Assembly (NCBI GenBank): GCA_904063045.1
Contig: CAJFCJ010000026.1
Coordinates: forward strand, 660,964 to 724,963
From: Dimorphilus gyrociliatus
Lineage: Eukaryota > Animalia > Annelida
Reading direction: 5' to 3'
Length of the DNA stretch: 64,000 nt
The position numbers were made by a program, and so were the translations under genes. Each line of letters begins with the position of its first letter. Position 1 is the first letter of the stretch. This document shows, in pieces, positions 1-64,000 of this stretch. The notes under the pieces were generated by a model. That model had not been told where the DNA came from. It saw only the letters and a list, made by a program, of their open reading frames with translations, and did no database searches.

Positions 1-3000
1 ATTGAATGTGATGAATTCTTTAATCCGGAGCATAATGAATTAAAACCATCATTCATCATGAATTTATTACCATTTAGATTGAATACTTCAATAGAATTGC
101 AAGCCATTATCGGTAATCCTAAAAATTTAACATTTCCATTTGCTAAACAACAATCCTCTATTGTTATAGTTCGAAGAGTTTTTGAAGAAGAGTAGATAGC
201 GGCTGAGAGATAATTGAGAATTGAAGATACATCTATATCCTTAATTTGAATTGTTTCCAATTTATTACAATTTTTAAGCATTTCCCAACTCATCTTATCA
301 ATAGTCTGATATTGAAGATTATGTGAAAGATTTAAAAATCTAACACTTTGGCTAGATATTCTTAAAAGTTCTAGAATTCTATCCGTATACAAAACATTAA
401 CAATTCTAGGTAGATAAATTTGTAAATGCCCCATTTCGATTAGGTTCTTTTTAATGGCATCTTCTAAATTTTGAATATTATTAATATCCGAATCAATATT
501 TATACTTTTCTTATAGTTTTTATGTAAACTAGTTTGTATAGTTTTCATATTTAGTAGAAAATTTAAATGTTTGTTCTCATCTAGAATAATATCTATAATG
601 TTCAAAGATATTTTATTTTCTTGCATCTTATCAGTTTCGTATTTATGAAAATTTTTTGATGAAATATTTAAGAAACAATTCCAAAAGAAATTCTTATCAG
701 GATTTTCAATAATACAATTTTCCAAATAGACATTTTTCAATTTATTATCATTTCTCTTCTGTAAAATAACTTTAAAGAATCTATTACATACATCCATTCC
801 TAATAAGTTATTAGTAATCGTAAGCGTTTCAATGTTATTCAACTTTGCTAAATAATCTAAAAACCAATTACTAATACAATTCGGATAGTTTCCTAAATAT
901 CCTGGATCAACGTTTACTTGTATTAGATTACATCCGGTTATTAAATCTTTGGTAACGATACAGCTTTGAATAAATATGTAATTTTCTTGTTCTATTCTAT
1001 TATTTTTCATCTTTTCAATAAGATTATCCTCTTTTTTTGTTATTTTCTTAAATTTCTCTAATAGTATTCGATCAAAGAAGTTTTGTAGATTTTTTCCATT
1101 ATCATCGTCATCATCATCATTATTAATTAAATCGTTACAATACATTGTATCACTTAGAAAGAGTGTCTGTAATCTTGAGAAATGATCGAAGAGTATCTCC
1201 AATATTACTTGTACTTTTAATATTAATCTTATATCGTTACATCTATCGAAATCGTAGAGTAGATGATTATTTTTTTTCAAAAATATGGAAAAACATTGAC
1301 AGGGATCACTTCTAGGAATATAGAGATATTCCAGTGATTTACAGCATAGAATTATTGAGAAAAGGGAATATAATGCTTTATCCGTTAGAGTACATTCAAA
1401 AATAATAATCTCTCTTAAATTCTCAGAACAAGACTTTAACGATGAAATAAATTCAAAAATTTCAATTCTTTCAGTATTTAAACTGAATTTAACAATTTCT
1501 AAACTTTTACATTCTTGTATTAGACAACCTAGATGATTATCATCCGATTCTGTTAGGTAAAAATTCGACAATTCAATACTTTTAAGATAATCTGCTGATT
1601 TCTTTAAAGCGATACAAATCTTTTGAAATTCAGTCTTTGATATTCCATTACCTTCTATATCAATATATTTAATATTTGGACAATTATCAATAAAATTCAC
1701 AAATAAAGATGTTCGCTTTTCTTCTTTTAGAAACTTTTTTCCAACTTTTATATCAGTTATTTTTAATTTTGAATGATTTAGTAAAATGAATAAATCATTA
1801 TAATCATCTTGTTCATCATCGATTGAAGATAGATTAACGGATGTAATGTTTGTACAATGTTCCAGGCATTTATTAATATCTATTGCAGTTTTCTTCATAC
1901 ACTTGAAGATTAGTGAGGATAAATGAGTAAATATAATATAGTTTTGTCTAACAGCCTCTAAAAATGCAGTTAATCCTTTTGAATCGAATATAATCTTCAC
2001 ATCTGAATCGTCAAACTTTTCATTATAAAACCACCAACTATCGTTAGGATTAAGCAAATAGATTAAACTATTATCAATATTGTTAATATGCAAATTAACA
2101 ATATTCTTATCATTTTTACACTGCATATTTGTTTGTAATTCATTCGTATGTTTGTCTTCCAATAGAGGATTAACGTATTTACTACAATCGTAGAACAGTT
2201 GTTGATTGGGTTTGTCGATTGTACAATTTCGAAATGATAATAATTTTATAGCTTTTCTTTCTTTTTTAAAATTGAAAAAACGAAAGAAAATGAATATATC
2301 AATCCTCTTATTCTCAATAATTAATGAGGTTAATGAATTACTTTTCCTTAGGAAGGTAAAGAAACTATTCATCTCCTTTTTGTTATAGCAATAGTTGACT
2401 CTATCAATAATACATTTCAATGATTTTGAACCGAAAATCACTTCAAAAAGATATTCCTTTGAATACTTTCCATTCGATATAATTAACTTTTCAATAACAG
2501 ACGGTTTTAATGGTTTCTTACTACGTTTAATAAGGAATCTATTCTTTCCTAGATTCAATTGTTTAAGTTGCGTAGATGCTATCATCTTTAGAACAGTTTC
2601 CAGAAAGGAACATTCGTAAATTGAAAATTGAGGGTAGACGTTAATATTAATACAAATCAGATTTAAAGCGTATTTCGATAACAATTCAAATAAAACCATG
2701 TAATCGATTTTCGTATCAAATATATCCAATATCTCCAAGTTTCTGACGGTTCTTTCGATTAGATAAGCCAATTTTGGATTACTTATCTCTTCATTCTCCA
2801 ATCTTAATCCTGTACTAGGAGTAATCTTTTTCTCCAATAGCATTCTTATATTTTTACTAAAATTATAATGTTCCAATAATATTTTAGATTTATTGCTAAT
2901 CTTTCTAAAAAGTAACGTTGAATATCCTTTTATAAAATCCATTGTATGATAAAAATGATTTTCATCTCTCTGCGACAGCTCTTCTAAAAGTCTTATCTTT

Positions 3001-4382
3001 ATCCCTCCTTTATAACCTTTAAAAATAGATTCCTTCATATTATACATCATTTTAATGATGTATTTTGCTGCAAAAAATTCTAAAAAACTCGAATGAATAA
3101 ATTCAAATTCATTAGTAGTTGGCGTAGGTGATGATATATGTACTAAACCTTTCAAATCAGCTTCAATATCATCGATTTCTTCCTTTTTTAAGTAAATAGT
3201 CTCATTTTTCAATAATTTCTGAAAGCATATTTTTGAAAATTTTTTTAAAGAAATATATTTCTGCTCTCTCCGATAATTATTTCTCTCTATGATAATGTTA
3301 ACGATATTATCATAGATACAAAATAAATTTGGTAGAGACTCTTCTGTTTCTCTCCATATTGAAAATATTAACGTAGCCATCAATGGAATTTTACAGAGAT
3401 CTGCAACGCATTTATCAGACCGCGCCATATTGTTTTCGAAGTTTTGATAAATTCTTGTATCATTGCGACAGAGATCCAGAAAAAATATCTTCATTTGTTG
3501 ACTATTTAATCCAATTAATTCAAAGCAAATATCGCAAGAACGCATAATTTGAGCAGCTTTCCGTTTCCTACTCCATATTACCGTGCGAACAGGGCATCTA
3601 TTTTCTATTAATTCATTAAACTGATGCCCATTTAGATCGAATTCATCCGCTCCATCCAGCAACAATATTACATTTTTACTCCTCTCTTGGAACAATAATT
3701 GAATAATATCTCTTGTTACGTATGGAATTTTAATATTCTTAAAATTTTGGCGTACAATTTCATCGTACATATCATTATCTTTATTTACTTTACTCAAAAC
3801 AACATGTAGTAACAATATACTTTCGTTTTCTATCCATTTATCCTGCATCCACGAGTTTATCAACTGTTTCGTATGAACAGTCTTTCCAATTCCCGCATTT
3901 CCTTGTATTAAAATCTTATTACAATTTGTGTGAAATATATGATGAAAATTATCATAATTAATATTATCCACTTGAAATTTTTCATCTTGAAGCCACGATA
4001 TTTTTAAAGAATTAGTAAAATTGTAGAACATCCCATTTATCGCTCTTGTTCTAAATTCCAGTTCACTTCTAGTAATGAATTCTTGATACCTACCTTCCTT
4101 TGACGATTGTACCATTTTATTCCATATATTATCGTAATCATTAAGAATTTTCGAGAGGACTTTTGCTGTTGGATCTTTTAAATTTTTGAATAAATATACA
4201 AGAGTATCTAATGGAAGTTGACTTAATGTTTCCATTAAACATTCTGTAGAATCATAAGATTTAGAATTAAATCCATAATAGATTAAAAGCTCTTTGAGTT
4301 GATTACGAAGGCTACGTTTATTAAGAATTTCCTGTATATGTTCATCGTGAAAATTAAAAGAGAGAAGTTGTTTTGAATTCAT
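1..4382 (-). CDS. NLR-like protein 1 (death-fold-like N-terminus, NACHT, LRRs); 3' end runs off the window
   Basis: ATG at 4382 (MNSKQLLSF). Walker A GNAGIGKT 3879-3902, Walker B LLLDGADEF ~3642-3665, LCKIPL, FIHSSFLEFFAA. At base 1 the same frame reads LRR text GFNSLCSGLKNSSHS. Absence from the ORF track fits an ORF with no stop inside the window. Confidence 0.9.
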   Translation of the reverse strand, partial: MNSKQLLSFNFHDEHIQEILNKRSLRNQLKELLIYYGFNSKSYDSTECLMETLSQLPLDTLVYLFKNLKDPTAKVLSKILNDYDNIWNKMVQSSKEGRYQEFITRSELEFRTRAINGMFYNFTNSLKISWLQDEKFQVDNINYDNFHHIFHTNCNKILIQGNAGIGKTVHTKQLINSWMQDKWIENESILLLHVVLSKVNKDNDMYDEIVRQNFKNIKIPYVTRDIIQLLFQERSKNVILLLDGADEFDLNGHQFNELIENRCPVRTVIWSRKRKAAQIMRSCDICFELIGLNSQQMKIFFLDLCRNDTRIYQNFENNMARSDKCVADLCKIPLMATLIFSIWRETEESLPNLFCIYDNIVNIIIERNNYRREQKYISLKKFSKICFQKLLKNETIYLKKEEIDDIEADLKGLVHISSPTPTTNEFEFIHSSFLEFFAAKYIIKMMYNMKESIFKGYKGGIKIRLLEELSQRDENHFYHTMDFIKGYSTLLFRKISNKSKILLEHYNFSKNIRMLLEKKITPSTGLRLENEEISNPKLAYLIERTVRNLEILDIFDTKIDYMVLFELLSKYALNLICININVYPQFSIYECSFLETVLKMIASTQLKQLNLGKNRFLIKRSKKPLKPSVIEKLIISNGKYSKEYLFEVIFGSKSLKCIIDRVNYCYNKKEMNSFFTFLRKSNSLTSLIIENKRIDIFIFFRFFNFKKERKAIKLLSFRNCTIDKPNQQLFYDCSKYVNPLLEDKHTNELQTNMQCKNDKNIVNLHINNIDNSLIYLLNPNDSWWFYNEKFDDSDVKIIFDSKGLTAFLEAVRQNYIIFTHLSSLIFKCMKKTAIDINKCLEHCTNITSVNLSSIDDEQDDYNDLFILLNHSKLKITDIKVGKKFLKEEKRTSLFVNFIDNCPNIKYIDIEGNGISKTEFQKICIALKKSADYLKSIELSNFYLTESDDNHLGCLIQECKSLEIVKFSLNTERIEIFEFISSLKSCSENLREIIIFECTLTDKALYSLFSIILCCKSLEYLYIPRSDPCQCFSIFLKKNNHLLYDFDRCNDIRLILKVQVILEILFDHFSRLQTLFLSDTMYCNDLINNDDDDDDNGKNLQNFFDRILLEKFKKITKKEDNLIEKMKNNRIEQENYIFIQSCIVTKDLITGCNLIQVNVDPGYLGNYPNCISNWFLDYLAKLNNIETLTITNNLLGMDVCNRFFKVILQKRNDNKLKNVYLENCIIENPDKNFFWNCFLNISSKNFHKYETDKMQENKISLNIIDIILDENKHLNFLLNMKTIQTSLHKNYKKSINIDSDINNIQNLEDAIKKNLIEMGHLQIYLPRIVNVLYTDRILELLRISSQSVRFLNLSHNLQYQTIDKMSWEMLKNCNKLETIQIKDIDVSSILNYLSAAIYSSSKTLRTITIEDCCLANGNVKFLGLPIMACNSIEVFNLNGNKFMMNDGFNSLCSGLKNSSHS

Positions 4383-4659
4383 TATAATACTGCTTAAACA
4401 CGTAGATAAAATTTTAATATGGCGGCGCCTCTATCAATTCATAAACACACAATGGAATGGTTTTATAAGTGGTTAAAAATTATAATTGTTGTCTAAGATA
4501 CGCCATTATTATTAATTTTTATGTTCTATAAAAATGGATTAAATTAAGATATAATATTTAATTTAACTATATTTAATGTTGAAAAAAAGAAGAACGATGA
4601 ATAGATTCTATCGAATCTACAATTGGAATCGAAAAAATTTTTATTGAAAATTTACAATT
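4383..4659. promoter_or_regulatory. Putative bidirectional promoter between divergent NLR genes
   Basis: 277-bp AT-rich gap between two ATGs on opposite strands. Contains a YY1-consensus match (AATATGGCGG 4416-4425 = CCGCCATATT) and a short inverted repeat TAGATTC-tatc-GAATCTA near 4603-4620. Confidence 0.45.
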
Positions 4660-7600
4660 ATGCATGCAATTTTGCAGTTAGTGAAAGAGCAAGTGAGACG
4701 ATTAGTAAATTCAACTGCAAGGAATAGAGATGAGATCCTTCAACTACAACAAAATATGGGAGCGTGTGGTATGAATAAGCATTACGAGTCAGACAGATAT
4801 GTAGATCCAGAATTGATTATAAATAATCTAATGGATATGGATATTCAAAGTCTTATCCAGTTAATGGAAAAAACAGGGACTGTATCTTCACTTGCAATTG
4901 CTAGTACGCTAAGAACCACTCCAGCTATCCTTAAGGAAAAACTTAAAGAGAAATGTAAAAATAGCTTTCTTCAACAACGCTTCATCCCAGGAGATTCGGT
5001 AATTGAGATTGATATAGAGAAAGTCTATTGCCCTTTGATTTTGATTCAAAAAGAGAAAGATGTTATTGAGCAATATTTTAAAGACAAAATGCATTATGTT
5101 GATCTATTTCACGAAGACAAGAAGAGAACACTAATCAGTGGTTCAAGTGGCATTGGGAAGACTTGTCATTGGAGATATCTAATATATCGTCATGTCGTAG
5201 CACAAGATATTCTACAAGATTGTATTGTTTTACCTCTGGACTGTAATAGAATAAAGAAAAAGACTATTATCGATGAAATCTTATACCAAATTTACAGCGA
5301 AGAATCTCCTACTGAAGAAAGAATTTCGCTTATTAAATCATTCTTAGATCCGAAGTGTAACATATTTGGCAAAAAGTTTGTCATACTTCTAGATGGTGTC
5401 AATGGAACACTCGATAATAATCCGGAGCTTAGGGACCTTGTTTATAATAAGATTAGCTCAATTCCTTTAGTGGTATGGTGTAGAGATGATAAATCATTAG
5501 AAATTCGCCAGCATTACAATATTGAACTACAAATTCAAGGATTCGACGAATCAAGTATACTACTCTATCTTGAAAATTTCTTCAAATATCAAGGCCGCTC
5601 TTACGATGGAAAATGTTCGGCTGACCTTGCTAGACAACTGTTTGAAAAGTTGAAGGAACCGTTCTATTATCCTATGAAACTATGCTATCATCCCTCAATT
5701 CTTCTCTCAATAGCACTACAACATAACGATCAAGTAAACATTGACTTTAGGAATGTCGGCAATGTATTAAAAAATTTGATTCAATTTTCAAGAAAGTGGA
5801 ATAATATTCCACCTTTGAGTGAAGATGAACTGGAAGAATTGATAATAAATTACAGTAAAGAAGTATTTCAAAAATCATTCGATAACAGGTGCTTTTTCGA
5901 AGTAATACAATCATCAGAATATTTCAATTGTAGCAAAGGGACAGCTTTATTTTGTGTCGTTGGTCGACGTTACAGCACAAGCAAAGAAGGAGTAATCTTG
6001 ACAAAACGATTTATTCATCTGATATTGAATGATATTCTCGAGGCCACATACATTGTATCACATATCAATTGCCTAGAGGTGAACGACTATTTTGCAAAGC
6101 AAAACATAAGAAAAAAGCTCAGAGTATTGGAATTTATAAAATTACTCGATAAAGATATTTATTCAGGAAAAGAGAAGACGTATGGAGATAAATTCAAGAT
6201 GATAAAAACAATAAGTGACTCTTTAAAAAATGCCCTTATGTATGGTCCTTCGTATGGAAAATTAAAATTAGTCAACGAATCACTATCTATAGAAATAATA
6301 GACATTTTATTACAAAGATACGGAATGTATATCAAAGAATTATGTTTGATTAATACTTTCCTAGATTTTACTAACTTTTGTGAAAAATCAAAAGACTATT
6401 TAAGGCTGAGTTTAACAAACTTTGAACTAGTCAATTGCCTAGAGGTTGTGAAAATATTGGATATTATAAAGTTTATTAACGATCATCCAAAGTTAAAATG
6501 CATACACTTAAAAAACCTTTCTTTCAAATTTGAAGATGGAACAAATTTTCAATCTTACAAAGGCGAAGTCAGCTGTTTGGCAATCATCTCAAGTAATATT
6601 ACTGATGAAGTTACTCTATTCTCTCAAAGCTTCTTTAGAGAATTAAAAAGACTTATCCTATCAAATGACAAATATTTAGGTAAGTAACATTTTGGATTAT
6701 TTTTTTATCATTTTTTTTTTAAATATTTCTGTTTTTTGTTCAAAAAGGTAAAGCACTATCAATTTTACATAACGGAAATACGTTCCATTGTCTAAAGCAT
6801 TTGAATATCTCAAATGGTTCATTACAAAAAGAAGACTTTCCAACGGTAAAGGATATGTGTAAAAAGTTACAGTTAAAATCCTTTAATTGCTCAAATAACA
6901 ATTTCAAAGGCTTAGATTCTAGTGAGATTGTGATGTGTTTAGAAAATAGTACTAGTTTAAATACCTTAGATATGAGCAATTGTAATATTAATATTAAAGA
7001 TGGAGATGGATTCCTTCATATGATACTAACTTTTAAAAAGTTACAAGTATTATATCTATTCGGTAACCTATATAGTCTAAATTTTGCTCACGCAGTATTG
7101 TCCAGTTTAAGTGAATTGGAAGAGGTAGGATTGGGAGGAGTTCAAAACTCTGACCATCTATTAAATGTTGTACCAAAATACAAAGAGAATCAAATGAGAA
7201 TATTCAAACTAACTGAATCAAAGTTGACATCCTATTACGCTCTACCATTTCTAGAATCTAATAAAAAGTCATTACAACAGTTAATTTACAATGACAGCTC
7301 TATGGATGCCATGGATCTTATGAAGACTATTAAAGATTTTGAGAATATATTTTATCTAAACTTAGATTATGTAAATCTAAAGTCAATAGAATTCGAAAAT
7401 CTGAATCTACTAAAATCAGGAAAGATTCGCAAGTTATCAATTCAATATTCTGACATACAACCTAGCCAAATTAAGAAATTAGCTGAAAATGCAAGTCTTA
7501 TCTCAGTGATAGAACACTTGTTTGTATCGGGCAATCAAATAGGTGATAAAGCTATGCTAAAACTTTTGCATGAATTATCAACTCACGCACAAAGCATAAC

Positions 7601-7775
7601 AACTATCTCCTGCAATGATACTTCAATAAGTACAAAAACGTTGCAAGATATGGAGGATAAATGGAGACACTTTAAATCTTTAGAGCATCTTCATATTAAA
7701 AATAGCTTTAACAAGACAGAAAGTGATATAAAAACGAAATTTTTCCGCGATGTAAAATTTACGATCAACGTGTAA
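4660..7775 (+). CDS. NLR-like protein 2 (NACHT + LRR), 2 exons: 4660-6679, 6748-7775
   Basis: Walker A GSSGIGKT, degenerate Walker B ILLDGVNG, LCYHP, RFIH. A phase-1 intron 6680-6747 (AG|gtaagt ... poly-T ... aaaag|GT) joins the 675-aa and 324-aa ORFs in frame. C-terminal LRRs (LNTLDMSNCNI, LQVLYLFGN, IEHLFVSGNQIGD). Confidence 0.88.
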
Positions 7776-8247
7776 GAAAATGCTACACTTACTATTTCAA
7801 AAACACTGTGTGAATCTATTAAGAGTGGTAATAGGGAATACAGGAAGTAAGCATCTCTCCAATCATATCGATATGAAGTACGAACATCTCAACATCTCAG
7901 TATTCAAAATGGCGTCGACAAGCTATTAAAAGTCAATTGAATAACCAATAAGACAAAAAGACCCTCTACTTAGAAAGATTAGGTAAGAAGTATAAATACG
8001 ATTTATGAATTAGTAAAAGGATTTTCGTAAAAAATTATTTTTTTTTATATAAAAGAACAAAAGAACAAAGGAACATAGAACAAAAGAAAAACTAATCAAT
8101 TAGAGAAACCATTATTGCCTTTCTCTTCTTACGATTACAATTAATAATTACAAACGCAAAAGATTAGGCCTAATAAAGCATTTAAAACTACGAAATATAT
8201 AATTATTTTAATTAGTGACTAGGATTTTGTTAAATTATTTCATCGAA

Positions 8248-9474
8248 TTATTTCATTTTAAAACATAAATCAAAGTTGTAACAATCGTCGGAACCAACAC
8301 GTTTCCCCCTAAGAAAATTATCAAGAGGGATAACCTTTCTAATATCCTTCCAAATGGTTGTTCGTTCAGTCTTTACTTGTATTGTTCTTACGTGACCATC
8401 TCGACTGCGTAGGTTAACTATCTTACCCAAAGACCAATTCTTTTCTTTGCTACTAATTTCATCTTCAAATAATACGATAGTTCCCAATTTTGGTAATCTT
8501 TCACCAGACCATGCCGAACGAATTTGAATGGAACCAATATATTCGTTTATCCTTTTTGCACGGACCTCTTCTTCGAGAAATTGAACAAAATTTTCAAATT
8601 TCATCTCTTTGGCTTGACTCTTCAAAATGGTTCTTCTATAGTTTAATGATTTCTTTAATGTTTCAGAGAATTTACGATCGATTATTAAACGCATAAAAGT
8701 CATTAGAGATTCCGTTGAAGGTGTATTATAGACGTTGTGCATAGAAAGTGTCTTCTTAGCGAAATTCTTCAATTTTGTTAATGTTTCAATGTTCTTCGTC
8801 ACAACAGGAAGGGTTGCAACTTCGTCAAAGAGATCTTCAACATTCTTCACTTTTCTACCAGCGTCACTTTCTAAACTTTCTAACGCTAAATCGTAGGCCT
8901 TGTGACCAAAATCCCGGCATGTCATTACAATTTCTTTCGCATCACCTGTACATGAATTCAAAAGATAATCATACCTGTCACGATCTTCTTGATTTTGAAG
9001 GACGTTATTCAAATGCCTAATGAAGCTGTCGTACTTGTCTGGATTACCGTCGTATTGCATTTCTCCACCATAAACTTTTGATAGTCGCCTCTTTACAGTA
9101 GAATGAGCTGGAGAACAACCACTACAGCCAGGAACTTTACTCAAAGATTGTTGAAGCATTCTCTCCAAGCGTTTCAGTGAATCTTTTATCTCTTTCAATT
9201 CATCCTCAACAGTTGAACGAATACTCGCTATTGCCCTCTCAGTTTGCTGCTCCCTTTCCAATAAATCTTCAACTGCTTTCTTTACTCTAATTTCTCCCAG
9301 CTGCTCAATTTGCTTTAAATTCGCTTGGAAACTATCGAAAATTGTCATCATCCCGCTTATTCGTTCCTCAACGGACCCTTGCGAATCCTCCAATTCGAAA
9401 TTGATACCGTCGTCCTGATCTTCACAAGATGAAACGGGACTATTCATAGTGTCCAAGCTACTCCTTCCAATCAT
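8248..9474 (-). mobile_element. Internally deleted BEL/Pao element: intact 408-aa ORF fusing Gag (coiled coil + DUF1759-like capsid) to the integrase C-terminal DUF5641-like tail
   Basis: YDGNPDKYDSF...RYDYLLNSCTGDAKEIV is Pao Gag-like. RINEYIGSIQIRSAW...PKLGTIVLFED...WSLGKIV...DGHVRTIQVKT is DUF5641-like. Polypurine tract AGGGGGAAAC followed by TGTT at 8299 on the minus strand. Confidence 0.82.
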
Positions 9475-9982
9475 ATTACCGTATTGTTGTTCACCGTCGA
9501 CTATGATGGGGAAGATACTAGTAGACTATCGGCTGTTTCTTTTGTATTTAAAGTCAAACGGACTTTTCAATAGCCAATAGTCGTTTACCTACCTGTCAGA
9601 AAGCCTTTTTTCTTCTCTTGACATCATTTACAGCTGGCCCTATCTTCAAGACACTATTATGTAATCTTTTATAATCCGTGTTTCTTTAACATTGACACCT
9701 GCCTCTTTTAAAATACTTGTAAGAGGTTTGCGCGTCTACTTGAAATCTTTTTCTTTTTATTTACTATAGGAATTTACAACCCCCGTCTTTGACACTCTTA
9801 ACAATGTTCGGCTGTTCTATAAAGTTCCTTTGATAATGAACTTTCACTTGTATGATCAAGATCAAGATGTATCTAATCGACTCGTCTTCCTATGCCTATA
9901 AAGAATATTATTTTATATAGGTCAAAATGAATATGCATAAGAATATAATGTATTCATAAATTAATTAGATCCAATTTTTTCA

Positions 9983-12900
9983 TCATTTGGTACTCGGCTT
10001 TATATTTTGTCTTATACGAGAAGTAATTAAACTCTCTAGAATATCGCATTTTTCGATAAAAGTTCGCAATTTTTTCGACTTTTTCCCATCCAATTCGAAT
10101 CCCAATATTTCTATAACTTTTATACTACGACAGCAAAATTCCAGTGTTTCGATCAATAAATCAAATATATTATCATCTTTAAGGGAATAATTGTAGGAAA
10201 TGTAGAGTGTTTGCAAATTATTACAATTTCTTATTAGGTCAAAAAGGGATATTAATTGTTTTTCAGTTAATTTACATGAATTAAAATTTAGAGTTTTTAT
10301 AGTTGTTGATGAAGATTTTAATCCATTGCATATATCTTCAAATGCTCTTCCTGTAGTAAAGTTTCCAGACATATCAAATAATTCGAGTGTTTTACAAATA
10401 CGAAGATATTTTCCAAAATGAATTGCCTCATTTTCGTATAAATTTAAATGATTAAATTGAAATATCTTTAATCTATTCGAATATGTAATCCCATTAAAGA
10501 TACTTTTAAAACAAGTTTCCATATTTGTTTTACTTGTTATATTTAAATATTCTAAATTTGTAAAAAATTGTAAATATTCTCCTAAAAGTCTCATATTCTC
10601 TTTATTGAAATTGTTCTCTTGAAGATTTAACGTTTTTAAACAGTTGGAACAGGATTTTAATCCTTGGAAGATAGCCGTAAAGTCATTTTTTAATAGTATC
10701 TGATTTAAAAGTATATGAACATTTTCTAAATTTCTACACCATTCCAAAAGATTACCCAATGATCTAGATTGTTCGGAGATGATTGGAAACTGTAGAGAAA
10801 TATCTCTAAGAGAAAAACTGCATGATTTAAGAGTATGGAACATATCTTCCATTTCATTAGTAGGAGTAGGAATATCGATTTGTAGATGGAATATTTGTAG
10901 ATTAATTGAGTATTTTAAGAGATTCGTTAAATATTTTACGTGTTTCGGAGAGATATCCTTTAAAATTAATTGTTTAAGTTGATGAGCTGAAGATTGAAGT
11001 CCTTGAAAAACAGAGTGGAATCCTTCTCCAAGAGTATCTTCTTCGAATTTTATTTCTAAACTTTGTATATCTTTACAAGATTTGAGGAAATCTCCGAGAT
11101 ATTGCGCCTGATTTTCGTCCAATCCACCGGCGTTTATCACTCGAAAACTGTAGCAGGATGATGTAAAGCCTACAAAGATATATTCCCATAAATCTCCTCC
11201 TCCTCCTCCTCTTCCGTTATTATTAAAAATATCCAAACTTGCAAGATTAGTACAGGATTGGGTAAATTCTCCTAAACACCTTATTCCATCCTCATCCAAT
11301 TCACAATCGTTAAAGGAAAGATAGAGTAAAGTTTGACAAGAAGTTTGTAATCCATGACAAATTGCCGATATACTCTCCTTAATCCCACAATTACCCGATA
11401 GATTAATAGTTAGAAGATTTGAACAGTTTATTAAAACGTCTACTAAATACTCCAATTGATATCTCTTTAGGCAACAATATTCAAAATCTATGCTTTTCAG
11501 TTGGTTAGAACAAGAATTTAATCCTTCGCAAACGTCAACAAAACCATATCCCATCTTAACATTCCCTCCAATATATAAAGATTCAAAAGAAGTGCATATT
11601 TGCAGAAAATCACCTAAATATTCCAGCTGATCTTCAATGATATCTATATTCCTAATATCTAAATATTTTAGACTTTTTGAAGAAGATTTCAAAGAATTTG
11701 ATATTCTTTTCATATTTTTCCCTATTTCTTTATTGAATGCTAAAGATAACTTTTCAAGAATGTTACACTTTTCCAATAGATAACATATTGTTCTTATATG
11801 ATTCTCTTTTAGGCAACAATCGATAAAATCTATTTGTTTAAGGTTATTCGAAGATGGTATTAGGCCTATACAAATGCTATTAAGACTATTACCCAAGAAT
11901 CTATTGAATGATACATTAAACAATTCAATCTCTGAACAGTATTGGAAACGTTTTGATAGAATTTCACAATTTTCACTATTAATACCGCAATTTTGTAGAA
12001 AAAGCCTTTTTAAACATTTAGACGATGAGGTAATTGCATCTGCAAATAGTATAAAATATTCATGAATATTTACATTAGCTATATTTATTTCTTCTATTTT
12101 TAGACATTTCCTTAAAATTCTCCAAATAATTTCATCATTTTTTACTAATGAATGATAATTTTCTAGATCAAATTTATGAATGATTTCCAATGATACGAGT
12201 ATTAATTCCAATACGATTGATTTAAACCTATTATCGACCATTCTATATAGATGGATTGGTATATTTATAAGTCTTACCAGTTTCTTTTCAATTGCTAATG
12301 TTGTACTTTTAATAGAATTCCATTCAGTTAAACTTAATTGTAATTGTTCCCCTTGGAAAAAATTTCTTTTAAATAAACCACTATATGGATTAAGAACGAA
12401 TGATAATCTTCCATTTTCCTTTAATACTATATCGAAAGAGTTTTTTTCATTCTCGTTACCAATTCTTTTCCTTCCATCAAATTTTGGTGATGTATAGGCG
12501 AAACAGTACCAAAAACAATTTTCATCAGGTTCCTGTATTTCGCAATTATTTAAATAAACATTCTTTAATTGTTCTTTCTCAATTTTCTTCTTAACGATAT
12601 TAAAGAAATATTGTTGAATATTTCTCTCTAAGATCATATTCTTAATGATTATTGTCTCAAGTAGAGGAGACTCGTTAAAAAAGTCTATAAAATGTTTAGT
12701 AAGGCAGTTGTAGTGCGATAGAATCTTTGATTCTAATTTAATATTTCTAAATGGATTTAATCCGAAATTTACATTAAAATTAATATCATTTTCAGATGTG
12801 AAAACTATAGATAAACTTTCTATACCAGTTTCTTTGATTTCCTTTGGAAAATTATTATTTCTGGTCAAATGGAAGTTTATATTACCAAATGAAAATAGTT

Positions 12901-13207
12901 GGAGAGTTGTTGACGTAATCAATTGGAATATTATTTGTAGAACATTCCAATCGAACGGATTTAAAAGATTAATTGAATTAACTATTTTTAATTCTTCAAT
13001 AATCGAACATTTCTGCGAAATTAATCCAAGAAGAAGTTGTCTATTTATCCGACAATTTTCAAAAGTTAATCTTTTGAGATAATCTCCAATATTTTCAATT
13101 ATTATATTTAAATCTTTATCATTTATATCTTCGTTAATTAGATTTAAAACTTCTTCGGCAATTCCTTTCCTTATAAATCCTTTTATCCTTTCGCTAATCT
13201 CATTCAT
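9983..13207 (-). CDS. Intronless LRR-only protein (1074 aa), paralogous to the post-NACHT part of the neighbouring NLRs
   Basis: Uninterrupted ORF of ~56-aa ribonuclease-inhibitor-like repeats (ICxGLxxSSxxLxxLxFxxCxLxExxxxxLxxLLxxC). No P-loop. In-frame TAG shortly upstream of the ATG. Confidence 0.88.
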   Translation of the reverse strand: MNEISERIKGFIRKGIAEEVLNLINEDINDKDLNIIIENIGDYLKRLTFENCRINRQLLLGLISQKCSIIEELKIVNSINLLNPFDWNVLQIIFQLITSTTLQLFSFGNINFHLTRNNNFPKEIKETGIESLSIVFTSENDINFNVNFGLNPFRNIKLESKILSHYNCLTKHFIDFFNESPLLETIIIKNMILERNIQQYFFNIVKKKIEKEQLKNVYLNNCEIQEPDENCFWYCFAYTSPKFDGRKRIGNENEKNSFDIVLKENGRLSFVLNPYSGLFKRNFFQGEQLQLSLTEWNSIKSTTLAIEKKLVRLINIPIHLYRMVDNRFKSIVLELILVSLEIIHKFDLENYHSLVKNDEIIWRILRKCLKIEEINIANVNIHEYFILFADAITSSSKCLKRLFLQNCGINSENCEILSKRFQYCSEIELFNVSFNRFLGNSLNSICIGLIPSSNNLKQIDFIDCCLKENHIRTICYLLEKCNILEKLSLAFNKEIGKNMKRISNSLKSSSKSLKYLDIRNIDIIEDQLEYLGDFLQICTSFESLYIGGNVKMGYGFVDVCEGLNSCSNQLKSIDFEYCCLKRYQLEYLVDVLINCSNLLTINLSGNCGIKESISAICHGLQTSCQTLLYLSFNDCELDEDGIRCLGEFTQSCTNLASLDIFNNNGRGGGGGDLWEYIFVGFTSSCYSFRVINAGGLDENQAQYLGDFLKSCKDIQSLEIKFEEDTLGEGFHSVFQGLQSSAHQLKQLILKDISPKHVKYLTNLLKYSINLQIFHLQIDIPTPTNEMEDMFHTLKSCSFSLRDISLQFPIISEQSRSLGNLLEWCRNLENVHILLNQILLKNDFTAIFQGLKSCSNCLKTLNLQENNFNKENMRLLGEYLQFFTNLEYLNITSKTNMETCFKSIFNGITYSNRLKIFQFNHLNLYENEAIHFGKYLRICKTLELFDMSGNFTTGRAFEDICNGLKSSSTTIKTLNFNSCKLTEKQLISLFDLIRNCNNLQTLYISYNYSLKDDNIFDLLIETLEFCCRSIKVIEILGFELDGKKSKKLRTFIEKCDILESLITSRIRQNIKPSTK

Positions 13208-14079
13208 GATACAATGATAATTTCCCTCTCTTCTAGAAGACTATTCCATTGACTCGTCCTTTATTAAGTTTTATTCAATAAACGTACAGTATATATATAC
13301 ATAGATACTGGGCGCTAGATCAACAATGGTAGTCAAAACTTGAATATAGCTCAACTTGTATTGGCCATACTCTTTAATATTTACTCCAACTGCAAAATTT
13401 TTCACTTATTCATATTGATTTTTTTAGATTAGTATAAGAGAAAATAAAAAACAAATATAGTCAGTTTTTTTTCTGTATAATACTACACAAGAATACACTT
13501 TAATTCATCAAAAATTTCAATCATGTTTAATTCAATCAGCGTCAGCTTAATGAAAATTTTCAATAAGTTTAGATGATAAAGTTAATATTTTATAGTAATT
13601 TCTTACTACTTACTTTCAATGAATGAATGAAAAAATCCTTTTACGAGAAAGTTGTTAAAGGGACTTGTAAATATAATAGCTTTTACTTGAAAGGAGAGAA
13701 TTACCTTTCTAATGGCGAACCATTAGTCTTTTATTTACCTTGTAATAATAATAATAATAATAATAATGCTAGGCTTACATTATACAGTAATTTATTGCTT
13801 TGGATTTCTCTCTTTAATCTTTCGTTCTGAAAATATTGAATAAGAAGAGAGAGAGAGAGAGAGCTAGAGTTATGTTCCCTAATTTACTGCTTGGTTGTTG
13901 TTTACTATTCGGGCCAAATAACTAAAGGGTCTTATTCTTAATCTCGTTATCTACTTAACATATTTATAGACGAGTTCATTGACATTATTGTCAATTCATA
14001 TTCAAACAATCAGGTAATTGGAATATTTTATGCAAATTGACCAATTTATAAAGTTGGGGATATTATTAAAAATATAAAC

Positions 14080-14600
14080 AGAGTTGACCTTCATTCCTTG
14101 ACGGTTATTTAAATTTCGTCACCTTCGTAAGTTTCCAAGAGTGTATTCCCAAAAATGATAATTAATGGTCGAGTATCCTTTCTCTATTCCACGGTATTGT
14201 GAATCTCTGAAAAAAGGTTAAGTCTGTCTCCGTTCCAAGAGAGTAACCTTCTCTTCAACTTTAAGCCAATAGAATTTTAATGGTTGACTTCACTAGTTCA
14301 AAGTGATTAATCTCTATCTTTCTCAAAAAAATCTCATCTCTTCCACCAAATAAGAATGAATCGGTTTCATAATGAAATTCCCTATCCTTTCCTGGCATAT
14401 CTCAAAATAAATTTGCGTCATTAAAATTCCGTTGAAAAGTCTAAACCATCATTCGGTGGAGGAGAATTCTTCTTACATTATCTCTTTCTGATCGTATATC
14501 CTCCATCCGGACAAGGATTTTCACAGTAGGACCAATATGATCATACCAACCAACTTCCGGCTATGGAGCATCTAGCATTTTCAACTGATTCGCACATTTT
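14080..14600 (-). pseudogene. Decayed thrombospondin type-1 (TSP1) repeat-containing gene
   Basis: CSIAGSWLV*SYWSYCENPCPDGGYTIRKR*CKKNSPPPNDGLDF matches the TSP1 pattern WxxWxxC..C..G...RxRxC..P.P. In-frame stops at 14541-14543 (Trp site) and 14478-14480. Confidence 0.65.
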
Positions 14601-16610
14601 AGCGTTCTATTAGTCAGAATCACCAATTCATAACAAAATTCGTTCAATGAAACGGATAATGGTGTTGCTCTAATTCTCCAAGCTATTATGATGAATATAC
14701 AAAATTCCAACTTTTTGACAAACTTTTTAGGCCTAGTTTACGATAAATGTAATAAAATGATGGACATTTTTCTACTACTTGAATAATTTCTTAAGCTATA
14801 AGCGTTTTGTCTCAAAAATAAACTGGAATATATTTGCAGTAAGTAATTTTGGATTTTATTTATACTCTAACTGAATAGAAAGTGGAAAATTTTTGTTTTT
14901 CATTTTCTTATATCCTAATCATTAAAGATTAAGCCTTTAAAGGATGATAAGCTGTAACATTATTGCCTAGATTTGGGTGTTTAGAGTTTTGTTAATCGTC
15001 TTCCCTAAGAATTCCTTATCTATAGAATCTTTTATTATTTAATTATTAGCCAATAGATAGTGTTTATTATGAGGATTTTTATCTTTAATCCTTCACGAAT
15101 AAACCAATTTAATAGGCTTTATTAGCTGATAATCTGTTTATTGATTAACACTCTTTTTTTCCCCACAAGTAAACAAAGGAAATGTATCAATCAATGAAAT
15201 ATTAGTCCTATTAGGTTTCATTCATTATTATCATTAATGCTATTAATAGCTTTTTTTCTCATAGTATACTACTATACTGTATATTGGATATTGATATTAC
15301 CATATCGGAATAATAATGAATGATAACGTCGTATATTGCTAATCTTCAACTTAACAAATTCATTATGTTTGCACTAAGTCACTACAACGAATCCAATGAA
15401 ATATGTACAATCCATTGGAACTCTTTGTATAGATTCTTTGTTCTCTTCTTTTGCTTCCGTTAATAGAGAATAGGTCTTTGTTGATAAAATCTAAATCTAA
15501 AACTAGCCAAATAGGTTTGTAAATTATCAGCCGAATAGGATTCTTCTATAAGTTCGAATATCTTATCAGCAGATAGGAGAAAATTGACTTACTTCTGAAA
15601 AGAACGAATATGTTCTTTATCATTTTTCCCGCTCTTTTTAAAGAATTAAAGAAATTTTAAGCTTAGTTAATAATATTTTCTCTTGTTATTTTCTTTATTA
15701 TTTCTAATGAATTTGTATATTAAATTATAATTGTCTAATAATTCAAAGAGTCCTGCGATTGATTGAATGATTAACAAATGATCCTTACAGATTGATTTGT
15801 TTAGGTAAAGAATAACAATAAAATGAAGAACAAAAATATTTTTTTGTATCTCAACAATCCATTAATAGAATATGAAAAAGAAAATTGACTTTATTTGTAG
15901 ATATGATTTCGTACGAAATTTATTCGTTCTGTTTACTTCCGCTTTCCATTTTTCAAAATATTTCCATCTTTTATTAACTGTTAATAATAGATCACTTTGC
16001 AATTCTATTTTTCAAAAGTATATATATATATATATATATATAGAAAACAAAGCAAAGATAATGTACAATAGCATTAAATCATCAAAATAACATTACATTA
16101 CATCAGTACTTTGCCGAAACCACACTAAATACAATGGATAGGGAATAATATCCAGATCATAGAAGGCGTTATTCGTAACATTTGAAATGGGCTAAAGGTA
16201 ACAATTAAACTTTTTTTATTAATATTTAATAGTAATAGTAGTATTTAAATGTTACATTCTATAAGTAAAGAAGTTTAACGTTATATATACTCCTTTTATA
16301 CTTTAATGACTATGTAGATAGTATCAATTGGCTAAACACAAAGTAAAAAAAGTGACCTTGACCTTAGTTATATTTACAAATTTTATTTTCAGTAAACTTT
16401 GATATTATCAATGAAAGAAAACAATACCGACGATTATGGGAATTCTACTTTCCTCGGTCGTTTCTTTACGACTGGTTTAGGTTTTTACCTACTGAAATTA
16501 CTGAATGCATTGCTGTTGAACATATTACTACCGCAAAGACAATCAGTAGTTTGAAAATTACTTAATTAATCTATCAAATATTCCTAACAATTAAATTTTC
16601 CGCCTTTCAG

Positions 16611-17000
16611 ACGATTGAAGAGGAGAAGCAGTATTCTGAGGAAGAAGATGACGAGCAGCCATTTGATGAATATTATAATATGGAGGAGAGTTCGGATGAA
16701 GAATTCATAGACGTGGAAACCGTTGAAAATTGCTTAAAAGGAGTCACCGATTGCGATATACTAAAATGTCGACGTAGAAAAAGACCCTGGGAACCGGGTT
16801 TGAGACATAGACTGGTCCTGTATGAATGTAATATCTGTTATAATAATTTCAAGACCTTTGATGACGTGCTAATCCATATTCAGGTAAGACATTTGTCTAT
16901 AAAGTATCGTTGTGAACTATGCCCAAGATTGTTTCCGAATGAAGACAAGAGATATGAACATTATGTTTGTCATTTGCTTAGTATGAAATCGAAGTCGTAA
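16611..17000 (+). CDS. Terminal exon of an acidic two-finger C2H2 zinc-finger protein; 5' exons unresolved
   Basis: Acceptor tttcag|16611. YECNICYNNFKTFDDVLIHIQVRH and YRCELCPRLFPNEDKRYEHYVCH. Candidate upstream exons at 16134-16197 and 16393-~16545. Confidence 0.7.
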   Translation, partial: TIEEEKQYSEEEDDEQPFDEYYNMEESSDEEFIDVETVENCLKGVTDCDILKCRRRKRPWEPGLRHRLVLYECNICYNNFKTFDDVLIHIQVRHLSIKYRCELCPRLFPNEDKRYEHYVCHLLSMKSKS

Positions 17001-17231
17001 AAGTTTGTAGTAATATAGTGTTTATATAGTCTAGACAGATTTATACAGATAGACAGCCGTAACTGAAAACATTGAATACATTACAATCACCTATTATGGT
17101 TTGATAAGAGATAAGCTATTCTATCCCTCAGACTTGAGAATGTTGGTTGGGTTTGAATCATCATCATTAGGTTTTTGTTTACGTTTTCCTATCAATGAAA
17201 TCTCTCTTGTTCTAATAATCAATAGTATTTA

Positions 17232-17268
<37 letters not shown>

Positions 17269-17477
17269 GAAGATGTAATCTTTACCCAACATTAATTTAA
17301 AATAAAGGATCTACACTCGCTATATAGTTATTATTACAACAGTTTCGTTAGTATTACGTACATATAACACTATTAATATACTTTATTGAATGTCGAGGTC
17401 GAATTTCTGGGAAATCCAATGATTCATTACCTTCTGACGAGTATATTGCTGTGTTGCTTAATCTTATTCTAGTAGAT

Positions 17478-18302
17478 ATGACTGAGGAAGAGCTAAGCAG
17501 ACCAAATACCAATTGTGGTAGATTTTTTCAATTTCAGATTGTATTATTAGGAGAATCGGCAGTTGGAAAGTCGAGTTTACTATTAAGACTCGTAAATAAT
17601 GAATTTAACGAATATCAAGAAAGTACTATAGGAGGTAATATTTCATATAATATAAAATATTGCGAAATATAGAGACTAAACAGAATTTTATTTAGCCGCC
17701 TTCCTTACACAAACTCTCGAAGATGCAACGGTAAAATTGGAGATATGGGACACAGCCGGTCAAGAAAGATATCACAGTCTAGCTCCAATGTATTATCGTC
17801 GAGCAAGAGCTGCCGTTGTTGTTTACGATATCACGAGTCAAGATTCATTTCATAGGGCTAAACAATGGGTTGAAGAATTACAATTGAAAGCCAGCTCTAA
17901 TATTGTTATTGCCCTTGCCGGTAATAAATCTGATTTGAGCAAGCATCGTGCAGTAGAAATTGAAGTAAGGATGAACGGATAAGAGAAATTCTTCTTCTTT
18001 TCATCATTTACAATTTTAATTATCCTTATTTATAGGAAGGAAAAGTATACGCCGAAGAAAATGGGTTGCTATTTATGGAAACTTCTGCAAAATCTTCACA
18101 AAATGTACAGGAATTCTTTACGAGATTAGGTTAATTGACCTAGTTAATTAATTATATTAAATAATATATTTTCAATTATTACTTTTTACCGTTTCTAGCC
18201 AGGAAAATACCTAAAGGTGATAATAATTCGAATGAGAAGATAACAAGAGGTGTAGCTCTACAAGAGAATAGAAAATACTATCGGGTATTTTGTTGCTTTT
18301 AA
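17478..18302 (+). CDS. rab5: Rab5-family small GTPase, 4 exons: 17478-17634, 17696-17964, 18036-18129, 18199-18302
   Basis: [52 protein letters not shown]-terminal CCF prenylation signal. All three introns are GT-AG and frame-consistent. Confidence 0.93.
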
Positions 18303-19003
18303 ATGATATATGATTATCGTTTTTCGAATATTTTACTCGACCTTGACCTTTATCATCAATTGTAATGGAAATGCGATAGAGAATATTCAAGAGTCATTCT
18401 GGCTGGTTTTACACTAACCCAGTTGTAATCCTTAACTAAGCCTATTTAAATAAAAAAATCAACAGTGCTCTCTCTCATTTTTTTTAAAAAACCAATTTTG
18501 ATCCAATACTTTTTCAATATCGACTTTTTGTTCTCGAACGTTTTGATACTGCTCTAGTAATTCGAATAATTAATTACATAATTAAATTTTCGGTACAACT
18601 AGACGCTTACAAAGTATTATTTAACTGCATTTTTTCTTCTAAGTGTGTAAAAACACCATTTTCCAATAATTGATTGATTGATTAATTTAAGGATCATTTA
18701 TTGTTTTTTTTTTATTTATTGTAATAATTAACTATAACCTTTAACCTCATTGTTAGAAAATTGCGTTTATATATAGAGGTTATATTGATTAAATAAGCTT
18801 ATTTAAATAAATATAACCTAAATAAGATCTTTATCAAATATTAAGATTTTTGTTTCTCCATAGCTACTGCGCAAACTCTAGTAGCTGAATTCTATATTCT
18901 AATACTTTACATTTACGTGTAAGTTATCTTATCTTTTTTACTATTTTCTATTCATTCATAAGTATCATTTGTTTTTTTAAAAAAAAAATAAACAATAATA
19001 GAG

Positions 19004-22000
19004 ATGCGTAAAATCGAAGACAGTTTTAAAAGTAGAATGAACGCCGTTGAGAGTTTATGCTTTAAATTCTATTCGGATCATTTGAGAAGTCTTCTTCAAA
19101 TAGAGTACAACTTTGAAGAAGTATGTAGGAGATTAGGGAAGAAGAGAAAGATAAATAGTAAAGAGGAAGAGAATCTATTGAATCTATATAAAAAACTCAA
19201 TAAAGATATGGCTATTGAAGAATTGATAATGATTCTGAAGAAGGAAACTTTTAACCTTATCATTTGTATATTAGATAGTTTTGATAAGAAAGATATCTCT
19301 CATCTGGCTAATAATCTTCGAAATAAAGATACAATATGGAAAATACTTATCGATCGGACAAAGATAGAGAGGAGAAGAGATTCAAGACAGGTTGCTCTCT
19401 TTCCCTTTGAAAAGACAAATTCTATTAGTCTATTAAATGTAGAAGGATCGATAAGAGTATCTCATATCAATAAGATAGACATTTCTGATAGGACTCTATT
19501 ACAATCGGAATTAACTTTTGAAGATTTTCCGAATATTCTTGATAAGAATTTCAATAAGATTTCAATTAAAGGAGAATCGGGAATTGGAAAAACTATTCAT
19601 ATGAGATATCTCGTCTACACTTGGGCAAAAGATCTATGGAGGATAGATAAAAAAGATAGACTGCTTATAGTACTCAATTTAAGCAACTTTGAACCGGATA
19701 ACGATATCTATGATGAGATTATTAAACAAAATTTTACAAATGTTCCTTTCGTATCTAAACAGATTATACAATGTTTGTTTAAGGAGAAGTGTCAAGATAT
19801 CTTACTACTCATCGATTCAGCGGACGAATATGATTTTGCTGATCGTTCCATATATAATATCGTCCATCGGCAGGAAATTGACGTTCCAACAATCGTTTGG
19901 AGTAGAAATTGGAAGGCTGATGAAATTTATAGAACCTGTAATATTACCTTTGAACTTGTAGGCTTAAATATAGAACAATTGCAATCGTTACTAAAGAAAT
20001 GTTTGGGAGATGATAGAGAGAAGAGAGTATTCCTCGATAACGTACTAATAAATAATCAAGGAATAAGGAATCTTTGTAGAGTACCACTTCTAGGTTTAAT
20101 ACTTTATCAAGTTTGGAAAGAGACTGGTAACATATTCGATATTAATCAATATCAAATTTACGATGATATTGTAAATCTTGTTCAAGAGAGGAATAGAATC
20201 TTTAGGAGTAAAGATAATCAGTATAACATGACCCATTTCTATGGATTATGCTTTATAAATCTTATTGAGAAGAAGACAAAGTTCATTTTGAAGATTGAAG
20301 ATGCTCTAATAGTTGAGAAATATTTTAAAGGTATTCTCCAAATTATACCAGAACAATCAATTCATTCAAATGAAACGGAAGTACAATTTTATCATTCATC
20401 CTTTCAAGAATATTTCGCTTCGCAATATCTTATAAGAGAATTCGAAAAGACAAGCAAAAACTGGTATGGAAATTATCAACAAGCTATTTCCGATAGGAAG
20501 ATGATTATTAAATTTTTAACGAAAGGAAAATGGATAGAGATTTATCATATTTTGAATTTTATTAAAGAATATTCGCAGATAATCTACGAAAAATTAATAG
20601 AATATTCGAAAAAACTGTCGGAAATGTTCGAAAATGTTCAAACTCTATTGAAATGCTTAAAAGATGATGGTACAATAGTTACTATTAATAATGAGATAAT
20701 CCCAGATTATATATTAACAATATTTTTGGAGATGAAAGGCGAAAATATCGAGACGATAACGCTTATCGATTCGGATATAAATGAAGAGTTATTATTTCAA
20801 CTTCTTTCAAAATATTGCCCAAATTTGAAATATATTTTTATTGAATCGAATAAAAATCAGATTGATGATTACGATATTATCTATTTAGGTAATATTTTAG
20901 AATTAATAACTGGTACGGAGATAAGAAACTTCTATTACGGAGAAAAGAAATTCTATATATTTCGGGAAAATGAATATGAGAAAACTGGTAGAAATCGTTT
21001 TATAGAAATATTAACAATTTCAAACAAACATAATAATAATGAAATTATGTTAAAAGTAACATTTGGACCTTGTTTTATAAGGCATTTAAAGGACGAAAGC
21101 CAAATATCATTGCAGTATCTTCCATTAAGTTTCTTAATCTTTGTCAATGAACTTTTCTCCCTTCAAACGTTAACGATTAAGAATAAAATATTAGATACAG
21201 ATTTCATTAGTTTTATCTTTATGATCATCAAAACAAAAATGGAAAATCAAAATCTAAAAGCAATTTATTTGGAGAATTGCGAAATTGAAGAACCTAATGA
21301 AAATTTTTTAGAGAATTGTTTCCTGTACATCTCTTCTTCCTCTGATAATAATGATGGAGTTGATAAGAAGAAAAAACAAAGGAATTTAAATACTATAAAG
21401 ATAGAAACGAATTTAAATGATCCACTCAAATTTATTATTAATCCTGAAAATAGAGAACAAAAGAGAACGTTAATTTTCCATACAAAGACTCCTAATTCAA
21501 AGGAAATGCAATATATTCATTGTTTAAAGAAGGCTATTCAAAGGGATATTATTCGAATATCTCCCTTTCCTATTGATTTATATAATTGTATTGGAGAAGA
21601 TTTCCAATCAGAGATTCTGGAACTTTTAAAGATATGTAGTAAAACTTTAAACGTCCTTGACCTTTCATCATATCACGAAAGGGAAAAGAATCCTCAACTT
21701 CTCTCAGAAATCTTTGAAAACTGCTCAGAATTGGAAAGAGTCTCTTTTAAAGATTTTAATCTAATACATACTTTTGAACAATTAAAAATAGGATTACTTT
21801 ATTCTTCGAAAACTTTAAAAATGGTTGAATTCGAAAATTGTATAGCCAATGAGGAGATAGCATTAGGATTTGGAGAATGTTTTGTAGTTTTTCCAAATAT
21901 GGAAACATTAAAATTACAAGAGGTAAAAAATATTGAAAAAGGATTTGAGATTATCTGCAATGGATTAAAATTTTCTAGTCATAATCTGACTAATTTAAAT

Positions 22001-24646
22001 TTTCAAGGATTAAATTTAAAAGAAGAACAGGGAATACAACTTGGCGATTCGTTAAAGCACTGCACGAATTTGGAGGCATTGAATATTTCCAAAATAATTG
22101 GAATTGGTAAAGGTTTTACAGCAATATTTCAAGGTCTCAGATCGTCCTGCAATCAATTTAAACATTTAAATATTTCCTATTGCGATTTAAACGCCAATCA
22201 GATTCGTTATCTTGGAGACGTTCTAAGCAATTGTAAACTTATGCAAACGGTCGATATCTCTCATTCAAATCATTTAGAAAATCATCTTATATTCATTAAA
22301 GATGGCCTAGAGCCGTCTGCGCATCATCTCGAAAGTTTAAACTTTACCAATTGTTCAATGAACGGTGACGATGGTGAATGTTTGGGAGAACTTCTCAAAC
22401 AGTGCTCAAATCTGCAATATTTCAATATGTCAGAAAATAGTGGAACAAACGAAGGTTTCTACGCGATATGCGACGGTCTAGTATCATCAGCGGCGACTAT
22501 AAAACAATTAAACTTTTCAAAATGTTGCCTAAACGAGAATCCTGCAAAATATCTTGGTTTCTTTCTAAAGGAATGTACAACTTTAGAAACGTTCAATTTA
22601 TCTGAAAATAGAAAGACAAAAACCGGATTTAATACAATATGCAAAGGATTAAAATCTTCTTCTCAATATCTAATTAATTTAAACTTTTCCAGATGTAATT
22701 TAGACGAAGATCAAGCGGATAATCTTGGTGATCTTCTTCAAAAGTGTACAATACTTGAACAATTCAATTTTTCTTGGAATTCAAATATTGAGAAAAGATT
22801 ATCTTCCGTTATAAACGAATTGAAAATAACTGCAACTATAGATTTTAAAAATTTACAATATTGCCAAAAGATTCTGAACGAAGAACAAACGCAATGTCTT
22901 GAAGATCCTCTTAAAAATATTAAAAATTACAAACTATTCAATATCTATTGTAATTCAGATTTTGATAATGGATTCTCTAAGATATTCGATGGATTAAAAT
23001 CCTCTTCCAATAGTTTAAAGTATCTAAATTTTTCTCATTGTAATATGGAAGAATACGATGCCAGATACTTTGAGGATCTATTGAATCTTTGCAATAATAT
23101 TAAAGAATTCCATTTTGCCGAGAATAGATGCCTTAAAAATGGATTTAAAGCTATTTGTAACGGATTAAAATCCTCTGCAAACATGTTAGAAATTTTAAAC
23201 ATTTCCGATTGTAATTTGGATAGAGATGACGGTGAATTTCTTGGAGAACTACTAAAAGAATTGGAACGTCTAAGAGTATTAAATATTTCGTCGAATCCAA
23301 CAATTGGAAAAGCGTTTAAAGTTATTTTTAACGGATTAAGACAATCGTCGAATTATCTTCAATATTTAGATTTTAGCTTATGCGATCTACAGGAGAATGA
23401 AGGAAAATATCTTGGAAATCTTCTTAAGTATTGTCCATTTTTACAAACGTTCAACTTTTCCGAAAATAGAAAAATTGGAAAAGGTTTCTTTTCAATTTGC
23501 GAAGGCTTGGAATCTTCAAAAATTAGTTTAAAAGATTTAAATATATCGCAATGTAATATAGGAGAGAAAAGAGCTGAACATCTTGCGTCTCTTCTTCAAA
23601 AATGTATTCTCATTGAAAGAATTGATATATCTTGTAATTGTTTTATGGGTAAAGGATTTCATTCAATTTGCAATAGTCTTAAATGTTCGTCGGACGTATT
23701 AAAAAGTATAAATTGTTATAAATGTAGTTTGGAAGAGAATCAAGGAAATGAATTGGGAAAACTTTTGAAAAAATGTAAAAATATGGAAATTTTTAATATT
23801 TCATATAATTTCAATTTTGGAAAAGGTTTTAATTCCATTTGCGATGGTCTTAAAATATCTTCAATGAATTTAAAGGATTTAAATTTTTCTCAATGGATTT
23901 TAAGCGAAAATCAATTGGAAAATTTTAATGATCTTCTTAATCATTGTATCAATCTTGAAGTTATTAATATTCATTCCAATAGTAAAATAGGTAAACAAAT
24001 TGAAGATGTTTGCAATGGATTAAACTCTTCAATATCCTCAATTAAAAAGTTCAATCTATCTAAATGTATTATTGATGAAGATCAAGCGAAATTTGTTGGT
24101 AATTTCCTTAAAAAATGCATTAAACTAGAGATTTTCGATGGTTCTTTAAATTGTTACGGTAAAGATGGATTTAAATATATATGCGAAGGATTAAAATCAT
24201 CCTACGCCTCATTAAGAATAATTAAATTTCAAGAATGTAATTTAAGAGAATACGAAAGTACTTACCTTGGAGATCTTTTGAAAAATTGTACTAAAATCGA
24301 ATCTTTGGATATTTCTTTTAATCCTCAAATAGATAAAGGATTTAGAGGAGTTTGTAGTGGATTGAAAGCCTCTTCAACAAATCTGAAAATTTTAAATATT
24401 CTCGAATGTAATTTAAGCGAAAATGAGACAAAATATATTAGTGATCTTCTTAGACAATGCTTCAATTTGGAAATATTTAACATTTCTTGGAATAATAAAA
24501 TGGGAAGAGGTTTCAATTCAATATGTAATGGATTAAAAAGTTCATCTAAAAACCTTAGTTTATGGCTCTCATTCAATAATCTAAACGAACAGCAAGCGGA
24601 ATATCTCATCAATTTTTCTGGACAGTCCTATTCAAGAATCAATTAA
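19004..24646 (+). CDS. NLR-like protein 3 (CARD-like N-terminus, NACHT, long LRR array), intronless, 1880 aa
   Basis: Walker A GESGIGKT, Walker B LLIDSADE, LCRVPL, FYHSSFQEYFAS, then roughly 16-17 ~56-aa LRR units. Confidence 0.93.
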   Translation: MRKIEDSFKSRMNAVESLCFKFYSDHLRSLLQIEYNFEEVCRRLGKKRKINSKEEENLLNLYKKLNKDMAIEELIMILKKETFNLIICILDSFDKKDISHLANNLRNKDTIWKILIDRTKIERRRDSRQVALFPFEKTNSISLLNVEGSIRVSHINKIDISDRTLLQSELTFEDFPNILDKNFNKISIKGESGIGKTIHMRYLVYTWAKDLWRIDKKDRLLIVLNLSNFEPDNDIYDEIIKQNFTNVPFVSKQIIQCLFKEKCQDILLLIDSADEYDFADRSIYNIVHRQEIDVPTIVWSRNWKADEIYRTCNITFELVGLNIEQLQSLLKKCLGDDREKRVFLDNVLINNQGIRNLCRVPLLGLILYQVWKETGNIFDINQYQIYDDIVNLVQERNRIFRSKDNQYNMTHFYGLCFINLIEKKTKFILKIEDALIVEKYFKGILQIIPEQSIHSNETEVQFYHSSFQEYFASQYLIREFEKTSKNWYGNYQQAISDRKMIIKFLTKGKWIEIYHILNFIKEYSQIIYEKLIEYSKKLSEMFENVQTLLKCLKDDGTIVTINNEIIPDYILTIFLEMKGENIETITLIDSDINEELLFQLLSKYCPNLKYIFIESNKNQIDDYDIIYLGNILELITGTEIRNFYYGEKKFYIFRENEYEKTGRNRFIEILTISNKHNNNEIMLKVTFGPCFIRHLKDESQISLQYLPLSFLIFVNELFSLQTLTIKNKILDTDFISFIFMIIKTKMENQNLKAIYLENCEIEEPNENFLENCFLYISSSSDNNDGVDKKKKQRNLNTIKIETNLNDPLKFIINPENREQKRTLIFHTKTPNSKEMQYIHCLKKAIQRDIIRISPFPIDLYNCIGEDFQSEILELLKICSKTLNVLDLSSYHEREKNPQLLSEIFENCSELERVSFKDFNLIHTFEQLKIGLLYSSKTLKMVEFENCIANEEIALGFGECFVVFPNMETLKLQEVKNIEKGFEIICNGLKFSSHNLTNLNFQGLNLKEEQGIQLGDSLKHCTNLEALNISKIIGIGKGFTAIFQGLRSSCNQFKHLNISYCDLNANQIRYLGDVLSNCKLMQTVDISHSNHLENHLIFIKDGLEPSAHHLESLNFTNCSMNGDDGECLGELLKQCSNLQYFNMSENSGTNEGFYAICDGLVSSAATIKQLNFSKCCLNENPAKYLGFFLKECTTLETFNLSENRKTKTGFNTICKGLKSSSQYLINLNFSRCNLDEDQADNLGDLLQKCTILEQFNFSWNSNIEKRLSSVINELKITATIDFKNLQYCQKILNEEQTQCLEDPLKNIKNYKLFNIYCNSDFDNGFSKIFDGLKSSSNSLKYLNFSHCNMEEYDARYFEDLLNLCNNIKEFHFAENRCLKNGFKAICNGLKSSANMLEILNISDCNLDRDDGEFLGELLKELERLRVLNISSNPTIGKAFKVIFNGLRQSSNYLQYLDFSLCDLQENEGKYLGNLLKYCPFLQTFNFSENRKIGKGFFSICEGLESSKISLKDLNISQCNIGEKRAEHLASLLQKCILIERIDISCNCFMGKGFHSICNSLKCSSDVLKSINCYKCSLEENQGNELGKLLKKCKNMEIFNISYNFNFGKGFNSICDGLKISSMNLKDLNFSQWILSENQLENFNDLLNHCINLEVINIHSNSKIGKQIEDVCNGLNSSISSIKKFNLSKCIIDEDQAKFVGNFLKKCIKLEIFDGSLNCYGKDGFKYICEGLKSSYASLRIIKFQECNLREYESTYLGDLLKNCTKIESLDISFNPQIDKGFRGVCSGLKASSTNLKILNILECNLSENETKYISDLLRQCFNLEIFNISWNNKMGRGFNSICNGLKSSSKNLSLWLSFNNLNEQQAEYLINFSGQSYSRIN

Positions 24647-24949
24647 GACGATTTGTGCAGTATAACCTCTTTTCCTTAGTACTTTTTATAAATCTTCTAA
24701 TACAGTATAAAAGTTTTAAATCAATTTGACAAACAGACAGACAGTTAGTTATATTTAGCAAACAAAAAACTGTGCAAAAATTCTCTTCTCTTTACAGTAT
24801 TTCTCGCAATCTTCTTTGTCCAATTCCAACTCTTTTATAGGGCATATTATATTATCATCTCCATTAGAAACACTATCGGTATTAGATAGTACATAGTCTT
24901 CTTAAATGAATTTTTCTTAAAACTCTTATAATGCATATTCATTATTTCA

Positions 24950-27900
24950 CATTATTCACTTGGCTCTTTGCCAAGAATAGTCGTTGGACTCATCCACCAC
25001 ATTACCTTTCCTAGGAAAGAGGCACATTCGTTGAATAGGGAATTATATCTCTTGCATCTCTCTCGATATCGCTATGTCCGGTGTAGATCTCGAAGGTACG
25101 TTCTATAATCTTGCGATTGATGTATCCGAACTTGAGATTGTAGATAGATCTTTGGTCCAGGAATAGGACGAGGTCGTTGGGTTAAAGATTTAGCTTATAT
25201 TTGTCCTTGTACGATTCTGTTTTCTTGTGCATATTGTTAAATAGTTATGTGCAACATCTTGCATTTAAACGTTGGCGTTCTTTAGAAATAACAGCAGGAT
25301 CGTATTCACCGTAATTTTAGATACTATGAATTTAGACCACTATTATGTAATTATAACAAATCAATCATTTTTAGATAGGTAAACAATTGTATACCCCAAA
25401 TGGGCTCAATAATGTTAATATCTGGGCTATTTGCAGGCCAGTTTTCTAGTAATTTCATCTCTTTCCTTATGAATGTAGTAGTTGTTTTTGCTGTGTGGCA
25501 GCTCGCTCCATCTTGCTGGAAAATTTCACCCCGTTTGTATGTAGATAAGATATTTTCTGAGATTATATCTATATACCCATTGGCATTCATTCATTCATTG
25601 CAGAGTCCTCTGTCTCCATTATATTTTATAAATCCAAAGACCGTGATGTTACCACCATCAAACTTTACTGTTTTAGTGGTATATTTTGGATCATTTCTTT
25701 TACCAACTGGCCTCCTAACATATTCCCTTCGACGGGGATGCAGTTCAATGTTGCTTTCATCGCTGAATATTACTTTTCTCCATCTATTTGAGCTCCATTT
25801 AAGCTTTTGCTTACAGAATTGTATTCTTTTCTTAATTTACTTTGTATTTAGAGCTGGCTTCATTACAGAAATTCTGCCATTTAATTTATACTTGCATAAG
25901 ATTTTTTTCATACTAGATAGTGATATCCCAATAAGAACTGCAGAGTTTTCCAAAACTTCTCTAGCTGTCCATTTTGGATTCGATCCGCATGTCTTTGTGA
26001 GTTGCAGTTCCATCCTCCTGGTGATTTTACATTGGTCTACCAGACCTATGCAGATCATTAATTGTTTTAATATCGCGACTGTCGGTCCAGAGAAATCCAT
26101 TTCACAGTTCTTGAAGGGACAATAGAATAACGAGCATCGACTATAATCTTCCTTGTTAGATGAGATTCATTCAATCTTCCGATGGTAGTATAAGTTCCGT
26201 CATCCTCCTCATACAGTGAATAATTATTTATTTTCTAATAATTTATTTATTGGCATCGTAGCTTGTACGAGTTTAAATAGATATCGTTGGGCTATCTCGA
26301 GTTCTCTTGTATTCACTTCGTCATCATTATTTCTATCATACGGAGGGGATTAAGCTTTGAATTTGAATCTTAAAATGCATGCCATAGTTCGTCTCCCATT
26401 AACTCGAAGGTAAGGTCCACGGTTAGCATGTTGATTGTAATATTAGGTTTATCATGAACGATTTTTATTTCCTTGAAGTCTTCCCATTTCTCTCTCATCT
26501 TTCTTCTTACCTTTGTTAAGTAATCAGCAGGGTTATCTTCTGATCGAATGTCACACCAGCTGGCTTGTGATTCGGTTTTATTGATTTTACTGCATTACGT
26601 ATATATTTTGCTAGTTTTAAATCTCCATTCTCTAAGTAACTAAGCACTATTTGACTATCAAGAAATACTTTGATTGGGATCTCGGTAAAGATTGATTTAT
26701 AGATTTTCAATAAAGTTTACCATCAATTCTGCTCCAGGGATTCCAGGGAAGACGGAAGAAGATGCCAACAGATAGCCTCTCTGCCCAGTGACTGCATAGA
26801 CTGCTGCTCCGTACGCTATGTCTGAGGCATCTGCGTAAATGTGTATAAAGTTGGGTGATGGTATTTGTCTTGCAAGTGAGTAGGAACCAGAGATGTCCTT
26901 TAATACCTTGTTGATATTAGTCTAATTATTACTTCTTTTGTCCCAATGTAAACCATGAAAATCCGAAATGAGGACTTTCGCTTGTAATTTCACAGGTTCT
27001 ATACACACCATAATATCGTATATTTGTGTAACATACGAATAAAATTGACGTTTTGTGAATGAGGGTCCTATATCTCTATTCTGTATATTGATTTCGATCT
27101 CATCTGGATCCGGGTTATAGGTCAGTCCTAAGACCTTAATAGGGTTGTCGATGTTTTGGATATTTAAGGACAAGCGTGAATGAATGCAATTACTATTGGT
27201 AGCATAGTTTGCTAGGCATAGATTTTTGGCTGCTAATTCAGTGTTTAAACGATAAGCTAGGTTTTCCAGTTCCTGTCCAAAATCAGGTCATTATGTAGAA
27301 TGATTTCGATATTATTTTCTTTTCTTGGGAGGGATAAGGTGGATGTTTGTTAAATAGTGGTGCTTATAGCCGTACATGCAACGAACGGAGAACTTGTAGG
27401 TCCAAAAATATGACGTGTGATAACTGCTGATAATATTCTGTCTTGTTTTCGAGGGTCTTCATATAAAAAGTTAAAATAAGATTGATCAGTTTAGTCGACA
27501 TGTATGTTTAAAAACATATGTTTAATATCTGCTAAGATAAAGTATGGTTTGGTTCTCCATAACGTAAGAAGATGGGCTTAATTGGATTACGAGGGTCCTG
27601 GAAAAAGTATATCATTGAGAGAATAACCTTTATATTTAACGGCTGCATCAAAAATTATGCGGATAGAGTCCTTTTTTGGATTTATCACACCATGGTGAGG
27701 GAGATAGAATTTTACCTCTTCAGGAGATACCTGGCGTGCATATGAATTATCGAATAGAGATCGTATGGCCTTCCTGTTCTCGTCATTGTAAAAAGGTTTA
27801 CGTCGAATGTTTAAAAATCTACTTTTTGCCATAGGATATTTGGATCCCATTTGAATGGTAATTTCGTTGGATATATTTCGCCAAATTCTCTGTTGCGTGA

Positions 27901-29750
27901 TTGTCATCTATTGATTAGGAAGATTCTGAATCAATATCATCTATTTCAGATAGTTCTTTAATTGTATCGATATGGTGAACACTAGAGCTAGTCTCTTGAT
28001 AGAGCATATTACAATTTATTGGATTTGGATGGACTGTTGCTGTATATGGAGAGGTGGATCTATACCATCCGAGGGCATCTTTAATATAGGCATAGTTCTC
28101 AGTGGTGTATAATTCAAGAGGTACGTGATGTATGTTTACCATTCAAATCTGAGCTTAGTTCTATGAGTAGATTTATATTACCACTAGGTACAGACGGCTC
28201 CGTATAATTCGGATTAATATACATCTCTGGCTGCTCCAGTATAGAAGATAATGAATCTATGACACAGGCAACGACATCATAAATTCTGCCTAAGTGCGGA
28301 AATATGATTCGAACTTTCTCTGTAGTGATTGTTTGAAATTCATTGTTAACATAAGATATGTCAATCCAACAGACATTTCCTGTATCTGATGTGCACAATA
28401 TATCTTCTAAATATTGTCTGCTAATTAAGGAAACGGCTGCACCCATATCAATGAGAGCTGTGATTTTACAGAATTGCCAGATATTGGGATTTTTACCGTT
28501 GCGGCATATATGGGCATTCTCTTTGTCGCCTTCTTTGTATAGTTGTGGTTTACAGTAGCTTTAGATTTAGGAATCGTCTCTTCTTTGTGATACAGAGATG
28601 TGCGATGAGTTTGATCGCACTTTTTTGCTACTAAATTTTGATTGACAATTTTCACGTGTGTGCCCCACCGCGTAGACAGTTCGGACATCTATGCAGTAAA
28701 TGGATCAACCTTTGTCTTCCCTTCAGATCAGAATTTATGTAAATTGGGCAATAAGCCAAACATGTATGATTTTCGGTGCATAAACATCTGGAATTCTTGT
28801 GTTGGTGATATAGTTTGTGGTTTTCTTTTTTTACCATTGTCTTCTGAGTTCGAAATGGGATATGCATGCTTCTTAAATTGTTGTTTCGGTGTCTGTTGTC
28901 TTTAGGGATATCAGATTGTTTGAAATTACTAGAAGCTACTACGCTCGTTTCTGTAGTCCTCCATGGAAGAGAACCATCTTCGATAGCTTTGATGACTCCT
29001 ACAATATATTGTACTAGTTTCGTTACAATCAGATCAAAGTTACTTGTGTGTTTGAACATAACGTTATCAATATGACTCCGGATATTTATTGGAAGCCTTT
29101 CAATATATTGTTTTAGTTTGTCAAACTGTGAGCGTCCTTTGTAATTCGGGAGGTTCAAAAACATAAGAAGTTTCTTGAACCTCCTCCGCTATTTAACGTT
29201 TTAGTATCTGACATCTTTCAGAATCTTCTGTGTCTGCTTCTCGTAATGGAACGATAATATCCCTATAGAATTTCCGCCATTAAACTTCTCGGAAGAAAAC
29301 AACTTTTTTGTTCCTTAGAGTGCAGATTCTAGAATTAGAATAATTCGAAGAAGATCCTCTGTCATTTTGACCGCCATTCTCAAATAACATTACGTTGCTT
29401 TTTTGTTTCTCATGGATTTGAACTTTTTGGATTATCTTCGAAGTTAGGCCATATTGTAATTCGACCGTTGGGGAATGTTCCAATTCTTGCGTTCGAATAC
29501 GGATGGATGACTTGCATGATTCTTTAGTTGAACCTGACTGAATGGATCCTATCATTTGAATGATGCACTCCATTTGTGTCGTCATCTCCGTTCTCATAGC
29601 GTTGATTTTAAGCGTTCGATTCCTCGAATTTTTCCTCAAATCCCTTCCTTTGCTCCTCCAGTTTTTCATCTAGAGTTGATGAGTCGACCATATTTGTCCG
29701 TTGAGTTGTCTCCAATTGATTTGGAAGGTTGGTGCATTTAGGAACCATTT
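24950..29750 (-). mobile_element. Degenerate near-full-length BEL/Pao LTR retrotransposon
   Basis: Domains in order with stops and frameshifts: Gag coiled coil (29280-29700), Cys/His knuckles (28600-28800), protease LIDMGAAVSLI (~28450), RT YLPHHGVINPKK...IIFDAA...SLNDILFPGP (27587-27760), KVLGLTY (~27130), RNase H YADASDIAYGAAVY (~26800), DUF5641-like tail PNDLVLFLD (~25000-25190). LTR pair not found. Confidence 0.88.
25351..26150 (-). mobile_element. Tc1/mariner transposase remnant nested in the Pao element
   Basis: KPAL...WRKVIFSDES...FQQDGASCHTA...WPANSPDINIIEPIW (DDE motifs) with internal stops. No TIRs found. Confidence 0.88.
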
Positions 29751-30585
29751 GGATTGGAATTTGTCTCTTCCTCGACATTTCAATTTATTGTAGTCGACGA
29801 ATGATTCACGATCATAGGCCATCGTCTAATTTCACTAAGATAACGCTTGAAGGTTTATACTAGTAATCTTAAATAATAATTAAAGGTAGATGTGTTACTA
29901 TGATATCTATGATTTCATATTTATCTCTTGTCTTGTCATATTTCGTAGATGTTGATAAAAGCTAAAAAAAGAAAACAATTAAATAAAAATTTTGGTCAAA
30001 ATTATTAACAAAACTATCAACCCAAACAATTTTTTAATCATAATAATGGATTCATCTGAAGAGGAGACTGAAACTACATCTGAAGAATTGGATTCATAGG
30101 TAAGTAGTAGCATTCATCTCACTGCCATACTGTGTATCCATGCATTGTAATCCACAAAACTTGCAAAAATTAAAATCCATAAAAGATGTTTCGTATATGC
30201 TCTTTTTACAAATGTAGTCAACGGTCACAAGAAGATGCAGCTCCAATGAGCAAAGCAGATCCTCTGCAAAAGAGAAAGAGGAACAAAAATGACTATGTAG
30301 AAGATGAAGATGACACAATTGGAAAAAGGAGGGACCCTACCATCAGATTCAGGACTGGTGTGCACATGAGTACCTTGTAACGGATGTTTGTGTATCATCA
30401 TAGTCTGTGTACAAGTATAATTCCAATATCAAATTGTTTTCATCGAATATCTCGAATAAATCGAATAGTTCATCCTCATTTTTCTTTATCGATAATTCCA
30501 AATCATTCTCATCATTATAAGATTCTCCGATTTAGATAAGCATTCGATCATCTTTGAAAAATCAGATAATACATTATTTAACATA

Positions 30586-31490
30586 CAGTCCCAATAAAAA
30601 ATCTTGGGCAGGGTTGTTCTTAACGTGGAAAAAGTGAAATATTTAACTAAAACGACTTGATTAATTATTTTTTTTTTGTTTAGAATGAAGGAGGAGGTAA
30701 AATTTCTGGCAGGTATTTCAAATAATGCAAAAATTCCAACTTGAATCAATAATTTATCACATATCCTTTATTTTGGATGACAAGACGGCATCTCTTTTTT
30801 TATGCAGCTATATAAATGTTTTATATAGTGTTCAGAAATCAAAAAAAATTTCTCTTCTATGACAACCTTCAAATCCTCCTGATTTTTTGGAATTCTCTTG
30901 TAAACCCTATGTTTAATAGATATAGTTCTGCCCAGAGATTTTCTATTATGTTCAAGTCTGGACTTTGTGCTGGTCAGTCTTTTAGATATTTTATTTTATT
31001 TCGTCTTAAAAAAGATTTCGATACTTTTGATGTGTGGCATCGTACTCCATCCTATTGAAAGATATTCTCCTGTGTATATATAGGAAGTAGATGCTCTTTT
31101 AAAGTTGAGATATATGCCAGAGCTCTGAAATCATCATATTTGACGTTACAGAAACTTTTCCTGGTGTTTCTTGGCTTGCCCTTATCCTCCCGTTTACATC
31201 TGACTCTGACTCTTTGTTTAGGAAACAGGTCAAATGTTGTTTTGTTGGAAAAAGAATAGCTCTCAAGCTCATCCTCCTTTTTTTAAGGATTTTTTTTACC
31301 AAAAAGAATTCTCTTTTTTCTTGGCCAGACCTGGACCTGTCCTCCGTAGCAAAATGTTCCGCTTTCTCTTTCTGGTTGTTCTGAATAGTACTGCGAGCAA
31401 TTTTTAGCTCTTTAGAGATCTTTACTTGGCTTAACCCTCTTCTGTTCAATTTTCTCTCGCATTTCTTGGCTTATTTTACCCATTTTTAAA
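30586..31490 (-). mobile_element. Truncated Tc1/mariner element with one TIR (TA|CAGTCCCAA family)
   Basis: TIR at 30586 is closely similar to the TIRs at 57928 and 58631. Minus strand encodes an HTH (MNRRGLSQVKISKELKIARSTIQ) and PAQSPDLNIIENLW. Confidence 0.82.
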
Positions 31491-31499
31491 TTTTTGTAA

Positions 31500-32980
31500 T
31501 AATTTGTTCCGAAGAATGGTCTAAACAATTAAAAAAGTGGGTTTCTCTCTTAAAAATCTTGCTAATAGAACAAAATCTCTCCATCAATTTCCACCAAGAA
31601 TACGCAGGAGTATGCAATCATTAATTATCTTTAAAGCGTCATTTAATTCGATTATTTTCGGAGGACCAGTGTTAATTTTCAAACCAATCAGATTTGGAAT
31701 TAATTGACAACAATTCTGTAATTGAATAACCAAACTTTATAAATAAAAAGTCGTCTTTTTAGTCCATCATCTAATGGACCATTAGAAAAGCAATCATTCA
31801 AGCAATCATCGGAATGTTCTGCAACTTAGAGAATAGTGATATTCTTTGACACAATACATTCGTATGTACTTTTATCTATTAATTTTATAAAATAAAGAGC
31901 TTTAATCATTTTATTAATAGTATCGTATTCTCAATTTTCATCATGATCGCTATTATTTCGACTTACGCCTAATAAATCATTATTCAAACAATCTTCTTCT
32001 TTAAGATATTTTGCAGTAAAATATTCTTGGATAGCCATATGCACAAAATGTATTTTCCAAAGAAACGTAAACTAATCCTCCTAGACAGTACGACTCTTCA
32101 AAAATCTTTGTCATCTCAATTCTTTCTATTTTATCTATCGTTTTTCTCATACGCCATCTTTTCAAGTATCCTAACCCCCAATTCTATTTCATTGTTCTCC
32201 TAGTATAAATAACTTTAATTGATTTTTCAAAGATTGTATATAGACTTTGAAAATCATTCTGTTCTCTATATTTAGAGATATAGCCACTAACAAATTCGTT
32301 TATCAATATCCTTTTTAATTGACCAATGAAAAGTTGTAATGTTTTACCGATTCCCGCTTGTCCAGATATCAAAATATGTCTATTTCCCTTATCAATCACT
32401 TTTAGAAATTCGTTAGCTTGATCATACTCTTCTTCAAGTATATTAAAGTCTATATAGGATTTTCTAGCAATGCCAAGGGGGACATAATTATCTTCTACTC
32501 CATCTTTTTTATCGATGTCATCATCCTATCGCAACATAGTAGCCATATGGAATAGTTTATTGACACATTTCTCTTGGATTTGCCTTCTAGGAATTCTTGT
32601 GGAAAGCTTTCGATTCTCTGCAATAAATACATTGATTCCTTGCAGTTTATTTGCTGAAGTAGTGAAATTAGACGTTTTTTCGTTGGAAGTTTAAAGAGAA
32701 CTTTATCAAGATTTTCTGCTATCATTGAATTTCGGTCAGTATTACTTTTATGAATATCTACAGATACGACTCCATTTTGAGAACCAAAACAGCAAGAAAC
32801 TTGAGTATAATTCTTTGTTTCGACGGAATAATTGTATAAATTCGTCTCTATAGTATAAAACAGAGAATGAAGACATTATCTCTTTCCTTTTTCGTCCTTT
32901 TTTCTTATCTGTTAAAGAAGAATTCCAATAATATTACCATTTGTGTACATATTTTTGAATCGTTTACCTTTTGGACATGC
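31500..32980 (-). pseudogene. NACHT/NLR pseudogene with frameshifts and a large internal deletion
   Basis: ILISGQAGIGKT (~32340-32380), then FVHMAIQEYFTAKYL (~32015-32060) only ~300 nt later. Several stops; abuts the Tc1 element at ~31500. Confidence 0.78.
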
Positions 32981-34034
32981 GCAGTACGAACTATGGAAAA
33001 ATTTTAACCTTAATTATCTTAATTAAAGTTATCTCAACAATTCCTAAACTATCTTAGTTAATTTATCAATCAATCAATCACAATGAATATATACCTATAT
33101 ATACTGTATATATATATATATATATAATTATATCTGATTGTCACGTGATCAAGATTATTCTTAACCGTTACATCTTCTAGAGATGGTGTAGGAAACAAAT
33201 GTTGATTTTCTTCTTTTATTCAATAAAATTAAGATATATTTAAACAGTATATATTGCTATTAAGGAGATTTTCGTTCAAAGGAAGGAAAGAAGGAATGGA
33301 ATCACTTTAATAGAGGCTATTCGATGCGTCTGTCTCCCTTCTACAGTATAGTACACTGACTGGTTAACTTAACAAAGGATTCTTATCAGATGACTATTTA
33401 CGTAAAAGTTTGCAATTATGATTGATGAAAAAGAGTAGGAGCTTCATGGGAGCGAACGAGCTCCTTTCAGTGTAAAGTAAATTAATAACTTTAACTTTAT
33501 TCAACAATAATCTCATCATTACAATTTGAAAGAAAGAAATGTTTCTTATCTATTGAAAGATAAGAAAAACATGATTATGTTAAAAGTTAAAGATATTAAT
33601 TTCTTTCTCAAATAGAAAAAGAATGATAATAATAATTCAAGCTGACAATAATTATCTGTAATCTTACCGGAAAAACTTTTAATAGACAAACAAATTATTA
33701 GTATAAATGTTAACAGAGTTAGTGGACAAACTTCTTCTTAAACATCTAGCAGAAGCCATATAAAACATATAATAACTATCTTACTCTTAATCTTTTTGTT
33801 AATTACCTTCCCTCCAACGTAAACAAGTAAATCAAATGAATGATAATATATATATATATATATATATAATAGTAAGTTCCCCTTCACCTCTTTAGCCAGT
33901 AATGATAATAAATTGTGGATAACACTGCAAAAAACGAAAATACAAATAATAACAATTAACCACTTGTTAACCGTTATCAAAACAAAGTATTGAAAATAAT
34001 AATCTTTCCGGTAGAAATTGTGCAGCAAAAGCCC

Positions 34035-35555
34035 TCAAATCACATTTGATTGAAATGTTTGAAGACGCGTGAATCTTCTTCTTCGTTTCGAAAAATTCAA
34101 AGTCGATTGGAAAAAAACGCCAATCTCTGGTCTCAAAGTTAAAGATGCATCGGCTTGTGCACTTTCAATACTAGCTTTCAATTCCTGTTTAGTTGATGTA
34201 TTGAATGGATTACACCGATAAATCATCAAAAAGAGTACAACTCCTATGGACCAAATATCGGCTTTAAGTGTCACGGGACGACTGTCAAATATAACCTCGG
34301 GAGGTTGAAACGCATAAGCTCCATAACAGTATTCGCTCTCACCAACAAAAGCGTATTGAAAATTAATTAATTTCAACCGTCCATTAACCGAAACGATACT
34401 AAAAAAAAAAAAACAAAACAAAGAAAAATGAATCCATTAAAATATTTTATAATAAGCCAGCGTTACCTTTGAGGCTTAATATTGCCATGTCCAATATTTT
34501 GCGCATGAAGAAATTTTACACCCTCAATAACCTGACTTATATAATAACAGCTGGAAGTTTGATTGAATATTTCCTTCTTCAAAACATCGTGCAAGCACGA
34601 TTCCCATTTTTCGAAAATTAGACATTCCTTAACATTGAAAAAGTCTGTTGAAAAAAAAAAGATGAAACAAACAAACAAACAAACAAACAAACAAACAAAA
34701 TGTCAAATACTAACAATCCAATAATCTGATAACATTTTTACAATTTAGCCTATAGATGCTCAGTTCCAAATCTTTAACTTCATTCACTCGTTTAAGCATA
34801 TAAACATATTTATCAGCTTTAGCGAATTCATAACCAGGATATTTTAAATTCTTCAGCGTCGCTGAGATGGTATAGTCGATAGTTTTAAAAAATGGTACAC
34901 AAGATGTAACGCCTTCTCCAGAATTGCTTAAAATTTCTGTAGAAAAAGGAAAAAACATTTTCATATTCATTCTCTCTCCAAAAATATTTTCTTTTATATC
35001 TACCTTCTTCGTCACTTTCGGCGTCACTGTTTTGATGACACACTTCGTGATCGTTCAAAAGTGATTTCTTATAGAACGTTCTTTTGCAGTATAAACACTC
35101 GTATCCTTCTATCTGTAATATATTATAATATAATATTTATGTAGATATATAAATAATATATACTAGCCTCTTCATCCTCAGTGCCCTTGCCCTAGATTTG
35201 GAATAAGTAAAAAAAAAAAAAAATATTAAATTTTTCACATAAATAACTTTTTCCTTCTTACTTTCGACTCCACATCACATCCAAGTCGTAAATGGCCACG
35301 AAAGCTAATCTTTTGCTTATAAGTTAAGCCGCATAATCTACATTCAAACTGGTAAATTTTGAAAAAAAAAATGGCTGATTAATTACGGTACACGTTAACG
35401 GTTTTTTTTTTTATGTCTGGTCAAAATTTTCAATTTTCCTCAATTATTTTCAATTATTCTCTATATCTATTTCGAATTATATGCAGAATATAAATACTTA
35501 CATGATTATTTTTATTCATAAACACTTGGGTTCTTGAACATTTTCTTTCCTCCAT
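34035..35555 (-). CDS. Zinc-finger / protein-kinase-fold (pseudokinase) fusion. Exons 35555-35502, 35348-35262, 35191-35168, 35112-35004, 34936-34715, 34644-34467, 34398-34035
   Basis: Fingers FECRLCGLTYKQKISFRGHLRLGC and YECLYCKRTFYKKSLLNDHEVCH. Kinase-like HGNIKPQS, LKLINFQYA, FQPPEV, KADIWSIGVVLFLM. Splice phases match (one intron needs a GC donor, or the micro-exon is skipped). Confidence 0.75.
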
Positions 35556-36014
35556 TTCCAATCAGTTTTAGTAAAGTTTCTCTACGTACTCAATACCGTT
35601 AACTTCAAAAATGATCTTCTTTAATATATTGATAACGCCATCTATAATCATATTCATATATATGTATATATAGTCAAGTGAATCAAAATTACAGATGGCG
35701 TTGGAAAATGAATAAAAAAATAAATATAGAAAGAAAGATTTAATAATTGCTTATTCGTTATCAATCAATTTGACCAAAGAGAAGAGACGATACATTGTAT
35801 GGAAGATGATCATGATCATCATCTTCATCATCATTATGATTTATATGAAAAGTATAATCCTAGCGATTAATTAAACAATTACAAATAAACAAACAAACAT
35901 TACTTACAACTTAGTGTATTTTTAATTTATATAGCAAAGTAAACATTTTTCAAAATCAATAATAGATCAAGTTATCATATAGCTTTAATCTGTAATAAGT
36001 AACAATGGGAAAAG

Positions 36015-36523
36015 CTAAAAGGGCTCGTAATTTTCCATAAGATTTTCCAGATCCACCTCGTTATCGCCGAATATCGCCTTCAAATCAAGAAAGGTAGAAT
36101 TTAGCAACAGCTCCGGCAGCGAGACTTTATTCGGTACCAGCTCTACAGACCTTGCGTCATACTTTGGACCGACATCATTAGATACTTTAGGTACAGCCGT
36201 AGGCAAGAGTCTACGCTTCTCTTCCCTATTAGTGTAGTCATTATCCTCAAAGTGGTCGCAACAAACTCGTTTCTTCCTAACAATCATCGGGTTGTTAACA
36301 AATTGTCGACTTAAATTAGCGTTTTGCAGTTGCGAAACCCATTTCTTGCACCTGAATGTAAAGAGGTTAAAAAGCACGTTTTATTGATAGATTAAGGGTC
36401 GTTAATGATTAAAACTTACATTTCAGGATCCCTTGGAAATCTGAAAAAATTCTTTGGGTTCTTCAAACCCGACACACTATCGCAGTTTAAAGCTTGACAC
36501 GAGAAACCAATACGCTTTGACAT
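36015..36523 (-). CDS. THAP-domain protein, exons 36523-36420 and 36352-36015
   Basis: CQALNC...FFRFPRDPEM|CKKWV...VCCDHFE...LLPTAVP is the C2CH THAP signature. Phase-2 intron AT|gtaagt ... ttcag|G. Confidence 0.85.
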
Positions 36524-37281
36524 ACTTTGGTTGATTTGGGACAAAAACACGCATGCGTAATCGACATTTTTCAAAAGATAAGCATCAAAAGGGCGGATAA
36601 AATTATTTACCAATGCTGATTGGTTAGAACGATAATATAGATATAAAACAAATATAAACAAACAAAACAATTTTTAATTTATACTATTACTGGATAAATA
36701 AGTCTATCAACAAATTGAAAAAATTGACTATACAATCTTGTTCATTTCTTTGCTTCTTCAAAACAATTTCAAAACTTTTCTATTTTTACATTAAACTTAA
36801 ATTTGAAGGAGGAAACAAGTGAAAATAAGCCGTTATATTTCCATTTTTTTTTTTACATTCTCCTCCTTCAAATCAAACAATGATCATGGCGGCTGTGCGA
36901 GTTATTCCCTTTCTCTTTTTCCTTTTTTTTTGCACAATACTTTTTCTAAATCGAAATAATGACGATAATCCCCCAATCCTTTTTACGTCAAACTATTTTT
37001 CTTACCGATAAAATTACATTAAAAATCCCCGACTATTGACTGAAAAAAAAAATATTATGCAATAAAAGAGCAAAGAGGAGAGAATGAAACAAGAAAGAAA
37101 GGATCCAAAAAGCTGTTAGCATTCATTACAGACAAATAAGCCAACAAGCGCCTTATACCCAATATATACAGTATATATACAGAAAGCTAAAACAAGAACC
37201 GCCAAATAAATGTTAACAAGAGAAAAAAAATAACAAAATAACAATAAAAATCACTTTAAACAAACAAACAATGACTACTTT

Positions 37282-40200
37282 TCAAGAATTTTCGGTTAGA
37301 TATCTATATCTTCTCCCAACAAACTTGAAAAGAGTTGTAAAAGTCGAAAGTTTTCCATCAAACAGGCGTTTTTTCAATGCACTATTCCACAACTGTTTCA
37401 CATCCGGAGCTAATTTATTATCAACAATATATTCCATATAAATTTTCAAATGAGATTCTGCTTTATTCATATTTTCCGTGTACAATTTTCGAACGTAATT
37501 CTGAGCGTCGTATAATTCGGCAAAGGTAGTCGGATCGCTATTTACTATTCGCCTCAAGGACGATAGTTTAGCTAAACATCTACTCTCAATAGTTGTGTTT
37601 GTTCCGTATTCCTTAATTAGTTTGTCCATTAATTCAACATACGAGTAAACGACGCTATTGTTCAATAAACCTAAACAATGCGCAACATTCCTACTAATTT
37701 GCGATGTAAGCAATTGATACTTAATATTTTCGGTCAGAGCGAAACGATTAACAATTTTATAATGACGACGTAGAAACTTTGGGAATTTATCAACTTCTCC
37801 GCTATATCTGTAATATCTATGAGATGTAAACCTTTTAAACTGCTCCTCGGACATCTGCTCCTTCTCCGAATCAGGTCTCAATATAGTTGGATTCTGTTTC
37901 GTCGCGTTGCGAAAGCGGCTCGTTTCGAAATAGTAATCGTCATCAGAGTCGTCGCTTTGCGAGCTTGCCATTAGACTGTTGGATTCGTCGGCGGAATGTT
38001 CATGACCTACGTTACCTGTATCATTCGAATTTGCGCGTGTGTATTCGATTTTTCTCCTCTTTTCTTGGGTACTTCCCAAATTATTTTCGTCGTCTTGCAT
38101 CTGCCTCTTCTTCACCGAAAACAATTTATCGAGTTGTTGATACAGCTTAGTAAAAAACTCATCATCTCGATCGCTTTTTTTCGCTAGTGTTTGCAAAACA
38201 GAACCTTGCTGATTTAAAGTTTCAAATAGAACTCTTTGACTAGTATTTATCTTAAGTAATGAAGAGCGATTTTCCTCCAAAGCTTGTTTTTGAATATCAA
38301 CCAACTTGGTTAAATTTTGTTGAAATTTATATAAAGATCCTCCGCCATTCGTCGAGTGGTCGATTGGAGTAAACTATGGATTTTGAATTATGTTAGTTTA
38401 TGTTGTAAAATTTTTTAGATATTAAATAGCCTAAGTCATCTTAATGAGTCTTTAGCCTTTTTTATACTCCAATCGTCCACTCACATTTCTCTGCTCGCTT
38501 TCAATAAACCTTTTTTCAATGGCATTAAGCCTCTGAATGATTGCGTTTGTGTCGTTTCCCCCGGTCGATTGTATGACATCATTTTGTACTCGTGCTTGTT
38601 CGTCGCCGTTGTTGTTGCTAGTGTCGTTGTTGCTGGTATTGCCATTGTCGTCGTCGTAGTCATCATTGTTGCCCATCAGATTCATAATCTCATTTTCATC
38701 CTCTTCTCTATTGCCTCTATCAGAATCAACAGTTGCGACGGAATTGCTTTGTATAATAGTTTTAGTAGTAATGTTGCTAATGTAACACTCTTGTTTGGTC
38801 ACTAGATAATTTGAAAAAGTGCAATGACTCGCTGCAAGAAAGTTTTCCAATTCTTCTAAAATATCGCTAGCATTTAAATTAGCAATAGCATCAGTTTCAG
38901 TAGCATTTTCAGTATCGGAACAAGGATCACAGTCCAAATCAACTTCGGCATCAAATTTAGTAACAACCGGCGAACCCACCTCTGAGGTAGTAAGATCCAC
39001 AATAGAGGTAGTACTGGGTGAAGACAAAGATTGAGTAACATTTGTAACAGTATTAACAGTATTATTAGTAGTCGTGAACGTGCTAGTTCCACATATATCA
39101 GCAACAGAAACAGTACTAACAGTGGGATTAGGACAAAAATCAGAAATAGAATCAATAATATCACTGATACTATTTGAATCATTGGTAGTATCAGCAGAAG
39201 AATCAACAACAGTATTAACGCCAGGACAAGAACTGTCACTGGTAGGAGGACAAAATTCAGGAATGGAACCTGTAATATTATTGATATCGAAATCAGCAGC
39301 TATGTCAATAGGTAAATCAGTGCCAGCATTAACGCTTGGATCGGTACTAGCATTGGGTTCAGAACGGAGTTCAGAAAGAGATTCTATAATGTTATATATA
39401 TCACTGATAGTAAGATCACTGTTAGTAGAAGCAGGAGAAGTAACATCAGCGTTAGAACCAAAACAAGGACTAGCACTGGGGCGAGAAGAAAACACAGGCT
39501 CAGACCCATCAGTAGCACTGATACTTGTAGAAACAATGCTGGTGCAAGTGTCAAGAGTAGCATTAACTCCAGATTCATAGGAACGAGGAATAACAGTAGG
39601 GCCAGAAGAAAACACAGGTATATAACCATCAGAAGTGCTGATGCTCATAGAAGCAACTCTTTTACAATTGCCAGGAGCAGCATTAACACCAGCGTTAACT
39701 CCAGATTCATTGGAACGAGGAATAACAATAGGGTCAGAAGAAAAAGCAGGTACACTACTATCAAAAGTACTGATGCTGGTAGAAGCAACGCTGGTGCAAT
39801 TTCCGAGAGCAGCATTAATACCAGATTCATTGAAATGAGGGATAAAACCAGGAGCTGTGCGAGGAGCAGCAACAGTACCATCATTAGTTCCAGCTCCACT
39901 GGAGCGAAAAGTGTAGTTAGGAATAGTACCAAGAGCAGCATTAAGACCAGCGCTTATTTCAGATCCACTAGAGTGAGAAGTGTAATTAGGAAAAGTACCA
40001 AGAGCAGCGTTAATATTGGCACTCATGGTGGAGGAAGAACCAACATTGGAACGGAGACCAAAAGCTGAAACAGAGCTAGCAGCACCTCTATAACTAGTAG
40101 CCATACTCGAACCAGCACCAGAAACAGTAGTATTACCAAAATTAACACGAGAAGCAAAACAAACGTTTGGACGAAAACCAAAGCCAGGAACAGAGCTATG

Positions 40201-41334
40201 AGCGATTCTATTACCAGCCGTAGCATTCGTACCAAGAGCAGCATTGATACCAGTATTTACGGTAGAGGCGGAATCAATATTGGGGTAGAGAGAAAAATTA
40301 GGAGTAGAGCTAGTAAACGCTCTACTAGAAATAATAACATTTGTACCAAGAGCAGCATTAACACTACCAATATTAACGGCAGAAGTAGAACGAACATTGG
40401 GCGGGAGGTAATATCCATAAACAGAACTAGTTGTTATTCTATTGCCAGATGGAGTATTCGAAAGTGAATCAAGTGCAGCATTAATATCAACATTTTCGGC
40501 AATGGGAGAACCAAGATTGGGACGAAAGTAATAATTAGGAATAGAATGATTAGAACCAGTATGTCTTATACTATTAGTAGTAACGCCATAAGTATAACCA
40601 ACAGTAGAATGAGCGTAATAGCCAGGAATAGAAGCACCAACAGTATCAACGCCAGAACCAGGACAAAATATCGAATTATTGCTCACAGTAATATTATTAT
40701 TCGTATTGTTGATATCATTATTAGTACTTAAAGCACTATTAATATCAGCATGAGCTCCTAAATCGGGATGAGAATAATAGCTGTAGGTAGCGTTAACAGC
40801 GTCAGTACTTGTAGAAGTAGCATTATGATCAGTTTCAGAATCAATTCCAACTGGTGCATAAACCCCATTACCTACGGTAATATTCATACTAGTATTAGAA
40901 TCAGAAATAGAAGATACAGTTTCAACAGCGTTGGAGACGTTCGAATTAGAATCATCGCTAGTTTGAAAACAAAATGTAGGAACAGGGCCATAAACATTAC
41001 TAATAGTAGTAGAAACGCTATTGACCATGTCGCTATAATTATGAATGCCGTTGTCTGTACTAGTACCAACGATAGTATCAATATCATAACCAAACGGAAA
41101 ATTTTCAGCCATACTACTATCCATATCAATATTCATATCTTTGTTATTCATTTCAGGTGCTTCAGTTGATGTAAAGAAAAGACGAATATTAATATAAAAA
41201 AAAGTGTCATATTTAAAGGCGGAAATATGAAAGCACTCCATATTCTTTCTCTTATAAACTTTTGGATTCTTTGGCATATTTCCGTCGTCATATTTAGTGG
41301 TTGAATGATTGTTCTTACCTTGTTGATTATTCAT
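37282..41334 (-). CDS. Spliced gag-derived gene: long S/T/N/G-rich repeat region + coiled coil + BEL/Pao Gag capsid-like domain (~1,240 aa). Exons 41334-41319, 41159-38485, 38304-37282
   Basis: Phase-0 intron 38484-38305 (AAT|GTGAGT ... ccaag|TTG) joins the 966-aa and 340-aa ORFs into one continuous coiled coil (RLNAIEKRFIESEQRN|LVDIQKQALEENR). C-terminal YSGEVDKFPKF...KYQLL...LIKEYG...LAPDVKQLW is DUF1759-like. No pol or LTR nearby. Confidence 0.75.
39480..40800 (-). repeat. Degenerate ~39-43-aa coding tandem repeat (about 9-11 units) with an INAAL core
   Basis: The DNA core gagcagcattaa and variants recur near 39555, 39680, 39808, 39931, 40000, 40232, 40348, 40472, 40732. Confidence 0.8.
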
Positions 41335-42212
41335 TTTTCGTCTTTCTTTCAATTCTATGGAAATTTTTTACATATAGTTGAAATAACATTAAATTAATAT
41401 ATCATCAAATACGTACCACTATCTTTTCTTCTTTTTAAATTGTCTTTATGTTGACAACACTCCGAATTTTGTTAAAGTGAACATGTAATGCAGCGTTGAG
41501 CTCTGTCAACGATTTAAAAGCGGGAAATTCAAATCTATATTTGCGTTTTTTGTTCCTATGTTTAAATCAAAGGTATTTGCTGTTTTAATAGATACTTTCA
41601 ATCATATTAGAGTCAACTTGAGGGATTTTTCGATGATTTACTTGATAATAAAGCAAATATTCTTACTTTTCCTAGTTTACTATTCTGGTGCCATCTACCG
41701 TTCTTCACACTAACTTATCACCTTGACCTCATGACATTCTCTCAATATCGCCTATTATCGCCGATATATGTAACAATATATTTAAAAATAACGTGAAAAT
41801 ACTATTAACTTGATAAGTTATTTAAACAATTACAAGAAGCAACTTCTTGTCTAATTTTCCTAACTCAAACATTCATACTTTTAAATTTTTCGCAAACAAC
41901 TGTATTTTCGCTCAAGGACAAAAATGGAACAAAGATGCTTAAAAGTTTAGAACAAACGAATGTCATGCTAAAATCCATTTATTATTTGTTTCCAGGCTTT
42001 TTAAATTGGCGTCTATTAGACGATGTAGTCTATATTTATTATAGCAATAGGCCTATTCTTGAAATCCAGATATTTTCCTTTTACTAGTTCAACTTAGCCG
42101 TAACTTCTACTCACTCCTGTATCTATAAAAGTTGAAATCACTCAATAAAAATACTTGTCAGACACTTTTTAGTGGAACATCGACTGAAAAAGACGCGTGA
42201 ACATCGAAAAAA

Positions 42213-42725
42213 ATGTCATCATTCAATACTAAACATAGATATGGCAACAGCCCTAAAGTTCTAACGAATGTTGACTTCCAAATTGAAATTATAGAAGTGT
42301 CCAGTGAAGATGAGATGGGCAATGTCGTATGTAAAGAAGAGGAATTGGAAGAAGAGGGATTAGAAGAAGATTGCATTGTAATATCAAGCGATGAAGAGGT
42401 GGAGGATATATCGAGAGAAAATGAAGCAAATACTTCATTAATGGAAGCAGAATCGTTTAATGGAATAGATTCAAATCAGATTTTTGTATATAATGAGAGT
42501 GATGGAACCGTAGAATATAGTGGAATTGGAGAAACTCTTGAATATGCCGAATCATCAGATGAAGAACTAAATCCTCCGTTGAACCGTATGTCTAGATTTA
42601 GTTTTTTTTATTCGTCAAACGACGATTCAGATGATGAAATGGACACAGGTGTAGACGAAGTGAAACTAAATGATCTTAACAAAGGAGTAGACTTGTCGGA
42701 CGAAGATAACACTAATCAACCTTAA
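42213..42725 (+). CDS. Highly acidic 170-aa protein with two SIM-like motifs
   Basis: Single ATG-initiated ORF with strong D/E bias; IEIIEVSSEDE and CIVISSDEE. Confidence 0.65.
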   Translation: MSSFNTKHRYGNSPKVLTNVDFQIEIIEVSSEDEMGNVVCKEEELEEEGLEEDCIVISSDEEVEDISRENEANTSLMEAESFNGIDSNQIFVYNESDGTVEYSGIGETLEYAESSDEELNPPLNRMSRFSFFYSSNDDSDDEMDTGVDEVKLNDLNKGVDLSDEDNTNQP

Positions 42726-43005
42726 AGAAAACGATAAAATCGGTAAATATAGTAACCTTTATAATAAAATAATGGTTTGTTTAAATAGTGCGAAAAGTTT
42801 TGAATACAAAAGTTTCATATAGATATTATCTACTTTATTAAAGTTGTTCAACTATTTCTCTTCTAAAGATAAGCTATTCTGTATAAGTAAAAGAAAATCA
42901 AGAAGAAATAATTTGTACAACAGAAAGGTTATTTTTCAATAAAACTTTTGTATTTCTTAAATCAGTGTTAAGGGAACAGAAAAGAATAACAAAAGATATT
43001 TTTCT

Positions 43006-43346
43006 TTAAAGAGATCTCTCCTGTCCATTACACACTGTACCATGTACTTTTTGATCCAAATCTCTCAGTGTTGTTTCCATATGATCCATTTCGATGTACA
43101 GTTGTGCTATTTCTTGCCGTTTTTGCCGAATTCTATAAAGATATTATTAGATTTTAATAGTTTATTATTAAATATTTCCTTACAGTTCTATGGTTTGCAT
43201 AAAGTTTTTGTCGAGTTCCGCAAGAAATTTATCTAACTGTTCATCGGTTGGATCTAAAAGATTTCAAAACAAATTAAAAATGTTTTATTTTCAAAGATAA
43301 CTTGGTACTTACCAAACTTTAAGACCTTCTCGTTGTTGTTTGACAT
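43006..43346 (-). CDS. Small coiled-coil protein (~77 aa), exons 43346-43313, 43253-43184, 43132-43006
   Basis: Two frame-consistent GT-AG introns. MSNNNEKVLKFDPTDEQLDKFLAELDKNFMQTIELIRQKRQEIAQLYIEMDHMETTLRDLDQKVHG. Confidence 0.55.
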
Positions 43347-43409
43347 AGTAGTAATGCGGGTATCGTTGATGATATGAATTTGAAATCAAAAGTGATTGGT
43401 CCGATTATT

Positions 43410-43440
<31 letters not shown>

Positions 43441-44709
43441 CTAGAATTTTTCCGTTAATTTACCGGTTAAAATCATTTTCGTAAGTAACGAAATTTTCAT
43501 GAATGATTATGGAACTATTAAAATTTTTCTTAAGTGAAAATAATCTTTCTTTAAGGATATAATAATATAATGAAAATTAATTTTAAAAAAAACTGGTACA
43601 ATATGAAAATTATCCCACAGTTAAATTGGATTGTAAACATTGAGATAAAAATGTTTCTATCACCAAAATCAACTGTTAACAAGTTTATCCTTCCTACTCC
43701 TGAATTTATCCAATAAAATAAGAAACAATGCTAATAGTTGAAAAGAAAGAGCTTTAAGCTTAAATTCGTATAATCTGATAAAAATTTCCGCAAATGAGTG
43801 ATAATATAAGCGATAAGTTTTATTCTATTAAATCTAATATAAAGAGGATAATAAACAAATATTAATTTTGAATAAAGTTTATTATCTACATATAATCAAT
43901 CTGCATTATTTAAGGAATATATCATTTTTGTTCGATTTCGTTCGATTTCGTTCGATTTTTCTTTGGAACAAAAAAAAAGAACAATTTATAGAATGAAAAG
44001 GTTAATTACCAGCAGAATACTTTAAATTCTAAACTAGATTTATGATTATAAGGAAAATGGAACGAGTTAACAGTTTAATCATTGAAAATTTCCGTCAAAT
44101 GTAGTGTAAAATGATAATTATACTACAGACTTTAACAATGAAGGGTTAGTCTTTTATTTAGATACTTAAATTAATATATTTCTAATATTATATCATTCTA
44201 TTTATAATTAGAGAGGCAGTTGAATGATTATTTATAGAATTTTTATTTTTTAGAGAATAGAATTGATTGATAAATTCTAGGAAAGAAGTCTAAACTATAT
44301 ATTGATACTGTTAGAGAGATAAATTTGGCTCTAAACAACAAAAAATAAAAAGACTAGAAGATTGTAATAAAATGCTTTATCATGTTAATGTTTGCAGATG
44401 ACAACTTTTCAAAGCTACGGAGTAATGGATAGAAAAAGTCGCCGAGGAAAAATATAGAGATACAATCGGAGATAATGTCTTATGATAGATCTCTGGCTGA
44501 TCCTCAATATGTTTTGATTATTATTTTAAAAGAAGTGAACAAAAAAAAAATGACCAAGTTAGGCGGCCTAGGTAGTCTCACCCAATGAGGCTAACATATA
44601 CAGTATGTATTCAAATATGGCTCATATCCGGTACTTTCTCATTAATGATTTCTCTCTCTCTCTCTCTCTCTCTTTCATTTACTCTCTCAATCTCTCTTGC
44701 TACTGAAAT

Positions 44710-45470
44710 ATGATACATAGCAATGGAAATACTTTTGTTTTTAATTTTTTGGCAAAAGCAGCAGTAGCTTTTACTTTTTTATCACTAGGATCAATATTTG
44801 CTATAGATCTGTTTATCATGAAATTCCATAAGTATTATTTGCGTGAAGTTATAAATAAAACAGAACACTATATAGAAATACCTCAAAGAAGCTTAAATGG
44901 TTTACTTTTAAACGATACCTGCCTGACCTATAAACCTTGGTTTGTTTTTATTAAATATGCTTTTATTAATTTACTAATTTGAATCCATTTTTAGGAAATA
45001 TATAGGCCTTGGATATTTATTCTACGCATTAAATCTTATTTCGACATTAATTTCGGTAGTTGTTTGGTGTGGATACAACAATTTCGAACTTTCTTCATTT
45101 GTTCACCATTTATATTTATTTTCCTTTAATGTTATTGGCTACTCAATCATTTTCATATTTCTCAAATATCATTCAATGGCAAACAAATTAAACTTGTATC
45201 AAGTTTGTCATCATAATTATAAAAAGTAGTATATAAACATTTATTCTTGTTTTTGTTTTATCTTTTTATCACTCTTTTATTTCAGCGATAATGAAATGTT
45301 TGTCAATTTGTGCTTATATAGCCTTCTCTACTTTTATTTACCTATGTCGATGATACTTTTGGTAAGTTTTCACATTTTTATAAACAACTAAACAAGAAAC
45401 AAATGAAATATTATGTTTTTGTTACTTTTTAAAGGTTTTTAGAATTTTCTTAAATTTCCTTCATTATTTG
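44710..45470 (+). pseudogene. Multi-pass membrane protein gene or pseudogene of unknown family
   Basis: Hydrophobic exons joined by plausible GT-AG introns (~44940-44995, 45362-45434), but exon 2 has an in-frame TAA near 45127. Confidence 0.35.
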
Positions 45471-46438
45471 AATAAAGGATGAAAAGAATAATGTGATTTT
45501 TTCCCCAAGGATCTTTGTTTTTGTTCATTAAGATTTTTTGCATTCTTAATACGTTTTCAGTAAGTAATTACGATAATCTCTTTGAATTATAGTTGATCGA
45601 ATTTAGAGATGGTACTTCGGAGAAGAATAGGCTAATCTTGAAGATGTTATCTATAGATAGAATATTTTAAATAACAGTGAAATACTTATATGTTTATATT
45701 GTTAACTAAACTAGAACATTGTATTCAATTAGCGTTGTAAAGTTTGACAAACAAACACAGTACGATTTTATTAATAAACAAGAACTTTTCAACTAGCGTT
45801 CTTTATTGTATAGATATTTATTTGCGTAGTTACTATTAATAATAAAGTAATTTATAGAGACAAACAATAAGTGACAAATTACTTGGATAGTTTCTTTTTT
45901 TACATAAATATAACTAAAGAACTGGGATTTTTATAAGCATTATGGATAATCCAGAATTTTTAATAGATAAAGTGGGACAATTGTTTGGAAAAAACAAAAT
46001 TTTCCTCATTAAGGTTTGCATTCATCAGATTGAACAATTTGGGCAATTTTCCAACGAAGATGAATATGAATAATTAACTTGTTCTTATAGAACAACGATT
46101 ATCAAGATTAACGATAGATGATTAACGCCTATACCAAAAAATATTGATAAATTGATTTGAAGAAAGAGTTTAAGAACGCTTGATATAGATTACAATAGTG
46201 TATGCATTTTTCCGAGAAAGAGAAGAGTTGTTTAATGAATACATACATACATGCATATTTGTGCATATGAAAGTTAACAATGACCTTTTCACCGTGTTAT
46301 GTATTACATTTGTTATCTGAAAAATAGAAAAAGATTAGAACGTATTCTTTTGCTTAGTCCCAATCCATCTAGTTCCTATGAAATACAGTATGAAGCATAT
46401 CGAGTTCATATTTGCTCTTTTTCTATAAAATTAAGATG

Positions 46439-46446
46439 AAAAAAAA
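46439..46446 (-). terminator. Pol III oligo-T terminator of the tRNA
   Basis: T8 run starting 4 nt after the tRNA 3' end on the minus strand. Confidence 0.8.
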
Positions 46447-46450
46447 TAAT

Positions 46451-46522
46451 CTCCCAGACCGGGAATCGAACCCGGGCCGCCCGGGTGAAAGCCGGGAATC
46501 CTAACCCCTAGACCATCTGGGA
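46451..46522 (-). tRNA. trnE: tRNA-Glu (anticodon TTC)
   Basis: TCCCAGATGGTCTAGGGGTTAGGATTCCCGGCTTTCACCCGGGCGGCCCGGGTTCGATTCCCGGTCTGGGAG: 7-bp acceptor stem, TTC anticodon loop, A and B boxes. Confidence 0.97.
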
Positions 46523-46909
46523 TTCATACATTACTTTGCGAATAATAAAGTCGATTAACGCAATCAGAATGAATCTGTAATCGTTCCATCGTTTCAAAAT
46601 ATATCAGAAAAAAGCATTATAACCAAATACTAATAATAATAATAATAATAATAGACATTGAAGTCGCAAACAATAATTTTATAACATATAAAAAAATATA
46701 TACTCAAAAACTAAAGTGTTTTCAGAGTTGAGACCAAATAATATTTAACCTGACGACAAGTTAGCACTTTATAAATATGACAAAATCAAGTAGGTCATAA
46801 ATAATATCTATACATGTAGATATAAAATTAAATAAATAATACAGAATAAACTCTAGAATTATGTCATCATATATTATTTCAATATTCTCACTTGGTTTAT
46901 GAATCTGCT

Positions 46910-49900
46910 TCATTCATTCGTATCCTCTGTAGCTTGGGATTCGTCAGCGTTATGAGTTGCAGTTCCACTTTGAACGTTGTCATTATGAGAAGATATTGAA
47001 GTACTTACCTGTATCCTATTCGTATTCGTAGATACAGCCAGATTTGAACTAGTGCTCTGCGTATTCTGAAATGGTTTTTTCATGTTGTCTTTTCCTGTAG
47101 AAGAATGCTCGATGTTTTTTGTCGCATTTTTCAAGTCCCTGCCAGCAGTCGAAAGAGTCGTAGTCGTTCTTTCAGCGCAATTTGATGTGACACTTGAAAT
47201 ACACGTTTTGGTTGTTGGGTTTGAAAATTTCCATCGACTACTTAGAATAGACTCCACAGGTGGTATTGGTCGTCTATAATCTGCTGTCGCTTCCATATTA
47301 GAATATAATTTATATTGATCCTTGTTCAGGATAGTTTCCACAGGTGGAATTCCAATGTTTTGTTTTGTACGACTTTCAGTCACGCTTGAATTACAATTTC
47401 TACCGCCACCGCTATCCTGGATGGAAGAATTTTTATATACAGTATACTATATAGTTTATTGAAGTGAAATGTCTACTTACATTTCGACTTTGTTTAGTAT
47501 TTTGCGGATAAGTTGCTACAGTTGAATCGGGCGATAAACTTTGCCAATTATTCCCATCTGAATAACATTCTGGAGCCGCCAAAGAAAGAGCACTTTGTTC
47601 AACAGACCTGGTGTTAGCACTCGTAATATCATTTTGACCAGTATATTGGATGTGGGTAGTATATTGGGGATAAGTTATCTGATATGGAACATCTGCCGAA
47701 CCATGATCTCTATACGGAGATGATACTGAAGATGATGTAGAGACGTTAGAGCTTGCGCTTGCCGAAAGAGTATAATATATCGGATACGTCGCCTCGAATT
47801 GGGCATCTTGTGAGCTTTTTTGTTGACTAGTTGTAATCGGTAACGCTTCTGAAAGCAAAGCAGGAGTGATTAATTGAACAGAATTAAAACTACTACAAAA
47901 GGTACAACTCTCATGAGCACAATGAGGATACATTGCCGTAGGAGGATCATCTGCAGGACAATTTTGTTGATTGGAGGAATTCGACGATGATACTGCAAGC
48001 GAAGCAGGAGTGTTTAGTTGAGCAAATTCGAAACTGCTGCTCTCCTTAGTATACTCGGGATATGCTACTCTGAGTGGAGCATCTGAAGAATTGTTTTGCT
48101 GAATATTTGTATTCGACAAAGAAACTGCAGGTGAATTGGCAGTACATTGCTTTGTAGGGTTTGAGCTAGTAGTAGACGTTTGACTCTCTGTAGCGTATTG
48201 AGGATAAGATATATAAGAAGAATTTTGTAGACAGGTGTTATATTCGACTGCAGGTAAAGTAGAAACTATTGGCTTCTGAACAGAGCTGTAGCTAGCAGTT
48301 GACGTAAGATTTTGGCTTGTTGCATTTTGTAAATAGTTTTTCGCCGAATAAGGCCCTGGCCAATTATTCTCACTAACAGGATATTCAGCTGGCCGAAAGG
48401 CAGTATACGAAGGTTGCCATGTGTTATTATGAAAAGTATACTCGTCTGCCAAGGAAGAGGAGTCATCTTCAACAGTTTTTTTTTCACGAGTATTTTTATC
48501 TTGATAATACTCCGAATCAGATGGAAGCTCTAGATAATATTGATAGTTCATCTTCAAAGGAACACCTGAAAAATCTTCATTCCTATATTTCTTTGAAAGT
48601 GACTCAAACAGCGAAGTAGTAGAATCCCTATCACTCGAGTCGTTATCACTATTCGATGCAGTATCCTCAAGTTGCTTAGTATCAGTCTGAGGGAGAGACT
48701 TGGACTGTGAAAGTGTTTTTTCTTTATCAAGAAACAACGATTCCACTGGCGGAACGGTGATATCTCGGCCACAAGAGCTTGAGCTAGCACTTGTATCTGG
48801 AATCTGTGTATTCGGCAAATATTTTGTTTTATGAGCAGGATCTAAAGAATTCTTTCGTACTTTTCTACGTACCTTCGAGTTATTCACTATTTCGTCAATA
48901 GTATTTGATTCAACTGATTCGAAAGTGCTTTTTCGAGTCTGTTTACTTGCGTTTGATTTCATTAATGAAGTATTAGAACTCGCAACGGTAGCAGAGTCGA
49001 CTCTCGAAGAAAGGTTGTTCTTAGATAGTAAAGTAGCGGAATTTAAATAACTTTTTCCATCCTTTTTACATATAAAAAGTTTTAACGGAGGAACAACAGT
49101 AGTTTTTGGATCAACAACATTTGGTTTAGCATTCGAAGCAGTATTCCCCTCAGGCTCTTCTGATTGATAACGAGAACTTTTTCGACCTTTTCTTCTTGAA
49201 ACAGGCTTCACAGGTGGATTGGCTGTATTTTTAGCAACAGTAACGCGTTCGATGTTTGAAGTTGAAGTATTTGATTTTAATTGACCAGGATTTGAATAGG
49301 TCTTTCCATTCCTTTTACAAATAACCATCTTCAATGATTGAGCAGTAGTGCTTTGGGGATTGCTGTTGGAATTGTTTTTTGGGATAGGTTCCTTCTCACT
49401 TCGTTGTAAGCCTGGAGCATTTTCCTGAACATAATCACTAGCAATCGATTTAACTGATGGTGTACGTGTAACTGGTTTAATGGAGCAAATACTCGAGATT
49501 GAACTCTTTTTAGGTTTTGTACAAGTGGGATTTGAAGAGCTTTTTTTTGTAACAACGTTTTCTATAATTGGGCTGGAGTTAATATTCGAGGAGAAATTCT
49601 CATTAGTTTGCGGAAAGCTGGAATTCGGTTGACTCTGTTGAATAGTTTCACTTATTGACGAGTCTAGCGGTGAACTATCAGGCTTTTGACTGGTGGAACT
49701 TGAGATACAGCCCTTTATATGTTGAGTTAAATTTAAATTCGAATAACATTTTTGGCTATCCTTGCATAACGTTGATTCCAGAGGTGGAACAGAAATCTTT
49801 GCCTTGACAGACTCAGATCTATCGGCTGCACCAGTATCATAAGTAGATTGTGAATTATCGGTAGTTGAAACTCTTTCCCAACTAGTTCCTTTTAAAATCC

Positions 49901-52900
49901 ATTTTAAAGGTGGAATGGAAGCAGGTTGTTCAACCGAGCGTGAACAAGTACTTGATGTAGGTTTCGGGGCTTGTTGAGGATAGTCCGGCTGCATAGTAGA
50001 ATCTAAAGTACTTTCAATGAAAGTCGACCCAACAGATGAAATAGTAGAGGTATACGAAACTGCGTTGGAACTTGTCACTGCAACTTTGTTCTGGTCGTTC
50101 ATTAAATATTTTACAGGATATTGTTGGACGTAGCCGGTATCAATGTTTGAGGTTAAACTGGGAGTATTATATTGTGAATAAAGTTTAGTTGGATGACACG
50201 GAGGAATTTGTTGACTGCTAGTTTGAGTTGAACCAGTTTGGTAAATCCAGTTAGAATTAATGTTCGATGAAAGATTTGATTTACCATAATAAGGATAATC
50301 TACTTGACTGGTACTCGCAGTATTTCGTATATTTTTGTTTAACGTTGTCTGTACTGGTGCTGTTGGATTATAATTTTGAGTAAACGGCGGCGGTGATGTA
50401 TTTGTCGTAGCGTTGGAAGCTCTTCGATCAACAATATCTAATAGTGACTCGGTGGATGTCAAAATAGGATAGGAAGCACAAGTTGAAGCAATTTTGGCCT
50501 GTTTTTTGGAATATCTTTTGGGCGTTGCCTTTGTTGCGGTGCCACGAGTTCTTTTAGAACCATTTTGATTTCGTGGGTTAATTTTTGTACTGCTTTTCCG
50601 TCCGATTTTTTCACTTCGTGGAATTGGTGTACGCTGTTGCGAGTACTTTAGGGATGATTTTCTATTACCTTTCGGACTATTTTTCAAGATCGATTCCAGA
50701 ATTGAAACTTGAGAATTCCCAGAGTTATTTTTCATAGACGATTTTCCCCGAGTAGTTGACTTGGTATCCTTTGAATTTCTTTCCATCGTTAGAAAATGCA
50801 AATTATCACTTTGAAAACTGCTATCAGTGGTACTAGTAGTAGTGATAGTAGTAATAGTTGCAGTAGCAATCGCTGTCGCTACTACATTTTGTTGAACATT
50901 TGCCTGAGTACTATGTGATGTTACTTCGATGCCAGATGTGTTACACTGATAATTATTATGTCCTGCGGAATAAGTCACTTGTGTATCAGTTGTAGCTGAA
51001 TTTTCGGTCGTTATTGGACAGTTACTCATTAAACGATTCAACATACTAACAGGAATGTTTTTCAAGATACTACTAGGGAAATAGCTTGGATCAAAGTTCA
51101 AATTGCAATAAAAGCTCTGTTCGCCGTTATTGTCGGTTGAAGCATCTGAGTCACCGCTTGGTGACATATTCGAACGAGAGTCGTCTTGAGATTTACTGAA
51201 GAAACTAAAAGATTTATTGTCTTCAAAGTTGTTTAGGCCAACTTGATTCCGATTGTCAATATTTGAAGCGTATCCAGAAGCATGTTCCAATCCAGTATTG
51301 ATTATGTTACCATTTTGGACATCGTATGAAGCAAACTGCGTGTTGCTTATAGGAGCAGCAACTGAATTTCGAAGAGAACTCAGAGGATTTTGACAATCAT
51401 TTGTGGCGTTGAACGAACTTACACAAAGGGAGCAATCTGGAATTCTGTCGGGATTATATGCAATGTTTACAACACTATTTTGAGATAGTCCGTACGCGTT
51501 GTTTGTAAATGGACCGTATGAAACATTTCCATTTTCGTCCGATATGCTTAAATGACGCGACTCAAGAGTTGTATTATTCTGATTTGATTGATAATAGTTT
51601 CCAGATAAGCCCAAAGAGTGATAATTGTTCAATGCATTTTGATTCAAGTCGTAGCCTTGTATTTGACTATGAGGCGGAACAAAATTTGCCATAAAAGTTT
51701 GATTACAACTTCCACCTTGGTTATTATCAGGAACGACCATAAAGCTTTTTGGCTCGTTATTAATTTGTAGACTAGATGAAGTTCGTTGTGGAGTAGATGG
51801 AGTTCGGTTAAGAGCCATATGATCCTTACTAAGCGTGTCTGGAAAGTCAGGTAGATTGCCACTTTGAAATCTTCGAGAAATAAAACTCACGTCCATTATT
51901 CGAGGATTATGCAGTTGATTATCATTATTCAATTCAGATATATTTTGAGTGGAATGATTAAATATATTAGCCACTTTCTCGGGTTGATTTAGGACAGAAT
52001 TCGAGTTCAAAAGTTCATTTAACTTATTACTATTGGCGTTCCTAGATAATTCGGTTGAAGTGGATTGAGATGTAGAACTTCTATTTTCTAGAGTTGTCTG
52101 CTTCGAGTTTTCGGAAACGACTGCGGATTCTCCCGTTCGACGATTCAACGACAGATCTAGTGGACGCTCTTGATTGTTAATAGCTTCTTCATAAGAATTC
52201 GAAACGCTATTGGTATAATTGTACGAATGAGTTAATGCACTACTTTCCAAGGCGTTACTGCTGGGATTAGAACTATATACTTGAGTGTGATTCGAAGGCG
52301 ATTGACTTTGAACTTGATCGCTGGGATTGACACGACTGTTTTCTTGCGAAAGTTTTATAACCTTTACAATTTCGTTGTCATCATCTGACGACAAATCTTC
52401 ATAAGGACAGAAATTACAGCTTGGAGAATTTTTAGGAGTATCTTCTGTAATATCAATAAGTACAGGTCTAGGAATAGTATTTTCTCTTTCGCTTAAAGGT
52501 TTACTGGTACTCGGCTGTTGAGTATCGGAAGCACTTCTGACAGATACATTGATTGATGGTTCCGTTGACGTACCACTAGAGTTATTATTTACTCCCTCAG
52601 CCAAATTATAAAAGTTATTAAAGCCGCTATTTATTGAATTGGATGGACCATTCCTTTTCATATTTATCGTTTTATCAATAAGGTTCGGTCTAGATGGGAG
52701 CTTATAGCGATTGTTTGAAACAGACGGAGCTGGAATGTATAATATAGAACCCAAAGGTTTTGCTATATTCCTTCGAATAACTCTAGCCCTCCGAAAGCCT
52801 ACATTATTCTGTAATATATAAAACGTTTACTCGATTACCAATTACTTAAAGTAATATTAACCTTAAATCGGAAGACAATATTAACATTTTTTCCCTCATC

Positions 52901-55663
52901 AATTAATTTCGAAATTTGCTTCCAGGGAAGAGAATATACGTTTTCCTATGTTAACGAAGAGAATATTATAAACTTTATGGGTAAGTAGAATTTACTGATA
53001 ACTTTACTAACCACGTTAAATTGCATATCTCCGGTAGGATCTGATTTACTAAGATATAAAGAAAAAATTTAGCAACTAATTAAAATATATACTAAAGTCA
53101 CAATAATAAGTAATTAGTAAAAGGAAAAAAGGTTTTATAAGGTGATTATTTGATGTTATATAATTTTGATTTGCCTTATCATCATATTAAATCTGTACGT
53201 GAAGTCTCGGTTGAAAAACTGTAAAAGTTAGTTAATTTGCTTCCTTTTTAGAGTTGGATTTTAGAAGGGCCTATTTTTCAACTCTTCCATTTCAACTTGT
53301 ATTTGCATAAAACCTTTTTGACATTAGACAATGATATCTGAATAGGCACAGTACAGTTTTGTAAAATTTTTTGTGCTGTCCAGTTTGGTTTAAATCTTCA
53401 TTTTTTTGTAATCTAAAATTCTATTTCCCTTGTTATTGTTTGTTATCTGGGAGATAATAACTCTTAATTGTAAGGTCATAGCAACTGTCTTCAAATTACT
53501 TAATAGCTTGTGAAATAATCTAGACCATAAACATATTTTGGTCGTCAAAAAATTCACATGTATAAACTTTTTATCCCTTGTTATAATTACTTATTATCGT
53601 GACTGTATATAGTGTATAAGCTACAAAAATACCTGTTATATTCATGATGAAGTAACGGATATGTATATTCTCTCTGGTTGGCGAATTCCTTACTTTCATC
53701 GCTTTCCTTGTGCGACTCTTTATCGTTGTTATTTAAATCAGAAAATGTATTATTAGGTTCCGTATTCGGCTCATTGGGTAATTCCGTTCTTAAAATAATT
53801 TTATTATAATTAAAATAAAGTTAAAAAAAAAAATTTCAATTTACATTTGTAATTCGGAATCAGATTTTGCTGATGTCAATTCCTCCGTTATTACTTCAAC
53901 ATATTGTGCAGTATAGGCTAAAGTCCTATAGTTGAGTAGAAAAATTAAATAGTATGGAAAAATAAAACATATTATAGCTAATAAGAAAATACCTTTGTAT
54001 CTTAACAGGACGTTCATTAATCGTTGTATACTGTCTAGAAAAATAAATACGATATTTAATGATCATTCTAAACAAACATTTAATACGTACTGATTATATA
54101 CTGCAAAACTATCTTTAACACTTCTAGTCTGGTTCATTAAACCTTCACTTGATTTAGGATCAGCCGAAGGCGATTCGATCAACGGAGATTCGTTCGATGT
54201 TGATAAGCTGACTTTATTTACCATAGCCCCAGTCTCCTCCTTCGACTCATCTAAATTTGGTAAAGGTTCATCAACTGTATTCACTTCCGGCTGAATTGTT
54301 GGAATTCCATTTACAATCATACTAGACGGAAGAATTAAAGGTTCTTTTATAAATATGCTCGGTTCTATTGTAGCACCGCAATTCATTCGAGTCATAGCTG
54401 AACTATTAGCTTGACGAGTGAAAGGTTCATTTACTACAGGTACATTTAGGAGATACGGCATATTTTGATTTTTATGTACTGTAGCTAGTATTACGTTGGA
54501 TTTAACTACTGGAGATTTGTTAATATGAGCCACAATAACATTATTCGGCTGGATTGTTGAAGATTCGCTCACAGTAGCTAAATTTAAGGTTGGTTGTTGA
54601 ATCATTGGAGGTTCATTTACTGTTGTTGATAATGAGGTAGGTTCAATCAATGACGATTCATTGACGATAGTCGCAATTATATTTGGTTGCTGCAAGGAGG
54701 ACTCATTGACAGAAGTAGTTACATCTACCAATGACTGAACAACTTCAGACTCGTCAATACTGTCCATATATGCCGCCGGTTGTTGGACAGCTTCCTGCTT
54801 ATTCAATACAGTTACACCTATTATAGGCTGACGTTCACTTGACGTGACAGAACTTAGTCGATCTTTCGGAGGTTGGCTCTCCAAACTTGAATCGTGTTTG
54901 AGTAGATTATTAGCGTCCCTGGTTAATATATGTTGCTCTGTTGCCGTTTCCTTTGCTTCACAGTCATCATCCCTGGACTTAGTGATCCTATAGCGGACGG
55001 TTGGAGAATTAGCCTTCCGTTTTTTATTACTGTAGATACAAATTAACTTTATGTTACAGTGTTGAGTAGATGTTCAACTACCTACTTTACCACGAGTGAA
55101 AGAGGTTCAGGATCTGGGTCTGGGTCTGGTGCCGGATATCTGTTTATGGGAATAATAAGCGTTATTAAATAGGAAAATATGTTAATTGTAAACACCCACT
55201 CGTCAATTCTAAAGTGAGGCTCATAAGGCATAACCTCGTCGTTTCTGAAACAAACCAAATTTATGTTAAACACAAAAATAGACAGTATTAGAAGACTACT
55301 TGCCTATACATAGATAAAACAGGGTCGCACGATATATCATCTTGATGGTAGTCTATCGGAGGTAAGCGACTGGAAATAAAGTAATAATTACAACATTTTA
55401 AAACAAAATTCCTTATATATATATATTTACCTTGAAAGTAATAACCATAAATTTACATCTTCAGGTTTAAGACTTAAGTTATTAAGCGTTTCAACTCGCT
55501 TCGTGTCAAATGGCGGAAAATTGACCAAATCGACAATGTCCAACCCTTCAACTGCCAAAAAGTCTGGATGTATTGGAAATATATGGGGACAGGCTAACGA
55601 ATACTCAGAATCATTATCTACTAAAAATTCATAAGTATCGTTAGAGGTAAAACTATACGCCAT
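46910..55663 (-). CDS. Giant intrinsically disordered S/T/N/Q/P-rich protein (~2,500 aa, ~12 exons)
   Basis: ATG 55663. A chain of small phase-matched GT-AG exons (55663-55431, 55369-55310, ..., 53788-53633, ~53050-53014, ~52948-52865) leads into the 5.3-kb exon (~52811-47481) and final exon 47416-46910. Contains PLDLS and basic NLS-like clusters. Confidence 0.75.
53230..53605 (-). mobile_element. Tc1 5' fragment (TA|CAGTCAC family) in an intron
   Basis: Terminus TA|CAGTCACG at 53605. PNWTAQKIL...ISLSNVKKVLCKYKL matches the Tc1 remnant at ~25900. About 120 bp is shared with 58830-58950. Confidence 0.72.
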
Positions 55664-56916
55664 ATTGCTATGGAATATAACTATTACTAAACGATAGGCG
55701 ATTGAATTATGAAGTGGAAAAGATATGTATAACGGAAGTTCCGGTATAAGTAACCCGATTATTAGCGAAAAATTGTAATTAAAAAATAACCACTTTTTTT
55801 GACATCTACTCAATCTAGCTAATAAGGCGCATTATTTAAATTGTCAACAATCGAAAATAAAAAGTATTTACTTTTTGTATAAAACACTTCAACATAGTTT
55901 CTTTTTGTAGTATCATTTAAAGACGCCAACTTTTATTAACATTATTAATAAAAAATATAAAAATGTATTTAAACATTTAATAGAAACTTTTTAAATAAAC
56001 GCTACCGAACAATTGTTTCACTTTTTAAAATCTTTCTTTCGAAAGAAAAAGATTTTAAAGTTCAATTGACAGGAAATTTTCCATTTTGTAAATAGTTATT
56101 TATCCATATTTCCTTATCTTCAATTAGAATACTTGAATTATTTGACGTTTTGTGGGTAACTAATTGTAAATGTTACATTTGATACTCTTTAAGCTAATAT
56201 TTATTTATCTTTTAGCAAATAGATAGTTGTTTTTAATACAGCAACTTAGCACAATATAACAATTGGTTACGGTATGATGTAAAGTTTTCTTTGGGTAAAA
56301 TACCCAAATAGACTGGTTCTAGGGTAATTGGTGAATATTTTTATATTGTAGACTAAGAGTAAGTAACTATATTAATGAATTGAAGATTAGAATGCAGAAA
56401 AAATATGTTTAATTCACTTTTTGTGTATTTTTACCAGAAAATAAAAAGTAAGATGCTTTTTATTAAACACCACACTTTTTTGTACTCGAAGCGATAACGG
56501 GTATTTTTAATGTTTAACGGGTATTTTAATTTCGTTGCCTGATTCAACACACTTCTTGGACAACATGGAATTTTTCATAATTTTGTAAGTTTTTATTGAA
56601 AACGTTGTATATATTATTGATGAAACTGTAAATATTAACTGAAAAGATAAAGTTGACATCAGAGGCGAGTAGATGACAAATGTAACAGAGTAGAAATGGG
56701 AAGTATGACGATGAGATTCTAAAGTGTTTTCTTCAATCAATTCATTTAAGGGCAACTTATGAAAACTTATAGGAACATCTACGAAAAGAATTCATATTAT
56801 TGATCTCATTACTCCTATTTGTGAAAAATTAAATAATTCGTAAGTTTTTATTTTTCTTGAATACGACTATTAACAAAAATCAATCAATCAGACTTTATAA
56901 ATATATTGTATTTTTA

Positions 56917-59900
56917 TTAAGATAAATATAACCCTAACCCTCTATAGAAATCTTGCCTCAAATTCTTCATGATATTTGTATCCTTAAATTCGATTAGAAG
57001 ATTAGCAAATTCTTTTACAGAAGCTATAACTGCATTCCAATCATAATCGACGACTCTTTGAACGATATCAAATACAATGATGCTATTGTCAGCAGACCCA
57101 TAATAGAATCCTGCCAGTTTGCTATTAAATTCAAATACATTTTCGGATTCTACAAGAGCTTTAGCAACAGTTTCTATATTGTACCAAAAGTTAAACTGCA
57201 GCTGGTAAGCGAAATTACCGGTTGGATCCAATTTTGACGTCCAATTATCTCCAAAAGTTTGCGTCATATTTCTCAAAGAATCTTCAACAAATGCAAGAAT
57301 TGCCTTCTCGTCAATATTTTTGGCTTTCTTTACTTCTAATATTTCGTAATATCTAAAAACGGATGCCCAAATGTCTATCGCCTGAGTGAAATGTTCATCG
57401 CCCGTTTCGTCGCTAATTGAACATATAGTACTTATCAAATTTCCAAAGAAATAGCCATCGTAATTGCCAAGATAACCGAATAAATTTAATTCGAAATCCT
57501 CTTCTGAAGATTCTGAAAGGGTACATAGAAATTCGGAAATCCATTGGGTTATACTAACGCCAGGTATGGTATAGCCTAAATATTTATTAAATAAGGGAAT
57601 TATAGTATTGTAGAGAACACTTTTATTCTTTTCAAAATATTCCAATGTTCTTCCTATCATTCTATATTTGCTGGAATCGCATTTTTTAGAAGGAGTCTTA
57701 ATTAAATCAATTAAACCAATATTTTCAAGGTCAGTGTAGATATCGGTAACCTGTTTACCTATACTGACAAGATCATGCCAGCTTATGGGATTCTGGAAGA
57801 CTATGATATTTCTTAGTACTTTAACTATATTTTCAGGCATAACTTCAGCCAGATTACTATAGAAATCATCGTCTTTTTCGGAATCTAATGGAAAATAATA
57901 ATTATTTGGTAAAATAAAATACATATACTGTCCCAAGAAAAAGTCTCTGGCAGGGTTGTTCTTATAGTGGAAAAAGTGAATTATTTAACTAACAGGATTT
58001 TGCTTAATTATATATATTTTTTATTTAGAATTAAGAGGATAAGGTATTTTTACAACTAATTTTGTTTTTATTTTTAATTTTTTTAAAATAAGGCGGATAT
58101 AGAGTTACTGTTAAAAAAAAGAAAAAAAAAACAACCATAAAAAGCTTCAAAACACAAGGGTGTAAACTTATAATTTGAAGAGCTATAAAATATAATGGCT
58201 CGCGAGATCTGACATATTGTCTCGACATTAAAAGAGCATTTATTACTAATTCACAACAGACAGAAACGTCTTCCAACAAGATGGGGCAAGATGTCATACC
58301 TTAAAGATTGGCTTGCCTAAAGTCAAGTCCATATCTAAATATTATAGAAAAATGTTTGGATAATGTTGAAGAAAAGAGTTTATAAAAAAACGGTATCGTC
58401 TTGTGATCCAAAATAAACGATACCTAATAAATTATTGACTTAAATGTGGAATTTTTTATCATTTTTACCAGAAACTTTTTCTCCGCCTTATTTTAAAAAG
58501 TTGTTAAGTAAAAGTTAATAAAAAGTAAGAAATTTTTTTTTTAATGAATTACATCTTTGAGTTCTGCTAGTTGAATAATTCACTTTTTCCAGTATAAGAA
58601 CAACCCTGCTAGAGACTTTTTCTTGGGACTGTAAATACTATATACAGTTACAATAATAAGGAATTGTTACAATGAAAAAACTTCTAAAAATATGACTATT
58701 TTGGTGTTTTATACTTTACAGTTATCTTATCTTTATATTAAAAATCAAATTGAGATAATAATATCTGAATAGGCATTGAACAGTTTTGTAGAATATCCAG
58801 TTTTGATTAAATATGCGCTTGTTCGTAATCTACAATTCCATTTTCCTTGTTATTGTATGTGATCTGGCAGACAATAACTCTTAATTTTAGGGTCATAGCA
58901 ACCGTGTTAATATTATTTAATAGCTTATGAAATAATCTAAACCTTAAACATATTTTTAAAAGTTTTTATCTTTGTAACAATTACAAATACAGTGACTGTA
59001 AATATTAGTATATGCTGTATATATGATTTAATAATACCAAGAAACACTTTAGCCAGTTGACTATTCGCTTCGTTGAAGTTGGAAATACCCATATAATCAA
59101 AAATATCCAAATATTTTAACCAATTCTCGCCATAGGTTTTTGTTAAGCTGTCCAAGAAAATTTTCACTTCATTCGCTTGAATATTTGTAGGTCGTTCTTT
59201 GACTATAAATGATAGTATATCTTTGGCAATATTCACAGATTTTATGTAAAAATCAGAGGGAAGAAGGTAAGAAACTATTTTGTTCTCGTATGATTCAATA
59301 ATTGGCCTTGGAATGTATAAATACAGTGCTAATTGATTATTAAACTGTTGTTTATCTTTTGAATTAATCATATAGCAGCTGACAATCTTAAAATGTTCAG
59401 GGGAAGATAAAATCTCCAAAATAAGTCCTTCTTGGGGATAGTGTTTTGGTAAGATATCTTTGTACTCGTTGATAAATGCAACTATCTTATCAAGTGTTTT
59501 GACGTTACTGCATTTGGGGCGAGTAAAGATACCAGCTTTATTAAAGTATTCAAATATTGCAAAGCCTTTCTCGACAGCTTGTAACATCTGATTGATTTTA
59601 TTTTTTGAATAATATTTAGCAATATTATAGGATCTAATCAACAGATATTCAAGGTTATTATTATCCCAATCGAAACCGTCATAATGCTTGGAATATTTTA
59701 CTGGAAAAAAAGAAGAGTTGAAAGATAAATTAATGTTTGATAAACTACCAAACTACTGTTTATATATAATTCTACCTATTATTTCTTCAGCGATAGCTCT
59801 AACGTTGTCAGTCTCTTCCCATACATCGGGTGAATTGAATAAATTATCGATTATATGCGATTCGTATAGACTATATAACCAACCGTGACCAAATTTTGAA

Positions 59901-60336
59901 GATAAACGAGTTAACAGCTCAGCAATTTTATCATCCCTCTCCGAATCTGATAGATTCTTTTCAACTATATTATCACGAAGGTATTCCAAAAGTTCTCGAA
60001 TATTTTTAACAAGTGTTAAAAAGTTATAGTCATTAAGAAACTTCCTTAAATATATACACTGCCTTTCGAAAGCAAACGAAAATTCCATAGCGGATATTCT
60101 AGGCTTTGTGTATTTAATAATTTCTTCGCTCAACTCAAACAATGTCTCAGCGTTTAAAATTTTACAAACAACCTCTGACAATTTGTTATGATCTTTTAAG
60201 ATATCGAATTTAATACTTTGTGATAGATGAAAAAGAAATCTCTCATATTCAACTCTTTCCAAAACTTTAGGCACTTCATTCTCAAGCCAACTTGAAATTT
60301 TATTAGCTTGTTGCAAACATACATCGGATGTTACGG
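56917..60336 (-). CDS. Unknown protein of three tandem ~200-aa helical domains, one per exon (60336-59776, 59700-59038, 57884-56917); 5' end unresolved
   Basis: All introns are phase 1 GT-AG. Shared motif LSSKFGHGWL / LTKTYGENWL / MTQTFGDNWT, plus aligned cysteines in domains 2 and 3. Confidence 0.72.
57928..58631 (+). mobile_element. 704-bp internally deleted Tc1 (MITE-like) with TA target-site duplication and ~190-bp imperfect TIRs
   Basis: TA|ctgtcccaagaaaaagtctctggcagggttgttcttat ... ataagaacaaccctgctagagactttttcttgggactg|TA. Internal FQQDGARCHT and LNIIE remnants. Confidence 0.9.
58780..58998 (-). mobile_element. Tc1 5' fragment (TA|CAGTCAC family)
   Basis: Terminus TA|CAGTCAC at 58998; homologous to 53430-53605. 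Confidence 0.68.
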
Positions 60337-61175
60337 CTAAAGAACACAAATAAAAAGAGGATATTTTACAAACAATAAAACATTGAAAATAAAAAACTAT
60401 TATTTATCTTACAAATTGATTTTCCGTTTAGAAAGAGAGCTGAAATTAATGTTAAAGATAAGAGAACTTTCATTTTTTCTTATCAATGATTAAATTACTT
60501 TTTTTTTGTTTTTTTATATCATTTTTTTTAAAGGAAATTACTGAATTGGTTTATTATATCAATTGTCCATTTAATATATTTATTTCAATTCCTTTTAAAT
60601 ATAATCCTTTTTAGGCGAGCAATTGTCCGAATTCTAGTACAATTATAATAATGAATATAAAGAGTGTAAGTTTGCGATTACAAGATAAATTCTTAACATC
60701 AATTTTCGTTGTTGTTTTGCCTATTTCGTCTTTGATAGTCGATAACGTTAAGATGTTAAGATGAGGAAGAAAAAAATCTTAAAATTTTTGGTATTTCCTA
60801 GCATGTTATAAATATAGGCCGTTAAAAAACTATTTTTATCAAGCATTTTTAAGATAAGAGATCAAGTGATTATCGTTTAGAAAAAAAAATTTCCAAAAAC
60901 CAATATTTTTAACAGAGAAAAATAAAAAAAAATATTTTTTTTTTATAAAGGAAACTATTAAATATGGAATATTGAACGGTTTTTCTTTTTTTCCTCTTTT
61001 CTCTTCTTTAGATTACTCACCGTTCATAGTTTGGTTTTCTATAAACAGAAATTTATGCAAAATATCCATACGTTTATTTCTTCGTCATATATATAAATTA
61101 GCGATCATGGTTAATCTTTTCAAAAAAGAGAATATCTTCTGTGAGAGAAGAGCGAAAAGGGAATAGATTGGAATA

Positions 61176-62114
61176 ATGATAAAATACGTTAGTATATGGA
61201 GGAAGAAATTAAATCTTAAGAACGATATACTTTGCCAAGCTTGTATTGATAATTCGCAGAAGAATTTAAGAACTTATCAGGAAAAATGTGGTAAGGTTTT
61301 AAAGAAGATAAATCTAGATAGTGGAGACTCTTTCTATCAGAAGAAAAGGTAGATAGTTTTCCTAAGAGAAGAAATGATTGTTGTTAATCTATTAATCTTT
61401 CAGGCATATCTATTATTATTGGGTAAGGGAAGATCTGATATTCATGCTATATATTGATCCTAATACGGATAAAAAGGGAGCAATAACGTTTCTGACAAAT
61501 GTAAACAATGGTTTTTTTTTCTTAATATAGTGTTATATATATATTAATAACTAGTTAACATTTTAAGGTCTATAATGAGTTTATTAGAAGAAATCTCAAT
61601 GATAAAGTCATCTATCTCAATCCAAAGAATAGAAATAGTATGGATTTTCAAACTTATCTAACGAATGAATTGGTATATAAAATATTCTAAAAATAAATTC
61701 GAAATTTCCATGTTTTTCTTATCTATAGATTCAAGCCGGAGACAATCCTTTTTATAGTCAACCACAAAATATTCCACTAATACCCATTCAATCGAATAAA
61801 GGCAGTTTATGTCCTATTAATGAACATTCAATTGAATTAAACGAAACAAAGATTGACATTTGCGAGGTTATTATCATACTTTTAGGCCTATAATGTATAC
61901 AATTTTTTTTTTACTATTCTCCTAACTTTTCTTCTAACAGGATCCGAAAGATTGCCAATTGGATTTAGAGGAAAGTGATAAAGAAAATATGATAATTAAG
62001 CCTAATAGAATCGTTAACTATGCCCTTATTGCAATGACAATACTAGTATTTATCTTGTTATGCCTTGTTATATTTTTTTTGCATAAATTAGAACTTGTTG
62101 GAACTAGATTGTAA
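61176..62114 (+). CDS. Longin-domain tail-anchored protein without a SNARE motif (~228 aa). Exons 61176-61348, 61404-61500, 61568-61672, 61729-61866, 61941-62114
   Basis: Four frame-consistent GT-AG introns. MIKYVSIWR...KVLKKI...HIYYYWVREDLIFMLYID...AITFLTNVYNEF...MDFQTYL follows the VAMP7-type longin pattern. C-terminal TM YALIAMTILVFILLCLVIFFL. Confidence 0.72.
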
Positions 62115-62300
62115 AAACATTAAAATAAATTAAATAGAACTTTGAACGATATCAAAGATATAGAAATGATTTCAGTTTAAATCTTACTAAAAATTTCCCA
62201 CTTATTAGCAAAAATACATAGATAAGAAGTTGTATATATAGGCGATTTCAAAAAGAAATAACAATTTGAAGATTGCTCTTTTCAAAAAGAAGAAAAAAAG

Positions 62301-62767
62301 ATGAAATTTGCTATATTGGTTCTATTTTTCTTGTCTGTTTCTCTCTTTGCCTTCTCTAAAGGTAGGATTATAATTATATTAATATATTGTATTTTAATTA
62401 AGTTTTTTATTTATAAAGGACAAATAACTTGCTTTTCTTGTACTTCTGTTTTAAATCCAAATTGTGGTAATCCGTTTAAACCTGATAATATTTCTACTTG
62501 TATAACATATGGAGAATGCTTTAAAACAGTTGGTCAGTTGTCTAATAATATAATTTAACTTTAATTTAATTGTGTTTTTGATTGTTTCTAGCTGGAACAA
62601 TTTTTATGAGAGGTTGTTCACCTATTGCCACCTCTAGTGGTTGTACGACAGCCGACTCAGTTGCCGCCTGCTTCTGCAATAAAAACAAATGTAATTCATC
62701 CTCAAATCTAAAGCCAATTTTAAAAACTTTTGGAATTGTATTTACGATTTTTGCACTTTTGATATAA
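62301..62767 (+). CDS. Ly6/three-finger (quiver/sleepless-like) GPI-anchored protein. Exons 62301-62361, 62419-62532, 62592-62767
   Basis: Signal peptide, CFSC...C...C...C...C...C...CFC...CN ten-cysteine pattern, hydrophobic C-terminal tail, phase-1 introns. Confidence 0.88.
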
Positions 62768-64000
62768 ATTGATTTTTATACGAATAAAAACATTTTGAAC
62801 ACTATTAATTCATAATTAGTCTAATTTAAAGTTAAATATAAATTATAAGTAAAGAATAAAATGTCTAGTATGTAGAAGGATTGGTTAATAGCGGTTTGTG
62901 TTCGTGTGTGTGGGTGTTGTTCTTTAATTTAAGTAAAGAACATTTCTTTAATGAGCGATAACTGAATGATCTAATCCTGTTAATTATAGTCGGGTAAAGT
63001 ATGAAATACTGCATATATTAAAATATAGTTAATACATTAATTTATAATTATAATATGAATAATTTAAATAAAAAAGAAAATTTTATTATTTACTTCGCGG
63101 GAAATTATTAAAAGATTCGCAGCGAATAGAACGTTCCATTCTTTACTATTGTTTTTCTTTTTAAACATTTGAAATAATTTAATGGTTAAAGATGATAAAT
63201 TAACATTTATTAAAACTTCTGATCCGAGTGTATTCCTCTTTAAAAGGATCATAATAGTTTCATTATTGTTTTAGATTATATTATTATTAAACACTTTAAA
63301 AGTCTTTTGTTAATGCCTGAAAGGTAAGCTATTTTTAATCATTGATAATATGTAAAATGTGGTTTTTCGTCTTATTTATCACTGTTCGATAATAATTAAA
63401 TGATAGGGTAAAGAAAATTTTTACAATTTTAATATAACTTTTATACTGTATGACCTATTTGCTGCCTAATGAAGACACTGATCTCCGTTCGGATTGTCAC
63501 GGACGAACATTATACTTCCTTAAATCTTTCTTTTGTTCAAGGGAAGTGGAACATACTAATTTTCAACTATACCAAATGGAACAATTATATGGAAAGAAGA
63601 GGATAAGAAAATGTAATATTTTCAACTCTCAATTAATATTTATATTAATGGGAAGTTGATTTTATACATAAGACATCGATTGATAATTGATAACAATTGT
63701 CTGATAAGTAATAGATAGGAGAACTATTCAAATTTATTTGTGATAAGACGAACCTGACATCATCAAGCAGTTACAACTTATGATTAAAGCCGTTTTTTGC
63801 AATCATACCCTTTTTTGACTGAGACAGTCTAATAGTGTGAAAATAAAAACGCCCCTTATGAGTAAATAATACAGAGGTAACGAGTTATTTAAGGAATTCA
63901 TAGGCCTACTGATATGGATAACAATAATCCAATTGCGTAATTTCCATAGAATTTACTATGAGAAGATAAGATAGATAAAGCATACGTAGGCACAAAAGAT

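Follow-up and report, generated by a model that had tools for sequence, protein, structure and literature searches.

Two candidate host-retained BEL/Pao capsid genes and a decayed element in a transposon-rich region with NLR genes of the annelid Dimorphilus gyrociliatus

Among capsid-derived host proteins, Fv1 binds the incoming capsid lattice, and factors of the Drt2/p18 type lack the N-terminal capsid lobe. The available text of a survey of 2,011 proteomes gives seven gag co-options in animals, all from Ty3/Gypsy, and one Bel-Pao case, which is fungal (PMC8321522). This case, Crtg14, is described there as a Bel-Pao gag co-opted in tremellomycete fungi, with both synteny and selection shown. 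Three zinc knuckles are given as a hallmark of the belpaoviruses in the accessible part of a recent report, according to which their capsids self-assemble without the knuckles (10.64898/2026.03.22.711591). No domestication of a BEL/Pao capsid in an animal was found in the literature outside subscription journals, and the search retrieved no relevant paper on NACHT genes in Dimorphilus.

The window analysed here is a stretch of 64,000 nt of the D. gyrociliatus genome, in which three loci within 33 kb carry BEL/Pao-derived sequence (a DUF1759-type capsid, BEL-type RT/RNase H or DUF5641). The account that we tentatively prefer is that these are three unrelated BEL/Pao insertions in a TE-rich NLR region, one of them decayed and two probably retained in the worm as capsid-only genes whose products would self-associate like Arc and PNMA2, likely independent of the NLRs. 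The features of the window are as follows.

3..4430, minus strand: NACHT-LRR gene (NACHT E 2e-9) that runs off the window
4648..7775, plus strand: NACHT ORF and LRR ORF, likely one gene (NACHT E 6e-7, LRR_4 E 4.6e-6)
8248..9474, minus strand: mini-gag, a single open ORF of 408 aa (frame scan, Pfam/profile matches, RNA contigs)
8299..8310, minus strand: polypurine-tract-like run with TGT at 8299 after it (from the sequence)
9983..13240, minus strand: LRR-only NLR-like ORF, 1085 aa stop to stop
18992..24646, plus strand: intact NACHT-LRR gene, 1884 aa stop to stop (NACHT E 5.5e-8), with 171-nt repeats
25001..29730 (approximate), minus strand: decayed BEL/Pao element with gag, protease, RT, RNase H, start of the integrase and DUF5641-like end
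25320..26001, minus strand: Tc1/mariner transposase fragment (DDE_3 E 1.9e-12, HTH_Tnp_Tc3_2 E 6e-5)
30583..31450, minus strand: second decayed Tc1/mariner copy (DDE_3 E 1.5e-5)
31600..32900 (ends approximate), minus strand: broken NACHT-like gene (weak P-loop matches, E 0.001-0.003)
37282..38373, minus strand: exon 2 of DgyrCDS13660, 363 aa with a gag-like N-terminal part, an acidic linker and a complete capsid domain
38374..38484, minus strand: annotated intron of DgyrCDS13660, 111 nt, phase 0, with GTGAGT donor, CTAAC branch site and TAG acceptor
38485..41334, minus strand: exon 1 of DgyrCDS13660, 950 aa of Ser/Asn/Thr-rich low complexity with NAAL-type repeats and without Pfam family

Motifs resembling Walker A and a winged helix are spread over different frames of the broken NACHT-like gene. 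Pfam read-through found no family at 13.1-19.0 kb (minus strand) or 41.3-47.0 kb (both strands), nor any NACHT remnant upstream of the LRR-only ORF, and exact look-ups of seven window frames with guessed start positions gave no match. Coverage was read from one DNA run (X1) and four RNA runs, X4 being from another study, while X2, X3 and X5 are taken as RNA because the 68-nt intron at 36349-36418 is skipped in them; the contigs of the runs (for X5 a small share) inform on presence and not on absence.

In the mini-gag, a likely coiled coil precedes a complete predicted capsid in the DUF1759 region (E 1.4e-5), to which DUF5641 (E 1.5e-9) is fused in frame. No CCHC zinc knuckle, protease, RT, RNase H or integrase core was detected in the 408-aa frame, which agrees with the open knuckle-less fusion described in the earlier note. 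Along the BEL polyprotein profile the match passes directly from position 314 to 1678, without any spacer. The gene would have originated by a single in-frame internal deletion of ~4 kb, from the last capsid helix to the C-terminal DUF5641 of an element; by chance alone, a third of deletions would preserve the frame. The polypurine-tract-like run and the TGT at 8299 are what we take to be the likely start of the element's old 3' LTR, for which no matching 5' LTR was found. RNA contigs show transcription of the gene, which has neither pol nor an LTR pair at its flanks: it is covered by one unspliced X2 contig of 1343 nt (8167-9509), by X3 and by an identical 248-nt piece in X4. No second copy at 85% identity or more occurs in the X1 contigs. 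Its only close relative is P0001 (1/80 matches below 1e-10), a knuckle-less, gag-only D. gyrociliatus protein encoded on another scaffold, which is 33-36% identical to the mini-gag and its sister in the tree (support 98/92). A word-indexed search gave 0 matches among 3724 candidates, and a three-sequence profile retrieved P0001 alone from 5388 candidates and P0090 alone from 7991 longer sequences.

The gene at 37282-41334 on the minus strand is identical letter for letter to the D. gyrociliatus record DgyrCDS13660, and joins 950 aa and 363 aa across the 111-nt intron. The spliced knuckle-less gag gene of the earlier note was thereby recovered (DUF1759 E 1.4e-6, no zinc knuckle in the protein), its splice being based on the gene model and canonical signals; the junction 38484-38374 is absent among the RNA joints listed. 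In-frame stops lie within the intron and none in the 950 and 363 flanking codons. Moreover, exon 2 is already open and gag-like 5' of its first Met at 38100, the profile match starting at 38187, and this is consistent with a real splice. The stop codon follows ~12 aa past the last capsid helix. A capsid exon would have been spliced onto a long disordered exon. RNA cover is weak and patchy (X3 and X5, depth 5-10), with an X5 contig at 39794-40024 inside exon 1, and at 82% only short extra pieces and no second copy were found in X1.

A two-lobed retroelement capsid fold with both lobes kept is predicted for DgyrCDS13660 and for P0001, which stands in for the mini-gag and in which a helical N-terminal part is predicted ahead of the capsid. 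The capsid of DgyrCDS13660 sits on a branch of 4.27 changes in the tree, yet its model reaches pLDDT 91.5. The best 13 VIA matches of this model are all retroelement capsids (at best Z 9.2, rmsd 6.2, 165 aligned), both models leaning on BEL Gag alignments and a Z near 9 being modest for helical folds. The best folds are the capsids of Copia, dArc1, Drt2 and PNMA2, Drt2 being among the top structural rows with Z 8.0 and 7.3 (two predicted models). Foldseek with either model gave no match with E <0.001, atlas searches returned gag-type leads only, every one under 0.9, and a homodimer prediction for the mini-gag capsid, computed without the alignment, scored 0.01, a value that counts neither for nor against a dimer. 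The two proteins would act by self-association of the predicted capsid domain, as Arc or PNMA2 do, and may self-assemble.

The third locus had been described as a decayed full element. It is indeed a decayed BEL/Pao element (Peptidase_A17 E 4.6e-8, RT E 1e-35), but not a full one: the flanks hold no LTR pair, neither H2C2 nor rve was matched, most of the integrase is missing, and the first Tc1 fragment, multi-copy in X1, lies inside the integrase region, with its transposase at about 26001-25393. The second Tc1/mariner copy shares a terminal repeat with a MITE at 57923. Stops and frameshifts occur throughout the element, and gag is no better preserved than pol, with degenerate knuckles and longest stop-free stretches of 178 and 129 codons versus 148 and 121 in pol. 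The claim that Gag ORFs remain open despite the destruction of pol therefore holds at the other two loci and fails here. Relatives of the element at 82% or more are present in X1, X2 and X3, that is in both DNA and RNA, and BEL elements are therefore transcribed in this worm.

Judged by their sequences, the three Gags are mutually unrelated, and the loci are not stages of one lineage. Alignment of the mini-gag with exon 2 of DgyrCDS13660 gives a z of 1.3, and either of these against the decayed gag (three frames each) at most 1.0; there is no DNA similarity among the three loci, and the best tree places the mini-gag and DgyrCDS13660 apart. That one BEL/Pao lineage passed through three stages of domestication in place is largely refuted by these alignments and extremely improbable, although the AU test does not reject a single clade formed by DgyrCDS13660, P0001 and the mini-gag (p-AU 0.098) and a weak resemblance links the mini-gag's DUF5641 end to the end of the decayed element (z 3.5, 8/21 identical). 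In the mini-gag, P0001 and DgyrCDS13660, Gag similarity ends within ~20 residues past the last capsid helix. With no relation among the three Gags and a dead gag in the decayed element, the three stages of gag fate proposed in the earlier note are unsupported.

Total TE content is 14.6% in the window versus 4.87% genome-wide (3-fold), DNA transposons are ~5-fold above the genome level, and BEL-derived bases make up 9.7% versus 0.23% 'other LTR' across the genome, an excess of ~40-fold (42-fold). Under uniform insertion, 0.003-0.16 windows per genome with three such loci in 33 kb would be expected; however, as DNA transposons and all TEs are enriched locally too, uniform insertion is the wrong null. 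The DNA-transposon enrichment alongside BEL fits an insertion-tolerant island. The genome paper, in its accessible text, reports TEs clustered in islands and immune families as local duplicates (PMC7854359), and the terms 'Pao' and 'NACHT' are absent from the accessible content of its five supplement files. The neighbourhood of gag genes and NLRs is likely incidental, and co-location in a repeat-tolerant region, which the earlier note had named as its null, is its best account; as the ~42-fold BEL excess exceeds the 5-fold excess of DNA transposons, the co-location may not be wholly incidental. Codon composition does not clearly separate the gags (GC3 34-36%) from host genes (21-30%).

Retention by the host is quite probable for DgyrCDS13660 and, with somewhat less assurance, probable for the mini-gag. 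Transcription, single copy, the lack of an LTR pair, the intron and the complete predicted capsid fold lend plausible support to capsid-only genes; in the flanks of the two open genes LTR-pair scores are 41 and 62 versus shuffle maxima of 47 and 73. Alternatively, both may be neutral debris: one would be a non-autonomous derivative left by deletion, the other a gag that gene prediction fused with an adjoining ORF, and their transcription would be a chance effect in an insertion-tolerant island. The local TE content, the persisting polypurine-tract-like run, the similar deletion frame in the limpet protein P0026 (792 aa, open gag-DUF5641, 1/20 proteins scanned), the absence of the DgyrCDS13660 junction among the RNA joints listed and the lack of orthologues of either gene in other species among the protein-search matches are in accord with such an origin. 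A young derivative, however, ought to retain matching LTRs and close relatives, neither of which was found, and old neutral frames of this length close: under simulated 15% decay the two frames stayed open in 0/500 and 6/500 cases without indels and in 0/500 with indels, a result that presumes a diverged parent family and is void if the parent was lost or low-copy. With the gag-like sequence ahead of the exon 2 Met also against it, debris appears somewhat unlikely. Restriction is a further option, in which the knuckle-less capsids join or bind BEL/Pao particles and spoil them in the manner of Drt2/p18, or bind the incoming lattice in that of Fv1. It draws on the fold family shared with Drt2, on BEL transcription, on the very low non-Gypsy LTR load (0.23%) and on the 950-aa appendage, which would disturb a lattice. 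Yet p18m and Drt2m are, in the available text, C-terminal capsid domains and highly subfamily-specific (PMC12530519), whereas the window genes keep both lobes; neither the X1 contigs (at 82-85%) nor the protein searches yielded an element near to either Gag, and neither Gag aligns with the decayed family, which makes restriction unlikely.

Another reading is that the capsid proteins are baits watched by the adjoining NLRs. The stop of the mini-gag lies 473 bp from that of the NLR at 4648..7775, the LRR-only ORF is 509 bp upstream on the same strand, and the decayed element is 355 bp from the nearest NLR, so that a position among or next to NLRs is correct for these two. It is not for DgyrCDS13660, which lies outside the intact cluster: the broken NACHT gene is 4.4 kb away and the nearest intact NLR 12.6 kb, and a kinase gene and a THAP gene separate DgyrCDS13660 from the NLR cluster; P0001, sister of the mini-gag, is moreover on another scaffold. 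Besides this proximity and the local BEL excess, an LRR-to-gag splice is formally in frame (donor-like site at 10017, acceptor at 9502-9501, both phase 1). Against it, the RNA contigs contain no LRR-gag transcript, the X2 contig enters the would-be intron by 9 nt, and the LRR-only gene has no cover of its own in X2, X3 or X4. The NLR end at 24417-24653 is covered in X5 and left uncovered in X2 and X3, the runs that do cover the mini-gag (a weak sign, from contigs only). An integrated NLR decoy was rejected, as the mini-gag contig is unspliced and the profile search of all NLR and LRR frames of the window detected no capsid domain. On zebrafish chromosome 4, NLRs and LTR elements co-accumulate with no functional link shown in the accessible text (PMC8672886). 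The guarded decoys of the earlier note thus find no support and are very improbable, and it is equally doubtful that BEL/Pao capsid genes were captured twice at the NLR cluster as baits or sentinels reporting retroelement capsid assembly to the NLRs. If true, the decoy idea would be far weightier, as an invertebrate system that guards against retroelements; it has no support yet.

If the capsid genes are indeed retained by the host, the compact, TE-poor genome of a culturable annelid would contain two or three genes of this kind, among them an unusual fusion of capsid and DUF5641; they are a candidate Belpaoviridae capsid domestication in an animal. Like plant NLRs with integrated decoys they concern a locus with NLR neighbours, unlike them no NLR here contains a capsid; as with Fv1 of mice they are gag-derived stand-alone genes. 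The available descriptions of Drt2 and of p22/p18 of Ty1 (PMC10951436, PMC12530519) likewise concern a truncated, transcribed gag relic with capsid fold, but these are C-terminal-lobe factors acting against a closely related resident element, whereas here both lobes are present and no cognate was found. With BEL/Pao (Belpaoviridae) Gag both open genes share the DUF1759 capsid, and the mini-gag also DUF5641 and the polypurine-tract-like run, while the decayed element has the RT and Peptidase_A17 of these elements; the open genes differ from them by lacking knuckles, pol and LTRs, and DgyrCDS13660 by its intron. Crtg14 derives from the same Bel-Pao superfamily, but is fungal with synteny and selection shown, whereas the present genes are known from one annelid species. 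As in Arc and dArc1-2, PNMA2 and PEG10, these are stand-alone gag-derived genes with a two-lobed capsid, here predicted, for which such proteins are the top fold matches; those genes stem from Ty3/Gypsy, however, whereas the present pair is of BEL/Pao origin and carries a DUF5641 tail or a disordered head of 950 aa.

A capsid profile made from 19 natural BEL/Pao proteins and scanned over the AT-rich window in six frames matches exactly three places, listed here with the NLR-type genes.

Capsid-profile matches and NLR-type genes of the window
9060-8554, capsid match in the mini-gag (8248-9474, minus strand), E 5.5e-28, inflated because the profile proteins were retrieved with the mini-gag
29122-28646, capsid match in the decayed element, a broken BEL/Pao copy (25001-29730, minus strand), E 2.2e-5
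37812-37291, capsid match in DgyrCDS13660 (P0090; 37282-41334, minus strand), E 6.5e-12
3-4430, NACHT-LRR gene
4648-7775, NACHT-LRR gene
18992-24646, NACHT-LRR gene
9983-13240, minus strand, LRR-only NLR-like ORF starting just past the expected end of a NACHT region (a search upstream for a NACHT remnant found none)
near 31600-32900, broken NACHT-like gene

An earlier note read these loci as three stages of BEL/Pao gag fate. Judged from their sequences, however, the three loci are not one lineage: the mini-gag and exon 2 of DgyrCDS13660 align with a z of 1.3, and z was at most 1.0 in all nine comparisons of the mini-gag, exon 2 and P0001 (CAD5114610.1, a third knuckle-less gag-only protein in D. 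gyrociliatus) with three frames of the decayed gag. A single clade of the three open proteins was not recovered, yet it is not rejected (p-AU 0.098); staged descent nevertheless appears extremely improbable.

The mini-gag is indeed open and without knuckles, as first described: it is a single frame of 408 aa with DUF1759 and DUF5641. On the BEL polyprotein profile, position 314 is followed directly by 1678, with no spacer in between, so a single deletion of about 4 kb that preserved the frame removed the knuckles, protease, RT, RNase H and integrase core. Purines followed by TGT (8310-8299) presumably represent its former PPT and LTR start; the flanks were searched for a 5' LTR partner and none was found. 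Its copy number in DNA run X1 is one at 85% likeness. One contig of RNA run X2 spans it (8167-9509), X3 covers it in three pieces, and X4, an RNA run of a separate study, labelled as coral metagenome, carries 8727-8974 with zero differences, so the allele is present beyond the source study. As the RNA runs were retrieved with the mini-gag as query, this cover is unfit for ranking against neighbour genes. Among 1.84 billion protein representatives, one of 80 matches falls below 1e-10, namely P0001 (304 aa), which lies on a separate scaffold (4.55 Mb versus 0.87 Mb for the window's) and is sister to the mini-gag in the tree (98/92). The predicted structure of P0001 (pLDDT 73.6) best matches dArc1, Copia, Drt2 and PNMA2 capsids (Z 8.5-7.7).

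DgyrCDS13660 of Dimorphilus gyrociliatus, recovered by profile search, comprises 1313 residues, identical to 950 plus 363 residues encoded in two window frames, which identifies this annelid as the origin of the window. Its description as a spliced gene holds in that donor, branch and acceptor signals mark the annotated intron, which contains in-frame stops and lies between two open exons, but the junction is absent among the 15 of 39 RNA joints listed. RNA cover is patchy and lies on both exons (X3 and X5). The gag similarity of exon 2 begins upstream of that exon's first Met, an argument for a genuine splice. Exon 1 consists of low-complexity sequence without a family. The capsid part, at 11-19% identity to the alignment's 26 other rows (one non-aligning row left aside), forms the longest branch of the tree. 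Its model (pLDDT 91.5) leans on the alignment; the top 13 rows of a structural comparison are all retroelement capsids, and a Foldseek search with the model gave zero matches at E < 0.001.

The decayed element retains RT, RNase H, protease-like and degenerate knuckle motifs amid many stops and frameshifts, but can hardly be called full, as previously proposed: searches for H2C2, rve and an LTR pair found none, and a Tc1 transposase fragment sits after the integrase start. Nor is its gag better preserved than its pol, so that the pattern of open gag with ruined or missing pol applies to the mini-gag and DgyrCDS13660 but not here. Relatives of at least 82% likeness occur in DNA and RNA runs. One related X1 contig joins 29896 to 25015, uniting sequence like both ends of the element, and may represent LTR sequence from a relative at another genomic site.

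BEL-derived bases make up 9.7% of the window against 0.23% genome-wide 'other LTR', DNA transposons 5.0% against 0.93%, and all TEs 14.6% against 4.87% (genome-wide shares from Supplementary Table 4 of PMC7854359). Old single-copy gags are probably missing from the table, so that the BEL ratio is inflated; counting the decayed copy by itself, the excess is still 27-fold. In this genome, TEs are reported to form islands and immune families to have duplicated locally (PMC7854359), and zebrafish NLRs and LTR elements co-accumulate likewise (PMC8672886). An insertion-tolerant, fast-turnover region is the simplest reading of the co-location, as the earlier null had it, but does not fully account for the BEL excess. 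The island is not gene-free, as ordinary host genes (a C2H2 protein, a Rab-type GTPase and a small kinase) lie at 16566-18260 (plus) and 33900-35150 (minus). A short spliced THAP-domain gene without transposase core (35937-36561, minus) is covered by three RNA runs, and its 68-nt intron (36350-36417) is skipped in X2, X3 and X5, which identifies all three as RNA. Orphan ORFs of 1797 and 336 aa, rich in Ser/Thr/Asn/Pro and without Pfam family, lie at 47433-52826 and 54063-55073 (both minus). Three or four helical-looking orphan ORFs at 56917-60403 (minus), possibly a diverged secreted family, are broken up by MITEs at 57923-58636 and about 58637-59007. Another MITE lies at 53083-53618; the terminal repeat of that at 57923-58636 is common to the Tc1 copy at 30583.

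Both open genes have kept the two capsid lobes while losing RNA-packaging knuckles and enzymes, and their proteins would self-associate via the capsid. Host-kept, self-associating proteins of Arc/PNMA type are the reading we tentatively favour over all four rivals. Neutral debris, somewhat doubtful, would explain the open frames as unselected remnants. An indirect argument for selection and against debris is that simulated neutral decay (500 trials each) left frames open in about 2% of trials without and at most 0.2% with indels at 10% decay, and in at most 1.2% and 0, respectively, at 15%, a result valid only if the parent family once resided in the D. gyrociliatus genome and later diverged. 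A putative NLR-guarded decoy is highly improbable. A splice from a donor-like site at 10017 in the LRR gene to 9500 would stay in frame and is the sole arrangement giving an integrated decoy, but the X2 contig has 9 unspliced bases upstream of the 9500 acceptor, the LRR gene has no cover of its own in X2, X3 or X4, and six-frame scanning with the capsid profile gave no match inside any NLR frame.

Gag domestication is already known, and a survey of co-option counts seven cases in animals, each of them Ty3/Gypsy, and a single Bel-Pao case, in fungi (PMC8321522). The human genome yielded no Belpaoviridae capsid in another study (PMC11011659), and the portions of the literature consulted contained no case of animal BEL/Pao gag domestication; the genes described here would be a new variety if conservation is shown. 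Restriction of retroelements by such capsid proteins is unlikely: known Ty1 lattice poisons are subfamily-specific C-terminal lobes (PMC12530519, PMC10951436), and a search for a cognate target element of the mini-gag or DgyrCDS13660, at 82-85% likeness in the X1 contigs and in protein searches, found none. Whereas the Ty1 poisons consist of the C-terminal lobe, the mini-gag and DgyrCDS13660 have both lobes, and belpaovirus capsids can reportedly assemble without knuckles (10.64898/2026.03.22.711591), which, together with the failure to find a cognate target, favours the Arc/PNMA-type reading.

Follow-up and report, generated by a model that had tools for sequence, protein, structure and literature searches.

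Vertebrate Arc has a coil ahead of its capsid and lacks a zinc knuckle; a predicted coil in the same place and the missing knuckle recur in DgyrCDS13660, a gene of the miniature marine annelid Dimorphilus gyrociliatus that lies on the minus strand of the 64-kb stretch of genomic DNA analysed here (the window). Arc/dArc, PNMA2, PEG10, and MOAP1, which are among the top listed fold matches of DgyrCDS13660, resemble it in the two-lobed capsid fold predicted for it; these proteins are of Ty3/gypsy type, whereas DgyrCDS13660 has a capsid of the DUF1759 type, an arm of ~780 aa, and introns in its coding region. Fv1 and Ty1 p22/Drt2 are Gag-derived restriction factors that disturb particle formation; like DgyrCDS13660 they are Gag-only without pol, but they are of retroviral or Ty1/copia origin (Drt2 also occurs as a PDB structure title among the fold matches listed for this locus). 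In Drosophila, the BEL/Pao-derived gene Iris goes back to env rather than to gag.

A survey of 14 deep gag co-options includes, in its available text, one Bel-Pao case, the fungal gene Crtg14, and seven animal cases, which are Ty3/gypsy (PMC8321522). Crtg14 is described from tremellomycete fungi as a fusion to PEX14 that has an intron in its gag part and is conserved across orders (PMC8321522). DgyrCDS13660 is like Crtg14 in its apparent Bel-Pao gag origin, in an intron within the gag-derived part, and in the fusion of extra sequence; it differs in being an animal gene with a repeat arm that belongs to no Pfam family, rather than a fungal PEX14 fusion, and where Crtg14 is single copy, the corresponding statement for DgyrCDS13660 is that protein searches returned no paralogue. 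A preliminary description of this locus had held that there is no well-characterised BEL/Pao-derived equivalent; fungal Crtg14 is in print (PMC8321522), and the non-subscription literature searched contained the fungal case only and no domestication of a BEL/Pao gag in an animal. The same literature yielded no paper on capsid domestication in annelids, and the available text of a human-genome screen reports no Belpaoviridae capsids (PMC10516033).

The Atlas belpaovirus Gag comprises MA (residues 2-137) and CA (residues 188-372; pI 9.2), and its authors suggest that CA could bind nucleic acid without knuckles (bioRxiv 10.64898/2026.03.22.711591). By layout alone, the C-terminal part of DgyrCDS13660 is alike, with a 137-aa helical region, a linker of ~60 aa, and a basic capsid of ~185 aa. 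Atlas, as described in the available text, is intact, with gag, pol, and env between LTRs and with three knuckles in Gag, whereas no knuckle, pol, or LTR pair was found for DgyrCDS13660; a four-helix bundle is predicted for the Atlas matrix and long helices for DgyrCDS13660. From profile matches and structural models, the C-terminal third of DgyrCDS13660 is supported as a derivative of a BEL/Pao retrotransposon gag. The gene has quite probably been domesticated by its host, and, if so, assembly of its capsid would be rather likely. The combined reading, a spliced and likely domesticated BEL/Pao-gag-derived gene whose capsid is predicted to oligomerise with the arm outside, has in our estimate about an even chance of being correct in all its parts.

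The window is animal DNA rich in AT. The C-terminal ORF of the locus is a 100% match to one protein, DgyrCDS13660 (1,313 aa), the sole member of its 90% cluster. Two minus-strand ORFs, 41367-38452 (971 aa) and 38373-37282 (363 aa), are joined in one frame by splicing, as seen in one contig of 5,040 nt from run X1, which aligns to the window in five blocks (41444-41417, 41354-41319, 41159-38485, 38373-36418, and 36349-36007) with no differing letter and no gap, so that there are no variants in run X1. This run, from one study, provides the transcript evidence for DgyrCDS13660; it is not recorded as RNA, and we read it as RNA because its contigs skip GT-AG introns. The spliced form has four exons, three GT-AG introns, and one 1,260-aa frame from an ATG at 41334. 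Exon 1 (41417..41444) is non-coding, its outer end being the 5' end of the contig, and is followed by intron 1 (41355..41416; 62 nt, GT-AG) in the 5' UTR, exon 2 (41319..41354) with the start codon, and intron 2 (41160..41318; 159 nt), which is stop-free and in frame. Exon 3 (38485..41159) encodes the arm (aa 6 to ~780), followed by an acidic segment and then by helix one of the Gag-like part. Intron 3 (38374..38484; 111 nt, GT-AG, phase 0) interrupts the helical region of that part and contains in-frame stops. The NCBI model has the same structure, including an identical 38484-38374 junction, except that it keeps intron 2 (hence 1,313 vs. 1,260 aa).

The introns proposed from the letters alone at 41318-41160 and 41416-41355 are both skipped exactly in the X1 contig. 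For the intron that joins the two ORFs, earlier placed at 38484-38305 (180 nt, phase 0), the donor and the phase hold, and the contig spans the junction; the acceptor is at 38374, which gives a length of 111 nt. Because contigs lose rare forms, the 38305 acceptor may yet be used at low frequency as a minor variant. DgyrCDS13660 is a real, spliced, and transcribed worm gene with a BEL/Pao capsid domain. This structure bears on an alternative that we consider unlikely, namely that the gene is not domesticated and represents a gag-only, non-autonomous or newly stranded BEL/Pao derivative driven by a neighbour's promoter, with cryptic introns and an arm that had grown during the active life of the element. 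Its three introns are precisely spliced and host-sized (62, 159, and 111 nt, against a reported median of 66 nt in D. gyrociliatus; PMC7854359), and the one inside the Gag part carries in-frame stops.

The capsid domain (37282..37851, minus strand), delimited by Pfam and a fold model, ends at the stop codon without a nucleocapsid. It is ~185 aa long and basic (pI 9.8), and forms two helical lobes in the model (aa ~1072-1156 and ~1157-1260). The Pfam family DUF1759 matches with E 1.4e-6 (28.8 bits vs. a cut-off of 25.4) over positions 1-145 of its 148, which bears out the earlier description of the C-terminal ~180 aa as Pao Gag-like, whereas the Retrotrans_gag, Ty3_capsid, PNMA, and Arc profiles give no match at E up to 1. 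In an Atlas cluster search, the best hit is likewise a DUF1759 cluster (score 0.92, but with 136 of 256 features shared), and Retrotrans_gag rows rank lower with fewer shared features. The capsid model, built from a three-sequence alignment (pLDDT 65.5, pTM 0.45), was compared with 48,161 chains, and every individual match falls below the tool's threshold of Z 8; the top 19 of the 50 matches listed are all Gag capsids (Z 6.2-7.7), as are 30 of the top 32. The best listed match is PNMA2 (Z 7.7, rmsd 15.1, 151 residues aligned), and single lobes reach Z 6-7.2 at rmsd 2.7-4 in the matches listed. With a second capsid model, the top six listed rows are again Gag capsids. Because no fold score reaches Z 8, the weight rests on the uniform Gag ranking seen with two models. 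Foldseek gave no match at E 0.001 against the PDB (best E 0.094) or against a viral library, where the best row is a retroviral Gag (E 0.023), and two PDB sequence searches returned nothing meaningful (two rows at E about 0.6 in one, none in the other). Profile and model together support a BEL/Pao-type capsid domain with a two-lobed Gag fold.

Retention of both lobes at full BEL/Pao length also speaks against a reading in which the domesticated capsid does not assemble and acts, as a monomer or dimer, to bind peptides at the end of a low-complexity protein, comparable to the Arc N-lobe or to Crtg14-Pex14. In its favour, ~114 kDa precedes the 22-kDa capsid in the predicted protein, with no protease to cut it off, every other Pao gag is only remotely similar in sequence, and Crtg14 provides a precedent; N-terminal fusion of a nanobody is, however, tolerated by Atlas capsids (bioRxiv 10.64898/2026.03.22.711591). 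We regard this reading as quite improbable.

Ahead of the capsid, in the position of a matrix, lies a predicted helical or coiled-coil region (aa 875-1011; 38032..38553, minus strand), identified by AF2 and a heptad scan. AF2 places helices at aa 875-896, 910-936, and 941-1011, with pLDDT of about 35-75 across the region (mean of the model 59), followed by a linker. The two ORFs had been thought to fuse through an unbroken coiled coil; use of the 38374 acceptor adds 23 residues, among them Pro and three Gly in a row. AF2 interrupts the helix at the splice junction and resumes it at aa 910, so that the prediction is of a hinge at this point rather than of a continuous helix.

The arm comprises residues 1 to about 780, with an S+T+N content of 34-41% and basic residues nearly absent. 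Eight [IVL]NA[AT][LP] motifs occur between aa 231 and 537 at spacings of 23-78 aa, and a degenerate repeat tract (39439..40748, minus strand) contains 132-nt units that are 67-83% alike; in repeat family D2, all 12 spacings are multiples of 3. The arm matched no Pfam family and has no second match within the window. A secreted mucin was considered and rejected, there being no signal or membrane segment (top 19-residue hydropathy 1.1). Of the disordered ~900-aa repeat region proposed earlier, the repeats are borne out in an arm of ~780 aa; disorder is inferred from composition and the lack of a Pfam family, and for aa 161-600 it gains no support from a charge-hydropathy index, which has positive values there. 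Fast-evolving disordered regions are reported as common in mammalian retrotransposon-derived genes (PMC11299033).

Between arm repeats, as a proxy within one gene rather than between orthologues, dN/dS is 0.71, 1.06, and 0.86 in three pairs (114 codons; pS 0.21-0.32), and the pooled values are pN 0.24 and pS 0.26. The arm repeats thus show no amino-acid constraint, and these neutral-like ratios fit a stranded element. The same applies to T at 73% of the 410 four-fold sites of the arm, a signature of repeat expansion, compared with 23-45% in eight other coding stretches that include the remainder of DgyrCDS13660. The shift in four-fold T falls near 38900-38650, within exon 3; the joining intron therefore sits in the Gag-like part and not at the seam between arm and Gag. 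The gene shows selection for an open frame: in neutral simulations under a simple model made for this analysis, the whole coding frame stayed open in 14 of 300 runs at 0.02 substitutions per site and in none of 300 at 0.05 or more, while the frame of the 127-codon repeat block, taken by itself, survived in 136 of 300 runs at 0.1. An active element would also keep its frame open, and this result is thus not specific to domestication.

The gene lacks the remaining parts of an LTR element. No zinc knuckle motif occurs in the protein or in three frames of 37281-36524, in agreement with the preliminary description, which had also found neither pol nor LTR. A comparison of upstream with downstream sequence gives a score of 31, within the range of 100 shuffles (mean 28.4, maximum 36), and so yields no LTR pair; no protease, RT, RNase H, or integrase lies downstream, where no ORF of at least 100 aa occurs between the stop codon and a THAP-domain gene that starts 758 nt past it, and no PBS was seen by eye near the gene. 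A PPT-like run followed by TGT at 36869, 410 nt past the stop, could point to a stranded element; it has no partner LTR and is one of five such sites on that strand in the window. The transcribed 3' stretch (36524..37281, minus strand) contains no AATAAA and one ATTAAA (36678). The THAP gene (36015..36523, minus strand; 146 aa), with a 68-nt intron at 36417-36350, is on the same X1 contig, which on its own is not proof of a single mRNA; the D. gyrociliatus genome is described as compact, with no operons reported in the available text (PMC7854359). With a divergent neighbour gene starting near 42157, DgyrCDS13660 is tightly packed between two host genes. This setting, the lack of an LTR pair, the absence of variants in X1, and the absence of any close copy among 1.84 billion representative proteins all argue against the stranded element.

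The last of these results comes from a phmmer search, in which two proteins were found at E 0.001, DgyrCDS13660 itself and a 600-aa Logan protein (P0002) with 28% identity over 166 capsid residues (E 4e-14). P0002 has a coil-like stretch, a low-complexity N-terminus, and no knuckle, as does DgyrCDS13660, but its N-terminus is shorter and charged and cannot be aligned, the alignable part being the capsid only; its capsid is DUF1759-like at E 8e-5, below the cut-off. Because no Logan counterpart of DgyrCDS13660 came out of the collection, P0002 may, tentatively, come from another species, or it may be an unannotated paralogue. The one further protein from a profile search with 7,992 scored candidates was P0003, a Pao gag of the usual kind, knuckles included. 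No paralogue of DgyrCDS13660 turned up in three protein searches that spanned 187-2,000 aa; such searches can miss unannotated copies, since a neighbouring gag frame that was part of the query profile was itself not retrieved. Metagenome scans gave 592 and 324 pattern matches, none of which was confirmed.

The neighbouring frame, 28 kb away, is a second BEL/Pao frame (9525-8248), open over 425 codons and knuckle-less, which matches DUF1759 and the integrase-tail family DUF5641 and ends at a PPT-like run; X1 gives no cover over 8661-9311, which is not proof of silence. It looks like a deleted element, which suggests that knuckle-less gags comparable to DgyrCDS13660 can arise here by internal deletion and favours the reading without domestication. 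A decayed BEL/Pao element at about 30-24.7 kb retains the remains of a knuckle and weakly matches Peptidase_A17. These relics, 7 kb and 28 kb distant from DgyrCDS13660, are consistent with a role as a restriction factor, whereby the domesticated capsid would bind Gag from active LTR elements, or co-assemble with it, and their particles would be poisoned by the bulky arm. A dominant-negative Gag would be expected to consist of a helical region plus capsid and to lack nucleocapsid and pol, as DgyrCDS13660 does, and the rapid evolution of the arm fits conflict. The capsid, however, is only 14% (24/167) identical to the neighbouring gag and 18% (31/172) to the intact Pao gag P0003, too distant for easy co-assembly, and the genome is TE-poor (4.87%), with Ty3/gypsy as its main LTR family (PMC7854359). 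A restriction factor is accordingly an improbable account of the gene.

Under the preferred reading, that of a domesticated and assembling capsid, an ancestral Pao gag consisting of a helical matrix region, linker, and capsid would have lost everything 3' of the capsid, gained or exposed introns, and come under a host promoter, with the ~780-aa arm growing by in-frame tandem duplication. The protein could then serve as a cytoplasmic scaffold, similar to Arc or PNMA2, in which the helical region and capsid would multimerise into capsomer- or shell-like assemblies that display a brush of repeats low in charge and dotted with aromatics. The arm would remain attached to the capsid because the protein has no protease of its own, and the basic capsid might bind RNA even though knuckles are missing, a possibility also raised for Atlas. 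An arm carried as cargo inside a shell, as suggested earlier, is unlikely: the N-terminus of the BEL/Pao capsid is on the particle exterior (bioRxiv 10.64898/2026.03.22.711591), and by analogy with Atlas, which tolerates a fused nanobody there, the arm would project outward as a brush. The most far-reaching reading goes further and combines an old, conserved dinophilid gene, the first domestication of a BEL/Pao capsid in an animal, distant kinship with P0002, RNA-binding shells, a low-complexity brush of ~90 kDa, and membership in a small family of Pao gags that lack knuckles and were recruited by this lineage; we hold this combination to be doubtful.

If domestication is true, it extends capsid domestication in animals to another LTR superfamily and to annelids. 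The structures of BEL/Pao capsids have only recently been solved, which makes assembly, arm position, and RNA binding directly testable. The gene would furthermore show a new exon growing through in-frame repeat expansion on a captured gag, within a compact genome poor in transposable elements.

The DgyrG numbers in supplement 4 of the genome paper (PMC7854359), which covers stage expression, have no mapping to DgyrCDS numbers, and none of six promoter 12-mers is among the ATAC table entries listed. About 250 nt upstream of the gene, before the divergent neighbour, there is a candidate CTCF-like site with a AGATGGCAC core (41686..41700, minus strand), the only match in the window to the CTCF pattern used. 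This site differs at one position from AGATGGCG, a motif given in supplement 4 of the genome paper, according to which CTCF motifs are located at promoters in D. gyrociliatus (PMC7854359).

The gag gene (DgyrCDS13660) is followed downstream by a THAP gene encoding 146 aa (36015–36523, minus strand), and both lie on the same 5,040-nt contig of X1, the single sequencing run whose contigs match the window and are read as RNA. No AATAAA occurs between the two genes, and their shared contig reflects either read-through or overlapping UTRs. If both genes belong to one mRNA, the THAP intron would lie about 860 nt past the gag stop and could trigger nonsense-mediated decay, as in Arc. For P0002 (the 600-aa Logan relative of the gag gene product), residues 1–13 resemble the translated pyrimidine tract of an intron, a hint that this gene, like the gag gene, may also have an upstream exon.

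A second Pao gag frame is open at 8248–9525 (minus strand; 425 codons, stop to stop), and encodes a coil, DUF1759, and DUF5641 in frame, with no zinc knuckle. A PPT-like run, then TGT, follows the frame near 8300; a partner LTR was looked for and not found, and X1 cover is absent over 8661–9311, within the frame. This frame represents either an element with an internal deletion or a second recruit. A decayed BEL/Pao element (about 24700–30000, minus strand) retains a knuckle remnant (28652–29188) and a weak Peptidase_A17 match (26925–27287), and within it lies a stretch (about 25400–26150) that, judged by eye, looks like an insertion of the Tc1/mariner type. The Pao relics are interspersed among clustered NLR-like genes, NACHT and LRR-rich (4648–7775 and 18992–24646, plus strand; 9983–13240 and 32184–32875, minus strand), one of which is apparently broken.

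The spliced divergent gene at 42157–42815 (plus strand) encodes a small acidic protein with no Pfam match, containing several motifs of hydrophobic then acidic residues, which look like SUMO-interacting motifs. A 6,856-nt X1 contig spans 1500–4365 with no mismatches; this stretch contains no ORF of 100 aa, and is either a non-coding RNA or a long UTR. An S/T/N-rich frame of 1,797 codons (47433–52826, minus strand) has no Pfam match, and by tblastn is unrelated to the gag gene arm (the ~780-aa S/T/N-rich N-terminal repeat part). Inverted-repeat elements with dispersed copies (57923–58636, 53083–53618, and 30583–31141) are likely MITE or mariner derivatives; the arms of the 57923/58636 pair are 73 nt long with 92% complementarity. 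A tRNA-Glu(TTC) gene is located at 46451–46522 (minus strand).
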